DNA from: Rhodoplanes serenus
GTDB taxonomy: Bacteria; Pseudomonadota; Alphaproteobacteria; Rhizobiales; Xanthobacteraceae
Assembly: GCA_945893085.1 (NCBI GenBank)
Contig: CAMDEB010000001.1
Coordinates: forward strand, 1-62,704
Reading direction: 5' to 3'
DNA length: 62,704 bases
A program made the position numbers and the translations under genes. Shown here piece after piece: positions 1 to 62,704 of this stretch. Under the pieces are notes generated by a model. The model searched no databases, was not told the DNA's origin, and worked only from the letters and a program-made list of their open reading frames with translations. How positions within the stretch are numbered: position 1 is the first letter of the stretch; each line of letters opens with the position of its first letter.

Positions 1-1023
1 CGCCGAGCCAACCATCTGTCCTTGCAGCTTGAACATGGTATCGACGGAGATGTTCCGCCGCTTGATGTTCTCCAATACGCCTTCGGTCATCGACTGGACC
101 GACATCCACATCGGCATGAATGCCTTGGTGAGGACCTTGCCGATCTCGATCAGGTTCTTCTGGTTGTTCTTGGCGGTGGTCGCGAAGATCACGCGGGGAT
201 AGCCGTGTTTCTCGGCCATCTCATTCATTTTTCGCGCGAGCTCAATGTCAGTCGGGAACTGTCCGAAGTTCGGATCTGCAATCAGAAGGTTTGTCACGCG
301 GTTGCCGACGCGCTCGGCGATGTACTCGACCTCCTGAAGCAGCCGGTCGGTGTCGAAGCGGTTGACCTTGGCATAGAGCTTGTTGCCCTCGTGGCAGAAT
401 GTGCAGCTGAACGGGCAGCCGCGGTGGGTCTCAACCATCGGCGACAACTTGCCATCGAAGAATTTGTCGAGGGTGCCAGTGAGATACGGCGAGGGGAACT
501 CGTCGAGGTCGCGGTTGCGCGGGATCGCGGTGAACGGCGCGAAATTGCCCTTGGCGTCGAGGTGGATTGATCCGACGACGTCGGCGGTGCGCATCCGCAT
601 TGGATCGAAGCCGTTAGCGTGGGCAAGATCGAGCAGCGCCTTGAAGCTGCTTTCCCCCTCGAACATGCAATAAAAATCGATGATCCCGTCGAGCCGCCGC
701 ATCAGACGCTCTTGTTCCTTTGGGTCGTACGACACATACGGGCCACCCATGACGGTGATGACGTTGGGGGCGCGCGTCTTGACGTAGCGCGCGATCTCAG
801 ACGAGAGCTTGTGGTTCCAAGGATAGTTTGAGAACCCGATCATGTCTGGCATCTTGCGGTCAATCGCGCCGACGAGGTCCTCGGGGTATTTGAAAAGTTC
901 GAAGGTGTCGTCCGGGTGCTTCTCTTTGGCGTAGGCGGCGACCATTCCGACGTTCAGCGGAAAGCTGTCGTTGGAGATGGTGATCGTAACGTGGGTCAGA
1001 TCAGCCAGATAAACCAGCGCCAT
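1..1023 (-). CDS. Cobalamin-binding radical SAM protein (class B methyltransferase-like), 3' end runs off the window
   Basis: Not in the ORF track. My translation from ATG at 1023: MALVYLADLTHVTITISNDSFPLNVGMVAAYAK...IGFSNYPWN...VMGGP (B12-binding domain-like)...FEGE...PSPYLTG...ETHRGCPFSCTFCHEG (CxxxCxxC)...IADPNFG...SVQSM. Open to position 1. GGGGGA RBS upstream. Confidence 0.9.
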   Translation of the reverse strand, partial: MALVYLADLTHVTITISNDSFPLNVGMVAAYAKEKHPDDTFELFKYPEDLVGAIDRKMPDMIGFSNYPWNHKLSSEIARYVKTRAPNVITVMGGPYVSYDPKEQERLMRRLDGIIDFYCMFEGESSFKALLDLAHANGFDPMRMRTADVVGSIHLDAKGNFAPFTAIPRNRDLDEFPSPYLTGTLDKFFDGKLSPMVETHRGCPFSCTFCHEGNKLYAKVNRFDTDRLLQEVEYIAERVGNRVTNLLIADPNFGQFPTDIELARKMNEMAEKHGYPRVIFATTAKNNQKNLIEIGKVLTKAFMPMWMSVQSMTEGVLENIKRRNISVDTMFKLQGQMVGSA

Positions 1024-1035
1024 AAGGTTCCCCCA

Positions 1036-1106
1036 CATTGCGGGTGCCGCAATGCGATACGTCAAATCAAAGGAAGATTAACCACCGGTTGACCCTGCCG
1101 GTCAAC
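1036..1106. promoter_or_regulatory. Upstream region of the radical SAM gene with two inverted repeats and a CtrA-box-like site
   Basis: CATTGCGG-gtg-CCGCAATG at 1036-1054, GTTGACC-ctgcc-GGTCAAC at 1088-1106, and TTAA-N7-TTGAC at 1078-1093 (one mismatch to the CtrA consensus TTAA-N7-TTAAC). Confidence 0.3.
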
Positions 1107-1197
1107 GGAATGTAATCCGGTCTACACTGAGAGCGGTGCACTTCCCTTAACGCTAGCATTCGCAATGGCTTAAGTCGTCCGCAGGGCCGAGTCGGGC

Positions 1198-3099
1198 CTA
1201 CAGCAGCTTGCGCGTCCGCAACTCGTCGATCACTCGCTGCGCCGACACGTCGGCGCTTTCCTGCGCCGTGAGCAGCCGGATATCGGGCCGCTCCGGGGCT
1301 TCGTAGGGCTGATCCACGCCGGTGAAATTCTTGATCTGGCCGGCCAATGCCCGTTTGTAGAGGCCCTTGGGGTCACGTGCGACGCAGACATCGAGGGGCG
1401 TATCGACGAAAATCTCGATGAACTCGCCCGGAGCCATTTCGCGCAGCATGCGGCGTTCGGCGCGGAACGGCGAGATGAACGAGCACAGTACGATCAGCCC
1501 GGCTTCGGTCATCAGTTTGGCGACCTCGCCGATCCGGCGGATGTTCTCGACGCGATCCGCATCGGTGAAGCCGAGGTCCTTGTTCAGTCCGTGACGGACG
1601 TTGTCGCCGTCGAGCAGGACGGTATGCGCGCCAAGTGCATGCAGCCGCGTCTCGACCATGTTGGCGATGGTCGACTTGCCGGCGCCGGAAAGACCAGTGA
1701 ACCAGAGGATGGCAGGGGTCTGATGCTTGATCTGCGCACGCTCGCTCTTGGTGATCGTGATGTCCTGGTGATGGATGTTGGCGGCGCGGCGAAGCGCAAA
1801 TGAGATCATGCCGGCCGCCGCGGTCTCGTTGGTGAAACGGTCGATCAGGATGAAGGCGCCTGTGTCGCGGTTGTCCGCGTAGGGGTCGAAAGCGATCGGC
1901 GTGGATGTCGCGAGGTTGCAAAACCCCACCTCGTTAAGCGACAGCGTCTTGGCCGCGTGCTCGGCCAGCGTGCTGACATCGACGCGGTGCTTCAGCTCGG
2001 TCACGGAGCAGGGGACAATCTGCGCGCCGGCCTTCATCAAATAGGAGCGACCGGGCAGCAGCGGATCGCTGCTCATCCAGATGATGCGGGCGCCGAACTG
2101 GTCCGCAACCTGCGGGCGGTCCTTCGGAGCAGCCAGCACGTCGCCGCGGGCGATGTCGAGTTCGTCCGCAAGTGTCAGAGTGACCGCGTCTCCCGAGCGC
2201 GCGACGTCGAGATCGCCGTCCATCGTGACGATGCGTTCGACCCGGCTGCTGCGCCCGGACCGCGCGACCGCGATTTCATCGTTGGGCCTGATCGTGCCGC
2301 TCGCGATGGTTCCGCAAAAGCCGCGGAAGTCGAGATGCGGCCGGTTGACCCATTGTACAGGAAAGCGGAACGGCAGCGTGTCCCGCTCGCTTCCGATGTT
2401 CATGCTTTCGAGCGTGCCGAGCATATCGCTGCCGTCGAACCATGGTGTGCGTCCACTCTTCGACGAAAGATTGTCACCGAAGCGTGCAGAAATCGGAATC
2501 GGCGTAATGGTCTTGTATCCAAGCGGCTTGGCGAACGCGGCAAACTTCGACGTGATGTCTTCGAACACGGCCCGGTCGAATCCGACAAGGTCCATCTTGT
2601 TCACTGCGAGGATCACATGCCGGATACCGAGCAGCGAGACGATGATGGAATGGCGGAAGGTCTGTCTCAACAGTCCCTTGCGCGCATCGACCAGGATTAC
2701 CGCGACATCGGCATTGGACGCGCCGGTCGCCATGTTGCGTGTATACTGCTCGTGGCCCGGCGTATCGGCCACGATGAAGGAGCGCTTCGGCGTTGAGAAA
2801 TAGCGGTAGGCCACGTCGATGGTAATGCCTTGCTCGCGCTCGGCCTCGAGGCCGTCGAGCAGAAGCGCATAGTCGATATCGTCGCCGACCGTGCCGTGCT
2901 TTTGAGAATCGCGTGCGAGTGCCGAAAGCTGGTCCTCGAAGATTAGCCGGTTCTCGTAGAGCATGCGGCCAATGAGCGTCGACTTGCCGTCGTCGACCGA
3001 ACCGCAGGTCAGGATGCGCAGCGCCGGCAGCAGGCGAGGGTCCGACGACGCGGACGCGCCGGATGTCTCCAGCAGGGCGGCGGGGCGCTCGCTCGACAT
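1198..3099 (-). CDS. cysNC: Bifunctional sulfate adenylyltransferase subunit 1 / adenylyl-sulfate kinase (CysN/CysC, NodQ-like)
   Basis: GTPase motifs GSVDDGKST, EREQGITID, DTPGH, NKMD. C-terminal APS kinase WFTGLSGAGKST, LDGDNVRHGL, RDPKGLY. Confidence 0.97.
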   Translation of the reverse strand: MSSERPAALLETSGASASSDPRLLPALRILTCGSVDDGKSTLIGRMLYENRLIFEDQLSALARDSQKHGTVGDDIDYALLLDGLEAEREQGITIDVAYRYFSTPKRSFIVADTPGHEQYTRNMATGASNADVAVILVDARKGLLRQTFRHSIIVSLLGIRHVILAVNKMDLVGFDRAVFEDITSKFAAFAKPLGYKTITPIPISARFGDNLSSKSGRTPWFDGSDMLGTLESMNIGSERDTLPFRFPVQWVNRPHLDFRGFCGTIASGTIRPNDEIAVARSGRSSRVERIVTMDGDLDVARSGDAVTLTLADELDIARGDVLAAPKDRPQVADQFGARIIWMSSDPLLPGRSYLMKAGAQIVPCSVTELKHRVDVSTLAEHAAKTLSLNEVGFCNLATSTPIAFDPYADNRDTGAFILIDRFTNETAAAGMISFALRRAANIHHQDITITKSERAQIKHQTPAILWFTGLSGAGKSTIANMVETRLHALGAHTVLLDGDNVRHGLNKDLGFTDADRVENIRRIGEVAKLMTEAGLIVLCSFISPFRAERRMLREMAPGEFIEIFVDTPLDVCVARDPKGLYKRALAGQIKNFTGVDQPYEAPERPDIRLLTAQESADVSAQRVIDELRTRKLL

Positions 3100-4040
3100 C
3101 AGAAATAGCCCTCTCGCTTCTTGCGCTCCATCGAGCTCGATTCATCGTGGTCGATGAGCCTGCCCATGCGCTCCGAATGATTGGAGGCGAGCATTTCGGC
3201 GATGATCTCGTCGAGCGTTGCAGCGTCGGAGCGGATCGCGCCAGTGAGCGGATAGCATCCGAGCGTACGGAAGCGCACTTGCTCCATCCTTTGCGCTTCG
3301 CCCGGCTGGAGCGGGAGGCGGTCGTCGTCGACCATGATCAGCGTTCCCTCGCGCTCGACGACGGGACGCGGCTTGGAAAAATACAGCGGAACGACCGGGA
3401 TATTCTCGGCACGGATATATTCCCATACGTCGATCTCAGTCCAGTTGGACAGTGGGAACACCCGCATCGACTCACCCGGGTTGATGCGGGTGTTGAAGAT
3501 GTTCCACAGCTCGGGCCGTTGGTTGCGCGGGTCCCAGGCATGCGCAGCGGAGCGGTGGGAGAAGATCCGTTCCTTCGCCCGGCTCTTGTCCTCGTCGCGC
3601 CGTGCGCCGCCGAAGGCCGCGTCGAACTGCCACTTGTCGAGCGCCTGCCGCAACGCCTCGGTCTTCATCACGCGCGTATGGACCGACGATCCGGAAGCGA
3701 CAGGAGAGATGCCCTGCGCGACGCCGTCCGGGTTGGTGTGGACCAGAAGCTCCATGCCGACGCGTGCCGCGGTCTGATCGCGGAACGAAATCATTTCCCG
3801 GAATTTCCAGGTCGTATCGACATGCAGCAGCGGGAACGGCGGCTTCGCCGGAAAGAAGGCCTTGAGCGCGAGATGCAGCATCGCGCTCGAATCCTTACCG
3901 ATCGAATAGAGCATGACCGGCTTGTGAAACTCGGCCACCACCTCGCGGATGATATGGATGGCTTCCGCTTCGAGGCGCCGCAGTCGAATAAGGCTGTCAC
4001 GCCAAGCCATCGGCGGGCTCTTAACCATTGGGCGGTTCAT
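3099..4040 (-). CDS. cysD: Sulfate adenylyltransferase subunit 2 (CysD/NodP)
   Basis: YSIGKDS PP-loop, [26 protein letters not shown]-terminal KKREGYF. Stop overlaps the cysNC start. Exact start uncertain (4040, 4028 or 4010). Confidence 0.97.
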
Positions 4041-4238
4041 GGATCAGGGATTAGTCCAGCAGGGTAATCCAGGCAACCGAAAACCCGATTGTTGCGATTC
4101 AAGGCCAATTGCGGATGCCGCCGAAGCGCGTGACGAGCGTTGGGATTCACCAAACTTGTCACGGGCCCCCCGGCCGACTAAGTTCGCGCCAAATCAATGG
4201 AGCGCGGCATGGTTTCGCTTGCTTCGGGTTCGAATTTT

Positions 4239-5143
4239 ATGAAGTCTTGGCGGCGCGAAGGCGCCGGCCGCACCCTGACATCGACGTTCGGCAAGATCGG
4301 GCTGTCTCTGCCTGCGAGCCGTACATTGGCGCGCGCGACCAAGATTTCGCTCTCGCCGATGGACTACGTCACGCGCCGCACCGGTTCGGGGCCTCCGCGA
4401 AGCTCCGCGTGTCGAAGGACAAGGACTATGCCTTCCTGACCCACGACCAGGTCCCGGCGCTGGACGCCTTGAAGCACCATTGCGAGGCAATGTTCGAGCG
4501 CCAAAAGGAAACGGTGCTGGCCGCAACCAAGGCGCCGCATTCGCTGTTCTCCTACAACAAGACGCCGGATGGGCCGGAGGTCGTGCAGGTCGACGAGATG
4601 CGGCCGATCGTCGACTTCCTGTGCCACCCTGATCTCGTTTCGATGGCGGTTGACTACATCGGCGAGATGCCCGTGCTGGGCAACATCTGTCTGTGGTATT
4701 CGCGGACCGGCTCCGAGCGTCTTGGACCCCAAAACATTCATCGCGACATGAACTGCAAGCGGCAGCTTCATGTCGTGATCCCGATCCGCCCGATCGACCA
4801 GGGAACCGGGCCGTTCACATTCTGGCCCGGCGACAAAAGCTGCGAGGTGATCGAAAAGATCAATCACTTCTATGGCCGTTTCGAGGACGATGAGTTCTTC
4901 AATCTCGCCGGCCGAGACCAGATGATCCCGTTCACCAGCGAGCGTGGAGCGGCTCTTGCGATCAATCCATATGCCTGCTTCCATTTCGGCGGTCGTGCCG
5001 AGACTACGCCGCGTTTCGTGCTGATCTGCTCGTATACTTCGCGCTTCGAAAATGCGGAGGAGGGGCTTGGCACTTACCGGCTGGTGAACCGCGGCAGATT
5101 TTCCGACGGCAGCTCGCTCCGGCGGAAACTTTTGAACCTCTGA
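4239..5143 (+). pseudogene. PhyH-like Fe(II)/2-oxoglutarate dioxygenase with an apparent 1-nt frameshift near 4380
   Basis: The C-terminal frame has HRD (HxD), GPF, a distal H in CFHFGGR, and PRFVL. GC3-rich codons run from ATG 4239 (MKSWRREGAG...PMDYVTRR) and switch frame near 4380 to RFGASAKLRVSKDK. The track's TTG 4109 N-terminus looks non-coding. May be a sequencing error in an intact gene. Confidence 0.6.
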
Positions 5144-5169
5144 CCTGGAGGCCCTGACCGGTCGGCGAT

Positions 5170-5457
5170 TCAGGCGCCTTGCCGATATGAGACCGGCGAG
5201 GCGGTAGCCTGCCGCAGCGCGTATGCAAGTGCGGCTCCCAGCAAATGCCAGATCGAGCGCGGGTAGAGCATTTCGTGGATCGACGACTCCACGGCGGAAC
5301 ACGATCAGAATCAGAACAAGCAGTCGGGCTGCCGTGTCATCTTGCGGGCGCACCCATTTCGTCCACAGGGTCCGGATAGCCGGTATCGAAAGTCCAGAAA
5401 TCCGATCAGCCCCATTTCGGCGAGCAGCCATACCGCAAAGATCGCAAAAAATAGCAA
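5170..5457 (-). pseudogene. Decayed C-terminal fragment of an O-antigen ligase/Wzy_C-like membrane protein
   Basis: With two compensating frameshifts (~5392, ~5296) the minus strand reads WLLAEMGLIGFL/SIPAIRTLWTKWVRPQDDTAARLLVLILIVF/AVESSIHEMLYPRSIWHLLGAALAYALRQ...GA*. This resembles ligase C-termini. No N-terminal part is present. Confidence 0.55.
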
Positions 5458-5491
5458 TGGCGCCGAACGCGCCAGCTTTACGAATGGCTAT

Positions 5492-6670
5492 TTATCCTTG
5501 GGAGCGAATGCCCGCTGCGGCAGTTTTGCGTTCGATCAGGGACCGGTAAAGTCCATCATACTGCTCTACACACTGTTCGATCGAAAATCGCTCCTCGGCT
5601 CGCTTGCGTGCAGCTTGGCCCATCCGTTGCCGCGCAGCCGGGTCAGAAACGAGGCTTAGCATGGCCTGACCAAGCGCTGCCGGATTTCGCGGCGGCACGA
5701 TCAGGCCGGTCTCCGCGTGCACGACGGACTCGGCGTTGCCGCCGACGTCGGTCGCCACCATTGGCAGGCCTGCAGCCATGCATTCGAGGATAGCATTCGC
5801 AAACCCCTCCTGGTGCGAGCAGAGAATCCCTATGTTGGCGCCCTTGAGCAGTGATTCTACGTCGGTCCGTTCGCCGAGAAAGCGGATGTGTCCGGTTAGG
5901 CCTAGGCTTTGGACCTGAGCCTCAAGCTTGCTCCGGATGCCGTCGTCGCGGCCGACACACAACAGGGTCCACTGCTCCGGCATCTGCCCTTGGACGGCGG
6001 CCAGCGCGTCAATGAGATCGCTGTGGCCTTTGTAGGGGATCAGATTGGCGACGATGATGAGGACAACCCCCGGCGGCGCGCTGGATCCATCCGCGCCGGT
6101 CGCCCGAGCCCGATCGATGCTGCCAATGTCGATGCCGTTGTAGATGACACTGACCTTGCCGCGCGCGCAGCCCTCGACATCGACCAGTTGATCGAATACA
6201 GCGCGCGAGTTGCCCAGAATCGCGTCCATCCGGCGGTGCAAGAACCGTTCGAGCCGGGCGAGGATGGGATGTTGCGCCTGATAGAGATTGAGACTCCGCC
6301 GGCTCATGACCAGCGTCGGCACGCGCATGAGCCACGCCAGCGGCGCTCCGATCACATAAGCCAGCGGAAGAAAAAAATGAACAATCTGCGGCCGTTCGAG
6401 CAGCAGGATTTTCAGAAGCTTCAGGCACGATGCGAACAGCCCCAGGGGCTTTCCGAAAAAAGTCTGCCGCGATCCGCCGTCCCATGGCGGGCCGATGACG
6501 GCAACACCCGCGCGTTCGACCACGTCCGCCTGAACGCCGCGCCGGCTGATGCAATAGATCGTGGGCTCCCATCCGAGCTGTTTCAGCCTCGGCGCGACCA
6601 GCGATAGGTGACGCTCCGCCCCGCCGAGGTCGAGCGATCCGATTATGTAGAGAATTTTCTTTTGCGGCAC
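5492..6670 (-). CDS. GT4 family glycosyltransferase
   Basis: GGAERH, VIYNGID, VANLIPYKGH, EGFANAILECMAAGLPMVATDVGG (EX7E). Confidence 0.93.
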   Translation of the reverse strand: MPQKKILYIIGSLDLGGAERHLSLVAPRLKQLGWEPTIYCISRRGVQADVVERAGVAVIGPPWDGGSRQTFFGKPLGLFASCLKLLKILLLERPQIVHFFLPLAYVIGAPLAWLMRVPTLVMSRRSLNLYQAQHPILARLERFLHRRMDAILGNSRAVFDQLVDVEGCARGKVSVIYNGIDIGSIDRARATGADGSSAPPGVVLIIVANLIPYKGHSDLIDALAAVQGQMPEQWTLLCVGRDDGIRSKLEAQVQSLGLTGHIRFLGERTDVESLLKGANIGILCSHQEGFANAILECMAAGLPMVATDVGGNAESVVHAETGLIVPPRNPAALGQAMLSLVSDPAARQRMGQAARKRAEERFSIEQCVEQYDGLYRSLIERKTAAAGIRSQG

Positions 6671-6744
6671 CTGTCGATCTCTGCGATCCGTTCGGAGTGA
6701 TGGTTGGTGCTTCGATGCTCTCTTCGGGCGCTAGGCGCAAAAGC

Positions 6745-7074
6745 TTACTTGGGCAGCACCGTAGGAGCGTGACGCTCCCACTCTTCCAAACTCATGGCGC
6801 GGTCATCGATCATGAGATCGAAGTAGGGCTTGCCAAATAGAAGTTCGTGGTAACGGACGCCCCAGGCATTCATCTGCTGCTCGGTAATCTCCCGGCAATC
6901 CCGGCTGGTTACCGTTCCCCGCGCAGTGAACAGCACGATCTTGTGTCCGACATCATAGAGAGCATTTATCTGTGCGATCGTGCGGCCGATCGGCATCGCC
7001 TTCTCGTATTCGCCGTGTGTGTTTGTGCAGATCACTCCATCGACGTCGAAACAGTAGGTCTTATGTTCCGTCAC
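6745..7074 (-). CDS. Small HAD-superfamily phosphatase (capsule-biosynthesis phosphatase-like)
   Basis: FDVDGVI (DxD), FTARG, FGKP, IDDRA motifs in a 109-aa capless HAD fold. GTG start. Confidence 0.85.
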   Translation of the reverse strand: MTEHKTYCFDVDGVICTNTHGEYEKAMPIGRTIAQINALYDVGHKIVLFTARGTVTSRDCREITEQQMNAWGVRYHELLFGKPYFDLMIDDRAMSLEEWERHAPTVLPK

Positions 7075-7382
7075 GATTGTCCCCAGTGGCGTCGTTGGAT
7101 CGTGTCGCCGGAATGTTTCTGTTCGTTCCTGCGGGGGCCGTCAACAGTGTTGCCTGTCTATCTTCGCACCGCGCCGTTGGGTCATGCTGGCCATGCTTCA
7201 TCACCGCGAGGTCTTCGATCCAACTGCCCGGGCGCAGCACGCTCAGTCTCTGAATGTCGGATGCGTTTGCTGGTTGATCGCCCGACCGGATACGGTTTTG
7301 TCCATCATGGTAAAATGCTAACCATGGCAATGGTTTGTCGTCGACAAATCAAGGTCGCTGAGCTGTTTGTACTGCGCCTCAA

Positions 7383-7425
7383 TTGACCCCCTGGCTCTCC
7401 TTACGTTATGTTCACAAACTGAACA
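7383..7425 (+). promoter_or_regulatory. Predicted sigma70 promoter with overlapping palindromic operator TGTTCA-N5-TGAACA
   Basis: TTGACC at 7383, TATGTT at 7407 (18-nt spacer), perfect inverted repeat at 7409-7425, ending 18 nt before the regulator's ATG. Confidence 0.6.
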
Positions 7426-7443
7426 CGGAGACGACGGAAGGCC

Positions 7444-8082
7444 ATGGCCGGGGCGGAAGAACAGATTGTCCACCGTCTGTTGACGGCGATCGACAACGAC
7501 GCAGGGGTCTCGCAGCGTCGGCTTTCGACCGACATGGGAATCGCGGTTGGCTCGGTCAATTGGTATGTCAAACGTTGCCTCAGCAAGGGCTTAATCAAGC
7601 TCAAGCATGCTCCGGTCAAGCGTTATCTCTATTATCTTACGCCCAAGGGTTTTGAGGAAAAGTCGCGGCTGACCGGGGCTTATCTCCAGCGCTCGCTTGA
7701 ATTGTACCGGCAGGGTCGGCACGAGTGCTCGGAAGTTCTCAAAGATTTCGTCGCGCGTGGAAAGGTGCGGGTCTTTCTCGCCGGCGACGGCGATTTCGCG
7801 GAGATCGCGTATCTGACCAGTTTGAGCACGCCGATTCAGATTCGCGCGGTAATCGATAATGTCTCGGGGCGGCCGTCTTGCGCTGGTGTGCCGGTGTTCT
7901 CCTCGCTTGCGGACGCTATGAATGCGACGGGAGGAGGTAGCCCCGATGCAATACTGCTCACCGATCTTAGCCGCCCGCGCCGCTGTTACGCAGCGATTGC
8001 CGAACAGGCCAGCGAGATCGGATTGAGCCTGGACGCCATCCACGTTCCGCGTGTGCTGAACTTCAGGCCGCAACATGATTGA
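7444..8082 (+). CDS. MarR-type winged-helix transcriptional regulator, EPS-associated, with C-terminal Rossmann-like domain
   Basis: SQRRLSTDMGIAVGSVNWYVKRCLSKGLIK...YLYYLTPKGFEEKSRLT is typical of MarR_EPS regulators. C-terminal VFLAGDGDFAEIA. Confidence 0.88.
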   Translation: MAGAEEQIVHRLLTAIDNDAGVSQRRLSTDMGIAVGSVNWYVKRCLSKGLIKLKHAPVKRYLYYLTPKGFEEKSRLTGAYLQRSLELYRQGRHECSEVLKDFVARGKVRVFLAGDGDFAEIAYLTSLSTPIQIRAVIDNVSGRPSCAGVPVFSSLADAMNATGGGSPDAILLTDLSRPRRCYAAIAEQASEIGLSLDAIHVPRVLNFRPQHD

Positions 8083-8590
8083 CGTCGCCGCCCATAGCTG
8101 GATCGTCGCCAGCACGCATCCGCATAAAGAGCTTATTGCGCTCGACAATCTCGAGCGTCAGGGCTTCAAAGTTTATTGCCCCAAGATCCGAAAGCGCATC
8201 AGCCACGCCCGGCGCCTGCATCAGGTGATCCGTCCGCTGTTTCCCGGCTACATTTTCATCCGCCTCAATCCGGAGTACCAGCAATGGCGCTCGATTGGCT
8301 CGACCTTCGGCGTTCGAAACCTGATACGCTTCGGCGACCGGCCGGGCACCGTTCCCGACCAATTTGTGGAACGACTGCGCGCGACCGAACAGCAGGGCGT
8401 CGTTGCCGTGCCAAGCGCCCGTGACAGCTACCGGCCTGGTGAGAAGGTTCGCCTGCGCGAAGGCCCTTTTGAGGGCCTAATCGCAACGGTGCTGGCGGTG
8501 AGCGAATGCGACCGGGTGGTGGTGCTCATGGATCTCCTGCGCCGCAGCGTACGCGTCAGGCTTGCGATCAATGAGGTTGTCCCGGCTTAA
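8075..8590 (+). CDS. rfaH: NusG/RfaH-family transcription antiterminator
   Basis: NGN domain (W...T.PHKE..A..NLERQGF, PLFPGYIF, STFGV) and KOW motif PGEKVRLREGPFEGL. Confidence 0.88.
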   Translation: MIDVAAHSWIVASTHPHKELIALDNLERQGFKVYCPKIRKRISHARRLHQVIRPLFPGYIFIRLNPEYQQWRSIGSTFGVRNLIRFGDRPGTVPDQFVERLRATEQQGVVAVPSARDSYRPGEKVRLREGPFEGLIATVLAVSECDRVVVLMDLLRRSVRVRLAINEVVPA

Positions 8591-8709
8591 GGCGTCCGCC
8601 GACCCGGCTTCTTGCGGCGATTGCTGGAGTATGACCACAAAACCGCGTCTTTGCGATAAGTTCCTCTGTTTCGCCGCGGGCAATCATCGACCGATGGATC
8701 GGATGGCTG

Positions 8710-10239
8710 ATGCTCTTCAGCTCCTATGATTTTCTGTTGTTGTTTCTGCCCACCGCGGTTGTTGGATTTTATGCGCTTGGTCGCCTCGGCGGCGCAATGG
8801 CCGCGCTCGTCTGGCTGCTGCTCTGCTCATTCTTCTTCTACGGCTGGTGGAGCCCGGCTTTCCTTTTTCTGCTGATTGCATCCTGCGCCGTCAACGCCGC
8901 GCTTGGTTACTATCTCACAAGTACGCAGGCACCGCGCGGGTCGCGCCGCTCGGTCGCCGCGCTCGGCATCGCCTTCAATCTCGGGACGCTGATCTATTTC
9001 AAATATGCCGGCTTCATCGCATCCAATGTCGAAGCCGTCACTGGTCGTCACTTCGATCTTGGGTCGATCGTGTTGCCGCTCGGTATTTCATTCTTCGTGT
9101 TTCAGAAGATCGCGTTCCTCGCCGACGCTTATCGGAACGAGGTCGAGGCGTTCTCCATCCGGCGGTTTTTTCTGTTCGTGTTCTTCTTCCCGCAGCTCAT
9201 TGCGGGGCCCATCGTTCATCACCGCGAGATCATGCCGCAGATGAACGAGCAGCTCGGCACCCGCGTCGATTGGGCCGGGCTCGCCATGGGGCTGACCATC
9301 TTCATCGTGGGGCTGTTCAAGAAGACGGTCATCGCCGACGGCATCGGGCCCTACGCCACGTCGGTGTTCGACGCGGCCGCGAGCGGGACAAACGTACCCT
9401 TCGTCGAGGCATGGTGCGGCACGCTGGCCTACACGTTCCAGCTCTATTTCGATTTCTCTGGCTATTCCGACATGGCGATCGGGCTAGCGCTGTTGTTCGG
9501 GCTGCGGCTGCCGGTCAACTTTGCCTCGCCCTACAAGGCCGCGAGCCTGATCGATTTTTGGCACCGCTGGCATATCACGCTGTCACGTTTCCTGCGCGAT
9601 TATCTGTACATTCCGCTCGGCGGGGGGCGGACCGGCACTCCGCGCCGGCTCGCCAATGTGCTGATCGTGATGATGCTCGGCGGCTTCTGGCATGGTGCGG
9701 GCTGGACGTTTCTGCTGTGGGGTACGCTGCACGGGATCGGGCTGATCGCGAATCACGCCTGGCGGCTGGTGCGCGGGCCGCGCGGCGGAAGCTCGGTCTG
9801 GGCCGGCCGCATCGCCACCTTCATGTTCGTCGCGCTCGCCTGGATTCCCTTCCGCGCCGCCGATCTGGACTCGACGATGCTGATGTTCCGCGGCGTCTTC
9901 GGGCTGAACGGCATCGTGTTGCCGGAGACCTATCTGCCGAAGCTCGGCGCAATCGGGGCGTGGGCCGCGACGCATGGCGTCACCTTCGAGACCGGCCATT
10001 TGTTCCAGGGCGTGCAGGAGCTGGCCTGGCTTGCGGTTCTGCTTGCCGCGGTCTGGCTGCTGCCGAACACGGCGGAATGGGCGCGCTACTCTCTCGTTCC
10101 GGAGCGCGCCGAGGCACCACGCGCCGCCTGGCTGACTTGGCGGCCGACATTGTATTGGGCCGGAGCGGTTTCGGCCGGCGCTGTCGTCGCCTTGCTGCAT
10201 GTCGGCCGAGGCGGCGAATTCCTGTATTTCCAGTTCTGA
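8710..10239 (+). CDS. MBOAT family O-acyltransferase (AlgI/PatA-like)
   Basis: MLFSS, LPLGISFF, FFPQLIAGPI, QLYFDFSGYSDMAIG, FWHRWHITLS, GFWHGAGW, C-terminal FLYFQF. Confidence 0.95.
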   Translation: MLFSSYDFLLLFLPTAVVGFYALGRLGGAMAALVWLLLCSFFFYGWWSPAFLFLLIASCAVNAALGYYLTSTQAPRGSRRSVAALGIAFNLGTLIYFKYAGFIASNVEAVTGRHFDLGSIVLPLGISFFVFQKIAFLADAYRNEVEAFSIRRFFLFVFFFPQLIAGPIVHHREIMPQMNEQLGTRVDWAGLAMGLTIFIVGLFKKTVIADGIGPYATSVFDAAASGTNVPFVEAWCGTLAYTFQLYFDFSGYSDMAIGLALLFGLRLPVNFASPYKAASLIDFWHRWHITLSRFLRDYLYIPLGGGRTGTPRRLANVLIVMMLGGFWHGAGWTFLLWGTLHGIGLIANHAWRLVRGPRGGSSVWAGRIATFMFVALAWIPFRAADLDSTMLMFRGVFGLNGIVLPETYLPKLGAIGAWAATHGVTFETGHLFQGVQELAWLAVLLAAVWLLPNTAEWARYSLVPERAEAPRAAWLTWRPTLYWAGAVSAGAVVALLHVGRGGEFLYFQF

Positions 10240-10245
10240 CGCCGC

Positions 10246-11403
10246 ATGCGCGCCTCCCGCTACCTCATCGCAGTGCTCGTTTCGGCAGGCCTGATCGTGG
10301 CGGCCTGCCTGCTTTTTCTCTATCGCGGTGGCGAACTTACGCCGCTTCGCACGATCGCGAGCGAGCAGCAGCGGCACGGCGGGCTCTACGGCACGGCCGT
10401 TCATGCCGACACCTACGCCTACAAGTTTGCGCTGGTACAGGCCCGCGAGCCCGATGTGGCCGTGATCGGCTCTTCGCGCGTGCTGACGTTCCGCCAGGAG
10501 CTGTTCGGCGCGGGCATGGTCAACATGGGACTAACCGCGAGCTCCACCGAGCAGATGGAAGGCGCGGTGCGCGATCTGCTGCGAACGCGAAAGCCGCGGG
10601 TAGCGATCCTCGGCGTCGATCATTACTGGGGCAATCCGGCCTGGGTGCGAACGCTCGACGCGCGCAACTTGCCGGCCCAGAGCCGGATCGTGCCGAACAT
10701 CATGCTTCCCGTCCAATGGCTACTCGACCGGAAGATTTCGGCCGGCGATTTTTTCGCCGGTCTCGTCGGCACCGTTTCGCTGGTGAGCGGCTCTGCCTAT
10801 GCCTGGGGCTGGAGCGCGATCAGGACCGGCGACGGCTTTGCCGCCGACGGGTCCTACGTCTATGGCGCGACGCTGTACGGTCGGTCGCCCGCGGCCGATC
10901 CGCAATTTCGCGACATTCTCAGTCGCGTGACCGGTGGCCGTGCGCAGTTCGCCTATGGCGATGCGGTGTCGGAGCCTGCGGCCGCTGCCTACGATCGCAC
11001 GATCGCATTACTGCGCGATGCCGGCGTTCGTGTTGTCGTGCTCATTCCGCCGGTTGCGCCCGTGGTGTACCGCGAGATCGCCGCGCGCCGGACGTCCGGC
11101 TATCGCTACATGCAGCCGTTCCTCGACCGGATCGCGCGATCGGGCGTGGCGGTGTTCGACTATCTCGATCCTTCGGCGTTCGGCGGCCTGCCTTGCGAAT
11201 TCGTCGATGGGTTCCACATCGGCGACGTTGGCGCGGCGCGGATGCTTAAAACGATGAGCGGCGCGCTCGGGCCCGGCACGATCGATGGCGGGCGCGTGGA
11301 GGAGGCCATCACCAGGCGCGCCGGTTACGCGAGCCTCGACGACCGCTTCGCGCGCCTGGGCGAGCGGGAAACCGACTTTCTGGGGCTCAGATGCGCCCGC
11401 TGA
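10246..11403 (+). CDS. Membrane-anchored SGNH-like protein, MBOAT partner (AlgJ/PatB/DltD-like)
   Basis: N-terminal TM segment, IGSSR block, late DGFH (DxxH). Lies 6 nt after the MBOAT gene. Confidence 0.7.
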   Translation: MRASRYLIAVLVSAGLIVAACLLFLYRGGELTPLRTIASEQQRHGGLYGTAVHADTYAYKFALVQAREPDVAVIGSSRVLTFRQELFGAGMVNMGLTASSTEQMEGAVRDLLRTRKPRVAILGVDHYWGNPAWVRTLDARNLPAQSRIVPNIMLPVQWLLDRKISAGDFFAGLVGTVSLVSGSAYAWGWSAIRTGDGFAADGSYVYGATLYGRSPAADPQFRDILSRVTGGRAQFAYGDAVSEPAAAAYDRTIALLRDAGVRVVVLIPPVAPVVYREIAARRTSGYRYMQPFLDRIARSGVAVFDYLDPSAFGGLPCEFVDGFHIGDVGAARMLKTMSGALGPGTIDGGRVEEAITRRAGYASLDDRFARLGERETDFLGLRCAR

Positions 11404-11541
11404 ACGGTGCAGGACAGGGGCCTTTCGAGAGCGCAGAGTGGGTGTTGCTGTCGGCCAGCTGGAGCTACTTCATATCGTTAACGCGCGGTCGGTGACCGCG
11501 AAGAATGGCCCCGCAGCGACTTTCCCAGACACGTCCCAAAC

Positions 11542-11571
11542 TTGACGTTCAAAAGCTGAACATGGTACGTC
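11542..11571 (+). promoter_or_regulatory. Predicted sigma70 promoter of the pse/NulO operon containing a second copy of the GTTCA-N5-TGAAC operator
   Basis: TTGACG at 11542, cGTTCA-aaagc-TGAACA at 11546-11562, weak -10 TACGTC at 11566. Confidence 0.55.
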
Positions 11572-11581
11572 ACCTTGCCTT

Positions 11582-11614
11582 GGTGACCCCCTTTGTCACC
11601 CGGACTGCGGTAGC
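11582..11614 (+). promoter_or_regulatory. Leader hairpin followed by an ops-like element
   Basis: GGTGAC(11582-87)/GTCACC(11595-600) stem, then GCGGTAGC at 11607-11614, a partial match to ops GGCGGTAGnnTG. Confidence 0.3.
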
Positions 11615-11728
11615 TATTCGGGCCTGCTTGTCGGATTTGGCCTGAAGCCGCAGAGCCCTCAAAAACCTCAACAATAGAGCCCGATCTTGCATAAATTGCT
11701 GCCAGGCGGCGCGTTGGCTCGGGAGTAC

Positions 11729-12730
11729 GTGGATTTCACCGGCTGCTCCGTCCTGATCACCGGCGGAACCGGTTCGTTTGGGCAGCTTTGCACCCGGACC
11801 ATCCTCCGAAAGTTCACCGATGTGCGGCTCGTCGTGCTGTCGCGAGACGAGCACAAGCAGTACGACATGGCGCATGATCTGGGTGCTGACAGCGCGCGCG
11901 TGCGCTTCTTCATCGGCGACGTTCGCGACGGCGGCCGCCTGAAGATGGCGATGCGCGACGTCGACTACGTGATCCATGCGGCCGCGCTCAAGCACGTGTC
12001 GATCGCCGAATACAATCCTTTCGAGTGCATCCAGACCAACGTCATCGGCGCCGAGCAGGTGGTGCAGGCTGCGATCGCAAACAATGTCAAGAAGGTCATC
12101 GCGCTCTCGACCGACAAGGCGGCCAACCCGATCAATCTCTACGGCGCGAGCAAGCTTGCCTCCGACAAGATATTCGTCGCGGCCAATAGCCTCGCCGGCA
12201 AGGACGGCACCCGCTTCGCCGTCGTCCGCTACGGCAACGTGGTCGGCTCGCGCGGCAGCGTGGTGCCGTTTTTTCAGCGGCTGATCGATCAGAAGGCCAC
12301 CGAGCTGCCGATCACCGATCCGCGCATGACGCGATTCTGGATCACGCTCGATCAGGGCATCGACTTCGTGCTGTCTTGCTTTGCGATGATGCGCGGCGGC
12401 GAGATTTTCGTGCCGAAGATTCCGAGCATGAAGGTCGTCGATCTCGCGACCGCGCTCGCGCCGCAGCTCGGAACCAAGATCGTCGGCATCCGGCCGGGCG
12501 AGAAGCTGCATGAGGTCATGGTGACGACGGACGACTCGCGCACCACGGTCGAACTCCCTGACCGCTACGTGATCGAGCCACAGTTCAGCTTCTGGTCGAG
12601 CTCCCGGCCGACGCTGCCGGGAGCCAAGCCCGTCGCCGAAGGCTTCAGCTACGCGAGCGACAACAACAGCCAATGGCTCGACCTCGAAGGTATGCGCAAG
12701 CTTCTTGCCCCGGCGGTTCGCTCCGCATGA
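11729..12730 (+). CDS. pseB: UDP-N-acetylglucosamine 4,6-dehydratase (inverting)
   Basis: TGGTGSFG, SRDEHKQ, HAAALKHV, ALSTDKAANPINLYGASK, RYGNVVGSRGSV, GIRPGEKLHE. GTG start after a GGGAG RBS. Confidence 0.95.
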   Translation: MDFTGCSVLITGGTGSFGQLCTRTILRKFTDVRLVVLSRDEHKQYDMAHDLGADSARVRFFIGDVRDGGRLKMAMRDVDYVIHAAALKHVSIAEYNPFECIQTNVIGAEQVVQAAIANNVKKVIALSTDKAANPINLYGASKLASDKIFVAANSLAGKDGTRFAVVRYGNVVGSRGSVVPFFQRLIDQKATELPITDPRMTRFWITLDQGIDFVLSCFAMMRGGEIFVPKIPSMKVVDLATALAPQLGTKIVGIRPGEKLHEVMVTTDDSRTTVELPDRYVIEPQFSFWSSSRPTLPGAKPVAEGFSYASDNNSQWLDLEGMRKLLAPAVRSA

Positions 12731-13941
12731 GCGGCGTGCTGCCCTACGGCAGGCAAAGCGTCAGCGAGGACGACATCGCCGCGGTTGTGCGCGTGCTGCG
12801 CTCGGACTGGCTGACCCAGGGGCCGCTGGTCGAGGACTTCGAGGCGGGCATCCGCAATGCGACCGGCGCGGCCCACGCTGTCGCCTGCAACAGCGGCACC
12901 GCGGCACTGCATCTGGCCACGATGGCGGCCGGCTTGCGCGAAGGTCACGCAGCAATCGTGCCGGCGATCACCTTTGTCGCGACGGCAAACGCGGTGCGCA
13001 TGACCGGCGCGGAGGTCGTGTTCGCCGACGTCGATCCACAGACTGGACGAATGGACGCGAGCACACTCGAAGCGGCGTTCGCGCGTGCTGGGGCCGGCAG
13101 CCAGAAAATCCATGCGGTGCTGCCGGTGCATCTGGGTGGCGCGGCGTCGTCGGTGGCGGAGATCGCAGCCGTGAGCGGCCGCCGCAACGCGATGGTGATC
13201 GAGGATGCGTGCCACGCGCTCGGCGGCAGCCATCCCGACTCGCGGGGGCGGACGGTTCCGGCCGGCTCCTGTAGCGATAGCGCGATGGCCTGCTTCTCGT
13301 TTCATCCGGTCAAGCCGGTGACGACGGCGGAGGGCGGGGCGGTCACGACCAACGACGCGGTGCTCGCGGCACACATGCAGCGCTTGCGCAGCCACGGCCT
13401 GAACCGGCAGCCGGACCTGCTGGAAAATCGCGCGGAAGGTTTCGCTGCGTCGGGCGAGGTCAATCCCTGGTACTATGAGATGCCCGAGATTGGCTGGAAC
13501 TATCGCATCAGCGATATCCAGTGCGCGCTGGGCGTGTCGCAGCTCGAACAGCTCGTAGCCTTCCGCAGCCATCGCGATGCCCTGGCGCGGCAATATCGCC
13601 GCTTGCTCGCGCCGCTCGTGCCCTCGATCGTTCCGGCGCCCGAAGCGGAGGGCGTGCAGTCGGGCCATCATCTGTTCGTCGTGCTCATCGACTTCGATGC
13701 GCTGGGCCTCACACGGGCTCATGTGATGAAGGAGCTTCGGCAGCAGGGCGTGGGCACACAGGTTCATTACATTCCGGTGCCGTGGCAGCCATATTATGCA
13801 AGCCGCTACGGCAAGGGCGACTATCCGGGCGCCGCGCGCTACTACCGCCGCTGTCTTTCGCTGCCGCTGTTTGCGACGATGGGCGAAGCCGATGTGCCTC
13901 GCGTCGTCGAAACTCTGGCGAAGGTGCTCAAGCTTCAATGA
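12727..13941 (+). CDS. pseC: UDP-4-amino-4,6-dideoxy-N-acetyl-beta-L-altrosamine transaminase
   Basis: LPYGRQ, WLTQGP, EDACHALG, FSFHPVK (PLP Lys), GWNYR, QVHYIPV. ATGA overlap with pseB. Confidence 0.92.
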   Translation: MSGVLPYGRQSVSEDDIAAVVRVLRSDWLTQGPLVEDFEAGIRNATGAAHAVACNSGTAALHLATMAAGLREGHAAIVPAITFVATANAVRMTGAEVVFADVDPQTGRMDASTLEAAFARAGAGSQKIHAVLPVHLGGAASSVAEIAAVSGRRNAMVIEDACHALGGSHPDSRGRTVPAGSCSDSAMACFSFHPVKPVTTAEGGAVTTNDAVLAAHMQRLRSHGLNRQPDLLENRAEGFAASGEVNPWYYEMPEIGWNYRISDIQCALGVSQLEQLVAFRSHRDALARQYRRLLAPLVPSIVPAPEAEGVQSGHHLFVVLIDFDALGLTRAHVMKELRQQGVGTQVHYIPVPWQPYYASRYGKGDYPGAARYYRRCLSLPLFATMGEADVPRVVETLAKVLKLQ

Positions 13942-14480
13942 TGCTGCGGCGGCCACTCGCCGATGGCGCGGTGATGCTGAACGCGCTTGATGCGTCCGCC
14001 GCCGAAGGCCCGTATCTCGGATGGATGCACGACGCCGAGATCGGGCGATTTCTCGAATCCCGCTTCAGTTCGCATTCGGTTGAAAGCCTTGCCCGATTTA
14101 TCCGTGCGTCCAACGCCGCGCCCAATATCCTGCTTGCCGGAATTATCCTCGACGGGTGCCACGTCGGGAACATCAAGTTGACTTTGGATCATCATCATCG
14201 GCGTGCCGAGATCGGTATCGTCGTCGGCGACCGCGAGGTCTGGGGCCGCGGCGTGGCGCGCACGGCGATCAGGCTCGTCTCCGCGCACGCGTTCGACGAG
14301 CTTTCGATGAGCAAGCTTTCGGCGGGCTGCTACGCGGATAACATCGGTTCGATCCGCGCCTTCGAGGCGGCGGGATTTCACCGAGAGGCGGTGCGGCCGG
14401 GGCACTATATCTGCGACGGCAGGCGCGTCGACGGCGTCTATTTGGCGCGATTCATTGCGGGCCATGAGGGCCAGGCGTGA
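13938..14480 (+). CDS. GNAT N-acetyltransferase (RimL/PseH-like)
   Basis: YLGWMHD, HVGNIKL, EIGIVVGD..WGRG, NIGSIRAFEAAGF. ATGA overlap with pseC. Confidence 0.85.
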   Translation: MMLRRPLADGAVMLNALDASAAEGPYLGWMHDAEIGRFLESRFSSHSVESLARFIRASNAAPNILLAGIILDGCHVGNIKLTLDHHHRRAEIGIVVGDREVWGRGVARTAIRLVSAHAFDELSMSKLSAGCYADNIGSIRAFEAAGFHREAVRPGHYICDGRRVDGVYLARFIAGHEGQA

Positions 14481-15487
14481 GCCCGCGGCGCATCGGCGTT
14501 CTCGGTCTCGGTTCGATCGGGATGAGGCATGCGAGAAATCTCGCGCGGCTCGGCTGCGATGTTCTGGGCCACGACCCATCGGTGGACGCGTCGCGCGCGT
14601 TCGAAAGCGAATTCGGCCGCGCGGCGACAGCCAGCCGCGAACAAGTGTTTGCGGAGTCGAGCGCCGTCGTCGTGGCGACGCCGAACCGCTTTCACCTTGA
14701 CGATATTCGCGACGCCATCGTCGCGGGAAAGCCTGCGTTGGTGGAGAAGCCGCTCGGCCACGATGCCGAGCTTGCGGCGCACCTCGTCCGGCTCGCGGCC
14801 GCGCGCGGCGTGATGCTCGCGGTGTCTCACAATCTGCGTTTCAGGCCGGTGGTGCGGCAGGTGAGAAAACTTCTGGACGAGGGCGTGATCGGCAAGCCGG
14901 CATGGGCGCGGTTTTGTTGCGCTTCGTGGTTGCCGGACTGGCGGCCGGGTCGCGATTACCGGACCAACTACGCGGCCGATCCGGAGACCGGCGGGGTCAT
15001 CTTCGATTCCATTCATGAATTAGACCTCGCCGTCCATTTGCTCGGTTCGGCCGCACTCCGGAGCGCGGCCGCCCAGCGCACCGGGCTTCTCGATATCGCC
15101 TCGGAAGACCTCGCGGATATCGTGCTGGATCACGAGAGCGGCTGCCAGACCGCGGTGCACCTCGACTACGTGACCCGGCCGCGGCGGCGCGTGCTGGAGA
15201 TCGGCGACCCCGGCGGGGCGTTGTTCGCCGACCTGCGCACGGGGAATGTGAAGGTCACAGGCATCGACGGCACCGTTCGCGCCGACGAGACGCAGCCTTT
15301 CGATCCGAATGGCGAATACCTCGCCGCGATGCAGGATTTCCTCGATGCCTCGAACGGGGCGGGGAAGCCCGAATGCCCGGCTGCCGACGCGCTCGAAACG
15401 CTGCGTCTTGCTTGTGCGGCGCGCGGCATGGCCGGGCTGCCGCAGTCCAATTCGAGCAAGGCCTCGCGGCAGGGCGTGAGCCACTAG
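14477..15487 (+). CDS. Gfo/Idh/MocA family oxidoreductase
   Basis: GLGSIGMRH, VEKP, LPDWRP..DYR..Y, GGVIFDSIHELD. Confidence 0.9.
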   Translation: MSPRRIGVLGLGSIGMRHARNLARLGCDVLGHDPSVDASRAFESEFGRAATASREQVFAESSAVVVATPNRFHLDDIRDAIVAGKPALVEKPLGHDAELAAHLVRLAAARGVMLAVSHNLRFRPVVRQVRKLLDEGVIGKPAWARFCCASWLPDWRPGRDYRTNYAADPETGGVIFDSIHELDLAVHLLGSAALRSAAAQRTGLLDIASEDLADIVLDHESGCQTAVHLDYVTRPRRRVLEIGDPGGALFADLRTGNVKVTGIDGTVRADETQPFDPNGEYLAAMQDFLDASNGAGKPECPAADALETLRLACAARGMAGLPQSNSSKASRQGVSH

Positions 15488-15563
15488 CCCTTTGTGGCGC
15501 TGCCAGGCGCCGATTGACCAGCAATCCGATAGATTGAACCGAAGAGAAGAAAGGGAGACCGAA

Positions 15564-16517
15564 ATGCTCGGAGCCGCCAACAAGCCCGTTCCGGCCAAAC
15601 AGCAGTTCGACATCATGGATTATCCCACCAACGGCTGCGCCGACCTTGGCGTCGTCATCGATCCGAAGGAGTGCGCGAAACTGCGCGACTACATCGACAA
15701 GAACCGTCCAGTCGGCAAGCACATCTTCTACGAGTCGAAGGCCGAGTTCGAGGCGAGCGGGCGGTGGCAGAACTACGCACCGGGTACGCGCGATCACAAC
15801 TTCCTGCTGCGCAAGGAGATCGATCTCTCGTTCATCGAGTCAAATCCCACATTCGTGCGCTACATGCAGCAGCTTTGCGGCAGGGATTACCAGATCTTCA
15901 AGAAGTCGATCATCCGGTCGATGCCGCGCTGGGCGATCCCGGACTGGTGCGTTGCCACCGTGGAGGACGTCGGCCGTCCGAACATGAATCCCTACATCAG
16001 GGATGAATTCCAGGACGTTCAGTTCTTCTTCTTCACCGACTTCCATCAGGACAAGACGCGTCCAACCTCCGACTTTGTGACGGTCTATGTCTATCTCGAC
16101 GAGGTCGACGAGAAGTATTCCGCCCTGAAGATTTTGACTGAGAGCCACGTGCTCGGCATGACCGGCTATCCTCACTCGATCCGCTCGTCGGCCAAGCCCG
16201 GCCGCTACTTCTACTCCGACAACATCGGCAACACGATCGAGTGCGGCCTGAAGACCGTCACTGGCGAGGCGGGTTCGATCTCGATCTTCCATTGCATGAC
16301 GCTGCACGGCACCGGCCTCAACGACAGCTCGAACCCGCGCATCTCGCTCCGGTACCTGCTGACGAAGAGCACGGGGAACACCGAGGTGACGCTACACGAT
16401 CGCGCCAACGACAAGATCGTCGGCCCGAAAATGATGTTCCCCACCCGCTACGACGTGAACGTCGACGGCTCGTTCAAGAAGACCGGATCTTCGCTGATGT
16501 CACTCGGTCTCGGCTGA
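15564..16517 (+). CDS. PhyH-like Fe(II)/2-oxoglutarate dioxygenase
   Basis: FHQD (HxD), VYVYLDEV, ESH, GEAGS..FHCMTLHG, RISLRY. AGGGAG RBS before ATG 15564. Confidence 0.8.
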   Translation: MLGAANKPVPAKQQFDIMDYPTNGCADLGVVIDPKECAKLRDYIDKNRPVGKHIFYESKAEFEASGRWQNYAPGTRDHNFLLRKEIDLSFIESNPTFVRYMQQLCGRDYQIFKKSIIRSMPRWAIPDWCVATVEDVGRPNMNPYIRDEFQDVQFFFFTDFHQDKTRPTSDFVTVYVYLDEVDEKYSALKILTESHVLGMTGYPHSIRSSAKPGRYFYSDNIGNTIECGLKTVTGEAGSISIFHCMTLHGTGLNDSSNPRISLRYLLTKSTGNTEVTLHDRANDKIVGPKMMFPTRYDVNVDGSFKKTGSSLMSLGLG

Positions 16518-16526
16518 CCGGGCAGC

Positions 16527-17537
16527 TTGACGCGGGCGGTTACGGCGGGCAGCGCGTTGTGGGCTTTTCGGGTTGCGTCGCGTCCGGAAGACGGCGGAGG
16601 GCATGTCGTTCGCTGTCTTGTGCTCGCGGACGCGCTCGCGGCGCTAGGCCATCGGGTGACGTTCGTGCTGGATGAGAGTGGCATGCGCTGGAAGGCGGAC
16701 ATCGCCGGGCGGGGACACGATTGTGTCCCGGCCTCGGCGGCCATGCCGGACAACAACGCGGGAAGCCTGCTCGATGGCTATCATTTCGGCGAAGCCGAAA
16801 TCGCATCGTGGCGCGAGCGGTCGCGTGTGCTGGCGGCAGTGATCGATCACCAGGATATCCCGCGCTGGGCCGAGGTGGTCGTTGCACCAGGTTTGCCGGC
16901 CGGTGAGGGCGGCTCTGGCCCGGCGATTGTCATGGCCGGGCTCGAATATGCGCTGGTCGACCCGCGGTTCGTTCGCACCGAGCCGCGCTCGATTTCGAAC
17001 AAGGTCATGAACGTGCTCGTGAGCTTCGGCCAGCGGGACTCGAAGAATGCGACATGCCTCGCACTCGACGCGCTGGAGCAGCTCGCCGAGATGCAAGACC
17101 GGGGAGCCACGATCGTAGCCGCGCTCAGCAGCTCGGCGGTGCATTTTGCGACGGTCGAACAGCGAGTGCGCGCGTTGCCAAACGTCGTATGCGCGGCGGA
17201 TGCGGATATGGCGAAGTGTTATGCGCAGGCCGATCTCGTCATCGGCGGCGGCGGAGTGGGCCTGCTGGAACGGATGGCCGCGGGGCTGCCGTCGGTGTCG
17301 GTCGTGCTCGCCGGGAATCAGAAGCCGCAGATCGCGCTGTGCGCCGAGGCTGGCGGCACGCTCGATGCGGGTTCCATCGACGGTCTCCACGCAGCGGGCC
17401 TCGCGGACGCGATCGGATCCCTAGTGCGCTCGCCGGAGCGCCGCGCGGCGATGAGCGCCGCCGCCCGCCGCGCGGTCGATGGCGCGGGTGCACGACGTGT
17501 GGCCAGAACCATGTCGGAGCGGGCCGGTGTCCACTAG
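16527..17537 (+). CDS. pseG: UDP-2,4-diacetamido-2,4,6-trideoxy-beta-L-altropyranose hydrolase (PseG/SpsG)
   Basis: GGGHVVRCLVLA, DGYHF, GLEYALV, SFGQRD, GGGVGLLE, AGNQ, VDGAGARRV. Confidence 0.85.
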   Translation: MTRAVTAGSALWAFRVASRPEDGGGHVVRCLVLADALAALGHRVTFVLDESGMRWKADIAGRGHDCVPASAAMPDNNAGSLLDGYHFGEAEIASWRERSRVLAAVIDHQDIPRWAEVVVAPGLPAGEGGSGPAIVMAGLEYALVDPRFVRTEPRSISNKVMNVLVSFGQRDSKNATCLALDALEQLAEMQDRGATIVAALSSSAVHFATVEQRVRALPNVVCAADADMAKCYAQADLVIGGGGVGLLERMAAGLPSVSVVLAGNQKPQIALCAEAGGTLDAGSIDGLHAAGLADAIGSLVRSPERRAAMSAAARRAVDGAGARRVARTMSERAGVH

Positions 17538-17547
17538 CGGTGCGGCG

Positions 17548-18561
17548 ATGGAAATGCAGTTCGGCAAGTTGCGTATCGGCGACGGCCGGCCTGCGATGGT
17601 GATCGCCGAGATCGGCATCAACCATGAAGGCTCGGCTGAAACCTGCGCCCGGATGATCGAGGCCGCTGTGAAGGCGGGCGCCGACGCGGTCAAGTTGCAG
17701 ACCTCCGATCCCGACGAACACTATTTGCCCGGCACGCCGTCCTACGAACTCTATGTCAAGGCAAGGCTTCGGCCCGACGAAACCGCCGCCATGTTCGCGC
17801 TCGCGAAAAAGCTCGGCGTGGAGGTCTTCACTACCTGCGGCGACGTGACGACGCTGGAACTGATCGAGTCGCTCGACCCCACGGCGCACAAGATTTCGTC
17901 GGGCATGCTGGTCAACCTGCCGATGATACGCAGGTTCGGCAGAACCGGCCGGCCGTTGATCTTCTCGTCCGGCATGTCGGAATTGAGCGCCGTCGATGCC
18001 GCCGTCGGGGCTGCCCGCGGCTCCGGCGCGAAAGACATCGTCGTCCTGCAATGCACGTCGCTCTATCCGGCGCCTCCGGAAACCCTAAACCTTCGCGCCA
18101 TCAAGTCGCTGCGGGATCGATATGGCACCCTGAGCGGGCTGTCCGATCATTCGGTCGGCATCGAAGCGCCTGTGTTGGCCGTCGCGGCGGGCGGGTGCGT
18201 GATCGAAAAGCATTTCACCTTCGACCGTTCGCGCGAAAGCTTCGATCACGTGGTCTCGCTCGAGACCGACGACTTCGCGGCAATGGTCAAGGCGATCCGT
18301 CGCGCCGAAACCATGCTCGGATCGGGCGTCAAGGAGTCGACCGAAGTCGAGCGCGACCGTGCCCGGCAATGGACGCGGCGGCTCGTGGCGCGGCGCGACA
18401 TCAAGGCCCGGCAGCGGATCACCGAGGATGATCTTGCCATCAAGAGGACGATGGCCGACGCGGCGCGCTCCACGCTGACGTTCGACGAGGCCGTCGGGCT
18501 GACCGCCAAGTACGATCTCAGCAAGTTCTCGATCATCTCGCGCGACGATCTGGAGGGTTGA
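17548..18561 (+). CDS. neuB: NeuB-family nonulosonic acid synthase 1 (with SAF domain)
   Basis: IAEIGINHEGS, KLQT, KISSG, LQCTSLYP, GLSDHS, IEKHFT, C-terminal SAF domain. Confidence 0.93.
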   Translation: MEMQFGKLRIGDGRPAMVIAEIGINHEGSAETCARMIEAAVKAGADAVKLQTSDPDEHYLPGTPSYELYVKARLRPDETAAMFALAKKLGVEVFTTCGDVTTLELIESLDPTAHKISSGMLVNLPMIRRFGRTGRPLIFSSGMSELSAVDAAVGAARGSGAKDIVVLQCTSLYPAPPETLNLRAIKSLRDRYGTLSGLSDHSVGIEAPVLAVAAGGCVIEKHFTFDRSRESFDHVVSLETDDFAAMVKAIRRAETMLGSGVKESTEVERDRARQWTRRLVARRDIKARQRITEDDLAIKRTMADAARSTLTFDEAVGLTAKYDLSKFSIISRDDLEG

Positions 18562-18564
18562 GCG

Positions 18565-19731
18565 ATGACGTCGCAGGGCCAGGTTCTCATCTTCGACACG
18601 ACACTGCGGGACGGCGAGCAGGCGCCGGGCGCCTCGATGACCGGCGAGCAGAAGCTGCACGTCGCGCGGCTGCTCGATCAGATGGGCGTCGACATCATAG
18701 AGGCGGGGTTTCCGATTTCGTCAGAGGGCGCGTTCAATGCGGTTCATTCAATCGCGCGAGAGGTCCGGAATTCGACGGTCGCGGCGCTGAGCCGGGCGGT
18801 GCGCGAAGACATCGATGCTTGCGTTCGGGCGCTGGAGCCTGCGCGGCGTAAGCGCATCCACACCTTCATTGCCACTAGCCCGATCCACATGCGCTACAAA
18901 CTCCAGCTCTCCGCCGAGCAGGTCTATGAACGTGTGATCGACAGCGTCACCTACGCCCGGCGCTTTTGCGACGATGTGGAGTGGTCCTGCGAAGACGGCA
19001 CGCGAAGCGAGCCAGAGTTCCTGTATCGCTGTTTCGAGGCCGCGATAAAGGCAGGCGCAAGCACAGTCAACATCGCCGATACCGTCGGCTTCACCACGCC
19101 TGAGGAGTTCTTCGATCTCATCACGGGCATCCGCGAGCAGGTGCCGGGCATGGAGAAGGTGCGCTTCTCGGTGCATTGCCACGACGATCTCGGCATGGCC
19201 GTCGCCAACAGCCTGTCGGCGGTCCGGGCCGGTGCGCGCCAGATCGAATGCACCATCAACGGCGTCGGCGAGCGGGCGGGCAACGCGTCGCTGGAAGAAG
19301 TCGTCATGGCGATGAAGGTCCGCGCTGCGGCCTATGGAGTGCGCACCAACGTGAAGACCGAGCATCTGAAGCAGTTGTCGAAGGCGGTCTCGGAATACAC
19401 CGGCTTTGTGGTGCCGCCGAACAAGGCGGTGGTGGGTGCGAACGCCTTCGCCCACGAGTCGGGCATCCATCAGCACGGCGTGATCATGAATCGCAACACC
19501 TACGAGATCATCGATCCGGCCGAGGTCGGCAGCGGCGAGTCGTCGCTGGTGATGGGGCGGCATTCCGGCCGGCATGCGTTGCAGCTCAAGCTGCGCCAGT
19601 ATGGAGTCGATCTGGGCGGCAACGCGTTCGAAGAGGTGTACCGGCGCTTCAAGCTGATGGCCGATGACCGGAAAGCGGTCAGCGACGGGGAGATTCTCGC
19701 GCTGGTCAAAACCCATGCTGGGCTGAACTGA
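18565..19731 (+). CDS. leuA: Short-form 2-isopropylmalate synthase-like DRE-TIM metallolyase (no regulatory domain)
   Basis: FDTTLRDGEQAPG, IEAGFP, HCHDDLG, NGVGERAGN, AHESGIHQHG, GRHSGRHA. Ends at 388 aa. Confidence 0.9.
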   Translation: MTSQGQVLIFDTTLRDGEQAPGASMTGEQKLHVARLLDQMGVDIIEAGFPISSEGAFNAVHSIAREVRNSTVAALSRAVREDIDACVRALEPARRKRIHTFIATSPIHMRYKLQLSAEQVYERVIDSVTYARRFCDDVEWSCEDGTRSEPEFLYRCFEAAIKAGASTVNIADTVGFTTPEEFFDLITGIREQVPGMEKVRFSVHCHDDLGMAVANSLSAVRAGARQIECTINGVGERAGNASLEEVVMAMKVRAAAYGVRTNVKTEHLKQLSKAVSEYTGFVVPPNKAVVGANAFAHESGIHQHGVIMNRNTYEIIDPAEVGSGESSLVMGRHSGRHALQLKLRQYGVDLGGNAFEEVYRRFKLMADDRKAVSDGEILALVKTHAGLN

Positions 19732-19735
19732 ATTC

Positions 19736-20815
19736 ATGCGCCCAGCGTTCAAGATTTGCGTGACCTGTGTCGGCGGCATCCTGATCTATGATTTCATCAA
19801 GGCGCTACGAGATGCGGCCGACTACGACGTTCATGTCTTCGGCATCGACTCCGACCTGGTGGCGCACGGACGCCTGCTGTGCGACTCGTTCGACGTCGTG
19901 CCGCGCGCTGACCGCGATCCGGCAGGCTGGCTCGTGCGGATGTCGGAATTGATTAAGGTGAATGGGATCGACGGCGTGATCTGCCTGTCCGACAAGGAGG
20001 CGAAGATCGCCGCCGAGAACCACGCGCTGTGGCGCGATCTCGGCGTCGAGATGTCGGTCGGTCCGAAGCGCACGGCGGAGATCATGACGGACAAGCTCCA
20101 TCTCCTCACGACGCTGGCGGAGGGCGGGCTCGACACCGGCGGATTTCTCGCGGTCAATTCGGGCGCAGAGGCGAAGAGCGCGGTGGAGCAGCTCGGCTAT
20201 CCAGGGACGCAGGTGGTGCTCAAGCCGCGCCGCGAAAGCGGCAGCCGCGGCGTGCTGGTGTGCGACGCCGGCCGAGATTCGTTTGTGCGCTTCTTGGACA
20301 ACCGGTTATGCGGCGCAGGTCGGCTCGAACACGTCATCGACGTCGCGCAAGCCAACAGCATGACGTTCGAGGATTGCATCGCGGTGCCGTACTGGGACGG
20401 CCCGGTGTTCGACGTCGAATGCCTCGTGCAGCGCGGAGTTGTGATCCAGACGGTCGCCCGGCGCAGACAGTTGCGGAACATCTATTCGCCGACCAGCACC
20501 GGCCACATCGTGGATATGAACCCGGACGTCGTCCGCTATGCGCACAGGATGTGCGAAATCCTGGGTGTCGAGCGCGCGGCCGACTTCGACATCGTACTCC
20601 GCCCCGACGGCAAGCCTACGCCGTTCGACGCAAGCCCGCGCTTCAGCGGCTCGGTGGGCGGCGGCTACTACGCGGGCGTGAACATCATCTCGCAGCTTGT
20701 CCGGGTGATGTTCGGACTGCCGCTCGCGGCGTTTTCCATCCGCAACGGCGTGCCGCTGCGGCCGTTCCGCACGCTGACCGCAATTCCCGAAGCCAACTCC
20801 GAAATTCTGCTATGA
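19736..20815 (+). CDS. ATP-grasp domain ligase (CarB-like)
   Basis: DK, VVLKPRRESGSRGV, DVECL, SPRFSG motifs. Confidence 0.8.
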   Translation: MRPAFKICVTCVGGILIYDFIKALRDAADYDVHVFGIDSDLVAHGRLLCDSFDVVPRADRDPAGWLVRMSELIKVNGIDGVICLSDKEAKIAAENHALWRDLGVEMSVGPKRTAEIMTDKLHLLTTLAEGGLDTGGFLAVNSGAEAKSAVEQLGYPGTQVVLKPRRESGSRGVLVCDAGRDSFVRFLDNRLCGAGRLEHVIDVAQANSMTFEDCIAVPYWDGPVFDVECLVQRGVVIQTVARRRQLRNIYSPTSTGHIVDMNPDVVRYAHRMCEILGVERAADFDIVLRPDGKPTPFDASPRFSGSVGGGYYAGVNIISQLVRVMFGLPLAAFSIRNGVPLRPFRTLTAIPEANSEILL

Positions 20816-21543
20816 CCGCCATGAGCAAGGAGGGTGTGGTTGCGATCGTTCAGGCTCGGATGACGTCCACGCGTCTGCCCGGAAAGGTGCTGGCCGACGT
20901 GTGCGGCGCACCGCTACTGCAACGGATTATCGAGCGGCTGAGAATGTGCAGCCTACTCGACGCCATTGTCATCGCCACCACGGTGAACCGTGACGACAAT
21001 CCAGTCGAGGCGCTGGCCCGCAGGCTCGGCGTTGACGTATACCGCGGCGATGAGGCCGACGTGCTGGGCCGCGTGCTCGCGGCGGCCGAACAGGCGCGCG
21101 CCGATATCGTGGTACGGATCACGGCGGACTGCCCGGTGATCGATCCGGGGATCGTCGATGAATGTATCCGCCTGCGCTCCGAGCGCGGGGTCGACTACGC
21201 CTCCAACGTCAACGTGCGCACCTATCCCGACGGGCTCGACACCGAGGTGATGCGGATCGACGCCCTGCGCACGGCCGCGCGCGAGGCGCACGACCCGGCC
21301 CTTCGCGAGCACGTGACGCCTTATATCCGCGGAATTTTCCCGCATCTGCCGTCCGGAAACTTCAGCCGGGCGGATCTGAAGTTCTGCGCTGATCTCAGCC
21401 ACGTGCGCTGGACCGTAGACCGGCAGGACGATCTCGACCGGGTGCGCGAGATCTATGCCACCCTCGACGGGCCGTTCGGATGGCTGGACGTGCTGTCGCT
21501 GGCAACCAAGCATCCGCACCTCTTGGGCGTGGCCCGAAAATGA
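20812..21543 (+). CDS. spsF: SpsF-type cytidylyltransferase family protein 1
   Basis: IVQARMTSTRLPGKVL, RGDEADVLGR, RITADCP, YPDGLDTE, REHVT, RWTVD. Confidence 0.9.
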   Translation: MTAMSKEGVVAIVQARMTSTRLPGKVLADVCGAPLLQRIIERLRMCSLLDAIVIATTVNRDDNPVEALARRLGVDVYRGDEADVLGRVLAAAEQARADIVVRITADCPVIDPGIVDECIRLRSERGVDYASNVNVRTYPDGLDTEVMRIDALRTAAREAHDPALREHVTPYIRGIFPHLPSGNFSRADLKFCADLSHVRWTVDRQDDLDRVREIYATLDGPFGWLDVLSLATKHPHLLGVARK

Positions 21544-23318
21544 TGAAGCTCCGGTCCGCCACTGCCGCCGACGCGAAGCTGCTGTTCGAATGGGTCAACA
21601 GCCCCTCGAGCCTCACCGGCAAGATCAAGACCAACGGCGCGATCGCATGGGCCGATCACGCCCGCTGGCTGGAGCAACGGCTCAGCGATCCTGGCACGTC
21701 GATCTGGATTGGCGAGCGGGGCGAGGCGGCGGTGGGTCAGGTCCGGCTTCAGAAGGCCGAAACCGGCGAATCTTCAGTTTTCGACGTCGATATTTTCGTC
21801 GCCGACGGCGCCCGTCGCCAGGGTTGCGCGAAAGAGCTCTTGACCGGGGCGGTCCAGCTGATGGCGCAACGATGGCCGGGGGCGCGGTTACGTGCCAGCG
21901 TGCGTGACGACAACAAGGCGTCGCAGGAGCTGTTTCAGTCTTTGGGCTATCGCGTGGTCGGTCGGGAATCCGGCCATCGCGTTTATATGAGTGAGCCGGT
22001 GCTGGCGAATGCGAGGGGGCCTGCGCCGAGATCCTTCGCCAAATCCAATGCGCTTTACCGCCGCGCGCTCGAAACGGTTCCGCTTGCGACGCAGACGTTT
22101 TCCAAGTCGGCGATGAATTTCGTCGTTGGCGCCGCGCCGCTGTTCCTCGAAAGAGGCGAGGGTGGCGAGGTGTGGGATGTCGACGGCAATTCGTACATCG
22201 ACTACGTCCTGGGTCTGCTGCCGGTGATCCTGGGTTACCGCGATCCGGATGTGGATCGGGCGATTACGGGCCAGCTCGAGCGCGGTATCAGCTTCTCTCT
22301 AGCGACCGAGCTTGAGGCGGAGGTGGCCGAGCTTCTGGTCCGGCTCATTCCGTCCGCCGAGATGGTCCGGTTCGGCAAGAACGGTTCGGACGCCACCACC
22401 GCGGCGATCCGGCTTGCGCGCGCCATCACCGGACGCGATCTCGTCGCGGCCTGCGGCTATCACGGATGGCACGACTGGTATATCGGGACGACGACGCGCA
22501 ATCTCGGCGTGCCGAAGGCGGTGCAGGCCCTGACCAGGACCTTCGCGTTCAACGACGCCGCCTCGCTCGATAAGGTGCTGTCGAGCGAACCGGGCCAATT
22601 CGCGGCGGTCATTCTTGAGCCGACCGGAGCGGTCGAGCCGAGCGCATCCTTTCTCAAGGATGTCCAAGAGCTTGCCAGCCGCCACGGTGCGCTTCTGGTG
22701 TTCGACGAGATCATCACGGGCTTTCGCGTGTCCATGGGTGGCGCGCAGAAGGTCTTCGGTATCACCCCCGACCTGTCGTGCTTCGGCAAGGCGATGGCGA
22801 ACGGCATGCCGATCTCGGCCATCGTCGGTCCCCGCGAGCACATGAAGGCGATGGAGAGCATCTTCTTCTCGGGCACGTTCGGCGGCGAAGCGCTGTCGCT
22901 TGCGGCGGCGCGCGCCACCATCGAGAAGTGCGAACGTCTCGGCGTGCCTGAGCGGCTCGACGCCCTCGGGCGGCGCCTGATGGCGGCGGCCTCGGAATCG
23001 ATCGACCGTTGCGGCCTGTCGGAGCTCATGGCCTTCACCGGAGCCGGCTGGTGGCCGCGTCTTGCTCTGAAAGATTGCAGGGACGTCGATCGGATCACGC
23101 TTACCAGTCTGATCCGGCAGGAAACGGCAGCCCAGGGATTGCTGATGGGTTCGTCATTCAACCTCTGCCTCGCCCACGACGATCCGCGCATTGTCGACGA
23201 AACGACATCGCGCTGGCAGGCGGCGCTGCTGGCTGTCGCCGACGCGCTCGACGATGCCGATCCGGCCTCGAGGGTTCGCGGCGAGCCCGTTCAACCGGTT
23301 TTCACGGTCAGAAACTGA
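21540..23318 (+). CDS. Fusion of a GNAT acetyltransferase and a class III PLP aminotransferase (glutamate-1-semialdehyde aminomutase-like)
   Basis: N-terminal PseH-like GNAT (H.RWL, VGQVRL, RRQG, NKASQELFQSLGY), then TQTFSKS, DVDGNSYID, GKNGSDAT, YHGWHDW, FDEIITGFR, FGKAMANG. Confidence 0.9.
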   Translation: MMKLRSATAADAKLLFEWVNSPSSLTGKIKTNGAIAWADHARWLEQRLSDPGTSIWIGERGEAAVGQVRLQKAETGESSVFDVDIFVADGARRQGCAKELLTGAVQLMAQRWPGARLRASVRDDNKASQELFQSLGYRVVGRESGHRVYMSEPVLANARGPAPRSFAKSNALYRRALETVPLATQTFSKSAMNFVVGAAPLFLERGEGGEVWDVDGNSYIDYVLGLLPVILGYRDPDVDRAITGQLERGISFSLATELEAEVAELLVRLIPSAEMVRFGKNGSDATTAAIRLARAITGRDLVAACGYHGWHDWYIGTTTRNLGVPKAVQALTRTFAFNDAASLDKVLSSEPGQFAAVILEPTGAVEPSASFLKDVQELASRHGALLVFDEIITGFRVSMGGAQKVFGITPDLSCFGKAMANGMPISAIVGPREHMKAMESIFFSGTFGGEALSLAAARATIEKCERLGVPERLDALGRRLMAAASESIDRCGLSELMAFTGAGWWPRLALKDCRDVDRITLTSLIRQETAAQGLLMGSSFNLCLAHDDPRIVDETTSRWQAALLAVADALDDADPASRVRGEPVQPVFTVRN

Positions 23319-23319
23319 T

Positions 23320-23997
23320 ATGGCTCGCAAGGTCGCGGCGATCTTCGCTCATCCCGACGACGAGGTGCTCGGCTGCGGCGGCGCCATGGCGTGGCATGCG
23401 TCGCGGGGCGACGAGGCGCGGATCCTGCTGCTTGCGACCGGCTTGCGGTCGCGCGGGCCGGCCGGCGATGGCGAGATCGCGCGCCTGCAAGACGAGGCGC
23501 GCAAGGCCGCCGAATGTCTCGGTATCAAGTCGGTCGCATTTTCCGATTTTCCGGATAACGCGATGGATTCCGTGCCACTGCTCGACGTCGTGAAGGCCGT
23601 GGAGGTGTTCCTGGCGGGTTTTGCCGCCGATACGATCTACACGCATCACGATGGAGACCTGAACGTCGATCACCTTGTCGTTCATCGCGCCGTGATGACC
23701 GCGCGCCGTCCGTTGCCCGGTTCGGCACCGTTCGAGATTCTGGCCTGCGAGGTGAATTCATCGACCGAATGGGGACTGCCGTCGCAATCGCCGTTCGTGC
23801 CGACCGATTTTCTCGATATCTCCGGCTACGTCGACCGCAAGGCGAAAGCGCTCGAACAATACACTGGCGAAATCAGGCCTTGGCCGCACCCGCGGTCGGT
23901 CGAAGGTGTCAAGGCGCTGGCCCGCTGGCGGGGCGCGCAGTGCGGTGCCGAAGCCGCCGAGGCGTATCGGCTGCTGCGACGGTTGCGGCGGCCGTGA
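23320..23997 (+). CDS. PIG-L/LmbE family N-deacetylase 1
   Basis: AHPDDEVLGCGG, THHDGDLNVDH, SSTEW, WPHPRS. Confidence 0.92.
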   Translation: MARKVAAIFAHPDDEVLGCGGAMAWHASRGDEARILLLATGLRSRGPAGDGEIARLQDEARKAAECLGIKSVAFSDFPDNAMDSVPLLDVVKAVEVFLAGFAADTIYTHHDGDLNVDHLVVHRAVMTARRPLPGSAPFEILACEVNSSTEWGLPSQSPFVPTDFLDISGYVDRKAKALEQYTGEIRPWPHPRSVEGVKALARWRGAQCGAEAAEAYRLLRRLRRP

Positions 23998-24034
23998 ATC
24001 GGATCCACGTCATGATTCGTCTAGGACGTACATC

Positions 24035-25906
24035 TTGAATCGGCACGACAGGTTCGCAGACCTCTCCAGGGTCGAGGTCTGCTATTGCGACTCCGAAGCG
24101 GCCTGGCGTCTGGCGCTGAAGCAGGGCCTGCTGCCGACCGCAATCGTGCGGTCGAGCAATCCCTCGCTGTTGACGAGCCCGCCGTCCGGGATGTCGGTCG
24201 AGCCGGTCGAACGAAGCTGGACGCCCGAGAGAATCGTAGCGGTCGCCGCGTCCGTCGACAGCCTGGTCGGCCATATCCGGACGGCGATCCGGCGTTCGGA
24301 TTTCGCCCGCTACGTCGATCTCCTGGCGCGAGATGCCTTCGTATGGTCCTACCGTCTGCCTTGGGCAATCACGCTGACCGACGACGATCTCAGTGCGCCG
24401 CGCGCGATCATCTCAGTGGACTATGGCGCCGGTCATCCGCACAGCAATGGTCACGCCAAGTGGGGCGAACTGCTGGCGAACAACCCCGATCTCGTGACGC
24501 TCAGCTATTCAGCAGCCGACTGCGGCGTCGATTCTGACGATCCGGCCCAATCGCCGACGCGGATGCAGCTTCTGAAGTATTATCCCTTCAGCCACCTCGA
24601 ATATGCGTTCTGGCGGCGGTTGTGGCTTCTGCTTTCCCGCTCACTGTCGCGCGGCACGCTCTATGTCGGCATCGATAACCCGGCGATCCGCGAGACGCTG
24701 GTTCATTTCGCGCGCCGGGGCTACGCGATCTGCGAAACACAGCGTCCCAAGCTCGGCGGCAAACTGGCCGAGGTTCCTACGGAACTGCGGACGCTGCTTA
24801 CGCCGTTCCTGCGCGATTACCTCAAATCTTGGGTTGGCAAGGATCTGGAAGACATCCTGGTCGCGCTATTCTTCGACGATCTTTCGGCGTCGCTTGGCGG
24901 CTTTGAATCGGCCGCGCCGCAGTGGACCCGCACGATCGGCCAATGGAGAGAAAACAACGAAAAGCCGGTCGCACTGTTGTCCAACATCCCGCTGCCGACC
25001 GCGATGCTGCCGTTGGGCCGCTGCCTGCGCGAGGCCGGAATTCCGCTCGTGTTGTTCCAGCACGGTCACTCGCGCGAATTGACCAAGTACCTCGAATACA
25101 ACAAGTGCATTTCGGAGGAGACTTTCGCCGATCTTTTCGTCTGCTTCGACGACAAGGCGAACGAATTCGTCCACGCCAACCGGCACCGGATCGCTTCGGT
25201 CATTACGTCCGGTGTTCCGGAGCTGTATCATCTCAACGGGCGCTACGTTGCCGACAGCCAGTGTGGCGAGATCGGCTACATCCAGACCGTCATTCCGATG
25301 GGCGGCAGGGCCGCCGCGATTGCTATGACCTGGAGCGATCTGCACAAGGATCGCTTCGAGGCCGAGTTGTTCGAGAAAAGTCTGTCCGGCCTGCCGCACA
25401 CCGTCACGATCAAGCCGTATCTCGCGCCCGACTATCCCGGAATGCGGAAGTCGGTGGAGATCGTCGAGCGGTCGCCCAACCTCAATCTCTACAAGGGCAG
25501 GATGGATCTGCGCTATATCGCCGGAAATTTCCGGGTAATCATCACCTCGCGCGGGACGAGCACGCTCGGCTGGTGCGTGCTTGCCGACCGGCCGATGGTC
25601 TATCTCGATCTGCCGCACCAGAATCCGCTCTGGGACGACGCCCGCGAGGCGCTGGAAAAGGCCGTGTTCTATTTCGACATGGCGCAACCGGGTGCGTTTG
25701 AGCGGTTGCGCGAATTCCTCTCGCAGCCGCTCGATGTCATCGAACGCGAGTGGCTAAAGCGCGCGGACGATCGCCGCCGCTTCGTGCAACGGTATCTGGA
25801 CAGCGGTCCGCGCAAGTTCGGCAAGCGCACCTATCTGGGCATCCGAAAATTCATGGCGGGGCGCCGCGCCGCGGCTGCTTCGTCTGCCGATATCGCCGCG
25901 GCATGA
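24035..25906 (+). CDS. Hypothetical ~620-aa protein, possible GT-B-fold glycan transferase
   Basis: Long ORF with coding-like codon bias. Contains FQHG, TIKPY, STLGW segments reminiscent of capsule/NulO transferases. TTG start after AGGA is inferred. Confidence 0.6.
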   Translation: MNRHDRFADLSRVEVCYCDSEAAWRLALKQGLLPTAIVRSSNPSLLTSPPSGMSVEPVERSWTPERIVAVAASVDSLVGHIRTAIRRSDFARYVDLLARDAFVWSYRLPWAITLTDDDLSAPRAIISVDYGAGHPHSNGHAKWGELLANNPDLVTLSYSAADCGVDSDDPAQSPTRMQLLKYYPFSHLEYAFWRRLWLLLSRSLSRGTLYVGIDNPAIRETLVHFARRGYAICETQRPKLGGKLAEVPTELRTLLTPFLRDYLKSWVGKDLEDILVALFFDDLSASLGGFESAAPQWTRTIGQWRENNEKPVALLSNIPLPTAMLPLGRCLREAGIPLVLFQHGHSRELTKYLEYNKCISEETFADLFVCFDDKANEFVHANRHRIASVITSGVPELYHLNGRYVADSQCGEIGYIQTVIPMGGRAAAIAMTWSDLHKDRFEAELFEKSLSGLPHTVTIKPYLAPDYPGMRKSVEIVERSPNLNLYKGRMDLRYIAGNFRVIITSRGTSTLGWCVLADRPMVYLDLPHQNPLWDDAREALEKAVFYFDMAQPGAFERLREFLSQPLDVIEREWLKRADDRRRFVQRYLDSGPRKFGKRTYLGIRKFMAGRRAAAASSADIAAA

Positions 25907-26742
25907 GCATCCGGCAAAGGATCGCGGAGCGGCTGGCGCCGTACGATCGCGTGGTCGTATGGGGAGCGGGCGGCATGGGAACGAATGCGCTGCGCCGCTG
26001 GCTGCCGCTGCACAAAGTCGCCGCCGTGGTTGACAGCAACCCCGCCAAGGTCGGGCTGTTGATCGACGGAATTGCGGTCCGGCCGCCGGCCGCTGTTCAG
26101 GAGCTTCGCGCCGGCTGCATTGTGATCTGCACCCACGCCCACGCGCGCGTCCGCGATGCCGTGAAGCAGTCCGGTTTGGATGTGCCAGTGTTCTATATCT
26201 ACGAGCTGTTCGTGCCAGAGGCGGGGTGGGAAACCATGTCGCCGCTCGAGCAGCTTCAGGTGGACATCGCGGCAACCAAGAATGCGATGTGGCCGCTGTT
26301 TGTCCTGCAAAAGCCGCAGATCGCGGTCAACGTCACGTTCCGCGCAGCTCAATGGGCGCGGTCTTCGTCGTGGGGGATCGTTCTCTATCCGCTGCTCTAT
26401 GTGATGCATTACTTGACGTGCATCGTGTTCTCGATCCAGCTTCCGCTCGACGCGAAAATCGGCCCGGGCCTAATCTTCGCGCACTTCGGGACCATCGTGT
26501 TTACCGGGCGCGCAAGAATCGGATGCTTCTTCACGATCTATCACGGCTGCACGGTGGGAACCGACAGCGACGGCGCCGGGCCGGTCATCGAGGACTTCGT
26601 CACGCAGTTCGCCGGCTCGCACATTCTCGGAAACTGCCGGATCGGCAACAACGTCCGCGTCGGCGCCAATGCCGTCGTGCTGGGCCTGACGGTCCCGGAC
26701 GGCGCCTCGGCCGTCGGCGTTCCGGCGAAGGTCGCGGCCTAG
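25903..26742 (+). CDS. Hexapeptide-repeat O-acetyltransferase (CysE/WcaB-like) with an N-terminal Rossmann-like domain
   Basis: VWGAGGMG, VDSNPAK, then IGPGLIFAHFG, IYHGCTVG, VGANAVV, VGVPAK. Confidence 0.85.
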   Translation: MSIRQRIAERLAPYDRVVVWGAGGMGTNALRRWLPLHKVAAVVDSNPAKVGLLIDGIAVRPPAAVQELRAGCIVICTHAHARVRDAVKQSGLDVPVFYIYELFVPEAGWETMSPLEQLQVDIAATKNAMWPLFVLQKPQIAVNVTFRAAQWARSSSWGIVLYPLLYVMHYLTCIVFSIQLPLDAKIGPGLIFAHFGTIVFTGRARIGCFFTIYHGCTVGTDSDGAGPVIEDFVTQFAGSHILGNCRIGNNVRVGANAVVLGLTVPDGASAVGVPAKVAA

Positions 26743-26771
26743 CCGGCGGAAGCGCAAGAAAGATCGCCAAA

Positions 26772-28055
26772 ATGCAACTGACCTATTTCGGCAACGCGAT
26801 GATGCTTCTCAAGGGCAAGCACAGCAGCGTGCTCTGCGACCCCTGGGTCAGCTTCGACCGCACGTCGAAAAGCGGCCTGTTCACGTTTCCCGAATTGAAG
26901 CTCACCCGCGACGACGTGAGGGCGCTGAAGCCCAATTTTCTCTACATCACGCACACGCACGAGGATCATTTCGATCCCGCCACACTCGCGCTGTTTCCGA
27001 AGAACCAGCCGATCTTGGTTTCCTGGTATCCGGACAACAATTTCACCGAGCGCAACGTCAAGGCGCTGGGTTTTACCGATGTACGCGTCGCCGATCCCGA
27101 GAAGGGCCTGCCGCTCAACAACGGCGATCATGTCTGGATCGAGCCGAACGGCATCTACGAGGACGTCGATTCGCTGGCCTCGTTTCAGATCGACGGCTGG
27201 AAGATTCTCAACGCCAACGACAATCCCTACGACGAGAACCAGTGTCTCAACTTGAAGAAGCGGTTCGGCCGCTTCGACCTGGCCTGCGTTCCGTTCAGCT
27301 TCCAGGGTCCTTATCCCGCCTTCTATGAGAACCTCTCCCCGGACGAGCGGGCGCAGGAGGCGCGCAAGAAGGGGCTTCGGAACTACGACCAGCTTGCAAG
27401 CTACATCAAGACGCTCGATCCGAAGCTGTTCCTGCCGTTCGCCGCTGGTGCCGTGTATGGCGGCAAGAAGGCGCTGATGTTTCCAGTCTACGGCGTCGGT
27501 ACCGCGCACGAGGCGATCGAATACGTCATGCAGCGCCACACCACGTCGGAACCGGTGATGATTTCCGGATGCGGGATCTACGACCTTGCAGCCAAGAAGG
27601 CTCTCACGCCGTTTGAGCCGGTGCTCTATGACGACCAGATCGAATACCTGCGCGACATCGCCGGCCGGCCTGGTCCGTTCGACCGCGGCAGCCTGTTTCA
27701 CATCGAGGCTTCCGAGCGGATCGATCTGACGCCGCTTCTGGCGCGCGCCCGCGAACGGCAGAAGATGTGGCAGGACCGCAAGGAGGTGAAGTCCGACTCC
27801 GTATTCTTCATCGATTGCGGGCAGGAATGGCTCTATCGCCTTTGCCTCGGCGATCTCACCGTCGTGCGCGTCAAAGAGGCCGAAATCGCCGACGCCGTTT
27901 ACGAAATCTTCCGCATGCCCTACAGCCTGCTGGTCGGCATGCTCACCCGCCACTACAACTATTCGAATGTGAAGACGCAGCACATGATGTTCTTCCGCAA
28001 GCCCAACATCTTCAATCGCGATCTTCACATCCTGATGAGCTTCCTTCAGCTCTGA
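26772..28055 (+). CDS. MBL-fold metalloprotein resembling the catalytic part of CMP-N-acetylneuraminate hydroxylase
   Basis: LTYFGNA, LCDPW, YITHTHEDHFD, DS, ILNAND, GPYP, FLPFAAG. True start is ATG 26772; the track's N-terminal extension overlaps the previous gene. Confidence 0.75.
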   Translation: MQLTYFGNAMMLLKGKHSSVLCDPWVSFDRTSKSGLFTFPELKLTRDDVRALKPNFLYITHTHEDHFDPATLALFPKNQPILVSWYPDNNFTERNVKALGFTDVRVADPEKGLPLNNGDHVWIEPNGIYEDVDSLASFQIDGWKILNANDNPYDENQCLNLKKRFGRFDLACVPFSFQGPYPAFYENLSPDERAQEARKKGLRNYDQLASYIKTLDPKLFLPFAAGAVYGGKKALMFPVYGVGTAHEAIEYVMQRHTTSEPVMISGCGIYDLAAKKALTPFEPVLYDDQIEYLRDIAGRPGPFDRGSLFHIEASERIDLTPLLARARERQKMWQDRKEVKSDSVFFIDCGQEWLYRLCLGDLTVVRVKEAEIADAVYEIFRMPYSLLVGMLTRHYNYSNVKTQHMMFFRKPNIFNRDLHILMSFLQL

Positions 28056-28092
28056 TGCGTTCGCTGCGAACTGGCCGCCTCAGATCGCTCCC

Positions 28093-29850
28093 ATGAAAAG
28101 CACCGCTTCGAAAATCGCTTCTGACAACCTGCGCGTCTTCGCCGTGCTGGTCGAGGTCGCGCGACTCAATCCGATGCGCGTCGTGGGCAGCGTCGCGGCG
28201 CTCGTCGTGGTGGCGCTGCTGGAAGGGATCAGCGTGGTCACGCTGCTTCCGCTCCTGACCGTCGTTCTCGGCAAGAGCGGTCCCGATCAGCACGGCATCA
28301 ACGAGGTTTTCGAAAACGCGATCACATGGACCGGATTCAAGCCGTCGCTGGAGGCGTTCCTGATCCTGCTCGTCGTGGTCGTGCTTCTCAAGACCGCGCT
28401 CAACATGGTCGCGACGCTTCAGATCGCGCGGGCCCAGGCCGACACCATCGCCGATCTAAGGACCCGCCTGCTGCGCGGCTTCCTGAACGCGCGCTGGCAG
28501 TATTTCGTTTCGCAGCCCACCGGCAAGCTTGCCAATGGGCTCGGCTTGGAGGCGCAGCGCGCGGGTGCGCTTTATGCAGAGCTCTGCGACGTGCTGTCCT
28601 CGACGTTCCAGGTGGCGGTCTATGCCGGCGCCGCGGTGCTGGTGTCCTGGCAGGTCACGGCGAGCGCGCTTGCGGTCGGGTTGCTGATGTTTGTTGTCTT
28701 GCATGGCCTGATGAAAAAGGCCCGGCACGCGAGCCAGCAGACCACCGAGGTGATGAGCTCGTTCAACACCCGCCTGATCGACAGCCTGAACGGAATCAAG
28801 CCGCTGAAGGCCATGGGCGTGGTGCGGCGGCTTGAGCCGCTTCTGAATTTCGAGATCGAGGGTTTGCGGGTCGCGACCACGCGCGCGCTGTTCCTGAAGC
28901 AGACGCTGATGGCGGCGCAGGAGGCGGTGCGCATCGTCGCCATCGCCGTGATGATCTACGTCGTCATCCGGTTTGCCGGGCAGCCGATCGAGGCGCTCGC
29001 CGTCATTACCGTGCTGTTCATGCGCACGCTGACGGTGATCGGCGGTTTCCAGAAGGGCTGGTATTCGGTCGCGATCTCGGAGGTGCCCTACGCCCACGTC
29101 AAGACGATGGCATCCACGGCCGAGGCGCAGGAAGAGCACGGCGGCGGCACGCGCATACCGACTCTCGACCGCGGCATCCGCTTCGAGAACGTCAGCTTCA
29201 GCTACGGCGACAGCGACGTGCTGAAGTCCATCGACCTGCATATCCCGGCGGGCCGGTTCACCTGCGTGCTGGGCTCCTCGGGCGCTGGCAAGACAACGCT
29301 GCTCGACCTCGCGATCGGTCTCATTCAGCCGACCGCGGGGCGGTTGCTGCTCGACGACCAGCCGCTTCAGGAAGTTGACCGGGACGCCTGGCGGCACTCG
29401 ATCGGTTACGTGCCGCAGGAGATTTTCCTGTTCCACGACACGTTGCTGTGCAACGTCACGCTCGGCGATCCGGCGCTGACGGCGACGGATGCCGAGCGGG
29501 CCTTGCGCAGCGCCGGCGCATGGGGCTTCGTCGAAAAGCTGCCCGACGGCATAAACACGATCGTCGGCGAAAGGGGCGGGCGCTTGTCCGGCGGCGAGCG
29601 GCAACGCATCTCGATTGCCCGCGCGCTGGTCAGGAATCCGAAGCTGCTGATTCTGGATGAAGCCACCAGCGCGCTGGACATGGTAACCGAGGCCGAAATC
29701 GCCGGACAGTTGCGAATGCTCACGCCCGCCGTGACGCTGCTCGCGATCACCCACCGGCCGACGCTCGTCGACCACGCCGACACAACATTACGCATCGAAA
29801 ACGGGCGGCTCGAGTTGCGGCGCGCCGATCCTCTCGGTGTTGCGATCTGA
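28093..29850 (+). CDS. ABC transporter, fused permease/ATPase (MsbA/PglK-like glycolipid flippase)
   Basis: N-terminal TM domain, GSSGAGKT, GYVPQ, LSGGERQR, LILDEATSALD, ITHR. Confidence 0.93.
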   Translation: MKSTASKIASDNLRVFAVLVEVARLNPMRVVGSVAALVVVALLEGISVVTLLPLLTVVLGKSGPDQHGINEVFENAITWTGFKPSLEAFLILLVVVVLLKTALNMVATLQIARAQADTIADLRTRLLRGFLNARWQYFVSQPTGKLANGLGLEAQRAGALYAELCDVLSSTFQVAVYAGAAVLVSWQVTASALAVGLLMFVVLHGLMKKARHASQQTTEVMSSFNTRLIDSLNGIKPLKAMGVVRRLEPLLNFEIEGLRVATTRALFLKQTLMAAQEAVRIVAIAVMIYVVIRFAGQPIEALAVITVLFMRTLTVIGGFQKGWYSVAISEVPYAHVKTMASTAEAQEEHGGGTRIPTLDRGIRFENVSFSYGDSDVLKSIDLHIPAGRFTCVLGSSGAGKTTLLDLAIGLIQPTAGRLLLDDQPLQEVDRDAWRHSIGYVPQEIFLFHDTLLCNVTLGDPALTATDAERALRSAGAWGFVEKLPDGINTIVGERGGRLSGGERQRISIARALVRNPKLLILDEATSALDMVTEAEIAGQLRMLTPAVTLLAITHRPTLVDHADTTLRIENGRLELRRADPLGVAI

Positions 29851-31271
29851 TGGCGCGGCCAACGCCCAAAGTGCGCCTTGCGGCGATGCTCGGCGAGATC
29901 GTGCCGAGGCTGCTGATCCGGTTGGGCTGTGCGCGACTGGCGGCGCAGCTCTGTGCGCGATCGGTGATCGAGCGTCTGGCGGACGGCAGCAAGGTCAAGG
30001 CGGAAGCCGTCGACGGCTCCAAGCTCGTGGTGTTGGCGCTGACCGCGTTGAAGTTCCGCGGTGATCTCGATGCGCTCGCCGCCAAGCCCGATATCCGGCT
30101 GTTGGAGATGCCGCACGGCTGGCAGATCAGGCTGCTGTTCAGCTTCTATCCTAGGGGCACGAAGTCGAACTTGATCTTCAGGCCGGAGACCAACGCTGTG
30201 GTGGGGCGGTGCCAGGAAAAATACCGCACGTTTCTGCGGGTCTTCCTTCGGGAACTGTACAACCGGTTGAACGTCGCCTGCGTCATCGGCGCCGACGTGC
30301 GCTATCGCGAAGACATCGATATCGGCGTGGTCTCCAAGGAGGTCGGTGTTCCGTATCTGGTGTTCCACCGCGAGTGCATGCTGGCGTCGAAGGAGCTCTA
30401 CGACGCGGTGCGGCGTCGCCATAGCTCATGGGGCCGCTTTCCGGGCTCCGCCGTCATCGTTCACAACGAGGTGTCGCGACGTAATTTCGTGGAATCGGGC
30501 TTCGTGGAGCCCGAACGCGTGGAGGTCCTGGGCTCCGCCCGGATGGACGAGTTCCTAAGGTTGATCCAGACGGCCGGCCGCGATCCCGCGCCCAACGGGC
30601 TGGTGGTTCTGTTCTCCTTTTTCCACCCGATGTTCAAATATCCGCAATCGGTGTTCGCGAAGGCGCATGTGGCGGCCGCCAGAGTGGCGCAGCGCAATCC
30701 AGGCGTGGAGGTCATCGTCAAACCGAAGGTGGAGATCGTCAACAAGTCGACATGGCAGCAATTCTACGATGAGGCGCTGCGCGCGGTAGACATCGATCCG
30801 GCAACGCTGCCGAATCTCAAGGTCATGCCCGCAGCCAACGCCCAATCGCTGATCTTGCACGCCAGCGTCGTATGCGCGATCAACTCGACCACGCTGCTCG
30901 AGGCCGGAGCCGCTGGCGTGCCGGTCGTCGTTCCGTGCTTTACGGAAATCCAGGGCAGCGACTACACCAACCGGGTCAACTTCCGCGATGAGCTGGGGAT
31001 ATTCGACGTGCCGGCCGACGCTGACGAGATGGTCGCGATGATCGAGCGGCGCATCAAGAACACCGTCGTGGACGGGGCGCTGATCGAGTGCCGGCGCGCG
31101 CTGTTCGAAAAGTACGTCACGCCGACGAGCGGCGGCGCGACCGACCGCTATCGCGCCGTGATCCTGAAGCACGTTGCATCCGCCGGCGCCCCGTTCGTGA
31201 TGCGTTCTGCGTTGCATATGCTGCAGGCGCACGGATTGGGCGATCCCGTCGCGACCGCAGGCAGCCAATAG
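29850..31271 (+). CDS. Hypothetical GT-B-like surface carbohydrate biosynthesis protein
   Basis: Coupled to the ABC gene (TGATG). LGSARMD, VIVKPK, NSTTLLEAGAAGVPVV resemble the C-terminal domain of TagF/epimerase-like GT-B proteins. Confidence 0.65.
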   Translation: MARPTPKVRLAAMLGEIVPRLLIRLGCARLAAQLCARSVIERLADGSKVKAEAVDGSKLVVLALTALKFRGDLDALAAKPDIRLLEMPHGWQIRLLFSFYPRGTKSNLIFRPETNAVVGRCQEKYRTFLRVFLRELYNRLNVACVIGADVRYREDIDIGVVSKEVGVPYLVFHRECMLASKELYDAVRRRHSSWGRFPGSAVIVHNEVSRRNFVESGFVEPERVEVLGSARMDEFLRLIQTAGRDPAPNGLVVLFSFFHPMFKYPQSVFAKAHVAAARVAQRNPGVEVIVKPKVEIVNKSTWQQFYDEALRAVDIDPATLPNLKVMPAANAQSLILHASVVCAINSTTLLEAGAAGVPVVVPCFTEIQGSDYTNRVNFRDELGIFDVPADADEMVAMIERRIKNTVVDGALIECRRALFEKYVTPTSGGATDRYRAVILKHVASAGAPFVMRSALHMLQAHGLGDPVATAGSQ

Positions 31272-31304
31272 AGGAGCTGATAGAAGAAAAGTGCGTTCAT
31301 CATC

Positions 31305-32396
31305 ATGAAGACCAAGATTTTCGGCGCAGGCTCCATTGGCAATCATCTCGCGAACGCGTCGCGTACGCTCGGCTGGGCGGTAGACATCTGCGATATCGAT
31401 CCGAAGGCGCTCGAACGGACCAGGCGCGACATCTATCCGGCGCGCTACGGCAAATGGGACGAGGCCATCCGGCTTCTGGAGTCGGACAAGGCGCCGTGCG
31501 GCGGATACGACCTGATCTGTGTCGGCACGCCGCCCGACAGCCACATGAAGCTCGCGCTCGCAGCGGTGGACGAAAAGCCCCGCGCCGTGCTGGTGGAGAA
31601 GCCCGCCTGCACGCCCGACCTCGCGCATGCGCAGGAGCTGTTCGACCGGGCGCGCAGCCAAGGCGTCGCGGTGTTCGTCGGCTACGACCATGTGGTCGGA
31701 GAGGCGGCTGAAACCATGGGCAAGCTGCTTGCAGAAAAAACCGCAGGTGCGCTTGAAACGCTCGATGTCGAGTTCCGCGAGCATTGGGGCGGCATTTTCG
31801 CCGCGCATCCCTGGCTCGACGGGCCGGCCGACTCCTATCTCGGCCACTGGCAGCGCGGCGGAGGCGCCTGCGGCGAGCACTCGCACGCGGCGAACCTCTG
31901 GCAGTATTTCGCGCAGCAGGCGGGAGGCGGGCGCATCGTGGAGGTTGGCGCGACGCTCGACTATGTCAGGCAGGGCAAGTCCGACTACGACCGGCTGTGC
32001 TTCCTCAACGTGCGGACCGAATCCGGCCTGACCGGCCGCGTGGTTCAGGACGTGGTGACGCGGCCAACCCGCAAATGGGGGCGGGCGCAGGGCGCAACCG
32101 GCGCCATCGAATGGATTTGCGGCGCTGAGCCCGGCAAGGATGTGGTCGTCAATGCGCCGGTCTCTGGCACGCCCGGCAATATCGAGGTTCGCAAGACCCG
32201 GCCCGATGATTTCATTCGCGAGTTGCGCCATATCGACGCCGCGCTTGCGGGCGGTTCGCCCGCGAAGTCGCCGATTTCGCTCGAGCGCGGTCTCGAAACC
32301 ATGCTCGTGATCGCTGCCGCGCACCGCTCGGCCCAGACCGGCCGCGTGGTCCGCATCGACTACAACAAGGGTTTCGTGCCCGAAGCGCTGTCCTGA
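31305..32396 (+). CDS. Gfo/Idh/MocA family oxidoreductase
   Basis: GAGSIGNH, GTPPDSH, VEKP, GGGACGEHSH. Confidence 0.9.
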   Translation: MKTKIFGAGSIGNHLANASRTLGWAVDICDIDPKALERTRRDIYPARYGKWDEAIRLLESDKAPCGGYDLICVGTPPDSHMKLALAAVDEKPRAVLVEKPACTPDLAHAQELFDRARSQGVAVFVGYDHVVGEAAETMGKLLAEKTAGALETLDVEFREHWGGIFAAHPWLDGPADSYLGHWQRGGGACGEHSHAANLWQYFAQQAGGGRIVEVGATLDYVRQGKSDYDRLCFLNVRTESGLTGRVVQDVVTRPTRKWGRAQGATGAIEWICGAEPGKDVVVNAPVSGTPGNIEVRKTRPDDFIRELRHIDAALAGGSPAKSPISLERGLETMLVIAAAHRSAQTGRVVRIDYNKGFVPEALS

Positions 32397-32415
32397 GCGC
32401 TCAGCAGGAAAGGCA

Positions 32416-33990
32416 ATGACCGTGACCTCTCCGATCGAAGGCTTCGACTTCCGCGATTTGTTCGTGTTCGACATGGCGAACAACCACCAGGGTAGTGTCG
32501 AACACGGCAAGAGCATCATCAAGGGGTGCGGCGCGGTTGCCGCGAAGCATGGCGTGCGCGCGGCGCTCAAATTCCAGTTCCGTCAGCTCGACAGCTTCAT
32601 CCACCCGGCGAGCAAGAGCGGCAGCACCGCGAAGCACATTCCGCGTTTCCTGCAGACCCGCCTGACGGGGGAGCAGTTCCAGGAGCTTTACGATGCGGTC
32701 CGCGCCGCCGGCATGCTGACAATGTGCACGCCGTTCGACGAGGAATCCGTCGATGTCATCGTCGGGATGAAGTTCGACATCATCAAGATCGCGAGCTGCT
32801 CGGCGCGCGACTGGCCGCTGATCGAGAGGGTCGCGGACTCAGGTCTACCTGTGGTGTTCTCCACCGGCGGCCTCGAAATCGCGGCGGTTGACGATCTCGT
32901 TAGCTACTTCACCCATCGCGGCGTGGAGTTTGCGATCATGCATTGCGTTTCCATCTATCCGACACCGCCCGAACAATGTCATCTCAACCGCATCGATCTG
33001 CTCAAGCGCCGCTATCCGGGTCGCACCATCGGCTGGTCCACCCACGAAGACCCGAACGATCCCGCGCCGGTGCATGTAGCGGTCGGCAAGGGCGCGCGGA
33101 TGTTCGAGCGGCACGTCGGAGTTGCGACGAACGAGATCAAGCTCAACGGCTATTCATCCACGCCCGAGCAACTGGACCGCTGGGTCGGCGCCTACCGGCA
33201 CGCAGTGGCGCTGTGCGGCCCGGAATCGTTCCGGCCGGTAGTTCCGGTCGAGAAGGCTGAGCTTGACTCGCTTCGCCGCGGCGTGTTCGCGAAAAAGTCG
33301 ATCCGCGCCGGCCAGACCATCGGGCGCGATCAGGTCTATTTAGCCATGCCCTATCAGGATGGGCAGCTCGAAAGCGGCAGCTGGACGAGCGGCATCGTTG
33401 CGAAAGCGGATGTCCCGGCCGACGGTGCGATCCGCGCCGACGCGATCACGCTTCCGCCGCAGCCCGAGGGGCACCTCATCAAGTCGGCCGTCCACGACAT
33501 CAAGGCGCTGCTGAACGAGGCCAGCGTGCCGCTCAACAGCCAGTTCCAGGTCGAGTTCTCGCATCACTACGGGATGCAGAATTTCCGCGAGGTCGGCGCG
33601 GTGCTGATCGACTGCGTCAACCGCTCATACTGCAAGAAGATCGTCGTGCAGCTTCCCGGCCAGAAGCATCCATCGCACTTCCACAAGCAAAAGGAAGAAA
33701 CGTTTCAGGTGCTGCATGGCGTGCTGCATCTGCAAGTGGACGGCCACCCGCACACGCTGTACCCGGGGCAGACTATCCTTGTTCAGCCGGGCGTTTGGCA
33801 CAGCTTTTGGACCGACACCGGTTGCGTGTTCGAAGAAATCTCGACCACCGCCATCAACGGCGACTCTTTTTACGCCGACAAGAAGATCAGCCAGATGGAA
33901 CGAGCTGCGCGCAAAACCGTGGTCGATCATTGGGGCCGGTTCCAGATCGCTGCGGGTGCGGGCGATACCGTGCCGGTAGTGGACGAGTAG
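32416..33990 (+). CDS. neuB: NeuB-family synthase 2 fused to SAF and C-terminal cupin domains
   Basis: DMANNHQG, KFQFR, TPFDEES, KIAS, MHCVSIYP, GWSTHE, ERHV. C-terminal cupin HPSHFHKQKEETF...PGVWHSF..EEIST. Confidence 0.9.
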   Translation: MTVTSPIEGFDFRDLFVFDMANNHQGSVEHGKSIIKGCGAVAAKHGVRAALKFQFRQLDSFIHPASKSGSTAKHIPRFLQTRLTGEQFQELYDAVRAAGMLTMCTPFDEESVDVIVGMKFDIIKIASCSARDWPLIERVADSGLPVVFSTGGLEIAAVDDLVSYFTHRGVEFAIMHCVSIYPTPPEQCHLNRIDLLKRRYPGRTIGWSTHEDPNDPAPVHVAVGKGARMFERHVGVATNEIKLNGYSSTPEQLDRWVGAYRHAVALCGPESFRPVVPVEKAELDSLRRGVFAKKSIRAGQTIGRDQVYLAMPYQDGQLESGSWTSGIVAKADVPADGAIRADAITLPPQPEGHLIKSAVHDIKALLNEASVPLNSQFQVEFSHHYGMQNFREVGAVLIDCVNRSYCKKIVVQLPGQKHPSHFHKQKEETFQVLHGVLHLQVDGHPHTLYPGQTILVQPGVWHSFWTDTGCVFEEISTTAINGDSFYADKKISQMERAARKTVVDHWGRFQIAAGAGDTVPVVDE

Positions 33991-34035
33991 TGCGCGGTTT
34001 GTCGCCGGAAGCCTTGGCCGATCGGATATGCGTCT

Positions 34036-34941
34036 GTGAATGAGTCTCGCTCAATCGCCGCGCGCAAGCGTCTGGTGTTTCATGTAGGCATGCCGAAATG
34101 CGGATCGACGTATCTGCAGAAGCTGATCTTTCCGAATCTGCCGGGCGTCGACTATGTCAAGCACGGCGGTCAGTTGGGCGACGGCAGCGTGTCCGATCGG
34201 CTACAAAAGCTTGAAAGCTTCGTCGCTGCGGTATCGAGGGGCACGATCCTGTTTTCCGCCGAGTCCCTGTGCGGCCATCCGGTCAACAAGGCGTCGTATG
34301 GTGATTTTGGCGAATTGCTGCCGAACATCCCGGATGTCTACGATGTCGCGGTGATCGTCGTGGTGCGCCGCCAAGACAGCTTCATCGACTCGATGTACCG
34401 CCACCACATCCGGAAGGGCGGGCGGCTCGACTTCGCAGAGTTTTTTTCACTCACCCGCGAGGAGCAGATCGTTGCGGGCAAGGTGAGCGACGGCTCGATG
34501 CACTATTCCTACTGCGACTACTCGCGCTTCCTCGACTATCCGAGCCGGCGTCCCGGCACTTCGCTGACATTCGTTCCGTTCGAGATCATGCAATCGGACC
34601 TGCCGGCCTTTGTCAGGACCGTCGCGCAGTCGATCGGAGCGACAGGGGAATTCGAGATTCCGGACGTTTTCGTTAACCGCGGGCCGTCCGGACCGGAATT
34701 TGGCGTCCAGAAAAAGCTAAATAAGGTCGTTGCTTCAGGTGGGGGCGCGGGCGCCACGCTTCAGCGCAAGCTGCTGGTCGGCGCATTACAGGCAGCCCGA
34801 GCACTGGCCAAGGTCCACTATGTCCCGATCGACGTGCTGGAGGACGGCAAGCGGCGGCAAATCCTCGACCGCTATCGCGACTCAAACAAAGCCGTCGCGT
34901 CAGTATCGGGGCAGGACCTGAATGCGCTCGGATATTGCTGA
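34036..34941 (+). CDS. PAPS-dependent sulfotransferase family protein 1
   Basis: HVGMPKCGST (5'-PSB loop), SAESL, RRQDSFIDSMY (3'-PB). Confidence 0.8.
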   Translation: MNESRSIAARKRLVFHVGMPKCGSTYLQKLIFPNLPGVDYVKHGGQLGDGSVSDRLQKLESFVAAVSRGTILFSAESLCGHPVNKASYGDFGELLPNIPDVYDVAVIVVVRRQDSFIDSMYRHHIRKGGRLDFAEFFSLTREEQIVAGKVSDGSMHYSYCDYSRFLDYPSRRPGTSLTFVPFEIMQSDLPAFVRTVAQSIGATGEFEIPDVFVNRGPSGPEFGVQKKLNKVVASGGGAGATLQRKLLVGALQAARALAKVHYVPIDVLEDGKRRQILDRYRDSNKAVASVSGQDLNALGYC

Positions 34942-34965
34942 CATGCCGACGGGCGATATCCATCT

Positions 34966-35706
34966 ATGATCGCAGGGAAAACCGTTTTGGCTGTCGTTCC
35001 CGCGCGCGGCGGCAGCAAGGGCATCCCGCTCAAGAACTTGCGCGAGGTCGCGGGCCGGCCGTTGGTCGCGCGGGTGGGCGACGTCATCCGCGAGGTGCCG
35101 TATATCGACCGTGCGGTGGTTTCGACCGACCACGACAGGATTGCGGCCGCTGCCGAGGCCGCAGGCATCGCCGCGCCGTTCCGGCGGCCGGAAGCGATCT
35201 CGGGCGACCGTATCGGCGACATTGACGTGCTGACCGATGCGTTGCAGCAGACCGAACGGATTGATGGGCGGACCTACGACATCATCGTCATGCTCCAACC
35301 GACCTCGCCGCTGCGCCGCGCTGCGGACGTCAACGCCGCAATCGAAAAATTGGTGAGCGAAAAGCTCGACGCAGTTTGGACGGTTTCGGAAACCGACTCC
35401 AAGGGCCATCCGCTTAAGCAGCTCACGGTCGATAGCAACCGGCTTCAACTCTACGACCCGCTCGGCAACGCGATTATCGCGCGCCAGCAACTGACGCCGA
35501 TTTATCATCGCAACGGCGTCGCCTACGCCATGACGCGCGACTGCCTAATGCGGCAGAAGACGCTGATGGGCGAGAAGACCGCTGCCCTCATCGTCACCAC
35601 GCACCAGATCAGCATCGACACCGAGTGGGACATCGCGCTCGCTGAATTTGTGCTGTCCTGGCAAGGGGCAGCGCAGTCGGCATGCTCCGGCAAGAAAACC
35701 GCATGA
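34966..35706 (+). CDS. neuA: Acylneuraminate cytidylyltransferase (NeuA/PseF/LegF family)
   Basis: VPARGGSKGIPLKN, VSTD, PFRRP, LQPTSPLR, NGVAY, IDTEWD. Confidence 0.93.
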   Translation: MIAGKTVLAVVPARGGSKGIPLKNLREVAGRPLVARVGDVIREVPYIDRAVVSTDHDRIAAAAEAAGIAAPFRRPEAISGDRIGDIDVLTDALQQTERIDGRTYDIIVMLQPTSPLRRAADVNAAIEKLVSEKLDAVWTVSETDSKGHPLKQLTVDSNRLQLYDPLGNAIIARQQLTPIYHRNGVAYAMTRDCLMRQKTLMGEKTAALIVTTHQISIDTEWDIALAEFVLSWQGAAQSACSGKKTA

Positions 35707-36254
35707 CCCAGCTCTATCTTGAAGGCGACAAGATCGCGCTGCGCGGTGTGACGCGCGCCGATCTCGATCATGTCCGGCGATTCTGGGACAATGCCGAGGC
35801 GACGCGTTACATGGAGACTGGCTCGCGCCCCGCGACCGAAGTAGCGCTGGAGGCGTTCTACCGGTCCGCGACCGACAATCCGAACGTCGTGATTTTCGGG
35901 GTCGTTGAGCGCGCGACGCAAAAAATTGTCGGCACGTCCGGGCTCTATGAAATATTCTGGCCCGGCCGCCGTGCCGAGTTCCGCATCCTGATCGGCGAGC
36001 CGTCGGTGTTCGACAAGGGCTATGGCACTGAGGCAACGCGCCTCACGGTGGACTACGCCTTCATCCGCCTGAACATGGAGGTCGTGCATCTCGGCGTGAA
36101 CGCGGACAATGTGCGCGCCGTGCGCGCGTACGAGAAGGCGGGCTTCGTGCGCGAAGGCCTGCGGCGCAAGTTCGTTTATGCGCGCGGCAGCTATCACGAC
36201 GCGGTCGTGATGAGCATCCTGCGCGACGAATATTTGAAAGCACGCGGCGCGTGA
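35703..36254 (+). CDS. GNAT N-acetyltransferase (RimL/SpeG-like)
   Basis: AEFRILIGE, KGYGTEA, NVRAVRAYEKAGFVREG. Confidence 0.9.
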   Translation: MTQLYLEGDKIALRGVTRADLDHVRRFWDNAEATRYMETGSRPATEVALEAFYRSATDNPNVVIFGVVERATQKIVGTSGLYEIFWPGRRAEFRILIGEPSVFDKGYGTEATRLTVDYAFIRLNMEVVHLGVNADNVRAVRAYEKAGFVREGLRRKFVYARGSYHDAVVMSILRDEYLKARGA

Positions 36255-37285
36255 GCGGTGCTTCGATCCAGCCGGGGCCGACGGTGGCGCTTGCGGGGCT
36301 CGGACGCGTCGGAGCGCATGCTCCCGCGGTGAGCTTGCCCGATGGCCGTCCGGTGTTCCGCAATCATCTCGATGCCGTACAGGTCGCGGGCGGCCGCGTC
36401 GTGTCGCTGGTCGATCCGTCAGCGGAGCGGCGGAAGGAGGCGCGGTCGCGCCTGCCGGAATGTGCAATAATTTCGGAAGTCGCGACAATTGCCGAACTCA
36501 AGCCCGGCGGCGCGGACATTGTCACCCTTGCGACGCCGCCGTATGAGCGGCTGGATGCGCTGCGATCTGCGTTGGCGCTGCGGCCCAAGGCCATTCTGCT
36601 GGAAAAGCCGCTCTCGGACGGAGTGGCAAGCGGTGCCGAGCTGGTGCGGGCGGCCTCAGCGGCGAGTGTGCCGGTGTTCGTCGCCTACAACCGCAGGACC
36701 GATCCGGGCATGCGCGCCTTCGTGGATGGCCTTGCGGTCGAGGATGTCCGGCGGGCGGTGTTCTATTACGGCAGCGGGCTCACCAACTACGCGAGTCATG
36801 CGGTGGATAGTCTGCTTGCTTGGTTCGGGCCGGTGCGGTCGGTGCAGGCGATGCCGGACGGCCATTCTGGATCCGACCGCGGGTGCATCAGCTTCAACTG
36901 CATCACGGAGTCGGGCCTTACTGTGCATTTGATCGGGCTGCCGGACGTGAACTACGATGTGTTCGAGGCTGATATTTTCCTGGCCGATGCGCGCGTCGGC
37001 TACCGCAACAATGGCGCGGAGAAATTTCGATATGAGGCCCGTGGCGATCTCTATTATCCTGGCTATCCGGGCCTGGTCGAGGTTCCGCAGGGGATGGCGC
37101 GGCCGGTCGGGGGCTTTGTCGAAATGTACCGCGCGCTGTTTGCTGCAATCGAGTCCGGCGCGCCTGCGCCGCTGCTTTGCACCGTCGCGCAGGCCTTCGA
37201 CGTCCAGCGTGTGATCGACGCAGTAGTGCGTTCCGCAAAAGGCGGTGGCTGCATCGTGGCGCTTGGCCCTGCAAGCTCCCATTGA
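36251..37285 (+). CDS. Gfo/Idh/MocA family oxidoreductase
   Basis: GLGRVG, ATPP, LEKP, YNRR, GLTNYASH. Confidence 0.85.
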   Translation: MSGASIQPGPTVALAGLGRVGAHAPAVSLPDGRPVFRNHLDAVQVAGGRVVSLVDPSAERRKEARSRLPECAIISEVATIAELKPGGADIVTLATPPYERLDALRSALALRPKAILLEKPLSDGVASGAELVRAASAASVPVFVAYNRRTDPGMRAFVDGLAVEDVRRAVFYYGSGLTNYASHAVDSLLAWFGPVRSVQAMPDGHSGSDRGCISFNCITESGLTVHLIGLPDVNYDVFEADIFLADARVGYRNNGAEKFRYEARGDLYYPGYPGLVEVPQGMARPVGGFVEMYRALFAAIESGAPAPLLCTVAQAFDVQRVIDAVVRSAKGGGCIVALGPASSH

Positions 37286-37318
37286 ACCAGTCTGAATCAG
37301 TGCGAAGGAAGTCAGCTC

Positions 37319-38626
37319 ATGTCGAATGATTTGGCGGCATTATTGGGCGGTGCGCCAGTCCGCGACCAGCCGATGCCTGTCTATAACACGATCGGAGAGG
37401 AAGAGAAAAAGGCGGTGATGGAGGTGCTCGACAGCGGGGTGCTGTCCGGCTTCGCCGCCCAACCCAATGACGATCACCTCGGCGGTCCGGTGGTACGCGG
37501 TCTGGAAGACTCGTTCTGCACCACGTTCGGTACGCGCTACGCCATTGCTGTGAACTCGGCGACCTCGGCGCTGCATGCCGCGGTGTCCGCCATGAAGGTC
37601 GGTCCGGGCGATGAAGTGATCGTCCCGCCCTACACGATGACCGCGAGTGCCACGGCCGTGCTGTTCACAGGCGCGGTGCCGATCTTTGCCGACATCGATG
37701 ACGAGGTGTTCTGCCTCGATCCGCGTTCGGTCCAGGCGCGGATTACGCCGCGCACCAGGGGCGTGATGGCCGTCAATCTCTATGGTCATCCCGCGCCGCT
37801 GATCGAACTCAAGAAGCTTTGTGACCGGCACGGCCTGTTCCTGATCGAGGACAACGCGCAGGCGCCACTCGCCAAGATCGACGGCCGCTATGCTGGCACT
37901 ATCGGCGACGCTGGCATCTTCAGCATGAACCGCCACAAGGCGATGCAGGCCGGCGAGGGCGGCTTGGTGATCTGCAACGACCGTGAGATCGCGGAGCGAT
38001 GCCGCCTGATGCGCAACCACGGTGAGGTGCTGGTCGATGCATTCGGCATGGAAGACATCACCAACACCGTCGGGCTGAACTATCGCATCACCAACCTGAG
38101 CGCCGCGGTCGCCCGCGCGCAATTCGCCAAGCTGCCGGCGCTCACCGAACCGCGCGTGCGTCTCGCCGAGCGCCTGAGTAAGGGCCTTTCGCAAATCCCC
38201 GGCATCACCCCGCCGGTGGTGCGCGACGGCTGCACGCATGTCTATTATTTCTTCACGATGAAGTACGACGCCGAGGTGACCGGCCTGCCGCGCAAGCTGT
38301 TCACAGATGCGGTGCGGGCCGAAGGTTTTCCGATCAATCCTGGCTACGTGAAGCCGCTTTATCTCGAACCGATGTACCAGAAGCGCATCTGCTTCGGCTC
38401 CAACGGTGCGCCGTTCTCGTTCAATCCGCACATCGATGAGAACACCTACCGGCGCGGCATCTGCCCGGTGGTGGAGCGGCTCCAGGACAGCGACCTGATG
38501 TGGACCAACGTCACCTATCCGCCGCTGACCGAGAAGGATATGGACGCCTTTGTCGAAGCCTGCGCCAAGGTGATTCGCAACCGCGGCCGCCTGCTGGCCA
38601 AAGAGTGGAATAGTGCCGCGGAGTAA
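37319..38626 (+). CDS. DegT/DnrJ/EryC1/StrS family sugar aminotransferase
   Basis: NSATSAL, GPGDEVIVP, IEDNAQA, FSMNRHK (PLP Lys), GEGG, GLNYR. Confidence 0.93.
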   Translation: MSNDLAALLGGAPVRDQPMPVYNTIGEEEKKAVMEVLDSGVLSGFAAQPNDDHLGGPVVRGLEDSFCTTFGTRYAIAVNSATSALHAAVSAMKVGPGDEVIVPPYTMTASATAVLFTGAVPIFADIDDEVFCLDPRSVQARITPRTRGVMAVNLYGHPAPLIELKKLCDRHGLFLIEDNAQAPLAKIDGRYAGTIGDAGIFSMNRHKAMQAGEGGLVICNDREIAERCRLMRNHGEVLVDAFGMEDITNTVGLNYRITNLSAAVARAQFAKLPALTEPRVRLAERLSKGLSQIPGITPPVVRDGCTHVYYFFTMKYDAEVTGLPRKLFTDAVRAEGFPINPGYVKPLYLEPMYQKRICFGSNGAPFSFNPHIDENTYRRGICPVVERLQDSDLMWTNVTYPPLTEKDMDAFVEACAKVIRNRGRLLAKEWNSAAE

Positions 38627-39503
38627 GGCCCGGCACGCCGTTTTCGTCCTCGGCCAGCCCGGCGCGGTCGAATTCTTCGACCCGGTGCTGCCAGCGCTGC
38701 AAGAGCAAGGCTGGACGGTGACGGCGGCCGAAGGCTTCGATGCTCCCTCAAGCAACATCAGCGTCGTCGTGACCTCGACCTCCTACAAGCCCGCCGAGCG
38801 TGCAGCGCTAGAATGGGCGGCGGAGCGCGGCGTTCCGACGGTGCAGCTTATCGACTCCTGGTACGACTACCGTCGGCGCATCGAGATGACCAACGGACCG
38901 GGCGCGATGCCCGATGAAATCTGGGTTTTTGACGATGTCGCAAAGGCCGATGCCGTTTCCGAAGGGCTGCCGGGGGACCGCATCCGCGCCGTGGGCCATC
39001 CTGCGTGGGAAACTGTTGCTGCGCTGCCCCACGCTGCGGCCACGGAGGTACTGCTGATCGATCAGCCGGTGTCGTCGGACATGGGCGCGCGGCTCGGATA
39101 CACCGAGAAGGATTTTCTCGATCTCGTCCGGCGCGGCCTCGGCAAGAATTACCGCGCGACGCTGGCGCTCCATCCCCGCCGCTCCGTGGCCGATCCTTCG
39201 GATGGATTCCGGCTCTCGCGCGACCCCAGACAAGCAGTGAAAAGCAGCGGCGCCGTCATCGGCATGTTCTCATCGTTCCTGATCGAAGCCTTCCTTGCCG
39301 GCCGACGGGTCGTCTCGGTGCAGCCAAACGCGACGCGCGAGGACTTTTGCATCCTGAGCCGGCTCGGCCTCATTCCGCGCGTCACCGAGACAGCCGCGCT
39401 TGCGCCCGCTCTCGCTTCTGCAACCCCCGGTCCTCGTGGGTTCGACAGGCGCTTTGCGGGCAGCCGCGCGCGCATTCTCGAAGCCTTCGCCGAATACGCG
39501 TGA
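38613..39503 (+). CDS. Hypothetical protein, GT-B-like
   Basis: In-operon ORF overlapping both neighbours. Contains IDSWYDY, PDEIWV, VGHP, LHPR, GMFSSFLIEA. Confidence 0.65.
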   Translation: MPRSKARHAVFVLGQPGAVEFFDPVLPALQEQGWTVTAAEGFDAPSSNISVVVTSTSYKPAERAALEWAAERGVPTVQLIDSWYDYRRRIEMTNGPGAMPDEIWVFDDVAKADAVSEGLPGDRIRAVGHPAWETVAALPHAAATEVLLIDQPVSSDMGARLGYTEKDFLDLVRRGLGKNYRATLALHPRRSVADPSDGFRLSRDPRQAVKSSGAVIGMFSSFLIEAFLAGRRVVSVQPNATREDFCILSRLGLIPRVTETAALAPALASATPGPRGFDRRFAGSRARILEAFAEYA

Positions 39504-40231
39504 AGACCATCGGCTTGATTCAGGCGCGCATGGGCTCCATGCGCCTGCCGGGCAAGGTGATGCGGCCGCTCGCCGGAAGGCCGCTGGTTTGGCACATCCT
39601 CGACAGGCTTCGCCGCGTGGAGGATATTTCGCAAATCGTGCTTGCGACGACCGTCGCGCCTGAGAACGATCCGCTCGCGGCCTGGGGCGCGGGCGAGGGG
39701 CTGACCGTCGTGCGCCATCCAGTCGAGGACGATATCGCTGGCCGCCTCGCCATGGCGATTGACGCGACCGGCGCTGAGGTCATGGTCAAGATTAACGCCG
39801 ATTGTCCGCTAGTCGATCCGGGTGTCATCGCGTCAGCGCTGGCGCTGCTGCGGGCCGATCAAAATGCGGATGGCGTGACGAACAAGCTCAAGGCCACATA
39901 TCCGCTCGGGCTGAGCATCGAAGTTCTGCGGCGCAACGTCATCGATTGGTGCGACCGGAACCTCACGACGGCACAGGATCGCGAGCTCACGGTGAAATGG
40001 ATATTCGATCATCCCGAGCGGTTCCGGATTCTCTCGCTGGAAACAGATCAAAATGAGAGCCGCTACAATCTTACGGTCGATACGCCAGCCGATTATGCTT
40101 TGATATCGGATATCTTCGACAGTCTGTTCGTCGCCGGCCGGACCTTCGACTGGCGCGAGGTGCGGGCCAATCTGGAAAACCGCGCGTCCATTCCCGCCTG
40201 CGCCTATCTCGAATCGGTCGGCGCCTCATGA
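39500..40231 (+). CDS. spsF: SpsF-type cytidylyltransferase family protein 2
   Basis: IQARMGSMRLPGKVM, KINADCP, YPLGLSIE, LTVDTPAD. GTGA overlap with the previous gene. Confidence 0.9.
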   Translation: MKTIGLIQARMGSMRLPGKVMRPLAGRPLVWHILDRLRRVEDISQIVLATTVAPENDPLAAWGAGEGLTVVRHPVEDDIAGRLAMAIDATGAEVMVKINADCPLVDPGVIASALALLRADQNADGVTNKLKATYPLGLSIEVLRRNVIDWCDRNLTTAQDRELTVKWIFDHPERFRILSLETDQNESRYNLTVDTPADYALISDIFDSLFVAGRTFDWREVRANLENRASIPACAYLESVGAS

Positions 40232-41766
40232 ACAAGAAGAAGCCTTTGGTGTTCGCCGTCGTCGATCAGGCGGTGCGGAGCGCCTTTCATGCCGACCTGG
40301 CACGCTACCTGAATCGGACGCAGGGTGCGGTATTTCACCACTATGTACCCACTGACCACTCGTCGGACGCGAACCGCAAGCGGTACACAGATGCGTATGA
40401 ATCGTTCAACACCATCGACAAAGGTGAAACGCCTCCGGTCGAGCCGGCCGATGTGGAAGGGTTATTGCGTCGCGCGAAGTATTACGAGGAGCGCTACGGC
40501 GTTCCGCTCGGGTACTTCCGGATCATCGATCGCGCGATAGGGCTCGGCTTTTCGCTGGGCGGTTATTATCATCCACAATCTCGGGCTGCGGAACGGGCGT
40601 CGGAGTTCGCGGCGCTGGCGAACACCATCCGCGAGCTGGATTTCTGGGAAAAAGAAATCGCGGAGAAACAGATCGACGTTGTGATTAATGGCTTCTATTT
40701 CGAGTTTTTTCCAGCAAAGGCCCAGGGCAAGGGACTGCGCTCGATCATTTCCGCCCGCAACGAGAATTACTACTATTGGTCGGACACCTGTTTCGGCGAA
40801 CTGACCACGCTCGAAGCCACGCTCCAGCGGACTCTCGTGCCCACAGCATCGATCCAGCTCAACGATGCGCCCGTTCTTAACCGCAAACAGCTCAACGTCA
40901 TTGCCGGCCGCACGAAATTCTCCGACATGCTGGCGCGCATCGGTCGTCAACTCTACCGTTACGCATATTGGGCCTACAAAAGCCGGCTGGGCGACCACTA
41001 CCGGTTTAGCCTCGTGATCGGCTCGATCTGGCGCGAATGGCGGGTGTTGCGGGCCCTCGACCGCGAGAAACTTCCACGGCTGGCAGACATTGCCGGAAAG
41101 CCCTACGTCCTCTACGCGCTCCAGGTCGAGCCGGAATCGAATTTCCAAGGCTATTCGCCGGAATATTTCTACCAGCTCTCCGCGATCTCGTCGCTGGCGC
41201 GCGACATGCCCGCCGGGACCTGGCTGGTGGTCAAGGAGCATATGCCGGCCGCTGGCCGCCGGCCTGACCTTTTCCACGAGCAAATCAAGCTGTTCAAGAA
41301 TGTCATCTTTGTGGAACCACGCGAATCCGGGCTCGAACTCGTGCGCAACGCCCGCGCGGTTGCGACCATCACCGGGTCCGTCGGTCACGAGGCGGCGGTC
41401 ATGGGCAAGCCTGTCATCTCGTTCGGCCGCCACGCGCTCTACGGCATGCTGCCGCATGTCAAGGTGATCCGAGACGAAGCCGAGCTTTTTCCGGCCTTGA
41501 AATGGGCGCTGTCGGACAAGTTCGACGCGGCGCGTGCCAAAGAAAACGGGCAGCGCTATCTCGCCGCGTTCCGCGAGCATTGCTTTGCGATGGATGATTT
41601 TGGCTTTCACAATCCGCACGGCTATACTGAAGCCGCGGTGGCCGCAGCGGCCGATCAACTGATGCAAAGCATGCAGACGCCATCCAGGGTGGAGCCCGCC
41701 GCGGGCGACGCCGCGGCTTTTGCGGGGCTCGCGGCCGTCCGCAAGCAAGGGGCAGGGCTCGACTGA
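40228..41766 (+). CDS. Capsule_synth (KpsS/LipB-like) glycosyltransferase
   Basis: YALQVEPE, VVKEH, TITGSVGHEAAVMGKPVISFG resemble the KpsS/KpsC family C-terminal motifs. Confidence 0.75.
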   Translation: MNKKKPLVFAVVDQAVRSAFHADLARYLNRTQGAVFHHYVPTDHSSDANRKRYTDAYESFNTIDKGETPPVEPADVEGLLRRAKYYEERYGVPLGYFRIIDRAIGLGFSLGGYYHPQSRAAERASEFAALANTIRELDFWEKEIAEKQIDVVINGFYFEFFPAKAQGKGLRSIISARNENYYYWSDTCFGELTTLEATLQRTLVPTASIQLNDAPVLNRKQLNVIAGRTKFSDMLARIGRQLYRYAYWAYKSRLGDHYRFSLVIGSIWREWRVLRALDREKLPRLADIAGKPYVLYALQVEPESNFQGYSPEYFYQLSAISSLARDMPAGTWLVVKEHMPAAGRRPDLFHEQIKLFKNVIFVEPRESGLELVRNARAVATITGSVGHEAAVMGKPVISFGRHALYGMLPHVKVIRDEAELFPALKWALSDKFDAARAKENGQRYLAAFREHCFAMDDFGFHNPHGYTEAAVAAAADQLMQSMQTPSRVEPAAGDAAAFAGLAAVRKQGAGLD

Positions 41767-42438
41767 ATGTCGGAACCGCAAGTCGATTTCTCGCTGGTCA
41801 TCACAAACTACAACCGTGCCCGATTCATCGACCGGGCCATCCGTTCGTGTCTGATGCAACTCGTGTTTCGTCGGACGATCGAGGTGATCGTCGTGGACGA
41901 TCATTCGACCGACAATTCGCTGGATATACTCCAGGAGTTCACCAAGGATGTTCGGCTGTTTGTCAACGAGACCAACCGCGGAGTAGCCTATGCATCCAAT
42001 CTCGCGCTGAAGCACGCCCGCGGCCGCTACTGGATGCGGGTCGATGCCGATGACTTCCTCAACATGTACGCCTGCGCGTTTATGGCGGGCGTGCTCGACG
42101 AAAACGAAGACATTGATTTCGTCTATTGCGACCACTACCGCGTCGACGTTCGCGGCGTGAAAATCTCGAAGGTGCGGCTGGATAACGAAAACGCGCTATA
42201 TGACCACGGCGCGGGCATTCTGTTTCGCACGGGCAGGCTGCGAGAAATAGGTGGTTACGACGATGTCCTGCGAAACTGTGAGGACTACGACCTGCTCTAT
42301 AGGCTCAAGAAATCAGGCCGAAAAGGGTACTATTTGCCTGTACCGCTTTACCGGTATTACATTCACGGTGAAAACATCACATTGAGCGACGAGCGTCAGG
42401 CGTTTCGTAAAATCGTGGAAGCCAAACATGGGATTTGA
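41767..42438 (+). CDS. GT2 family glycosyltransferase
   Basis: ITNYN, VVDDHSTD, NRGVA, RVDADD, GGYD, EDYD. Confidence 0.92.
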   Translation: MSEPQVDFSLVITNYNRARFIDRAIRSCLMQLVFRRTIEVIVVDDHSTDNSLDILQEFTKDVRLFVNETNRGVAYASNLALKHARGRYWMRVDADDFLNMYACAFMAGVLDENEDIDFVYCDHYRVDVRGVKISKVRLDNENALYDHGAGILFRTGRLREIGGYDDVLRNCEDYDLLYRLKKSGRKGYYLPVPLYRYYIHGENITLSDERQAFRKIVEAKHGI

Positions 42439-43486
42439 GGTCGGGAAGGTCAAAGTCGGATCGGGGCGGACGGTCGTTATCGCCGAGGCTGGCGTCAATC
42501 ATCTCGGCCGCATGGATTATGCGGAGGAGCTGATCAAAACAGCCGCGCGCGCGGGCGCGGACATCGTCAAGTTCCAGACCTACAAGGCCTCGAAGCTCAC
42601 CACCCAGAACGCGCCGCGCTTCTGGAGCTGGGAAGGCGAAGTCAAGAGCAGCGGCTCGCAGTTCGATTCCTATGCCCGTCTCGACAGCTTTGAGCGCGAG
42701 CAATACATCGAGCTCATCAAGATCTGCAACAAGTATGGTGTCGAGTTCATGTCGACGCCGTTCGATTTCGAAGCCGCCGACATGCTTGCCGACATCGGCA
42801 TGAAGGGCTACAAGATCGCCTCCTGCGACCTCAACAACCTGCCGTTCCTCAAGCATATCGCGGCAAAGGGTTTGCCGATTATGCTATCCACGGGCGCGGC
42901 CGACATTGCTGAAATCCGCAAAGCCGTCGACGTCATCGAGGGCGAGGGCAATAGCAAGCTGTGCATCATGCACTGCACGCTGTGCTATCCGACAGATCCG
43001 AAGGATTCTAACCTCTCCGCGCTCAAGGACATTCACGAGCATTTCCCCGACTACGTTCTGGGGCTGAGCGATCATACGCTCGGCACCATCGTGCCGGCGG
43101 CCTCGGTGCTCTACGGCTCGAAGGTGATCGAAAAGCACTACACCTTTGACAAAACGCTGCCCGAAAGCGCCGACCACTGGCTCTCGCTCAATGAGAAGGA
43201 ACTGGCGGAGATGGTGCAGCAGATCCGCACGCTCGAGCAGGCTATCGGTGCCGGCCAGAAGGTCCGACTCGAATGCGAGATGCCGGCCTTCAAATATGCC
43301 CGCCGCAGCGTCGTGGCGGCCCATCCCATCACCATGGGGGCCGTCATCACCCGCGACATGCTGACAGCCAAGCGCCCGGGAACCGGTCTGCCTCCGGAGT
43401 TCATCGACCGCCTCGTCGGCGCGGTCGCGGTGCGCGACATCGACGCGGACACGCTGCTTCAGCTCGACGACATCCGGGCCGGCTGA
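42428..43486 (+). CDS. neuB: NeuB-family nonulosonic acid synthase 3
   Basis: IAEAGVNH, VKFQTY, STPFD, KIASCD, MHCTLCYP, GLSDHT, IEKHYT, RRSVVA, KRPGTG. Confidence 0.95.
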   Translation: MGFEVGKVKVGSGRTVVIAEAGVNHLGRMDYAEELIKTAARAGADIVKFQTYKASKLTTQNAPRFWSWEGEVKSSGSQFDSYARLDSFEREQYIELIKICNKYGVEFMSTPFDFEAADMLADIGMKGYKIASCDLNNLPFLKHIAAKGLPIMLSTGAADIAEIRKAVDVIEGEGNSKLCIMHCTLCYPTDPKDSNLSALKDIHEHFPDYVLGLSDHTLGTIVPAASVLYGSKVIEKHYTFDKTLPESADHWLSLNEKELAEMVQQIRTLEQAIGAGQKVRLECEMPAFKYARRSVVAAHPITMGAVITRDMLTAKRPGTGLPPEFIDRLVGAVAVRDIDADTLLQLDDIRAG

Positions 43487-43497
43487 CGCCTCGCAGC

Positions 43498-44208
43498 ATG
43501 GCGCGTCCACGAACCGTCGCCATCGTCCAGGCGCGGATGAACTCCCAACGATTCCCCGGCAAGATGATGGAGCCGCTAGAAGGCTCGCCCGCCATCGAGT
43601 GGGTGTTGCATCGGACGGCAAAGGCCGCATTGGTGGATGACGTGGTGCTGGCGACGACGGCGGACCCGCTCGACGATCCGCTCGCCATGACGGCGGAGCG
43701 GCTCGGCATCCGGGTGTTCCGCGGCAGCGAAGCCGACGTACTTGGGCGTTACGCCCGCGCGGCGGAGATGTCGGCGGCGGAAACGGTCGTTCGCATCTGC
43801 GCCGATCGGCCGCTGGTGGATCCGAATGTGGTCGACCTCGCTGTACGAACCTTCCATGAGCACAAGCCGGACCTTGCCTTCAATCATATCTCCGATCCGG
43901 CCGCGCGATGGCCTCGGGGCTTCGGCGCGGAGGTGCTTTCGGCCTCGTTGCTGGCGTGGATGGACAAGAACGCTATGGCGCCAGACGAACGCGAGCACGT
44001 TACGATTTATGCCTGGAAGCATCGCGACCGCTATCGCATCAGCCCAGCAGAATGTCCGCCGGCACTCGATCCTGGCATTCCGGACCTGAAGCTCGATCTC
44101 GACACGCCTGAAGATCTGCATCGGCTGAAAATTCTTTGCGCTGGCGAAACCATCGATGTGCCGGCCGAGCGAATCGTCGCGCGCTGGCGCGAGATCAGGC
44201 CCGCCTGA
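43498..44208 (+). CDS. spsF: SpsF-type cytidylyltransferase family protein 3
   Basis: IVQARMNSQRFPGKMM, RGSEADVLGRY, RICADRP, REHVT, DLDTPED. Confidence 0.9.
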   Translation: MARPRTVAIVQARMNSQRFPGKMMEPLEGSPAIEWVLHRTAKAALVDDVVLATTADPLDDPLAMTAERLGIRVFRGSEADVLGRYARAAEMSAAETVVRICADRPLVDPNVVDLAVRTFHEHKPDLAFNHISDPAARWPRGFGAEVLSASLLAWMDKNAMAPDEREHVTIYAWKHRDRYRISPAECPPALDPGIPDLKLDLDTPEDLHRLKILCAGETIDVPAERIVARWREIRPA

Positions 44209-44227
44209 GGGCGGATCGTCACCAGTC

Positions 44228-45088
44228 ATGTCCGCGATCAATCTAGCTGCACGCCTGCTGCGGCGCCTTGAGCGGCTGACGATGGGCCGCCGTGCCTACA
44301 AATGGATCGTGCGCGATTGGTTGCCGCCGGGCGACCTTCGGGCCGCTTCGGCCGTGCTCGGCACGATGCGGTTTATCCGCCAGATCGAGCCGCAGCCGAT
44401 GGCGGGACCGGCGGCGCGCGATATCTTGGTGCTCGCGCCGCACCCTGACGATGAGGTCATCGGGCCCGGCGGTACGCTGATCCGCGCCGCGCGCGCAGGT
44501 CAGAAGGTGAGCGTCCTATTCGTGACCTCCGGCAAGGGCGAGGAAGCGGCCGAGCGTGTCGCCGAGGCTCGCATGTGTTGCGCCTCATTGGGCTTCGAGG
44601 CGACGTATCTTGGTGGCATCGCGGGACAAATTGGTATTCTCGATCCGGCAAGGGCAATCGCCGAAGTGGTTGCTCGCATTCGTCCCGGCGCGATCTTCGT
44701 GCCGTTTGTTCTCGATGACCACGCCGACCATCGCCGCGTTAATGAAGTGCTGCTGCATGCGCTTGCCGGCGCCAAGAGCGCGGATGCGGAAATCTGGGCC
44801 TACCAAGTTTATTCGCCGCTGCCAGGCAATGTCGTGGTCGATGTGACTGATGTGATCGGCGCCAAGGCTGATGCGATTCGAATTTACCGTTCGCAAATGG
44901 CGCATCGCGACTGGGCGCATTTCGCGCTCGGTCTCAACGCATTCAATTGCCGGCTGCTGCAGGGCGTTGGCGGCGCACGCTATGCTGAAAGCTTCTTCGT
45001 CGTGCCAAGCGGAGAGTACGTCGAAATTTGTCGCCAATACTTCCGTCTGGCGGACACTTATCCCGGCGTCGCCAATGCCCGGCAATGA
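44228..45088 (+). CDS. PIG-L/LmbE family N-deacetylase 2
   Basis: APHPDDEVIGPGG, DDHADH, YRSQ, AESF. Confidence 0.9.
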   Translation: MSAINLAARLLRRLERLTMGRRAYKWIVRDWLPPGDLRAASAVLGTMRFIRQIEPQPMAGPAARDILVLAPHPDDEVIGPGGTLIRAARAGQKVSVLFVTSGKGEEAAERVAEARMCCASLGFEATYLGGIAGQIGILDPARAIAEVVARIRPGAIFVPFVLDDHADHRRVNEVLLHALAGAKSADAEIWAYQVYSPLPGNVVVDVTDVIGAKADAIRIYRSQMAHRDWAHFALGLNAFNCRLLQGVGGARYAESFFVVPSGEYVEICRQYFRLADTYPGVANARQ

Positions 45089-46124
45089 TACGACAGTTCA
45101 CGAAGCGCAGGATTCCGACGCTGCAGCTTGGAATGCCTTTATCGACGCATCTGCGGAAGCGTCGCCACTGGCGCGCTACGAATGGCGCGACGTCTTGCGC
45201 GAAAGCTACAATCTCAAGACGCACTATTTTATCGCCGAACGAGATGGGCGGGTTGCCGGAACGCTTGCGGCGTATGAAACGAAGGGCATTCTCGGAGAAA
45301 AAAGTTTTTATTCCGTGCGCGGCGGCTTCGTGCCGGGGGACGCAGCGGCCGGTTCCGCATTGCTGGATCGCATCCAGCGATCTGGCGAAATCGCCTTCTG
45401 GAGCCGCTGCGTTGTGGGCTCCGGCTGGACGCCCTTATCGGACCGCGAACCGAGCCAGGTCCGATCCACTGTGCAGCTCACCGTCGAGGGCGATCCCGAC
45501 CGGATCTGGTCCAATCTGCGCGACAAGGCGCGGAACATGATACGCCGCGCCGAGAAGGAGCAATTGCGGGTCGTTTCAGGACTCGATCAGGTGGGCATTC
45601 TTGCTGAGCAATATCAGAGTAACATGCTTCGGCTCGGTGTTCCAATCCACTCGCGGCGCTACTTTCAAAGTGCCGTCCAACACCTTCGGGCGCATTCAGA
45701 GATTCTTGTCGCATGGCGCGAGCGGACGCCTATTGCAAGCATGCTGTTGCACTACGGGCGGGACGTGGCCTGTTATCCGGTGCAGAATGCGGTTCTCGAG
45801 TATCGCGCCTTGGCGCCGGTTCAGTTGCTGATCTGGCACGCTATGAAGTGCTGCGCCGCCCGCAACATCCGCCTGCTCGACATGGGTGAGTCGCGGCAGG
45901 CAAGCCCCGTGTTCCAATCCAAGGTCAATTTCGGCGGCACGCCGCGCGACGTGTTCTATTACGAACTGCCACCGGCAACCGGACATCGTGCGCCGGGTGG
46001 AGTGCTCGCGCAAACCCTGCGGCGCGGCGCCCATGTGGCTGACACTTGGCTGGCGAGCCGGTCTCCTCTGTCGCTGCGCCGCCGGTTCGCGCAGAAGTCT
46101 CTGGCACGCGGGCGGGTGATGTGA
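45075..46124 (+). CDS. FemAB-like tandem GNAT protein
   Basis: WNAFI, two-GNAT length (~350 aa), KARNMIRRAEK, NMLRLGVP, LLIWH, LDMGES, KVNFGG resemble the FemAB-related proteins of EPS loci. Confidence 0.75.
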   Translation: MPGNDTTVHEAQDSDAAAWNAFIDASAEASPLARYEWRDVLRESYNLKTHYFIAERDGRVAGTLAAYETKGILGEKSFYSVRGGFVPGDAAAGSALLDRIQRSGEIAFWSRCVVGSGWTPLSDREPSQVRSTVQLTVEGDPDRIWSNLRDKARNMIRRAEKEQLRVVSGLDQVGILAEQYQSNMLRLGVPIHSRRYFQSAVQHLRAHSEILVAWRERTPIASMLLHYGRDVACYPVQNAVLEYRALAPVQLLIWHAMKCCAARNIRLLDMGESRQASPVFQSKVNFGGTPRDVFYYELPPATGHRAPGGVLAQTLRRGAHVADTWLASRSPLSLRRRFAQKSLARGRVM

Positions 46125-46747
46125 TCCGCAGCCGCTGTGTCGATGTGTTTCAAGCGAAACCGGATGAAACGGCGATCGCCGCGGAGATTATGGGCGTCTA
46201 TCGGTTCCGCACGCTCGAACCCGCCGATTTTGAAGCGTCGCCGCTTGGACGCGAAAAGGGCCGGGCTACGAATTTCGCGCAGCGCATGCGGCTGGGCCAT
46301 CAGGCGTGGGGTTATCTCGCGCCGGACGGCACCGTGGCCTGTTATCTGTGGCTCAGTTCGCCGCAGCTTGGCGAGTACCAGCCTGATTTTGAACTGGGCC
46401 TTCGTGCAAAAATTCCTTCGGACGCGGCCTATATCTGGGACTGCCGGTCCGATCCTCGCCACGAGCGGCAGGGTCTCTATCGCCACGGACTTGTCGCGCT
46501 GGCGCGCGAGGCGGCAACGATCGGGGCGCGATCGGTTCTGATCGTGACACGCCGCGAAAATCACCGGTCGCGAAACTCGATTCTGGCGGTGGGCTTCCGT
46601 CAGATCGGCACCATGAGGTTGTACGGCTTCGGCGGACTGGTCCTCGTCGCAGGCCGCGGCAGGCTCACGATGGCTTACGCGGGATCGGCGGTCGAGTTGC
46701 CAGGGTTGCAAAACCGGAAGCGGCCGATACAGTCCGCGCAGCCCTGA
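46121..46747 (+). CDS. GNAT family protein
   Basis: AYIWDCRSDPRHERQGLY, ENHRSRNSILAVGF. GTGA overlap with the previous gene. Confidence 0.75.
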   Translation: MIRSRCVDVFQAKPDETAIAAEIMGVYRFRTLEPADFEASPLGREKGRATNFAQRMRLGHQAWGYLAPDGTVACYLWLSSPQLGEYQPDFELGLRAKIPSDAAYIWDCRSDPRHERQGLYRHGLVALAREAATIGARSVLIVTRRENHRSRNSILAVGFRQIGTMRLYGFGGLVLVAGRGRLTMAYAGSAVELPGLQNRKRPIQSAQP

Positions 46748-46748
46748 C

Positions 46749-47798
46749 ATGATTTATCTCGGCAATCGCTCGCTTGCTGACGCGAAGGAAACACTCGCGC
46801 TTTATCAGCGGCGGATGAAGGAGCGTGTCGCTGCCGGCGAGCCGCTCTATCTCGAAATCGTCCCTCGCGTCGGCTGGCGGCTTCAGGCCTCCTGCCGCCA
46901 TCCCAAATGGCCGTACACGACTGATGCACTCGGCAATCGCAGCTCCGCCCCCGATGAATATGCCGCGGCCTCGGCCTGCCGAGTAGCGATCGCTGGAAAC
47001 TCTTACGTCCATTGCGACGAGGTGCCAGACCATGAAACCTGGGTGTGGCTGCTTCAGCAGTACCTCGGGCGCGACTTCCGTATCCACAATCTGGGCGTCA
47101 CCGGTTATTCGACCGACCAGTCATTCCTGCGCCTGGAGGAGTTCGCGCAGACGGAGCCGGTTGAGATGGCCCTTCTGACTGTGACGTCGACGGACATCTA
47201 CCGCAATCTCAACATGTGCCGTGCCTTCATCCTGAATGATTTCGAGGTGCCGCTCTATAAGCCGCGGTTCGTCGTGTGTGGTGGCGCCATTGAGCTGAAG
47301 GCTCCGCCTGCAGTGACCCTCGACACGCTGTGCGATTGTCTCGACGATCCTGAAATCCTGGCCGAGCTGCGCGCCCACGATGTTTTTTTTCCGACGGCGG
47401 GCCGTCAGCTTTCGCAGATCATGCGGCGCTTCCGCGTACCGCTGCGCGACGTATGGCAGCGCAATTTCGCCGAGGGCGTAGAAATGACCGAGCGCATCTG
47501 CGAGCAGTTCATCGGCTGGTGCCGGGAGCGCAGGATTGCGCCGGTCCTGCTGTTACTGCCGGTCTATTGGGGTGCCTTTCCGGCGGGGCGCGAGTTCGAC
47601 CTGATCCGCAGTCGGTTCGAATCGCGGGTGACAGTGATCGATGCCAGGGAGGTCTTTACCGACGAGCGGCTGCGCTTGCCCCGGTCGGCGCTGGCCCATC
47701 GTTTCAACCATTTCACCGCCGAGGTGAGCGCCTGGCTTGCCTCCTACATCGGCGATCGAATCCGGCGGGCGGTAGCCCGGCCCGTCGAGGCCGCGTGA
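46749..47798 (+). CDS. SGNH/GDSL hydrolase-like protein
   Basis: AGNSYVH (GDS-like), NLGVTGYSTDQ, late NHF. Confidence 0.75.
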   Translation: MIYLGNRSLADAKETLALYQRRMKERVAAGEPLYLEIVPRVGWRLQASCRHPKWPYTTDALGNRSSAPDEYAAASACRVAIAGNSYVHCDEVPDHETWVWLLQQYLGRDFRIHNLGVTGYSTDQSFLRLEEFAQTEPVEMALLTVTSTDIYRNLNMCRAFILNDFEVPLYKPRFVVCGGAIELKAPPAVTLDTLCDCLDDPEILAELRAHDVFFPTAGRQLSQIMRRFRVPLRDVWQRNFAEGVEMTERICEQFIGWCRERRIAPVLLLLPVYWGAFPAGREFDLIRSRFESRVTVIDAREVFTDERLRLPRSALAHRFNHFTAEVSAWLASYIGDRIRRAVARPVEAA

Positions 47799-48925
47799 GT
47801 TTGCCCGCTGTCTGCTATCCATTCGTCGGCGATACGGTGGGTGGCAGCCACAGGTCGATGGTCCCGGTCATCCGCGGGATGGCGGGGCGGGGCTTCAGGT
47901 CGCTGGTGGTGTTGCATCGCGATGGGCCGCTCGCCCAATTTTTTGCGAATGAGGGGATCGCGTGGATTGCTGCCCCCGATGTACGAGTGGTCGAAGCTGG
48001 TGCGATCTCGGCCCAGGTCATGGGCGCAGCGCAAGTTGCGCCGGCTCTGGTCCGCTTCCTGCGGCAGCACGGCGTTGTGATCGTTCACACCAACGACGCG
48101 CGCATGCATTTCACATGGGCCCTTGCAGCGCGGTTCGCCGGATGCCGGTTCGTCTGGCATCAGCGCAGCGCCGAGCCGTCTCGCAGGCTCGGCCACTATG
48201 CCCGGCTGGCCGATGCCGTGATCACCATCTCTGAATTCTGTCGGTCGTCGTTTGCGCCGCAGATGGCGTCGAAAGCCGTCGTGATCAAGGACCCCAACGA
48301 GCTGAGTGCAGCCGTCGACCGCGCGGAGAGTCGGCAAAGACTGCTGGCGGAGCTTGGGTGCGGGGAAGCTACGGCCATCGTCGGATATGTCGCCAATCTG
48401 ACACGGCAAAAGCGCCCAGGATTTTTCCTCGACATCGCAGGAGCGATCCACGCCCGCTTGGGCGATGCAGTACGCTTTCCAATGTTCGGAGAAAAACGTT
48501 CCGGACTTGCGGAGGAAATCGAAGCGCGGGCAGGCGTACTGGGTCTCGGTGGAGTGGTGCGGTTGATGGGGCCACGCTATCCGATCGAACCCTGGATCGC
48601 GGGCTGCGACGTGCTCGCCGCGCCTGCGACCGCGGAAGGGTTTGGGCGCACCTTAGTCGAGGCCATGCTGGTGGGGACGCCTGTGGTCGCCTCCGACGAC
48701 GCGGGGCACCGCGAAGCCATTCGCAACGGGAAGACAGGGCGGCTGATAGCGCCCGACAACGCCGAAGGTTTTGCCGATGCGGTGATGGCCTTGTTGCGCG
48801 ATCAAGGCATGCGTTTAGAAATCACGAGACAGGCGGCCGACTTCGCCCGTTCGGAATTTTCCAACGTCCGTCATCTGGACCGGCTTGCGGGGGTTTATCG
48901 CAGCCTCGTCGTATCGCCGAGATGA
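47795..48925 (+). CDS. GT4 family glycosyltransferase
   Basis: GGSHRS, VHTND, VANLTRQK, EGFGRTLVEAMLVGTPVVAS. Confidence 0.92.
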   Translation: MSLPAVCYPFVGDTVGGSHRSMVPVIRGMAGRGFRSLVVLHRDGPLAQFFANEGIAWIAAPDVRVVEAGAISAQVMGAAQVAPALVRFLRQHGVVIVHTNDARMHFTWALAARFAGCRFVWHQRSAEPSRRLGHYARLADAVITISEFCRSSFAPQMASKAVVIKDPNELSAAVDRAESRQRLLAELGCGEATAIVGYVANLTRQKRPGFFLDIAGAIHARLGDAVRFPMFGEKRSGLAEEIEARAGVLGLGGVVRLMGPRYPIEPWIAGCDVLAAPATAEGFGRTLVEAMLVGTPVVASDDAGHREAIRNGKTGRLIAPDNAEGFADAVMALLRDQGMRLEITRQAADFARSEFSNVRHLDRLAGVYRSLVVSPR

Positions 48926-50022
48926 CTGCAAAGACGGGCGTCATCATCCTGATCGCCGATATGGGGAGCGGCGGGGCGCAACAGGTGGCGTCGCAACTGG
49001 CTTCCCACTGGTCGAGCCGCGGCCGGCGTGTCGGATTGTTGACGCTGTCTGCGCCGGAAACGGACTTCTTCAAGGTAGACGGCAAGGTCGAGCGGTATTC
49101 GATCGGTGGCGTGGCGGATTCGCATTCCGTCGTCGAGCGGGTTACTCGGAATTTTCGGCGTGTTCTGGCGATCCGCCGTGTCTTGCGCGCGTTCAATGGC
49201 GACACCGCGATAAGCTTTATTGCGCCGATGAATGTGCTTCTGATCCTTGCAAGCTGGGGTCTTGGGCTGCGGACCGTCATTTCCGAGCGGAACGATCCGG
49301 CGCGCCAGTCGTTCGGGCTGTTCTGGGATGCCTTGCGCCGCATGCTCTATCGCTGCGCCGACAAGATTTCCGCAAACAGTCGCGCCGCGCTCGTAACGCT
49401 GCGGGCCTATGTGCCAGAACGCAAGCTTGTCTATCTGCCCAATCCGCTCCGGCAGGCGGTGGTCGAGGCGGTGCCGATGGAGGGGCGCGCTCCGATCGTG
49501 CTGAATGTCGGCCGCCTGCATCGGCAGAAGGGCCAGGATCTGCTCATCTGCGCCTTTGCCGCCGCGGCCGGGGAGTTGCTTGGCTGGCGCCTGTGCATCG
49601 TCGGCGAAGGTGAGGAGCGGCAACGCCTGCAATCGCTGATCGACTCGCTGTCGGTCAGCGATTGCGTGGAACTCGTTGGGCGGGCCGAAGACCCGTTCAT
49701 CTGGTATCGACGCGCTTCGATCTTTGCATTCCCATCCCGTTGGGAAGGAACGCCGAATGCGTTGCTTGAAGCCATGTCGTGCGAATTGCCGGTTGTGGTG
49801 AGCGGGGCTGCGCCGAGCGTGCTGGAGATTGTGCGCGACGGCCGCGAAGGTCTCGTCGCGCTGGGCGAGGACGTTCCGTCGCTCTCCCGCGCGCTCGTCA
49901 CGCTGGCGCGTGACGATGCATTGCGCCGCAGGCTCGGCTCAGCCGCGGCCCAACAAACAAAGCAGTTCGCGCCCGCCACCGTGTTTCATACCTGGGACGA
50001 AGCGTTGTGGCCCGCCGCATGA
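48922..50022 (+). CDS. GT4 family glycosyltransferase (PglH/PglJ-like)
   Basis: GGAQQV, ISERNDP, LPNP, VGRLHRQKG, SRWEGTPNALLEAM. Confidence 0.92.
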   Translation: MTAKTGVIILIADMGSGGAQQVASQLASHWSSRGRRVGLLTLSAPETDFFKVDGKVERYSIGGVADSHSVVERVTRNFRRVLAIRRVLRAFNGDTAISFIAPMNVLLILASWGLGLRTVISERNDPARQSFGLFWDALRRMLYRCADKISANSRAALVTLRAYVPERKLVYLPNPLRQAVVEAVPMEGRAPIVLNVGRLHRQKGQDLLICAFAAAAGELLGWRLCIVGEGEERQRLQSLIDSLSVSDCVELVGRAEDPFIWYRRASIFAFPSRWEGTPNALLEAMSCELPVVVSGAAPSVLEIVRDGREGLVALGEDVPSLSRALVTLARDDALRRRLGSAAAQQTKQFAPATVFHTWDEALWPAA

Positions 50023-51152
50023 AACGCATTCACGTCCTTACCGCCGGGTTCACCACGTCGAACGGCCAGGCATTCCTGATGCCGCTGCTATTGCACCAGA
50101 GTGCGCTGCGCGATGCCGGGATCGAGGTGCGGCTGTTTTCGCGGCCTTCGCCGCAATTGGCCGACTGCGACGTGTTGATGCTCGACGGCAAGTATTTTGC
50201 GCCGCGCTGGGCCGATGAAACGCCTGCCGTTCTGGAGGAGATCGCGGGCTATCGGGCCCGGATCGACAATCTCGTCTTCGTCGATCTGCTCGATAGCGCG
50301 GCATGGGATCACGCGCGGGCGCTGCCCTACGTCAAGCTCTATTGCAAAAGCCAGTTGCTGCGGGACCGCACGTCTTATCTCCGGCCGCTTTACGGATACC
50401 GTGCATTCACCGACGATTATCATCGGAATTGGGGCGTTGACGACCAGCCTCCGGTCGCCTCCGAACCCGTGAGTGATCCGGCGTTGCTCGTCAAACTCAC
50501 CGTGGGCTGGAATTCGGCGCTCGCCGACTACAGCGAGTGGGGTGCTTACCGCATGTATGCGTTCCAGCGGTTGCCGCTACGCGCGTTCCTGCGGTTTCCG
50601 GGATTGTTCGTGGCTCCGTCAGGTCCGCGGACGAATGCGGTCTCCTGCCGGATCGGCACCAGTTACTTGCGGCCGACGATCGGCTGTCAGCGCGTCCGGC
50701 TGGCTGCGCTTCTGAAGGATCGCGTGGCGGCTGGCCGGGTGCCTCGCAAGGACTATTTCGCGGAACTTCGAAACAGCAAGCTCGCGCTCTCGCCCTTCGG
50801 CTACGGAGAGATTTGCTACCGCGACTTTGAGATATTTATGAGCGGCGCCTTAATGCTCAAACCGGACATGTCGGGCGTGGAAACATGGCCGGACCTTTAT
50901 CGCGATGGTGAAACTATGGCAGCCCACCGCTGGGATCTCACCGACGTTCTTGACCGGATCGATGAAATCCTTTCGAACTACGGTCGCTATCTTGAGATTG
51001 CCGAGCGCGGGCAGGCTGCGTATCGGCGCTATCTCAGCGGCGAGGAGGCCGGATGGCTGTTCGCGGCGCACCTCTATTCAATTGTCGAGAAGGCCGGGGC
51101 GGCCGACCAGGCGCCGCAAAGCCCGTCTCCCGCGTTAGCACCGGTCGGTTGA
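50019..51152 (+). CDS. Putative glycosyltransferase (Glyco_trans_1_2/exostosin-like C-terminus)
   Basis: YFAELRNSKLALSPFGYGEICYRDFEIFMSGALMLKP, IAERG. Confidence 0.7.
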   Translation: MKRIHVLTAGFTTSNGQAFLMPLLLHQSALRDAGIEVRLFSRPSPQLADCDVLMLDGKYFAPRWADETPAVLEEIAGYRARIDNLVFVDLLDSAAWDHARALPYVKLYCKSQLLRDRTSYLRPLYGYRAFTDDYHRNWGVDDQPPVASEPVSDPALLVKLTVGWNSALADYSEWGAYRMYAFQRLPLRAFLRFPGLFVAPSGPRTNAVSCRIGTSYLRPTIGCQRVRLAALLKDRVAAGRVPRKDYFAELRNSKLALSPFGYGEICYRDFEIFMSGALMLKPDMSGVETWPDLYRDGETMAAHRWDLTDVLDRIDEILSNYGRYLEIAERGQAAYRRYLSGEEAGWLFAAHLYSIVEKAGAADQAPQSPSPALAPVG

Positions 51153-51153
51153 G

Positions 51154-52038
51154 ATGAATTCTCCTCGCACCGTGGTCCACATCGGCTATCCCAAGGCCGG
51201 GTCTACGTTCCTTCAGGACTACATGGCAAGCCATCCGGGGCTGGATAGCAGCCTGGAGTCAATGGATGAAATGGTCGACGAAGCGGCTGGCAAGCCGGAT
51301 CGCGCGCCGTCACGAGACGCAACCGGCGAACGTGTGCGGTTGATCACCAACGAGAAGATCGCGGAGTCTCTGGTTGCGACCGGCGACCCAACCGCCTGGC
51401 ATCGGAACAAGTTTATCCCCGGCACATGGGATGACACGGCGCGTCACACCCGGATCGATCCGCTGGAGACGGCTCGCCGCGTCCGGCGTGGGTATGGCGC
51501 TGACCTGGTGTTGATCGTGATCCGCGATCAGACTGCATGGTTGCAATCGGCTTACAAGTATTATCTGCCGAATCTTCCAGCCCAGCGTCGTACGTTTGCC
51601 GATTTCTGCGCGACCTCGATTGGGTGTGTGTACCTCGAGATCGGGCACTACGATCGTGTGATCGAGCCCTATTTTAGCGAGTTCGGTGCAAATAATGTGA
51701 AAGTGCTGCGCGCGGAAATGCTGCGCAACAGTCCGGATTTGTTCGCGTCCGCGTTCTGCGAATTTGTGGGAGTACCGTACCGGCCGATCCCTCAAGGCAG
51801 CGCCAACGTCGGAGCCACCAACGAGGCCGCCATATTGCGGGCGCGGTTTCCGATTGTCGATCGTCTGCCGCCAGGCGTGCGGAAATTCGGAAGCGCCGTG
51901 TTGTCGCGGGTGACGTCTGCGCGCGGCTCGATTTTTTCGAACGCTGAGATCGAGGGAATTCGCGTCCGCTATGCCGACAGCAACCGGCGCGTCGAGCGCC
52001 TGTTGCAAGAGGCTCACAAGGCTGCGGGGCGGGGCTGA
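51154..52038 (+). CDS. PAPS-dependent sulfotransferase family protein 2
   Basis: HIGYPKAGSTFLQ, RDQTAWLQSAY, FGANNVKVL, YADSN. Confidence 0.82.
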   Translation: MNSPRTVVHIGYPKAGSTFLQDYMASHPGLDSSLESMDEMVDEAAGKPDRAPSRDATGERVRLITNEKIAESLVATGDPTAWHRNKFIPGTWDDTARHTRIDPLETARRVRRGYGADLVLIVIRDQTAWLQSAYKYYLPNLPAQRRTFADFCATSIGCVYLEIGHYDRVIEPYFSEFGANNVKVLRAEMLRNSPDLFASAFCEFVGVPYRPIPQGSANVGATNEAAILRARFPIVDRLPPGVRKFGSAVLSRVTSARGSIFSNAEIEGIRVRYADSNRRVERLLQEAHKAAGRG

Positions 52039-52046
52039 TTCTCAAC

Positions 52047-52910
52047 GTGAGCGCATTATCCATTGTTCGCTGGCTGCGGCATGGCCCCTTTGCGTTTCTG
52101 GGGCCGGTCTGGGTGCAATTCGGACGGCTCTATCGCGGTGCTGCACGTCACATCCCCGGCCTTTCGGTTCCGCAAAAGATCGGGCCCTACGGGCCGTTCC
52201 GTTTGGTCCCGGAGTTCACATTCTCCAACTTCCAGAATTGGGGTGGAATCCATAACAAAGGATTCCGCACCTGTATCGAAGCCTGCCGGGGCAAGTCTTG
52301 TGTACTCGATGTCGGTGCCCACGTCGGTCTCGTCACGATGCCGGCCGCGGGCGTTCTTGCAAAAGGCGGCCACGTTCACGCGTTCGAGCCCGCACAAGCC
52401 AACGCGCGCATCCTGCGCCGGCACCTCACGCTCAATGACATCGCAAACGTCGAAGTCGTCGAGGCGTTGGTTGGCGAGACCGACGGCGCGCGCGTCCCTT
52501 TCTTCGAAAGCGCGGGTCCGCACGGGCAGAATTCCATCGTGCTCAAAGGTGGGGACAAGCTCGCGAGCGAATGGGGCGGTTATTCCCGAACCGAGCGGCC
52601 ACAAGTCTCGCTCGACGGCTACTGTGAACGCCTTGGGCTGTCGCCCGAGATCATCAAGATCGACGTGGAGGGTGGCGAACTTGGCGTGCTGCGCGGCGCC
52701 CGCGCCACGCTTGCACGATGCCGTCCGCTCCTGGTACTGAGCGTCCATCCCCGTGAAATCCAGTTGGCCGGCGAAAGTCTTGACGCTCTGCGCTGGCTGC
52801 TCGACGACCTCGCCTACGACGTCCGGGACCTCGAAGGTCATCCGGTTGCCGAATTCAAGCTCGATGAGTATGTCGTCGCGCCACGCAATGTCATAAACAG
52901 GTCCACATGA
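52047..52910 (+). CDS. FkbM family methyltransferase 1
   Basis: LDVGAHVG, AFEP, SLD, KIDVEGGE. Confidence 0.9.
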   Translation: MSALSIVRWLRHGPFAFLGPVWVQFGRLYRGAARHIPGLSVPQKIGPYGPFRLVPEFTFSNFQNWGGIHNKGFRTCIEACRGKSCVLDVGAHVGLVTMPAAGVLAKGGHVHAFEPAQANARILRRHLTLNDIANVEVVEALVGETDGARVPFFESAGPHGQNSIVLKGGDKLASEWGGYSRTERPQVSLDGYCERLGLSPEIIKIDVEGGELGVLRGARATLARCRPLLVLSVHPREIQLAGESLDALRWLLDDLAYDVRDLEGHPVAEFKLDEYVVAPRNVINRST

Positions 52911-53860
52911 TTGCAGGAAAACTCACCAGCGCCTACGAAACGATGCGGGATCGCGGTCCGCTTGTGATGCTTTCCGCGATCGGGCGCTTGGGGCAGGCGG
53001 CGGCCGAGCAAGCCTTCGGCCGCCGCTTCCTCCTGCGATCTATCCACAATTATCGGATGTATCTCGACCTCCAGGACCCAGGCCTGTCTCGTTCGCTGCT
53101 GCTATTCGGCACGCGCGAGGTCGATCACAAGATCATGCTGGAGAAAATCGTGCGTCCAGGGATGACGATTTTCGATATCGGCGGGAACATTGGCTACTAC
53201 CCGCTTATGGAACTGTCCCTCCTCCGCGGGACGGGAAAGATGGTGATCGCCGAGCCGTCGCCAAGCAACGTCGCGTTGCTGCGGCGAAATCTCGATCTCA
53301 ACGGATATGGCGATGTGCTGGTGCTCGACGCGGCGGTCTCCGATCGGCCGGGCCGGCGCAATTTCTATCTGTCCGAGCAGTCCAATCTCGGAACCTTCCA
53401 TCCGGTTGGCCACGGGTCCGAGACTTTGACGGGCGGGACCGTGGACGTCGAGACGCTGACCGTGCCTATCATGACGGAGCGTTTCGGGCCGCCGGATCTG
53501 CTGCGGATGGATGTCGAGGGCCACGAGGTCGAGGTGCTCAATGGCATGATCGAGGATGTCAGCCGAGGCGCCTACGCGCCAACCGTGATCTTCGAGCCAC
53601 ATCTGAGCAGATATAGCCCCGGGCACGACATGGCGGCGACGCTGCGCGCGCTGTTTTCGTTCGGCTATCGCGTGCCGATGCTGTCGACGTCGGATCGTGG
53701 GCGCGCGCTGATCGCGGCAAAAGGGTACAGGCCGGGCGAACGGATCGCGACGGACGGCGTTTATAGGACCCTGTTTGCCGACATCAGCCATGATGACGCG
53801 ATCGATCTTCTGTGTAACACCGGCGGGGCACGGACTGTCATCCTTGCGAAGGGCGCGTAA
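52907..53860 (+). CDS. FkbM family methyltransferase 2
   Basis: FDIGGNIGYY, AEP, AAVSD, RMDVEGHE. Confidence 0.9.
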   Translation: MIAGKLTSAYETMRDRGPLVMLSAIGRLGQAAAEQAFGRRFLLRSIHNYRMYLDLQDPGLSRSLLLFGTREVDHKIMLEKIVRPGMTIFDIGGNIGYYPLMELSLLRGTGKMVIAEPSPSNVALLRRNLDLNGYGDVLVLDAAVSDRPGRRNFYLSEQSNLGTFHPVGHGSETLTGGTVDVETLTVPIMTERFGPPDLLRMDVEGHEVEVLNGMIEDVSRGAYAPTVIFEPHLSRYSPGHDMAATLRALFSFGYRVPMLSTSDRGRALIAAKGYRPGERIATDGVYRTLFADISHDDAIDLLCNTGGARTVILAKGA

Positions 53861-55259
53861 GCAAGGCGCGCGCGCGGAAGCCCGCTCCAGTCAGCACCGT
53901 CAGCACGGGTTCCATTGGCAGGCGATATTTGGGCGATGCCACCGGGCCATTGGTCAGCAGGATGAACGCGCACCAGCCCGCCAACGTTAGTAGGCCGAGA
54001 TAACCGTGTCCGGCGCGAAGCAGGGCGACGAGCCCCGCAAGCTGTACGATGCGGACAATAACCATGCCGCTAATCCCGGCGAGTAGAATCCAGGCATAAA
54101 CGCGATTGTCAGAGCGAAACATGAAGTTGAGCATCTTTTCAATCATGCTCGCGCCGGGGGTGTCGTAGAAGCCGGTTCGCGGCAATTGCAGCACAGGTGG
54201 CGACAGGACGATTGCGGGCGTTCCGATGTTGAGGACCGCGCCATAGGCCCAAGCCTTCACTATCGCCGCGATCCCCAGCCGGGGAAGTTCCTCCATCGCA
54301 ATTTCCGTATACTGCTTCGAAAGCCCAAACGGATCGTCCGCCAACACCTCACCGAACCGGTCGTGCGTCCGCCGCTCGAGCTCTTCATAGGTTTCGCGCC
54401 ATGGCGTGCCGTCCTTTGCCTGCCTGACCAGCGGTACGATCCAGCGGCTGAGATGCATGCCGCTTTGCGGGGTGAGCTCCCAAGTGCCGTATTGAAAATG
54501 GTTGCGGAGCGAAATCGCGCCGACGGCCGCGCCGTACACGACACCGGCAAAACAAAGATGAGCCAGCACAATTCGCCCAAAACGGCGTGTGACCAGGCTT
54601 GCGAGCAGAAAAAAGGTGAGCAGCGCCACGCCAAATGGTGCGATCAAGATTCGCATACTGGCCGCCGCGGCAAGGCCAAGCGCGACCATTACGATCGAGG
54701 ACCACGATGGAGTTTTCAGCCAGCGCACTGCGCCAAGCATAACCAGCGCTGCGAAAAACGTGAAAGGCGTATCGGGATAGAGCATGCCCGCCATCACGAT
54801 CTGTGTGGGGTTGATCGCGGCGGCAATCCCCGCCGGCAGCGCGACACGGTGGTCGAACTCGCGTGCGATGAAATAGACCAGCAGGCACGTTCCGGAATCG
54901 ATGAGGCCCTGAAACAGCACATAGACCAGTGGAGTGAATGTTCGAGAGATGAGCGCACACAGTGACGTCATCCACGAGAACAGCGGCATTTGCATGGGAT
55001 CTATTCCGAGCCAGATCCATCCGGTAACTCGTCCGCTGACCAGTTCCGCGGCGAAAACCTGCGCCCGATGGAGATAGTCGAAGGAATCCACGCCCATCAG
55101 GCCATTGTCACCCATGGCGAAATACATAACGCCGTCGTAGAGCCAGCGGATTGCCAATGCCGCCAGATATAATTTCACCAGCATCGCCCCGGACGAGGAC
55201 ACCCCGGTGGCTTGGTTGATTTCGACGAGTTGGATTTTCGGGGGGGCTGGCGCGTTCAT
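53838..55259 (-). CDS. GT-C integral membrane glycosyltransferase (ArnT/PMT_2-like)
   Basis: Multiple TM segments, DSFDY in the first loop, P.FSW, YPDTPF, RNHFQYG, KYRLPMEP. Confidence 0.75.
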   Translation of the reverse strand: MNAPAPPKIQLVEINQATGVSSSGAMLVKLYLAALAIRWLYDGVMYFAMGDNGLMGVDSFDYLHRAQVFAAELVSGRVTGWIWLGIDPMQMPLFSWMTSLCALISRTFTPLVYVLFQGLIDSGTCLLVYFIAREFDHRVALPAGIAAAINPTQIVMAGMLYPDTPFTFFAALVMLGAVRWLKTPSWSSIVMVALGLAAAASMRILIAPFGVALLTFFLLASLVTRRFGRIVLAHLCFAGVVYGAAVGAISLRNHFQYGTWELTPQSGMHLSRWIVPLVRQAKDGTPWRETYEELERRTHDRFGEVLADDPFGLSKQYTEIAMEELPRLGIAAIVKAWAYGAVLNIGTPAIVLSPPVLQLPRTGFYDTPGASMIEKMLNFMFRSDNRVYAWILLAGISGMVIVRIVQLAGLVALLRAGHGYLGLLTLAGWCAFILLTNGPVASPKYRLPMEPVLTVLTGAGFRARALLTRPSQG

Positions 55260-55395
55260 ATCGGATCGACTCCAAACCGAATTCTATGCTACGGCCCGAT
55301 CATCTACAACGCTTGACGATTTTCTGCGGCAGCGAACTCATTCCCGCCGCTCGCTGATCGCTTTGCCCTGACAGCGGACGACGCAATCTCAACAA

Positions 55396-56748
55396 ATGAG
55401 TTTTGATAACCCCATATTCCTGCTGGTGCTGCTCGCCAGCGCGGCGGCGGTGCGCTTGCCGTCGGGCCTGGCGGGCTGGTCGCTGCTTGCGATATGCGCG
55501 GTCTTCTATTTTTTTGCCGGCATATTCGATTTCTCGTTGTTCGTTGCAATCATCATCGTCAATTGGGTGGCGGCGACACTGGTGCGGCGTTCGCGCCTGA
55601 TTTTCTGGCTTGCCATCGCCGGAAATCTGGCGATTCTTGTTTTCTTCAAATATCGCGAAATGCTGTTGCCTGAGGCCGTGGCCGGCGATTTCCGCCGGAT
55701 CGCCATCCCCCTGGGTATTTCATTTTATCTGTTTCATATCCTCGCTTATCTCGCCGATTTGCGCATGGGCCGGACTCGGCTGGTTGGTTTGCACAAATTC
55801 TCACTGTTCGTCGGATTTTTCCCCCATCTCATTGCCGGACCGATCGTGCGGGCGAATCAATTGGTCCCGCAACTTGAGCGGCTTTGGCATGGCCAGCGTG
55901 TCCGCCGCCATCTTGTGTTTTTCGGACTCGCTCTATGTCTTCTGGGCCTGGTCAAGAAAATTGTATTTTCGAATTCACTTGCGCCGGTCGTCGACGATCT
56001 GTTCCACACCGTGCCGTCAGACATGTTGACCGCTTGGGCGGGCGCCTGGCTGTTCGGGTTCCAGATTTATTTTGATTTCTCGGGCTACACCGACATTGCC
56101 TTGGGATCGGCGATGCTGCTCGGGCTGCGCTTGCCGACGAACTTCCGCACGCCATATCTGGCGGCCGACCCCCGCGAGTTCTGGCAGCGCTGGCACATCA
56201 CTCTCTCATATTGGATTCGAGATTATCTCTACATTCCACTGGGTGGCAGGCGCGAGGGCGGTCCGGCGTGGCAGGCTACCGTTCTCATCGGCGTCATGGT
56301 GCTTGCCGGGCTTTGGCATGGCGCGAATTGGACGTTTGTCGCCTGGGGCGGGCTCTGGGGCGTCTACATCCTGATTTGGCGCCTGCTGGCGCCTTCAATA
56401 TCGTCGGTTCCAGTCGTCGCGAAGTGGGCGGTGCACATTCAAGTTGTCATGGTGCTATGGGTGTTTTTCCGGGCCCCCGACATCGGCTTCGCCCTGCGTT
56501 ACATTGGACAGATGTTTACGTTCGAGCTTCCGGTGGCGTCGCGCCAGGTTGTTGTTGCGGGGGTCGTTGGATGCGCAGGTCTCATGGGCTTGCATTGGCT
56601 CGAAAGCCTGACCCAGCAGGCTTCCGCGATCTTGCGGCTTCGGCGCATGGCTCATCCTGTCGTCATCGGAATTGTTGCCGGTCTTTGTCTCCTCCTCCTG
56701 CTGTTCCCGAACTATGACATCAACCCCTTCATCTACTTCCGTTTCTAG
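55396..56748 (+). CDS. MBOAT family O-acyltransferase 2 (AlgI/PatA-like)
   Basis: PLGISFY, FFPHLIAGPI, QIYFDFSGYTDIA, FWQRWHITLS, GLWHGANW, C-terminal FIYFRF. Confidence 0.95.
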   Translation: MSFDNPIFLLVLLASAAAVRLPSGLAGWSLLAICAVFYFFAGIFDFSLFVAIIIVNWVAATLVRRSRLIFWLAIAGNLAILVFFKYREMLLPEAVAGDFRRIAIPLGISFYLFHILAYLADLRMGRTRLVGLHKFSLFVGFFPHLIAGPIVRANQLVPQLERLWHGQRVRRHLVFFGLALCLLGLVKKIVFSNSLAPVVDDLFHTVPSDMLTAWAGAWLFGFQIYFDFSGYTDIALGSAMLLGLRLPTNFRTPYLAADPREFWQRWHITLSYWIRDYLYIPLGGRREGGPAWQATVLIGVMVLAGLWHGANWTFVAWGGLWGVYILIWRLLAPSISSVPVVAKWAVHIQVVMVLWVFFRAPDIGFALRYIGQMFTFELPVASRQVVVAGVVGCAGLMGLHWLESLTQQASAILRLRRMAHPVVIGIVAGLCLLLLLFPNYDINPFIYFRF

Positions 56749-57958
56749 ATTGCTGCGCTGGAGCGCGGGCCTTCTGGCTGGGCTTGTCCTCGCGGCAATG
56801 ATCTTCGAAGTTGCGCTGCGCGCCATGGAGGCGTCGCCGTGGTGGCGCGTGCTACCGGCGGTGCACGCGCAATTCGACGGTCCGGATCCGGAGCTCGGCT
56901 ATGCTCATCGCCGCAATGTCAGCGGCTTATGGATCCGGGAGAATCGCGCCTTCGTTAGCATGAATGCGCAGGGCCTCCGCGATCGTTCGCGAAGCCAGCT
57001 CCCGGCCCCCGGCGTATTGCGCATTGCCGTAGCTGGCGATTCCATCACGGAAGCCATGCAGGTCGATGAGCCCGATCTGTTTACGTTGCGCGCAGAGCGG
57101 AAACTGGCCGATCGCGGCGAGCGCGTGGAGGTGCTGAATTTTGGATCGAGCGGGGCGTTGCCGTTGCAACAACTGTTGTTCCTGGCCGACCGTGGCCTGC
57201 CGATGGGCATTGACGCGGCGGTGTTCATGTTTGCGGCGAGCGATTTTCTCAACTCTCTCATGCGCAACGACAGGTTTTTGCCTGCCTACGTGGACGACTC
57301 CTCGGGCAACCTTGTGATTGGCCGTAGCTATCGAAGCCGTTCCAGCCATCGTCTGGCCGACAGGTGGGCCGGGCGCGCCTTTTTCTGGGTTGTCGACCAC
57401 TCACGGGTCGCAAACGCGCTCTATATCAGGGCTAAGACGGGTTTTTTGTCGGGCGAATCAATCAAGGCGGCGCGGCCGAGCGGCAACGAATCGTGCAAGG
57501 AATTGCGTGAAAGCGCGCTCGAACAGCAGCGGTTGTGGATCGAGGGCGAGCCGCAATGGGCGGCGCGGCGAGTTGATCGCTTCCTCGCCGATGTGTCGGT
57601 TCTGCTGAAGGGAAAACCGGCTATTTTCATGTTATGGGGTTTTGGCCTGCCGGAACGAGCCTGCACCGAAGCGACGGAGTTGCGCACCCGCGTGGTGGCG
57701 CAAGCGCGAAAAAAAATCGAGGCCGCAGGAATTTCTTTTGTCGATGTCGATATGGCCACCCTTGGCAAGATGGGCGACGAGAGTGGTTTTCAGAAGCTCG
57801 GCGGGTTCGGCGCGAGGCTCGGCTATGGGCACCTCAATCCCTGGGGGCACGAGATCTATGCCCAGGTGCTGACCGATGCGATCACCTCGCGGTTTTCCAA
57901 TTTGCTCCAGCGTGGCAAGTCGGCCTGCTCCGCTCCAAATTGCTCAGGCCAGAATTAG
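56714..57958 (+). CDS. Membrane-anchored SGNH/GDSL-family protein, MBOAT partner
   Basis: N-terminal TM, NAQGLRD, AGDSITEA, VLNFG, GHLNPWGH. Start uncertain. Confidence 0.8.
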   Translation: MTSTPSSTSVSRLLRWSAGLLAGLVLAAMIFEVALRAMEASPWWRVLPAVHAQFDGPDPELGYAHRRNVSGLWIRENRAFVSMNAQGLRDRSRSQLPAPGVLRIAVAGDSITEAMQVDEPDLFTLRAERKLADRGERVEVLNFGSSGALPLQQLLFLADRGLPMGIDAAVFMFAASDFLNSLMRNDRFLPAYVDDSSGNLVIGRSYRSRSSHRLADRWAGRAFFWVVDHSRVANALYIRAKTGFLSGESIKAARPSGNESCKELRESALEQQRLWIEGEPQWAARRVDRFLADVSVLLKGKPAIFMLWGFGLPERACTEATELRTRVVAQARKKIEAAGISFVDVDMATLGKMGDESGFQKLGGFGARLGYGHLNPWGHEIYAQVLTDAITSRFSNLLQRGKSACSAPNCSGQN

Positions 57959-58024
57959 TAATGCGCGCTGATCTGGTTTCTGAAGCTGCGGATCCTGAAT
58001 CGAACGCAACAACGAGGTCATGAC

Positions 58025-59986
58025 TTGTGCGGCATAGCAGGCCTGTGGCGCTTTAGCGGGGCTCCCGACGATCGGCTGTTGGCCGACGCGCGTGCCATGA
58101 CCTCGGCCATCGCCTATCGCGGTCCGGACGGCCATGGTCACTGGGTCGATGGCGATGCTGGCGTCGCGTTGGGCCATCGGCGCCTGGCGATCATCGATCT
58201 TTCGGCGACCGGTCATCAACCGATGGCGAGCGCCGACGGGCGCATCATTGTGACCTACAACGGCGAGCTCTATAATACGGCCGAAATCGCTGCCGAATTG
58301 GCGATGCCGTTTCGAGGCACGTCCGACACCGAGGTTCTTGCCGAGGCCATCGCACGCTACGGCATCAATGGTGCGCTGCGGCGGACGAATGGACTGTTTG
58401 CGTTCGCAGCGTTCGACCGCAAGACGCGAACCTTGCACCTGGCGCGCGACCGGCTCGGCATCAAGCCGCTTTATTGGACGCGGCAAAATGGCGTATTTGC
58501 CTTTGCCTCCGAGCTCAAGGCCCTCACTGCGCTCGATGGCCTCGCGTTCACGCTGGACCCGGCCGCGGTCGGTCTGTATTTGCGGCATGCCTGCGTCCCG
58601 GCGCCAAGCTCCATTTATCGGGATGTGGCCAAGCTGTTGCCCGGCCAGCGCCTCGAAGTCACGACCGGCCGTATTGACGCGCACACTTTCTGGGATCCAG
58701 CGGCCATTGCGATGGCGGGGCAGGCCAATCCCGATCGCCGCCCGGATGATGAGGTTGAGGAAGAGCTTTCTGCATTGCTTGCAGATAGCGTCAAGCGGCA
58801 GATGGTGTCCGATGTGCCGCTCGGCGCTTTTCTGTCGGGCGGCATCGACTCTTCGATGGTCGTGGCACTGATGCGCGCGGCCACCAATGCTCCGGTCAAG
58901 ACCTTCACCATTGGTTTCAGGGAAAAAGCATTCAATGAAGCCGAACAGGCTCGCGCCGTGGCGCGTCATCTCGGCACCGAACACACCGAGCTGTTGTTGT
59001 CGGCGGACGATGCACTCGCGATCGTGCCGCAATTGCCCACGATGTATGACGAGCCGTTCGCGGATTCATCGCAACTTCCCACCTTCCTGGTGTCCAGGCT
59101 GGCACGTCAGCATGTGACCGTGGCGCTGTCGGGCGACGGCGGGGACGAGGCGTTCGGCGGCTATGTGCGCTATCAGGGAGTGGAGAGGCTGTGGAACGTC
59201 ATTCGGCATGTGCCGCACGCCGGTCGCAGGCTTAGTGCGCAGGCAATCGGCCTGCTTTCGCCGGGTGCATGGGATGCCCTCGCGCCGATCGTGCCGCGGC
59301 GGTGGCGCCCGACCCATTTCGGCGACAAGGTGCTCAAAGGAGCGGGCCTGCTGGCGGCGGAGGGGCCGCTCGATATGTACCAGCGGCTCATTTCGCAATG
59401 GCCCGACCCGGGCAAGGTTCTCCAGAACGCAGCGGAAGGGGTCGGGTGGGTGGAGCGTCTCGCCAGCAAGACCGCAGGCCTCGATCCGACCGCTCGCATG
59501 CGTCTCATCGACATGATGAGCTATCTCCCTGACGATGTGCTGACCAAGGTGGACCGCGCCTCCATGGCGGTGAACCTGGAGGTGCGTGTGCCACTGCTCG
59601 ATCATCGGGTCGTCGAATTCGCGTGGCGGCTGACCACCGACCGCCTCATCGCCAACGGCGAAGGCAAGCGGCCATTGCGCGGCGTGCTGTCCCGCTACCT
59701 GCCGAAAGCATTGATCGATCGGCCAAAGATGGGATTCGGCGTGCCCATCGGCGAGTGGCTGCGGGGGCCGCTGCGCGCATGGGCCGAGGAACTGCTGTCG
59801 CCTCAGGCGTTGTCCGCGGATGGACTGCTCCATCCTGAACTCGTCCGAGCCCGCTGGGCCGAGCACATCGCTGGCCAACGCAATTGGCAGCATGCCTTGT
59901 GGACCGTGCTGCAGTTTCAGGCCTGGCGGCAAGCCAGTCGGGAGCAGCCGTTTCGGCAGCCGGCGGCCGCGGTGCAGGCTATTTGA
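58025..59986 (+). CDS. asnB: Asparagine synthase (glutamine-hydrolysing)-like amidotransferase
   Basis: (M)CGIAG Ntn start with TTG codon, [49 protein letters not shown]. Probably a glycan amidotransferase. Confidence 0.95.
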
Positions 59987-61268
59987 CGAGACCGTCACCG
60001 CGCATCGGCCACAGCGAGCGCAACGCGGTGAGGGCCATGATTGCCGTCATGGCGATGAACAGGACCCAGTCGCTCACCTGATTGATATGGAATGTCTTCT
60101 CGGGGTGGAACTTCAGCCACATCGAGATGATGCAGGATGCGATCAGCGCCTGGGCCAACCTCCTGGAGACTCTGTCGGCCGCGATCCAGTTGAAGAATTG
60201 CGGCAGGCACAGCAAAAAGAAGATCAAGCGGTAGGTGTAGTTCGTCCCGAGCAGCAGGAAGCTGCCGCAATAGATGCCGGCGCCGAAAAGAAACGCCGTT
60301 CCATCCCGCCCGCGGTCCAGCACACAGGTTTCCGAGCGTCGGCTCCAGGCCACAGCAGCAATCGCCGCAGCCAGCAACAGCGCGAGAACGACCGCCGCAT
60401 GTGGAAGCCATGACTTGGTGAGCCCGGCAACATTGAGCCCCAGACGCGGCGCATACAGAATCTCGAACCGGTCGAAAATGATCGTGTAGCCGTAAGAAAT
60501 GTAAGGCGACACCGGAGAAATTCTCCGGATATGGGGCAGCACATCGACAAGGCTGTAAAGGTAGAGGGCGGTGAAGGCGATCAAGGAGATGGTGACGACA
60601 ATCGCTGTGCGGTTGAAGCGAACGATCAGGGATGTGCAGAACAAGGCGAAAAACTTGAGCGCAATGGCCAGGCTCAGCAGCAGGGCGGCCGCGATCGCAA
60701 CAGCCTTGCGGCGCTCGGAATAGATCAGCGCCGCGGCGCAAACCAGACTCCACTCGACAATGTCGATGTTGCCTCGCTCGAATGCGAGGATCGTCGAGGG
60801 CGACAACACCATGGGTAACGCGACGATCCCCATGGCGATCGAACGGCCGCTCAAGAGAATCGTCACGAGAACGATAGCCGGCAGTTCGATCGCAATAGCC
60901 AGCCACGCCGTTTCGGCCGCGGTCATTCCGAGCCGGCCAAGCAAGAGCCACATCGGCGGATAGTTGTAGCTGCCCGTCCGGTAGCCGCAGTCGGCGTAAG
61001 GGTAGGTTTCGCCATCGGCGGCGCATTGGGCGGCGGTGCTGGTGATGGCGTGGAGATCGTAGAATGGCGGCAGCGCAACGCCCGGGAAACCGATCGTTCT
61101 CCAGGTATGCGACCAGTCGAGTCCAAACACGAAAGCCGCCGTCAGCAGGACCAGGGTGACCAATCCGATAGCCGCGCCTACAATGGTCCCGGAATAGGGC
61201 CTTGCGAGAATAGCGCGCGCCTGCGATCCAATTCTGCCAAGGTGACGTCCCGCAAAGTTCATCATCAT
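59979..61268 (-). CDS. Integral membrane protein, GT87/DUF2029-like GT-C
   Basis: PPFYDL, YNYPP, ERGNID, LKFF, NYTYRL. Many TM segments. Confidence 0.7.
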
Positions 61269-61301
61269 CAGTATGAATTCGTTGCTTGGAAATGAGCGGA
61301 C

Positions 61302-62105
61302 ATGCTTGACCAGACCGACCCCCCATCTTCAGGTGCCGAGGGCAGCGCACACCGCAGTGACGTCGAGGTGGAAATCACGCTTCTCGTGCCGGTCTATAAT
61401 GAGGAGAAAAATATTATACCTCTGGTGCAGGAAATAAAAAAGGAGATCGGCCTGCCGCACCAGATCGTTATCATCTACGACCGGGACGACGATACGACCT
61501 TGAATCACCGCGAAGCCCTGCTAGCGATCGATCCCGCAATTGCCTTCGTTCGAAACACCAGCGGCGGCGTTATCAACGCATTCCGGACCGGATTCGACGT
61601 GGCCAAGACCCGCTATATCGTGCCGATCATGGCTGATCTCTCAGATACGCCTGCCACCATACTCGAAATGCATCGCAAAATGCGGGAGGGCTACGACCTG
61701 GTCGTCGGATCGCGCTATTGCGAGGGCGGCCGGAAGGTTGGCGGGCCCTATATCAAGTATCTCCTGTCGATCACCGCCAACCGCACGCTGCACCGCCTGA
61801 CGGGGATACCGACCCACGACATGACCAATGCCTTCATCATGTATCGCAAGGAAGTGCTGGATAACATCCATATCCGGAGCAGCGGCGGCTTCGAAGTCAC
61901 CATGGAATTGATCGCCAAGGCCTACATCCTCGGCTACAAAATCACCGAGGTGCCCACGGTCAATCGCGACCGGGCCGCAGGCAAGTCGAGCTTTCAGCTG
62001 TTCAAATGGATTCGGAATTATCTCTACTGGTATTTTTATATCCTGATTTATTCGGTCGTAAGCCGGATCAACGCCCACTACGTGCGCGACACCCGGAAAA
62101 CCTGA
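61302..62105 (+). CDS. GT2 polyprenol-phosphate glycosyltransferase (DPM1/GtrB-like)
   Basis: VPVYNEEKNI, MADLSD, GYDLVVGSRY, DMTNAF, EVP..NRDR..GKSSF. Confidence 0.88.
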   Translation: MLDQTDPPSSGAEGSAHRSDVEVEITLLVPVYNEEKNIIPLVQEIKKEIGLPHQIVIIYDRDDDTTLNHREALLAIDPAIAFVRNTSGGVINAFRTGFDVAKTRYIVPIMADLSDTPATILEMHRKMREGYDLVVGSRYCEGGRKVGGPYIKYLLSITANRTLHRLTGIPTHDMTNAFIMYRKEVLDNIHIRSSGGFEVTMELIAKAYILGYKITEVPTVNRDRAAGKSSFQLFKWIRNYLYWYFYILIYSVVSRINAHYVRDTRKT

Positions 62106-62145
62106 TGCCGCTTGCGAGCACAGCGGTTTCAGGCGCAGAGTTGTC

Positions 62146-62704
62146 ATGAAGGACGTGGCCGAATGCCCGGTTTGCGGACATCATGACTTCATCGAATTGT
62201 TTTCGAGCAATTATTCGGGAACGGTCAAGCAGGCCGCTGCGTATTTCCTGACCGATCGGGAAAAGGCGGTCCATGGCAGGATCGTGCGCTGCGGGCGGTG
62301 CAGCTTTGTGCTGACATCGCCGCAATACGAGCCCGCGCAATACGATCAACTCTATCGCGAGGTGGCCAAGGTGGAACGCCCGAGCGGCCGGACGCTGGCC
62401 GTGTCGGCGCGATACCGGGGGCTGGCCAAGCGCGTCCGCTCGTATGTGGGCGGCGGCCGCTTTCTCGATTTCGGCTGCGGTGACGGGCACTTTCTCGATC
62501 ACATGCCGGCATTTCAGGGGGTCGGTTTCGAGGTGCGCCCAGGCGCGGTTGCCGGCACCAACGCCACGGACGGCCGCATTATCGTCGGAGAGCTAGAACC
62601 TGCGGTCTCGGCGGGCCTCCTTCAGCCCGCCTCGTTCGACTTCATTACGACCTGGGATGTGCTCGAGCATCTGCCGATGCTGTCGCGCGACGTCGGCCTG
62701 CTTC
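62146..62704 (+). CDS. Class I SAM-dependent methyltransferase with N-terminal Zn-binding motif, 3' end runs off the window
   Basis: Not in the ORF track. My translation: MKDVAECPVCG...VRCGRC...FLDFGCGDG...FDFITTWDVLEHLP. Open to the window end. Confidence 0.88.
   Translation, partial: MKDVAECPVCGHHDFIELFSSNYSGTVKQAAAYFLTDREKAVHGRIVRCGRCSFVLTSPQYEPAQYDQLYREVAKVERPSGRTLAVSARYRGLAKRVRSYVGGGRFLDFGCGDGHFLDHMPAFQGVGFEVRPGAVAGTNATDGRIIVGELEPAVSAGLLQPASFDFITTWDVLEHLPMLSRDVGLL

What the first reader, a model, noticed from the sequence alone, without database searches (positions are those of the whole stretch)
11729..53860. ~42 kb operon-like run with three NeuB synthases and four cytidylyltransferases: a multi-nonulosonic-acid, heavily tailored glycan system
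Seen: three divergent NeuB genes (17548, 32416, 42428), one NeuA, three SpsF-type genes, three aminotransferases, three Gfo/Idh/MocA oxidoreductases, several GNATs and two deacetylases, mostly translationally coupled. Each NeuB sits in its own sub-block with a cytidylyltransferase and tailoring enzymes. Established: canonical Pse, Leg and Neu pathways each need one synthase and one CMP-transferase. Inference: the locus makes several different 9-carbon (or other ulosonic) sugars, some probably undescribed. Only the pseB/C/H/G precursor route is recognisable; no NeuC/LegG epimerase or LegB is in the window, so the substrates of at least two synthases are unexplained.
Basis: partly seen in the sequence, partly recalled or inferred. 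Interest (0 to 1): 0.8.

Follow-up and report, generated by a model that had tools for sequence, protein, structure and literature searches.

The report
Mosaic operon, three unusual ulosonate cassettes
A lake bacterium carries a 40-gene surface-sugar operon with three very different sialic-acid-type synthases, none scoring as a known type, each in its own reusable gene cassette, so it likely makes several unusual acidic sugars whose structures are untested.

Summary
The gene inventory is real: 40 co-directional genes, three NeuB synthases 25-33% identical to each other, and four cytidylyltransferases. None of the three passes the PseI or NeuB/LegI cut-off. The genome has a complete legionaminic pathway on contig C3 with its own synthase, so it probably does not account for them.

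The run is a mosaic of cassettes that recur elsewhere:
(A) PseB/C/G-like genes with NeuB1, whose pocket has Gly where PseI has Phe, plus ATP-grasp, GSA aminotransferase and deacetylase.
(B) Oxidoreductase, NeuB fused to a D-lyxose-isomerase-like cupin, and NeuA.
(C) A dehydrogenase/aminotransferase/SpsF block with no synthase.
(D) A short GT2, NeuB3 and a CMP-transferase.
Relatives of A, B and D occur in near-complete genomes lacking NeuC.

Multi-NeuB loci are not rare: 2 of 27 genus relatives have three or more on one contig, and 18 of 400 class genomes have three or more matches. This scan has already reported cassette B and three-NeuB loci on other DNA. Two look-ups found no note on the GT2-NeuB link. 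Products are inferred, and deep tree branching is unresolved. New variant of a known kind.

The parts
7444..8590 (+). MarR/EPS-type HTH regulator and RfaH-like antiterminator leading the locus
   Evidence: TIGR04176 and TIGR01955 hits, both below cut-off; the same pair heads related loci in G001, G007, G008, G010, G041, L092
11607..11614 (+). ops-like element (GCGGTAGC) about 120 nt upstream of pseB
   Evidence: The same core lies upstream of the first gene in L092, G007, G010, G041 and own contig C294; not found in the G008 and G001 stretches examined; about 0.007 expected by chance per 325 nt. The ops consensus is recalled.
11729..17537 (+). Cassette A precursor arm: PseB, PseC, GNAT, Gfo/Idh/MocA (14477), PhyH dioxygenase (15564), PseG-like hydrolase (16527)
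   Evidence: PseB and PseC above cut-off, PseG-like below; PF05721
17548..18561 (+). NeuB1, the cassette-A synthase; motif KISSG where PseI has KIASF
   Evidence: TIGR03586 246<340 and TIGR03569 270<400; 4-row clade with SH-aLRT 100; Gly in 116 of 120 top homologues
18565..28055 (+). Cassette A tailoring arm: LeuA-like (388 aa, no regulatory domain), ATP-grasp, SpsF1 (20812), GNAT-GSA aminotransferase (21540), PIG-L deacetylase (23320), 623-aa unknown (24035), CysE-like acetyltransferase, Rieske-less CMAH-like MBL protein (26772)
   Evidence: The whole order is conserved in L092 at 51-82% identity; ATP-grasp, SpsF, GSA, PIG-L and the unknown are also in G007 and G225
28093..31271 (+). MsbA/PglK/HepA-type ABC exporter, and a 473-aa protein resembling GT-B enzymes (candidate ulosonate transferase)
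   Evidence: Atlas structure neighbours Glyphos_transf/Capsule_synth at TM about 0.6
31305..35706 (+). Cassette B: Gfo2 (31305), NeuB-SAF-cupin fusion (32416-33990), P-loop sulfotransferase-like gene (no Pfam hit), NeuA (34966)
   Evidence: Among 45 related loci, Gfo2 in 33, a CMP-transferase in 31, HAD in 16; the cupin's best folds are D-lyxose isomerases
35703..41766 (+). Block C, no synthase: GNAT, Gfo3, DegT aminotransferase, 296-aa unknown, SpsF2, KpsS-like (PF05159) transferase
   Evidence: the DegT-SpsF-Gfo3 trio recurs in G008, G010, G041, G225, L053, L054
41767..45088 (+). Cassette D: 223-aa stand-alone GT2 (41767), NeuB3 (42428-43486), SpsF3 (43498), PIG-L deacetylase (44228)
   Evidence: The GT2 lies beside NeuB3-clade genes in 16 of 17 viral loci; reciprocal link; closest structure PDB 6P61
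45075..53860 (+). Assembly and decoration genes: FemAB-like GNAT, GNAT, SGNH-like, two GT4, GT1_2-like, sulfotransferase, two FkbM methyltransferases

Best explanation
This is a 40-gene surface-glycan operon, likely RfaH-controlled, built from four gene blocks that recur in other genomes, and it likely makes at least three different CMP-activated ulosonic acids, none by a canonical synthase. Shown: gene content, order, domain fusions, clade membership, recurrence of the blocks. Inferred: all chemistry. Cassette A would take UDP-GlcNAc through PseB, PseC, a GNAT and the PseG-like hydrolase to a free 2,4-diamino-6-deoxyhexose, which NeuB1 condenses with PEP to a pseudaminic-backbone acid. Its open (Gly) pocket and its ATP-grasp and deacetylase neighbours suggest an N-acyl group other than acetyl. 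Gfo1, the GSA aminotransferase and its GNAT would turn a further hydroxyl into an amine or amide; SpsF1 would activate the product. Cassette B would make its own aldose from a ketose with the fused lyxose/mannose-type isomerase and give a nitrogen-free, Kdn-like acid for NeuA. Cassette D would obtain a free aldose through the short GT-A protein acting as a nucleotide-sugar hydrolase, which is the least certain step. Block C has no synthase and would aminate and activate an ulosonate made by another block. GT-B enzymes would add the sugars to a lipid-linked glycan exported by the ABC transporter and decorated by sulfation, methylation and acylation.
For: HMM: all three NeuBs fall below both curated cut-offs, while the C3 synthase passes. 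Tree of 75 rows: 13-, 12- and 4-row clades, each SH-aLRT 100, hold NeuB2, NeuB3 and NeuB1; the 12 PseI-scoring rows form a separate clade (99). Cassette A: same order in L092. G007 (97% complete) has one NeuB, of this clade, beside PseB/C/G, and no NeuC. 11 of 11 PseI-scoring sequences inspected read KIASF, against Gly in 116 of 120 NeuB1 homologues. Cassette B: the model (pLDDT 90.7) matches D-lyxose isomerases 2y0o (E 1.6e-12, rmsd 1.7 A, 164 columns), 7nzp, 7nzq and 3kmh best among cupins. H421, H423, E428, H462 and E474 are invariant in 39 sequences. NeuC lies nearby in only 7 of 45 loci, 6 of which also hold another NeuB. G010 (100%) and G041 (99%) have the cassette and no NeuC match. Cassette D: GT2 and a CMP-transferase are each present in 16 of 17 NeuB3-clade viral loci, with no NeuC, PseG or HAD. 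Reciprocally, 15 of 16 cellular GT2 hits have a NeuB (8) or a CMP-transferase (14) within 1.5 kb, and 9 of 10 further viral loci have a NeuB nearby. G225 (100%) has a GT2-linked NeuB and no NeuC. Precedents: SpsF works with a NeuB homologue in B. subtilis Leg synthesis (PMC7439481, passages); direct Kdo-to-Kdo8N conversion (PMC4402001, passage).
Against: No enzyme or product is tested. AU tests do not reject NeuB1 as sister to PseI (p 0.56), NeuB1 nested within PseI (p 0.07), or NeuB3 as sister to the LegI rows (p 0.50). NeuB1 keeps the Pse-type Ser at position 184 in 112 of 120 homologues. The source paper calls these positions 'mostly but not strictly conserved' (PMC7371886, section 7). The genome has NeuC/LegG on C3, which could feed NeuB3 or NeuB1. 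All 5 cellular GT2 genomes checked have NeuC, although in the 4 also searched for NeuB it sits beside another synthase. The GT2 contexts are not independent: 11 of 16 cellular hits come from two genera, and 12-13 of the 17 viral loci share other genes. The GT2's fold matches ordinary transferases. Cassette B here lacks the HAD phosphatase seen in 16 of 45 loci, and that query found none in the 81%-complete genome.
Confidence: 0.65

Rival explanations
1. The synthases are divergent but chemically ordinary. NeuB1 is a fast-evolving PseI making Pse5Ac7Ac, NeuB3 uses the Leg or ManNAc-type precursor from the C3 cluster, and NeuB2 makes plain Kdn. All novelty lies in later decoration.
For: AU tests cannot reject PseI or LegI sister positions. 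PseB and PseC pass their cut-offs. NeuC/LegG is present on C3. PseI orthologues are interchangeable across phyla, which favours decoration after condensation (bioRxiv 10.1101/2022.03.25.485807, passages).
Against: The pocket residue differs from PseI across the NeuB1 clade. NeuB3-clade viral loci have no NeuC within 7 kb. The C3 cluster has its own synthase and two CMP-transferases.
Confidence: 0.22
2. Some blocks do not make nine-carbon acids. The SpsF-type enzymes activate other substrates, and NeuB2 or NeuB3 gives a 7-, 8- or 10-carbon acid or feeds a branched-sugar route.
For: There are four cytidylyltransferases for three synthases. The SpsF-type genes hit KdsB models best, far below cut-off. 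An isomerase does not fix aldose length. C10 CMP-ulosonates are reported in Magnetospirillum (bioRxiv 10.64898/2026.04.20.719630, section 12 part 2).
Against: [quoted passage not shown] The cassette-B transferase is NeuA/PseF-like and is co-conserved with the fusion.
Confidence: 0.11
3. The run is a metagenomic mis-assembly of loci from different strains.
For: The genome is a 471-contig assembly with 4.8% contamination and several paralogous MarR-RfaH loci. No single contig from another study spans all three NeuBs.
Against: Depth is even and contigs overlap in X1. A 21-kb contig from another study bridges blocks C, D and the decoration genes. L092 links cassette A to the ABC gene. Block boundaries are translationally coupled, and composition is typical of the genome.
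Confidence: 0.02

Closest known systems
Pseudaminic acid pathway PseB/C/H/G/I/F (C. jejuni PseI, PDB 8H2C)
   Same: PseB and PseC pass their cut-offs; a PseG-like gene and a GNAT are present; 8H2C is NeuB1's best PDB hit (163 bits)
   Different: No PseI by HMM; Gly instead of Phe in the pocket; SpsF-type rather than PseF; extra ATP-grasp, GSA aminotransferase, deacetylase and hydroxylase-like genes
B. subtilis SpsM/C/D/G/E/F legionaminic pathway (PMC7439481, passages read)
   Same: An SpsF-type cytidylyltransferase serves a NeuB homologue; SpsE (1VLI) is NeuB3's best PDB hit (210 bits)
   Different: One synthase there. Cassette D has no dehydratase, aminotransferase or SpsG-like gene of its own, and its GT2 is closer to 6P61 than to SpsA
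Multi-synthase organisms: C. jejuni 11168 (NeuB, PseI, LegI) and the Leptospira interrogans NulO cluster (PMC3438082, section 7; bioRxiv 10.1101/2022.03.25.485807, passages)
   Same: Several synthases and CMP-transferases in one genome; two of each in one cluster in Leptospira
   Different: C. jejuni's three are the canonical types, and the Leptospira cluster includes a full Leg route. Here all three window synthases fall below both cut-offs and the Leg route lies elsewhere
Chromobacterium violaceum SpsE-like protein (PDB 3G8R) and D-lyxose isomerases (2Y0O, 7NZP, 3KMH)
   Same: NeuB2's synthase part matches 3G8R (44% identity, rmsd 1.6 A); its C-domain matches the isomerases
   Different: 3G8R is titled 'putative' and its 350-residue chain has no cupin; no paper holding nonulosonic acid + NeuB + cupin was found
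Kdn-9-phosphate route of Bacteroides thetaiotaomicron (recalled) and Shewanella Kdo8N formation (PMC4402001, one passage; enzyme classes recalled)
   Same: A nitrogen-free aldose plus PEP (cassette B); dehydrogenase plus aminotransferase acting on an ulosonate (blocks A and C)
   Different: No HAD phosphatase in this copy of cassette B; Gfo/Idh/MocA dehydrogenases and dedicated SpsF-type activators

Membership tests
NeuB-family PEP-dependent ulosonate synthase | PF03102 above cut-off, with metal/PEP motifs (N-H-x-G, K-I-x-S, S-D/T-H, E-K/R-H) | tested here: met
   All three. NeuB2 has Asp for the first Glu, and STHE for SDHT
PseI | TIGR03586 >= 340.25 | tested here: not met
   246, 111 and 251; none in the genome passes
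PseI | Phe after K-I-A-S (cjNeuB3 F129) | tested here: not met
   Gly in NeuB1, Cys in NeuB2 and NeuB3
PseI | Falls inside the PseI clade | tested here: inconclusive
   Outside in the best tree; sister position p-AU 0.56, nested position p-AU 0.07
Pse pathway | PseB, PseC, PseH, PseG and PseF precursor set | tested here: inconclusive
   PseB and PseC met; PseG 102<154; no PseH hit for the adjacent GNAT; SpsF instead of PseF
NeuB/LegI | TIGR03569 >= 399.65 | tested here: not met
   270, 127 and 350 in the window; 459 for the C3 gene
NeuB/LegI | Linked hydrolysing 2-epimerase NeuC/LegG | tested here: not met
   The only copy is on C3 beside its own synthase
D-lyxose/mannose isomerase cupin (NeuB2 C-domain) | Cupin fold with H-x-H...E...H metal site and a second Glu, as aligned to 2Y0O | tested here: met
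   PF07385 in 34 of 39 members. Residue roles are recalled
D-lyxose/mannose isomerase cupin (NeuB2 C-domain) | Aldose-ketose isomerase activity | not testable with these tools
   Needs an enzyme assay
Kdn-9-phosphate route | Linked HAD phosphatase | tested here: not met
   Absent from the window and not found with that query in the genome; present in 16 of 45 related loci
RfaH-controlled surface polysaccharide operon | NusG paralogue plus an ops-like element ahead of a long operon | tested here: met
   The RfaH score is below cut-off and control is not shown
Any family | Chemical identity of the CMP-sugars | not testable with these tools
   No isolate or metabolite data

The most novel reading that the evidence does not exclude
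The operon holds three undescribed entry routes to ulosonic acids. One is a GT-A-fold nucleotide-sugar hydrolase that replaces NeuC/PseG for a widespread synthase clade (1144 proteins at E<=1e-80, also in viral contigs). One is an isomerase-fused synthase that feeds itself from central ketoses. One is a PseB/C/G-fed synthase for a non-acetyl, hydroxylated, tri-amino acid made with a Rieske-less CMAH-like enzyme. Together they would give several new sugar structures on one glycan.
Probability: 0.2. Interest if true: 0.75.

Novelty: new variant of a known kind. Interest (0 to 1): 0.42.

Why it matters
Mass-spectrometry surveys find unassigned and higher-carbon ulosonic acids in environmental bacteria (PMC8157484, passages; bioRxiv 10.64898/2026.04.20.719630, section 12 part 2), but the genes behind them are mostly unknown. 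This locus supplies small, self-contained two- to four-gene cassettes (B and D) that can be tested directly. It also shows that databases label these clades 'SpsE' or 'legionaminate synthase' without support. Having three NeuB genes in one locus is, by itself, only moderately unusual.

Tried and rejected
1. 'C3 supplies the missing substrates': judged unlikely but not excluded.
2. Placing the three synthases relative to PseI and LegI: the deep branches are unresolved. The careful tree did not finish, so the quick tree was used, and no AU test rejected any grouping. Rows were reduced at 80% identity, and fragments and most cupin rows were dropped before tree building (109 rows to 66, plus 9 added). 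References were labelled by HMM score and context; no biochemically characterised sequence is in the tree.
3. Close NeuB3 relatives: none in 400 class genomes at E<=1e-75, none with a single-sequence viral scan, best plasmid hit 44%. No plasmid hits for NeuB2, the GSA domain or the GT2 at the thresholds used.
4. Literature searches with no paper: nonulosonic acid + NeuB + cupin; 8-amino + nonulosonic + maritimum; KdnA + KdnB + Kdo8N. The primary Kdo8N paper is not held, so the enzyme classes of KdnA/B are recalled. Subscription journals and supplements were not seen.
5. The 623-aa and 296-aa unknowns could not be assigned; their role as transferases is a guess.
6. No sigma-70-like promoter was found before pseB.
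7. No RNA holder was listed.
8. Eight Lachnospiraceae loci carry the cupin fusion without Gfo2 or a CMP-transferase nearby; this is unexplained.


Full report
Observation. The window is contig C1 of a 4.27-Mb, 471-contig assembly (81% complete, 4.8% contamination). Its DNA is found in lake and freshwater metagenomes. From 11729 to 53860 there are 40 intact co-directional ORFs; 20 of 39 junctions overlap or abut and 31 of 39 are within 20 nt. Upstream lie a MarR-type regulator, an RfaH-like gene and an ops-like element at 11607. The element recurs in 4 of 6 related loci examined and in a paralogous locus of the same genome. Contigs of the possible source run tile nearly the whole region, and a 21-kb contig from another study bridges 37114-50900 at about 98% identity.

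The genome-wide check. The genome holds five NeuB matches: three here, one on C3, and a fragment at the end of C294. C3 carries legB, legC, neuC/legG, neuD, a nucleotidyltransferase, two CMP-transferases, wbuX/Z and ptmA/F-like genes. Its synthase passes TIGR03569, and its composition matches the genome. A Leg route therefore exists, but it is complete without the window. No gene in the genome passes the PseI cut-off.

How unusual is the multiplicity? Among 27 other genomes of the genus, 7 have NeuB and 6 of these have two or more. G023 has four within 26 kb and G008 three within 39 kb. Among 400 class genomes at least 90% complete, 174 have a match and 18 have three or more (counted from the table; matches are not copy numbers, and 122 places were not listed). 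G219 has three within 41 kb. In print, C. jejuni 11168 has three synthases (bioRxiv 10.1101/2022.03.25.485807, passages) and the L. interrogans cluster two (PMC3438082, section 7). Multiplicity is uncommon but not exceptional.

The synthases. They are 25-33% identical to each other and fall below both curated cut-offs. In a 75-row quick tree each sits in its own clade with SH-aLRT 100, apart from the 12 PseI-scoring rows. The deep order is unresolved: AU tests on a 37-row set did not reject NeuB1 beside PseI (p 0.56) or within it (0.07), or NeuB3 beside LegI (0.50).

Cassette A. L092 has the same genes in the same order from MarR to the ABC gene at 51-82% identity. G007 and G225 keep PseB/C/G, NeuB1, ATP-grasp, SpsF, GSA, PIG-L and the 623-aa unknown, but show no LeuA-like gene. 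G007 has no other NeuB and no NeuC, so NeuB1 is likely the synthase of the PseB/C/G arm. A position reported to be Phe in Pse synthases and Gly in Neu/Leg synthases (PMC7371886, section 7) is Gly in 116 of 120 homologues, while position 184 keeps the Pse-type Ser in 112 of 120. I infer a Pse-backbone substrate with a different N-acyl group. The MBL protein is a Rieske-less structural relative of CMP-Neu5Ac-hydroxylase-family clusters (TM 0.85), and its best PDB hit is a diiron monooxygenase. Gfo1, SpsF and the GSA aminotransferase also occur beside PseB/C- or PseI-type genes elsewhere (L049, L072, G219), often with SpsF and GSA fused. That fits an amination-and-activation module. Amination of Kdo is established in Shewanella (PMC4402001, passage), and a pentadeoxy-nonulosonic acid is known from Flexibacter maritimus (PMC4052302, passage).

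Cassette B. NeuB2 carries a C-terminal cupin whose predicted fold matches D-lyxose isomerases best and whose metal-site residues are invariant. In 45 related loci across several phyla, Gfo2 is present in 33, a CMP-transferase in 31, a HAD phosphatase in 16, NeuC in 7 and PseG in 2. G010 and G041 have it without any NeuC. A self-fed, nitrogen-free, Kdn-like product is the likeliest reading. The missing HAD and the role of Gfo2 are open. I reached this reading before consulting the scan's notes, which report the same cassette many times on other DNA.

Block C. It has a dehydrogenase, a DegT aminotransferase, a GNAT, SpsF2 and a KpsS-like transferase, but no synthase. The DegT-SpsF-Gfo3 trio recurs in at least six other loci. 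It explains the fourth cytidylyltransferase.

Cassette D. NeuB3 heads a large clade (1144 proteins at E<=1e-80 among 8000 candidates scored). In 17 viral loci it lies beside a short GT2 (16) and a CMP-transferase (16), with no NeuC, PseG or HAD. Searching back with the GT2 alignment gave 16 hits in 350 phylum genomes. Of these, 15 have a NeuB or CMP-transferase within 1.5 kb, as do 9 of 10 further viral loci for NeuB. The sets are not independent (11 of 16 from two genera; 12-13 viral loci related). Five of these genomes checked have NeuC, in four shown to lie beside another synthase, whereas G225 has none. The GT2 is a single GT-A domain closest to Leptospira PDB 6P61. [quoted passage not shown] I therefore propose a substrate-releasing hydrolase, with low confidence.

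Verdict. The locus is real, the inference of several ulosonates is likely, and the substrate gap is narrowed to testable candidates. It is a new variant of known nonulosonate-bearing surface-glycan loci. Interest 0.42.

Noticed in passing
G000:C3:282-14715 (L023): Complete legionaminic-acid cluster with amidotransferase genes wbuX/Z and ptmA/F-like genes, inside a second glycan locus that parallels this one (ABC, two FkbM, MarR, AsnB, PMT-type genes at 40-69% identity).
   Followed up: partly
G000:C294, C330, C359, C416, C27: Further MarR/RfaH pairs, a second PseB (65%), a second GSA aminotransferase with GNAT and PIG-L, and a fifth NeuB cut by the end of C294: more glycan loci in pieces.
   Followed up: partly
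window:26772-28055: MBL-fold protein resembling CMP-Neu5Ac hydroxylase without its Rieske domain; distant relatives lie next to NeuB genes in L167-L169 and G219.
   Followed up: partly
window:18565-19731: LeuA-like enzyme of 388 aa lacking the regulatory domain, between NeuB1 and the ATP-grasp gene; a longer LeuA is on C454. Possible source of an acyl donor.
   Followed up: partly
window:1-4040 (- strand): cysD, cysN/C and a B12-dependent radical SAM gene next to the locus; a likely PAPS supply for the sulfotransferase-like genes at 34036 and 51154.
   Followed up: no
   Followed up: no
L181, L183, L214-L219: Viral contigs carry CMP-transferase, GT2 and NeuB in a row; in several, an M28 peptidase-like gene precedes and a LicD-like gene follows, and some have what look like phosphonate-pathway genes (read from the translations, not scanned).
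   Followed up: no
L198, L201-L203, L208, L209: The GT2-linked NeuBs in these genomes are short, with open frames of only about 230-255 aa and apparently no SAF domain.
   Followed up: no
L077-L084: Lachnospiraceae carry the NeuB-cupin fusion alone among housekeeping genes, with no CMP-transferase or Gfo2 within 10 kb.
   Followed up: no
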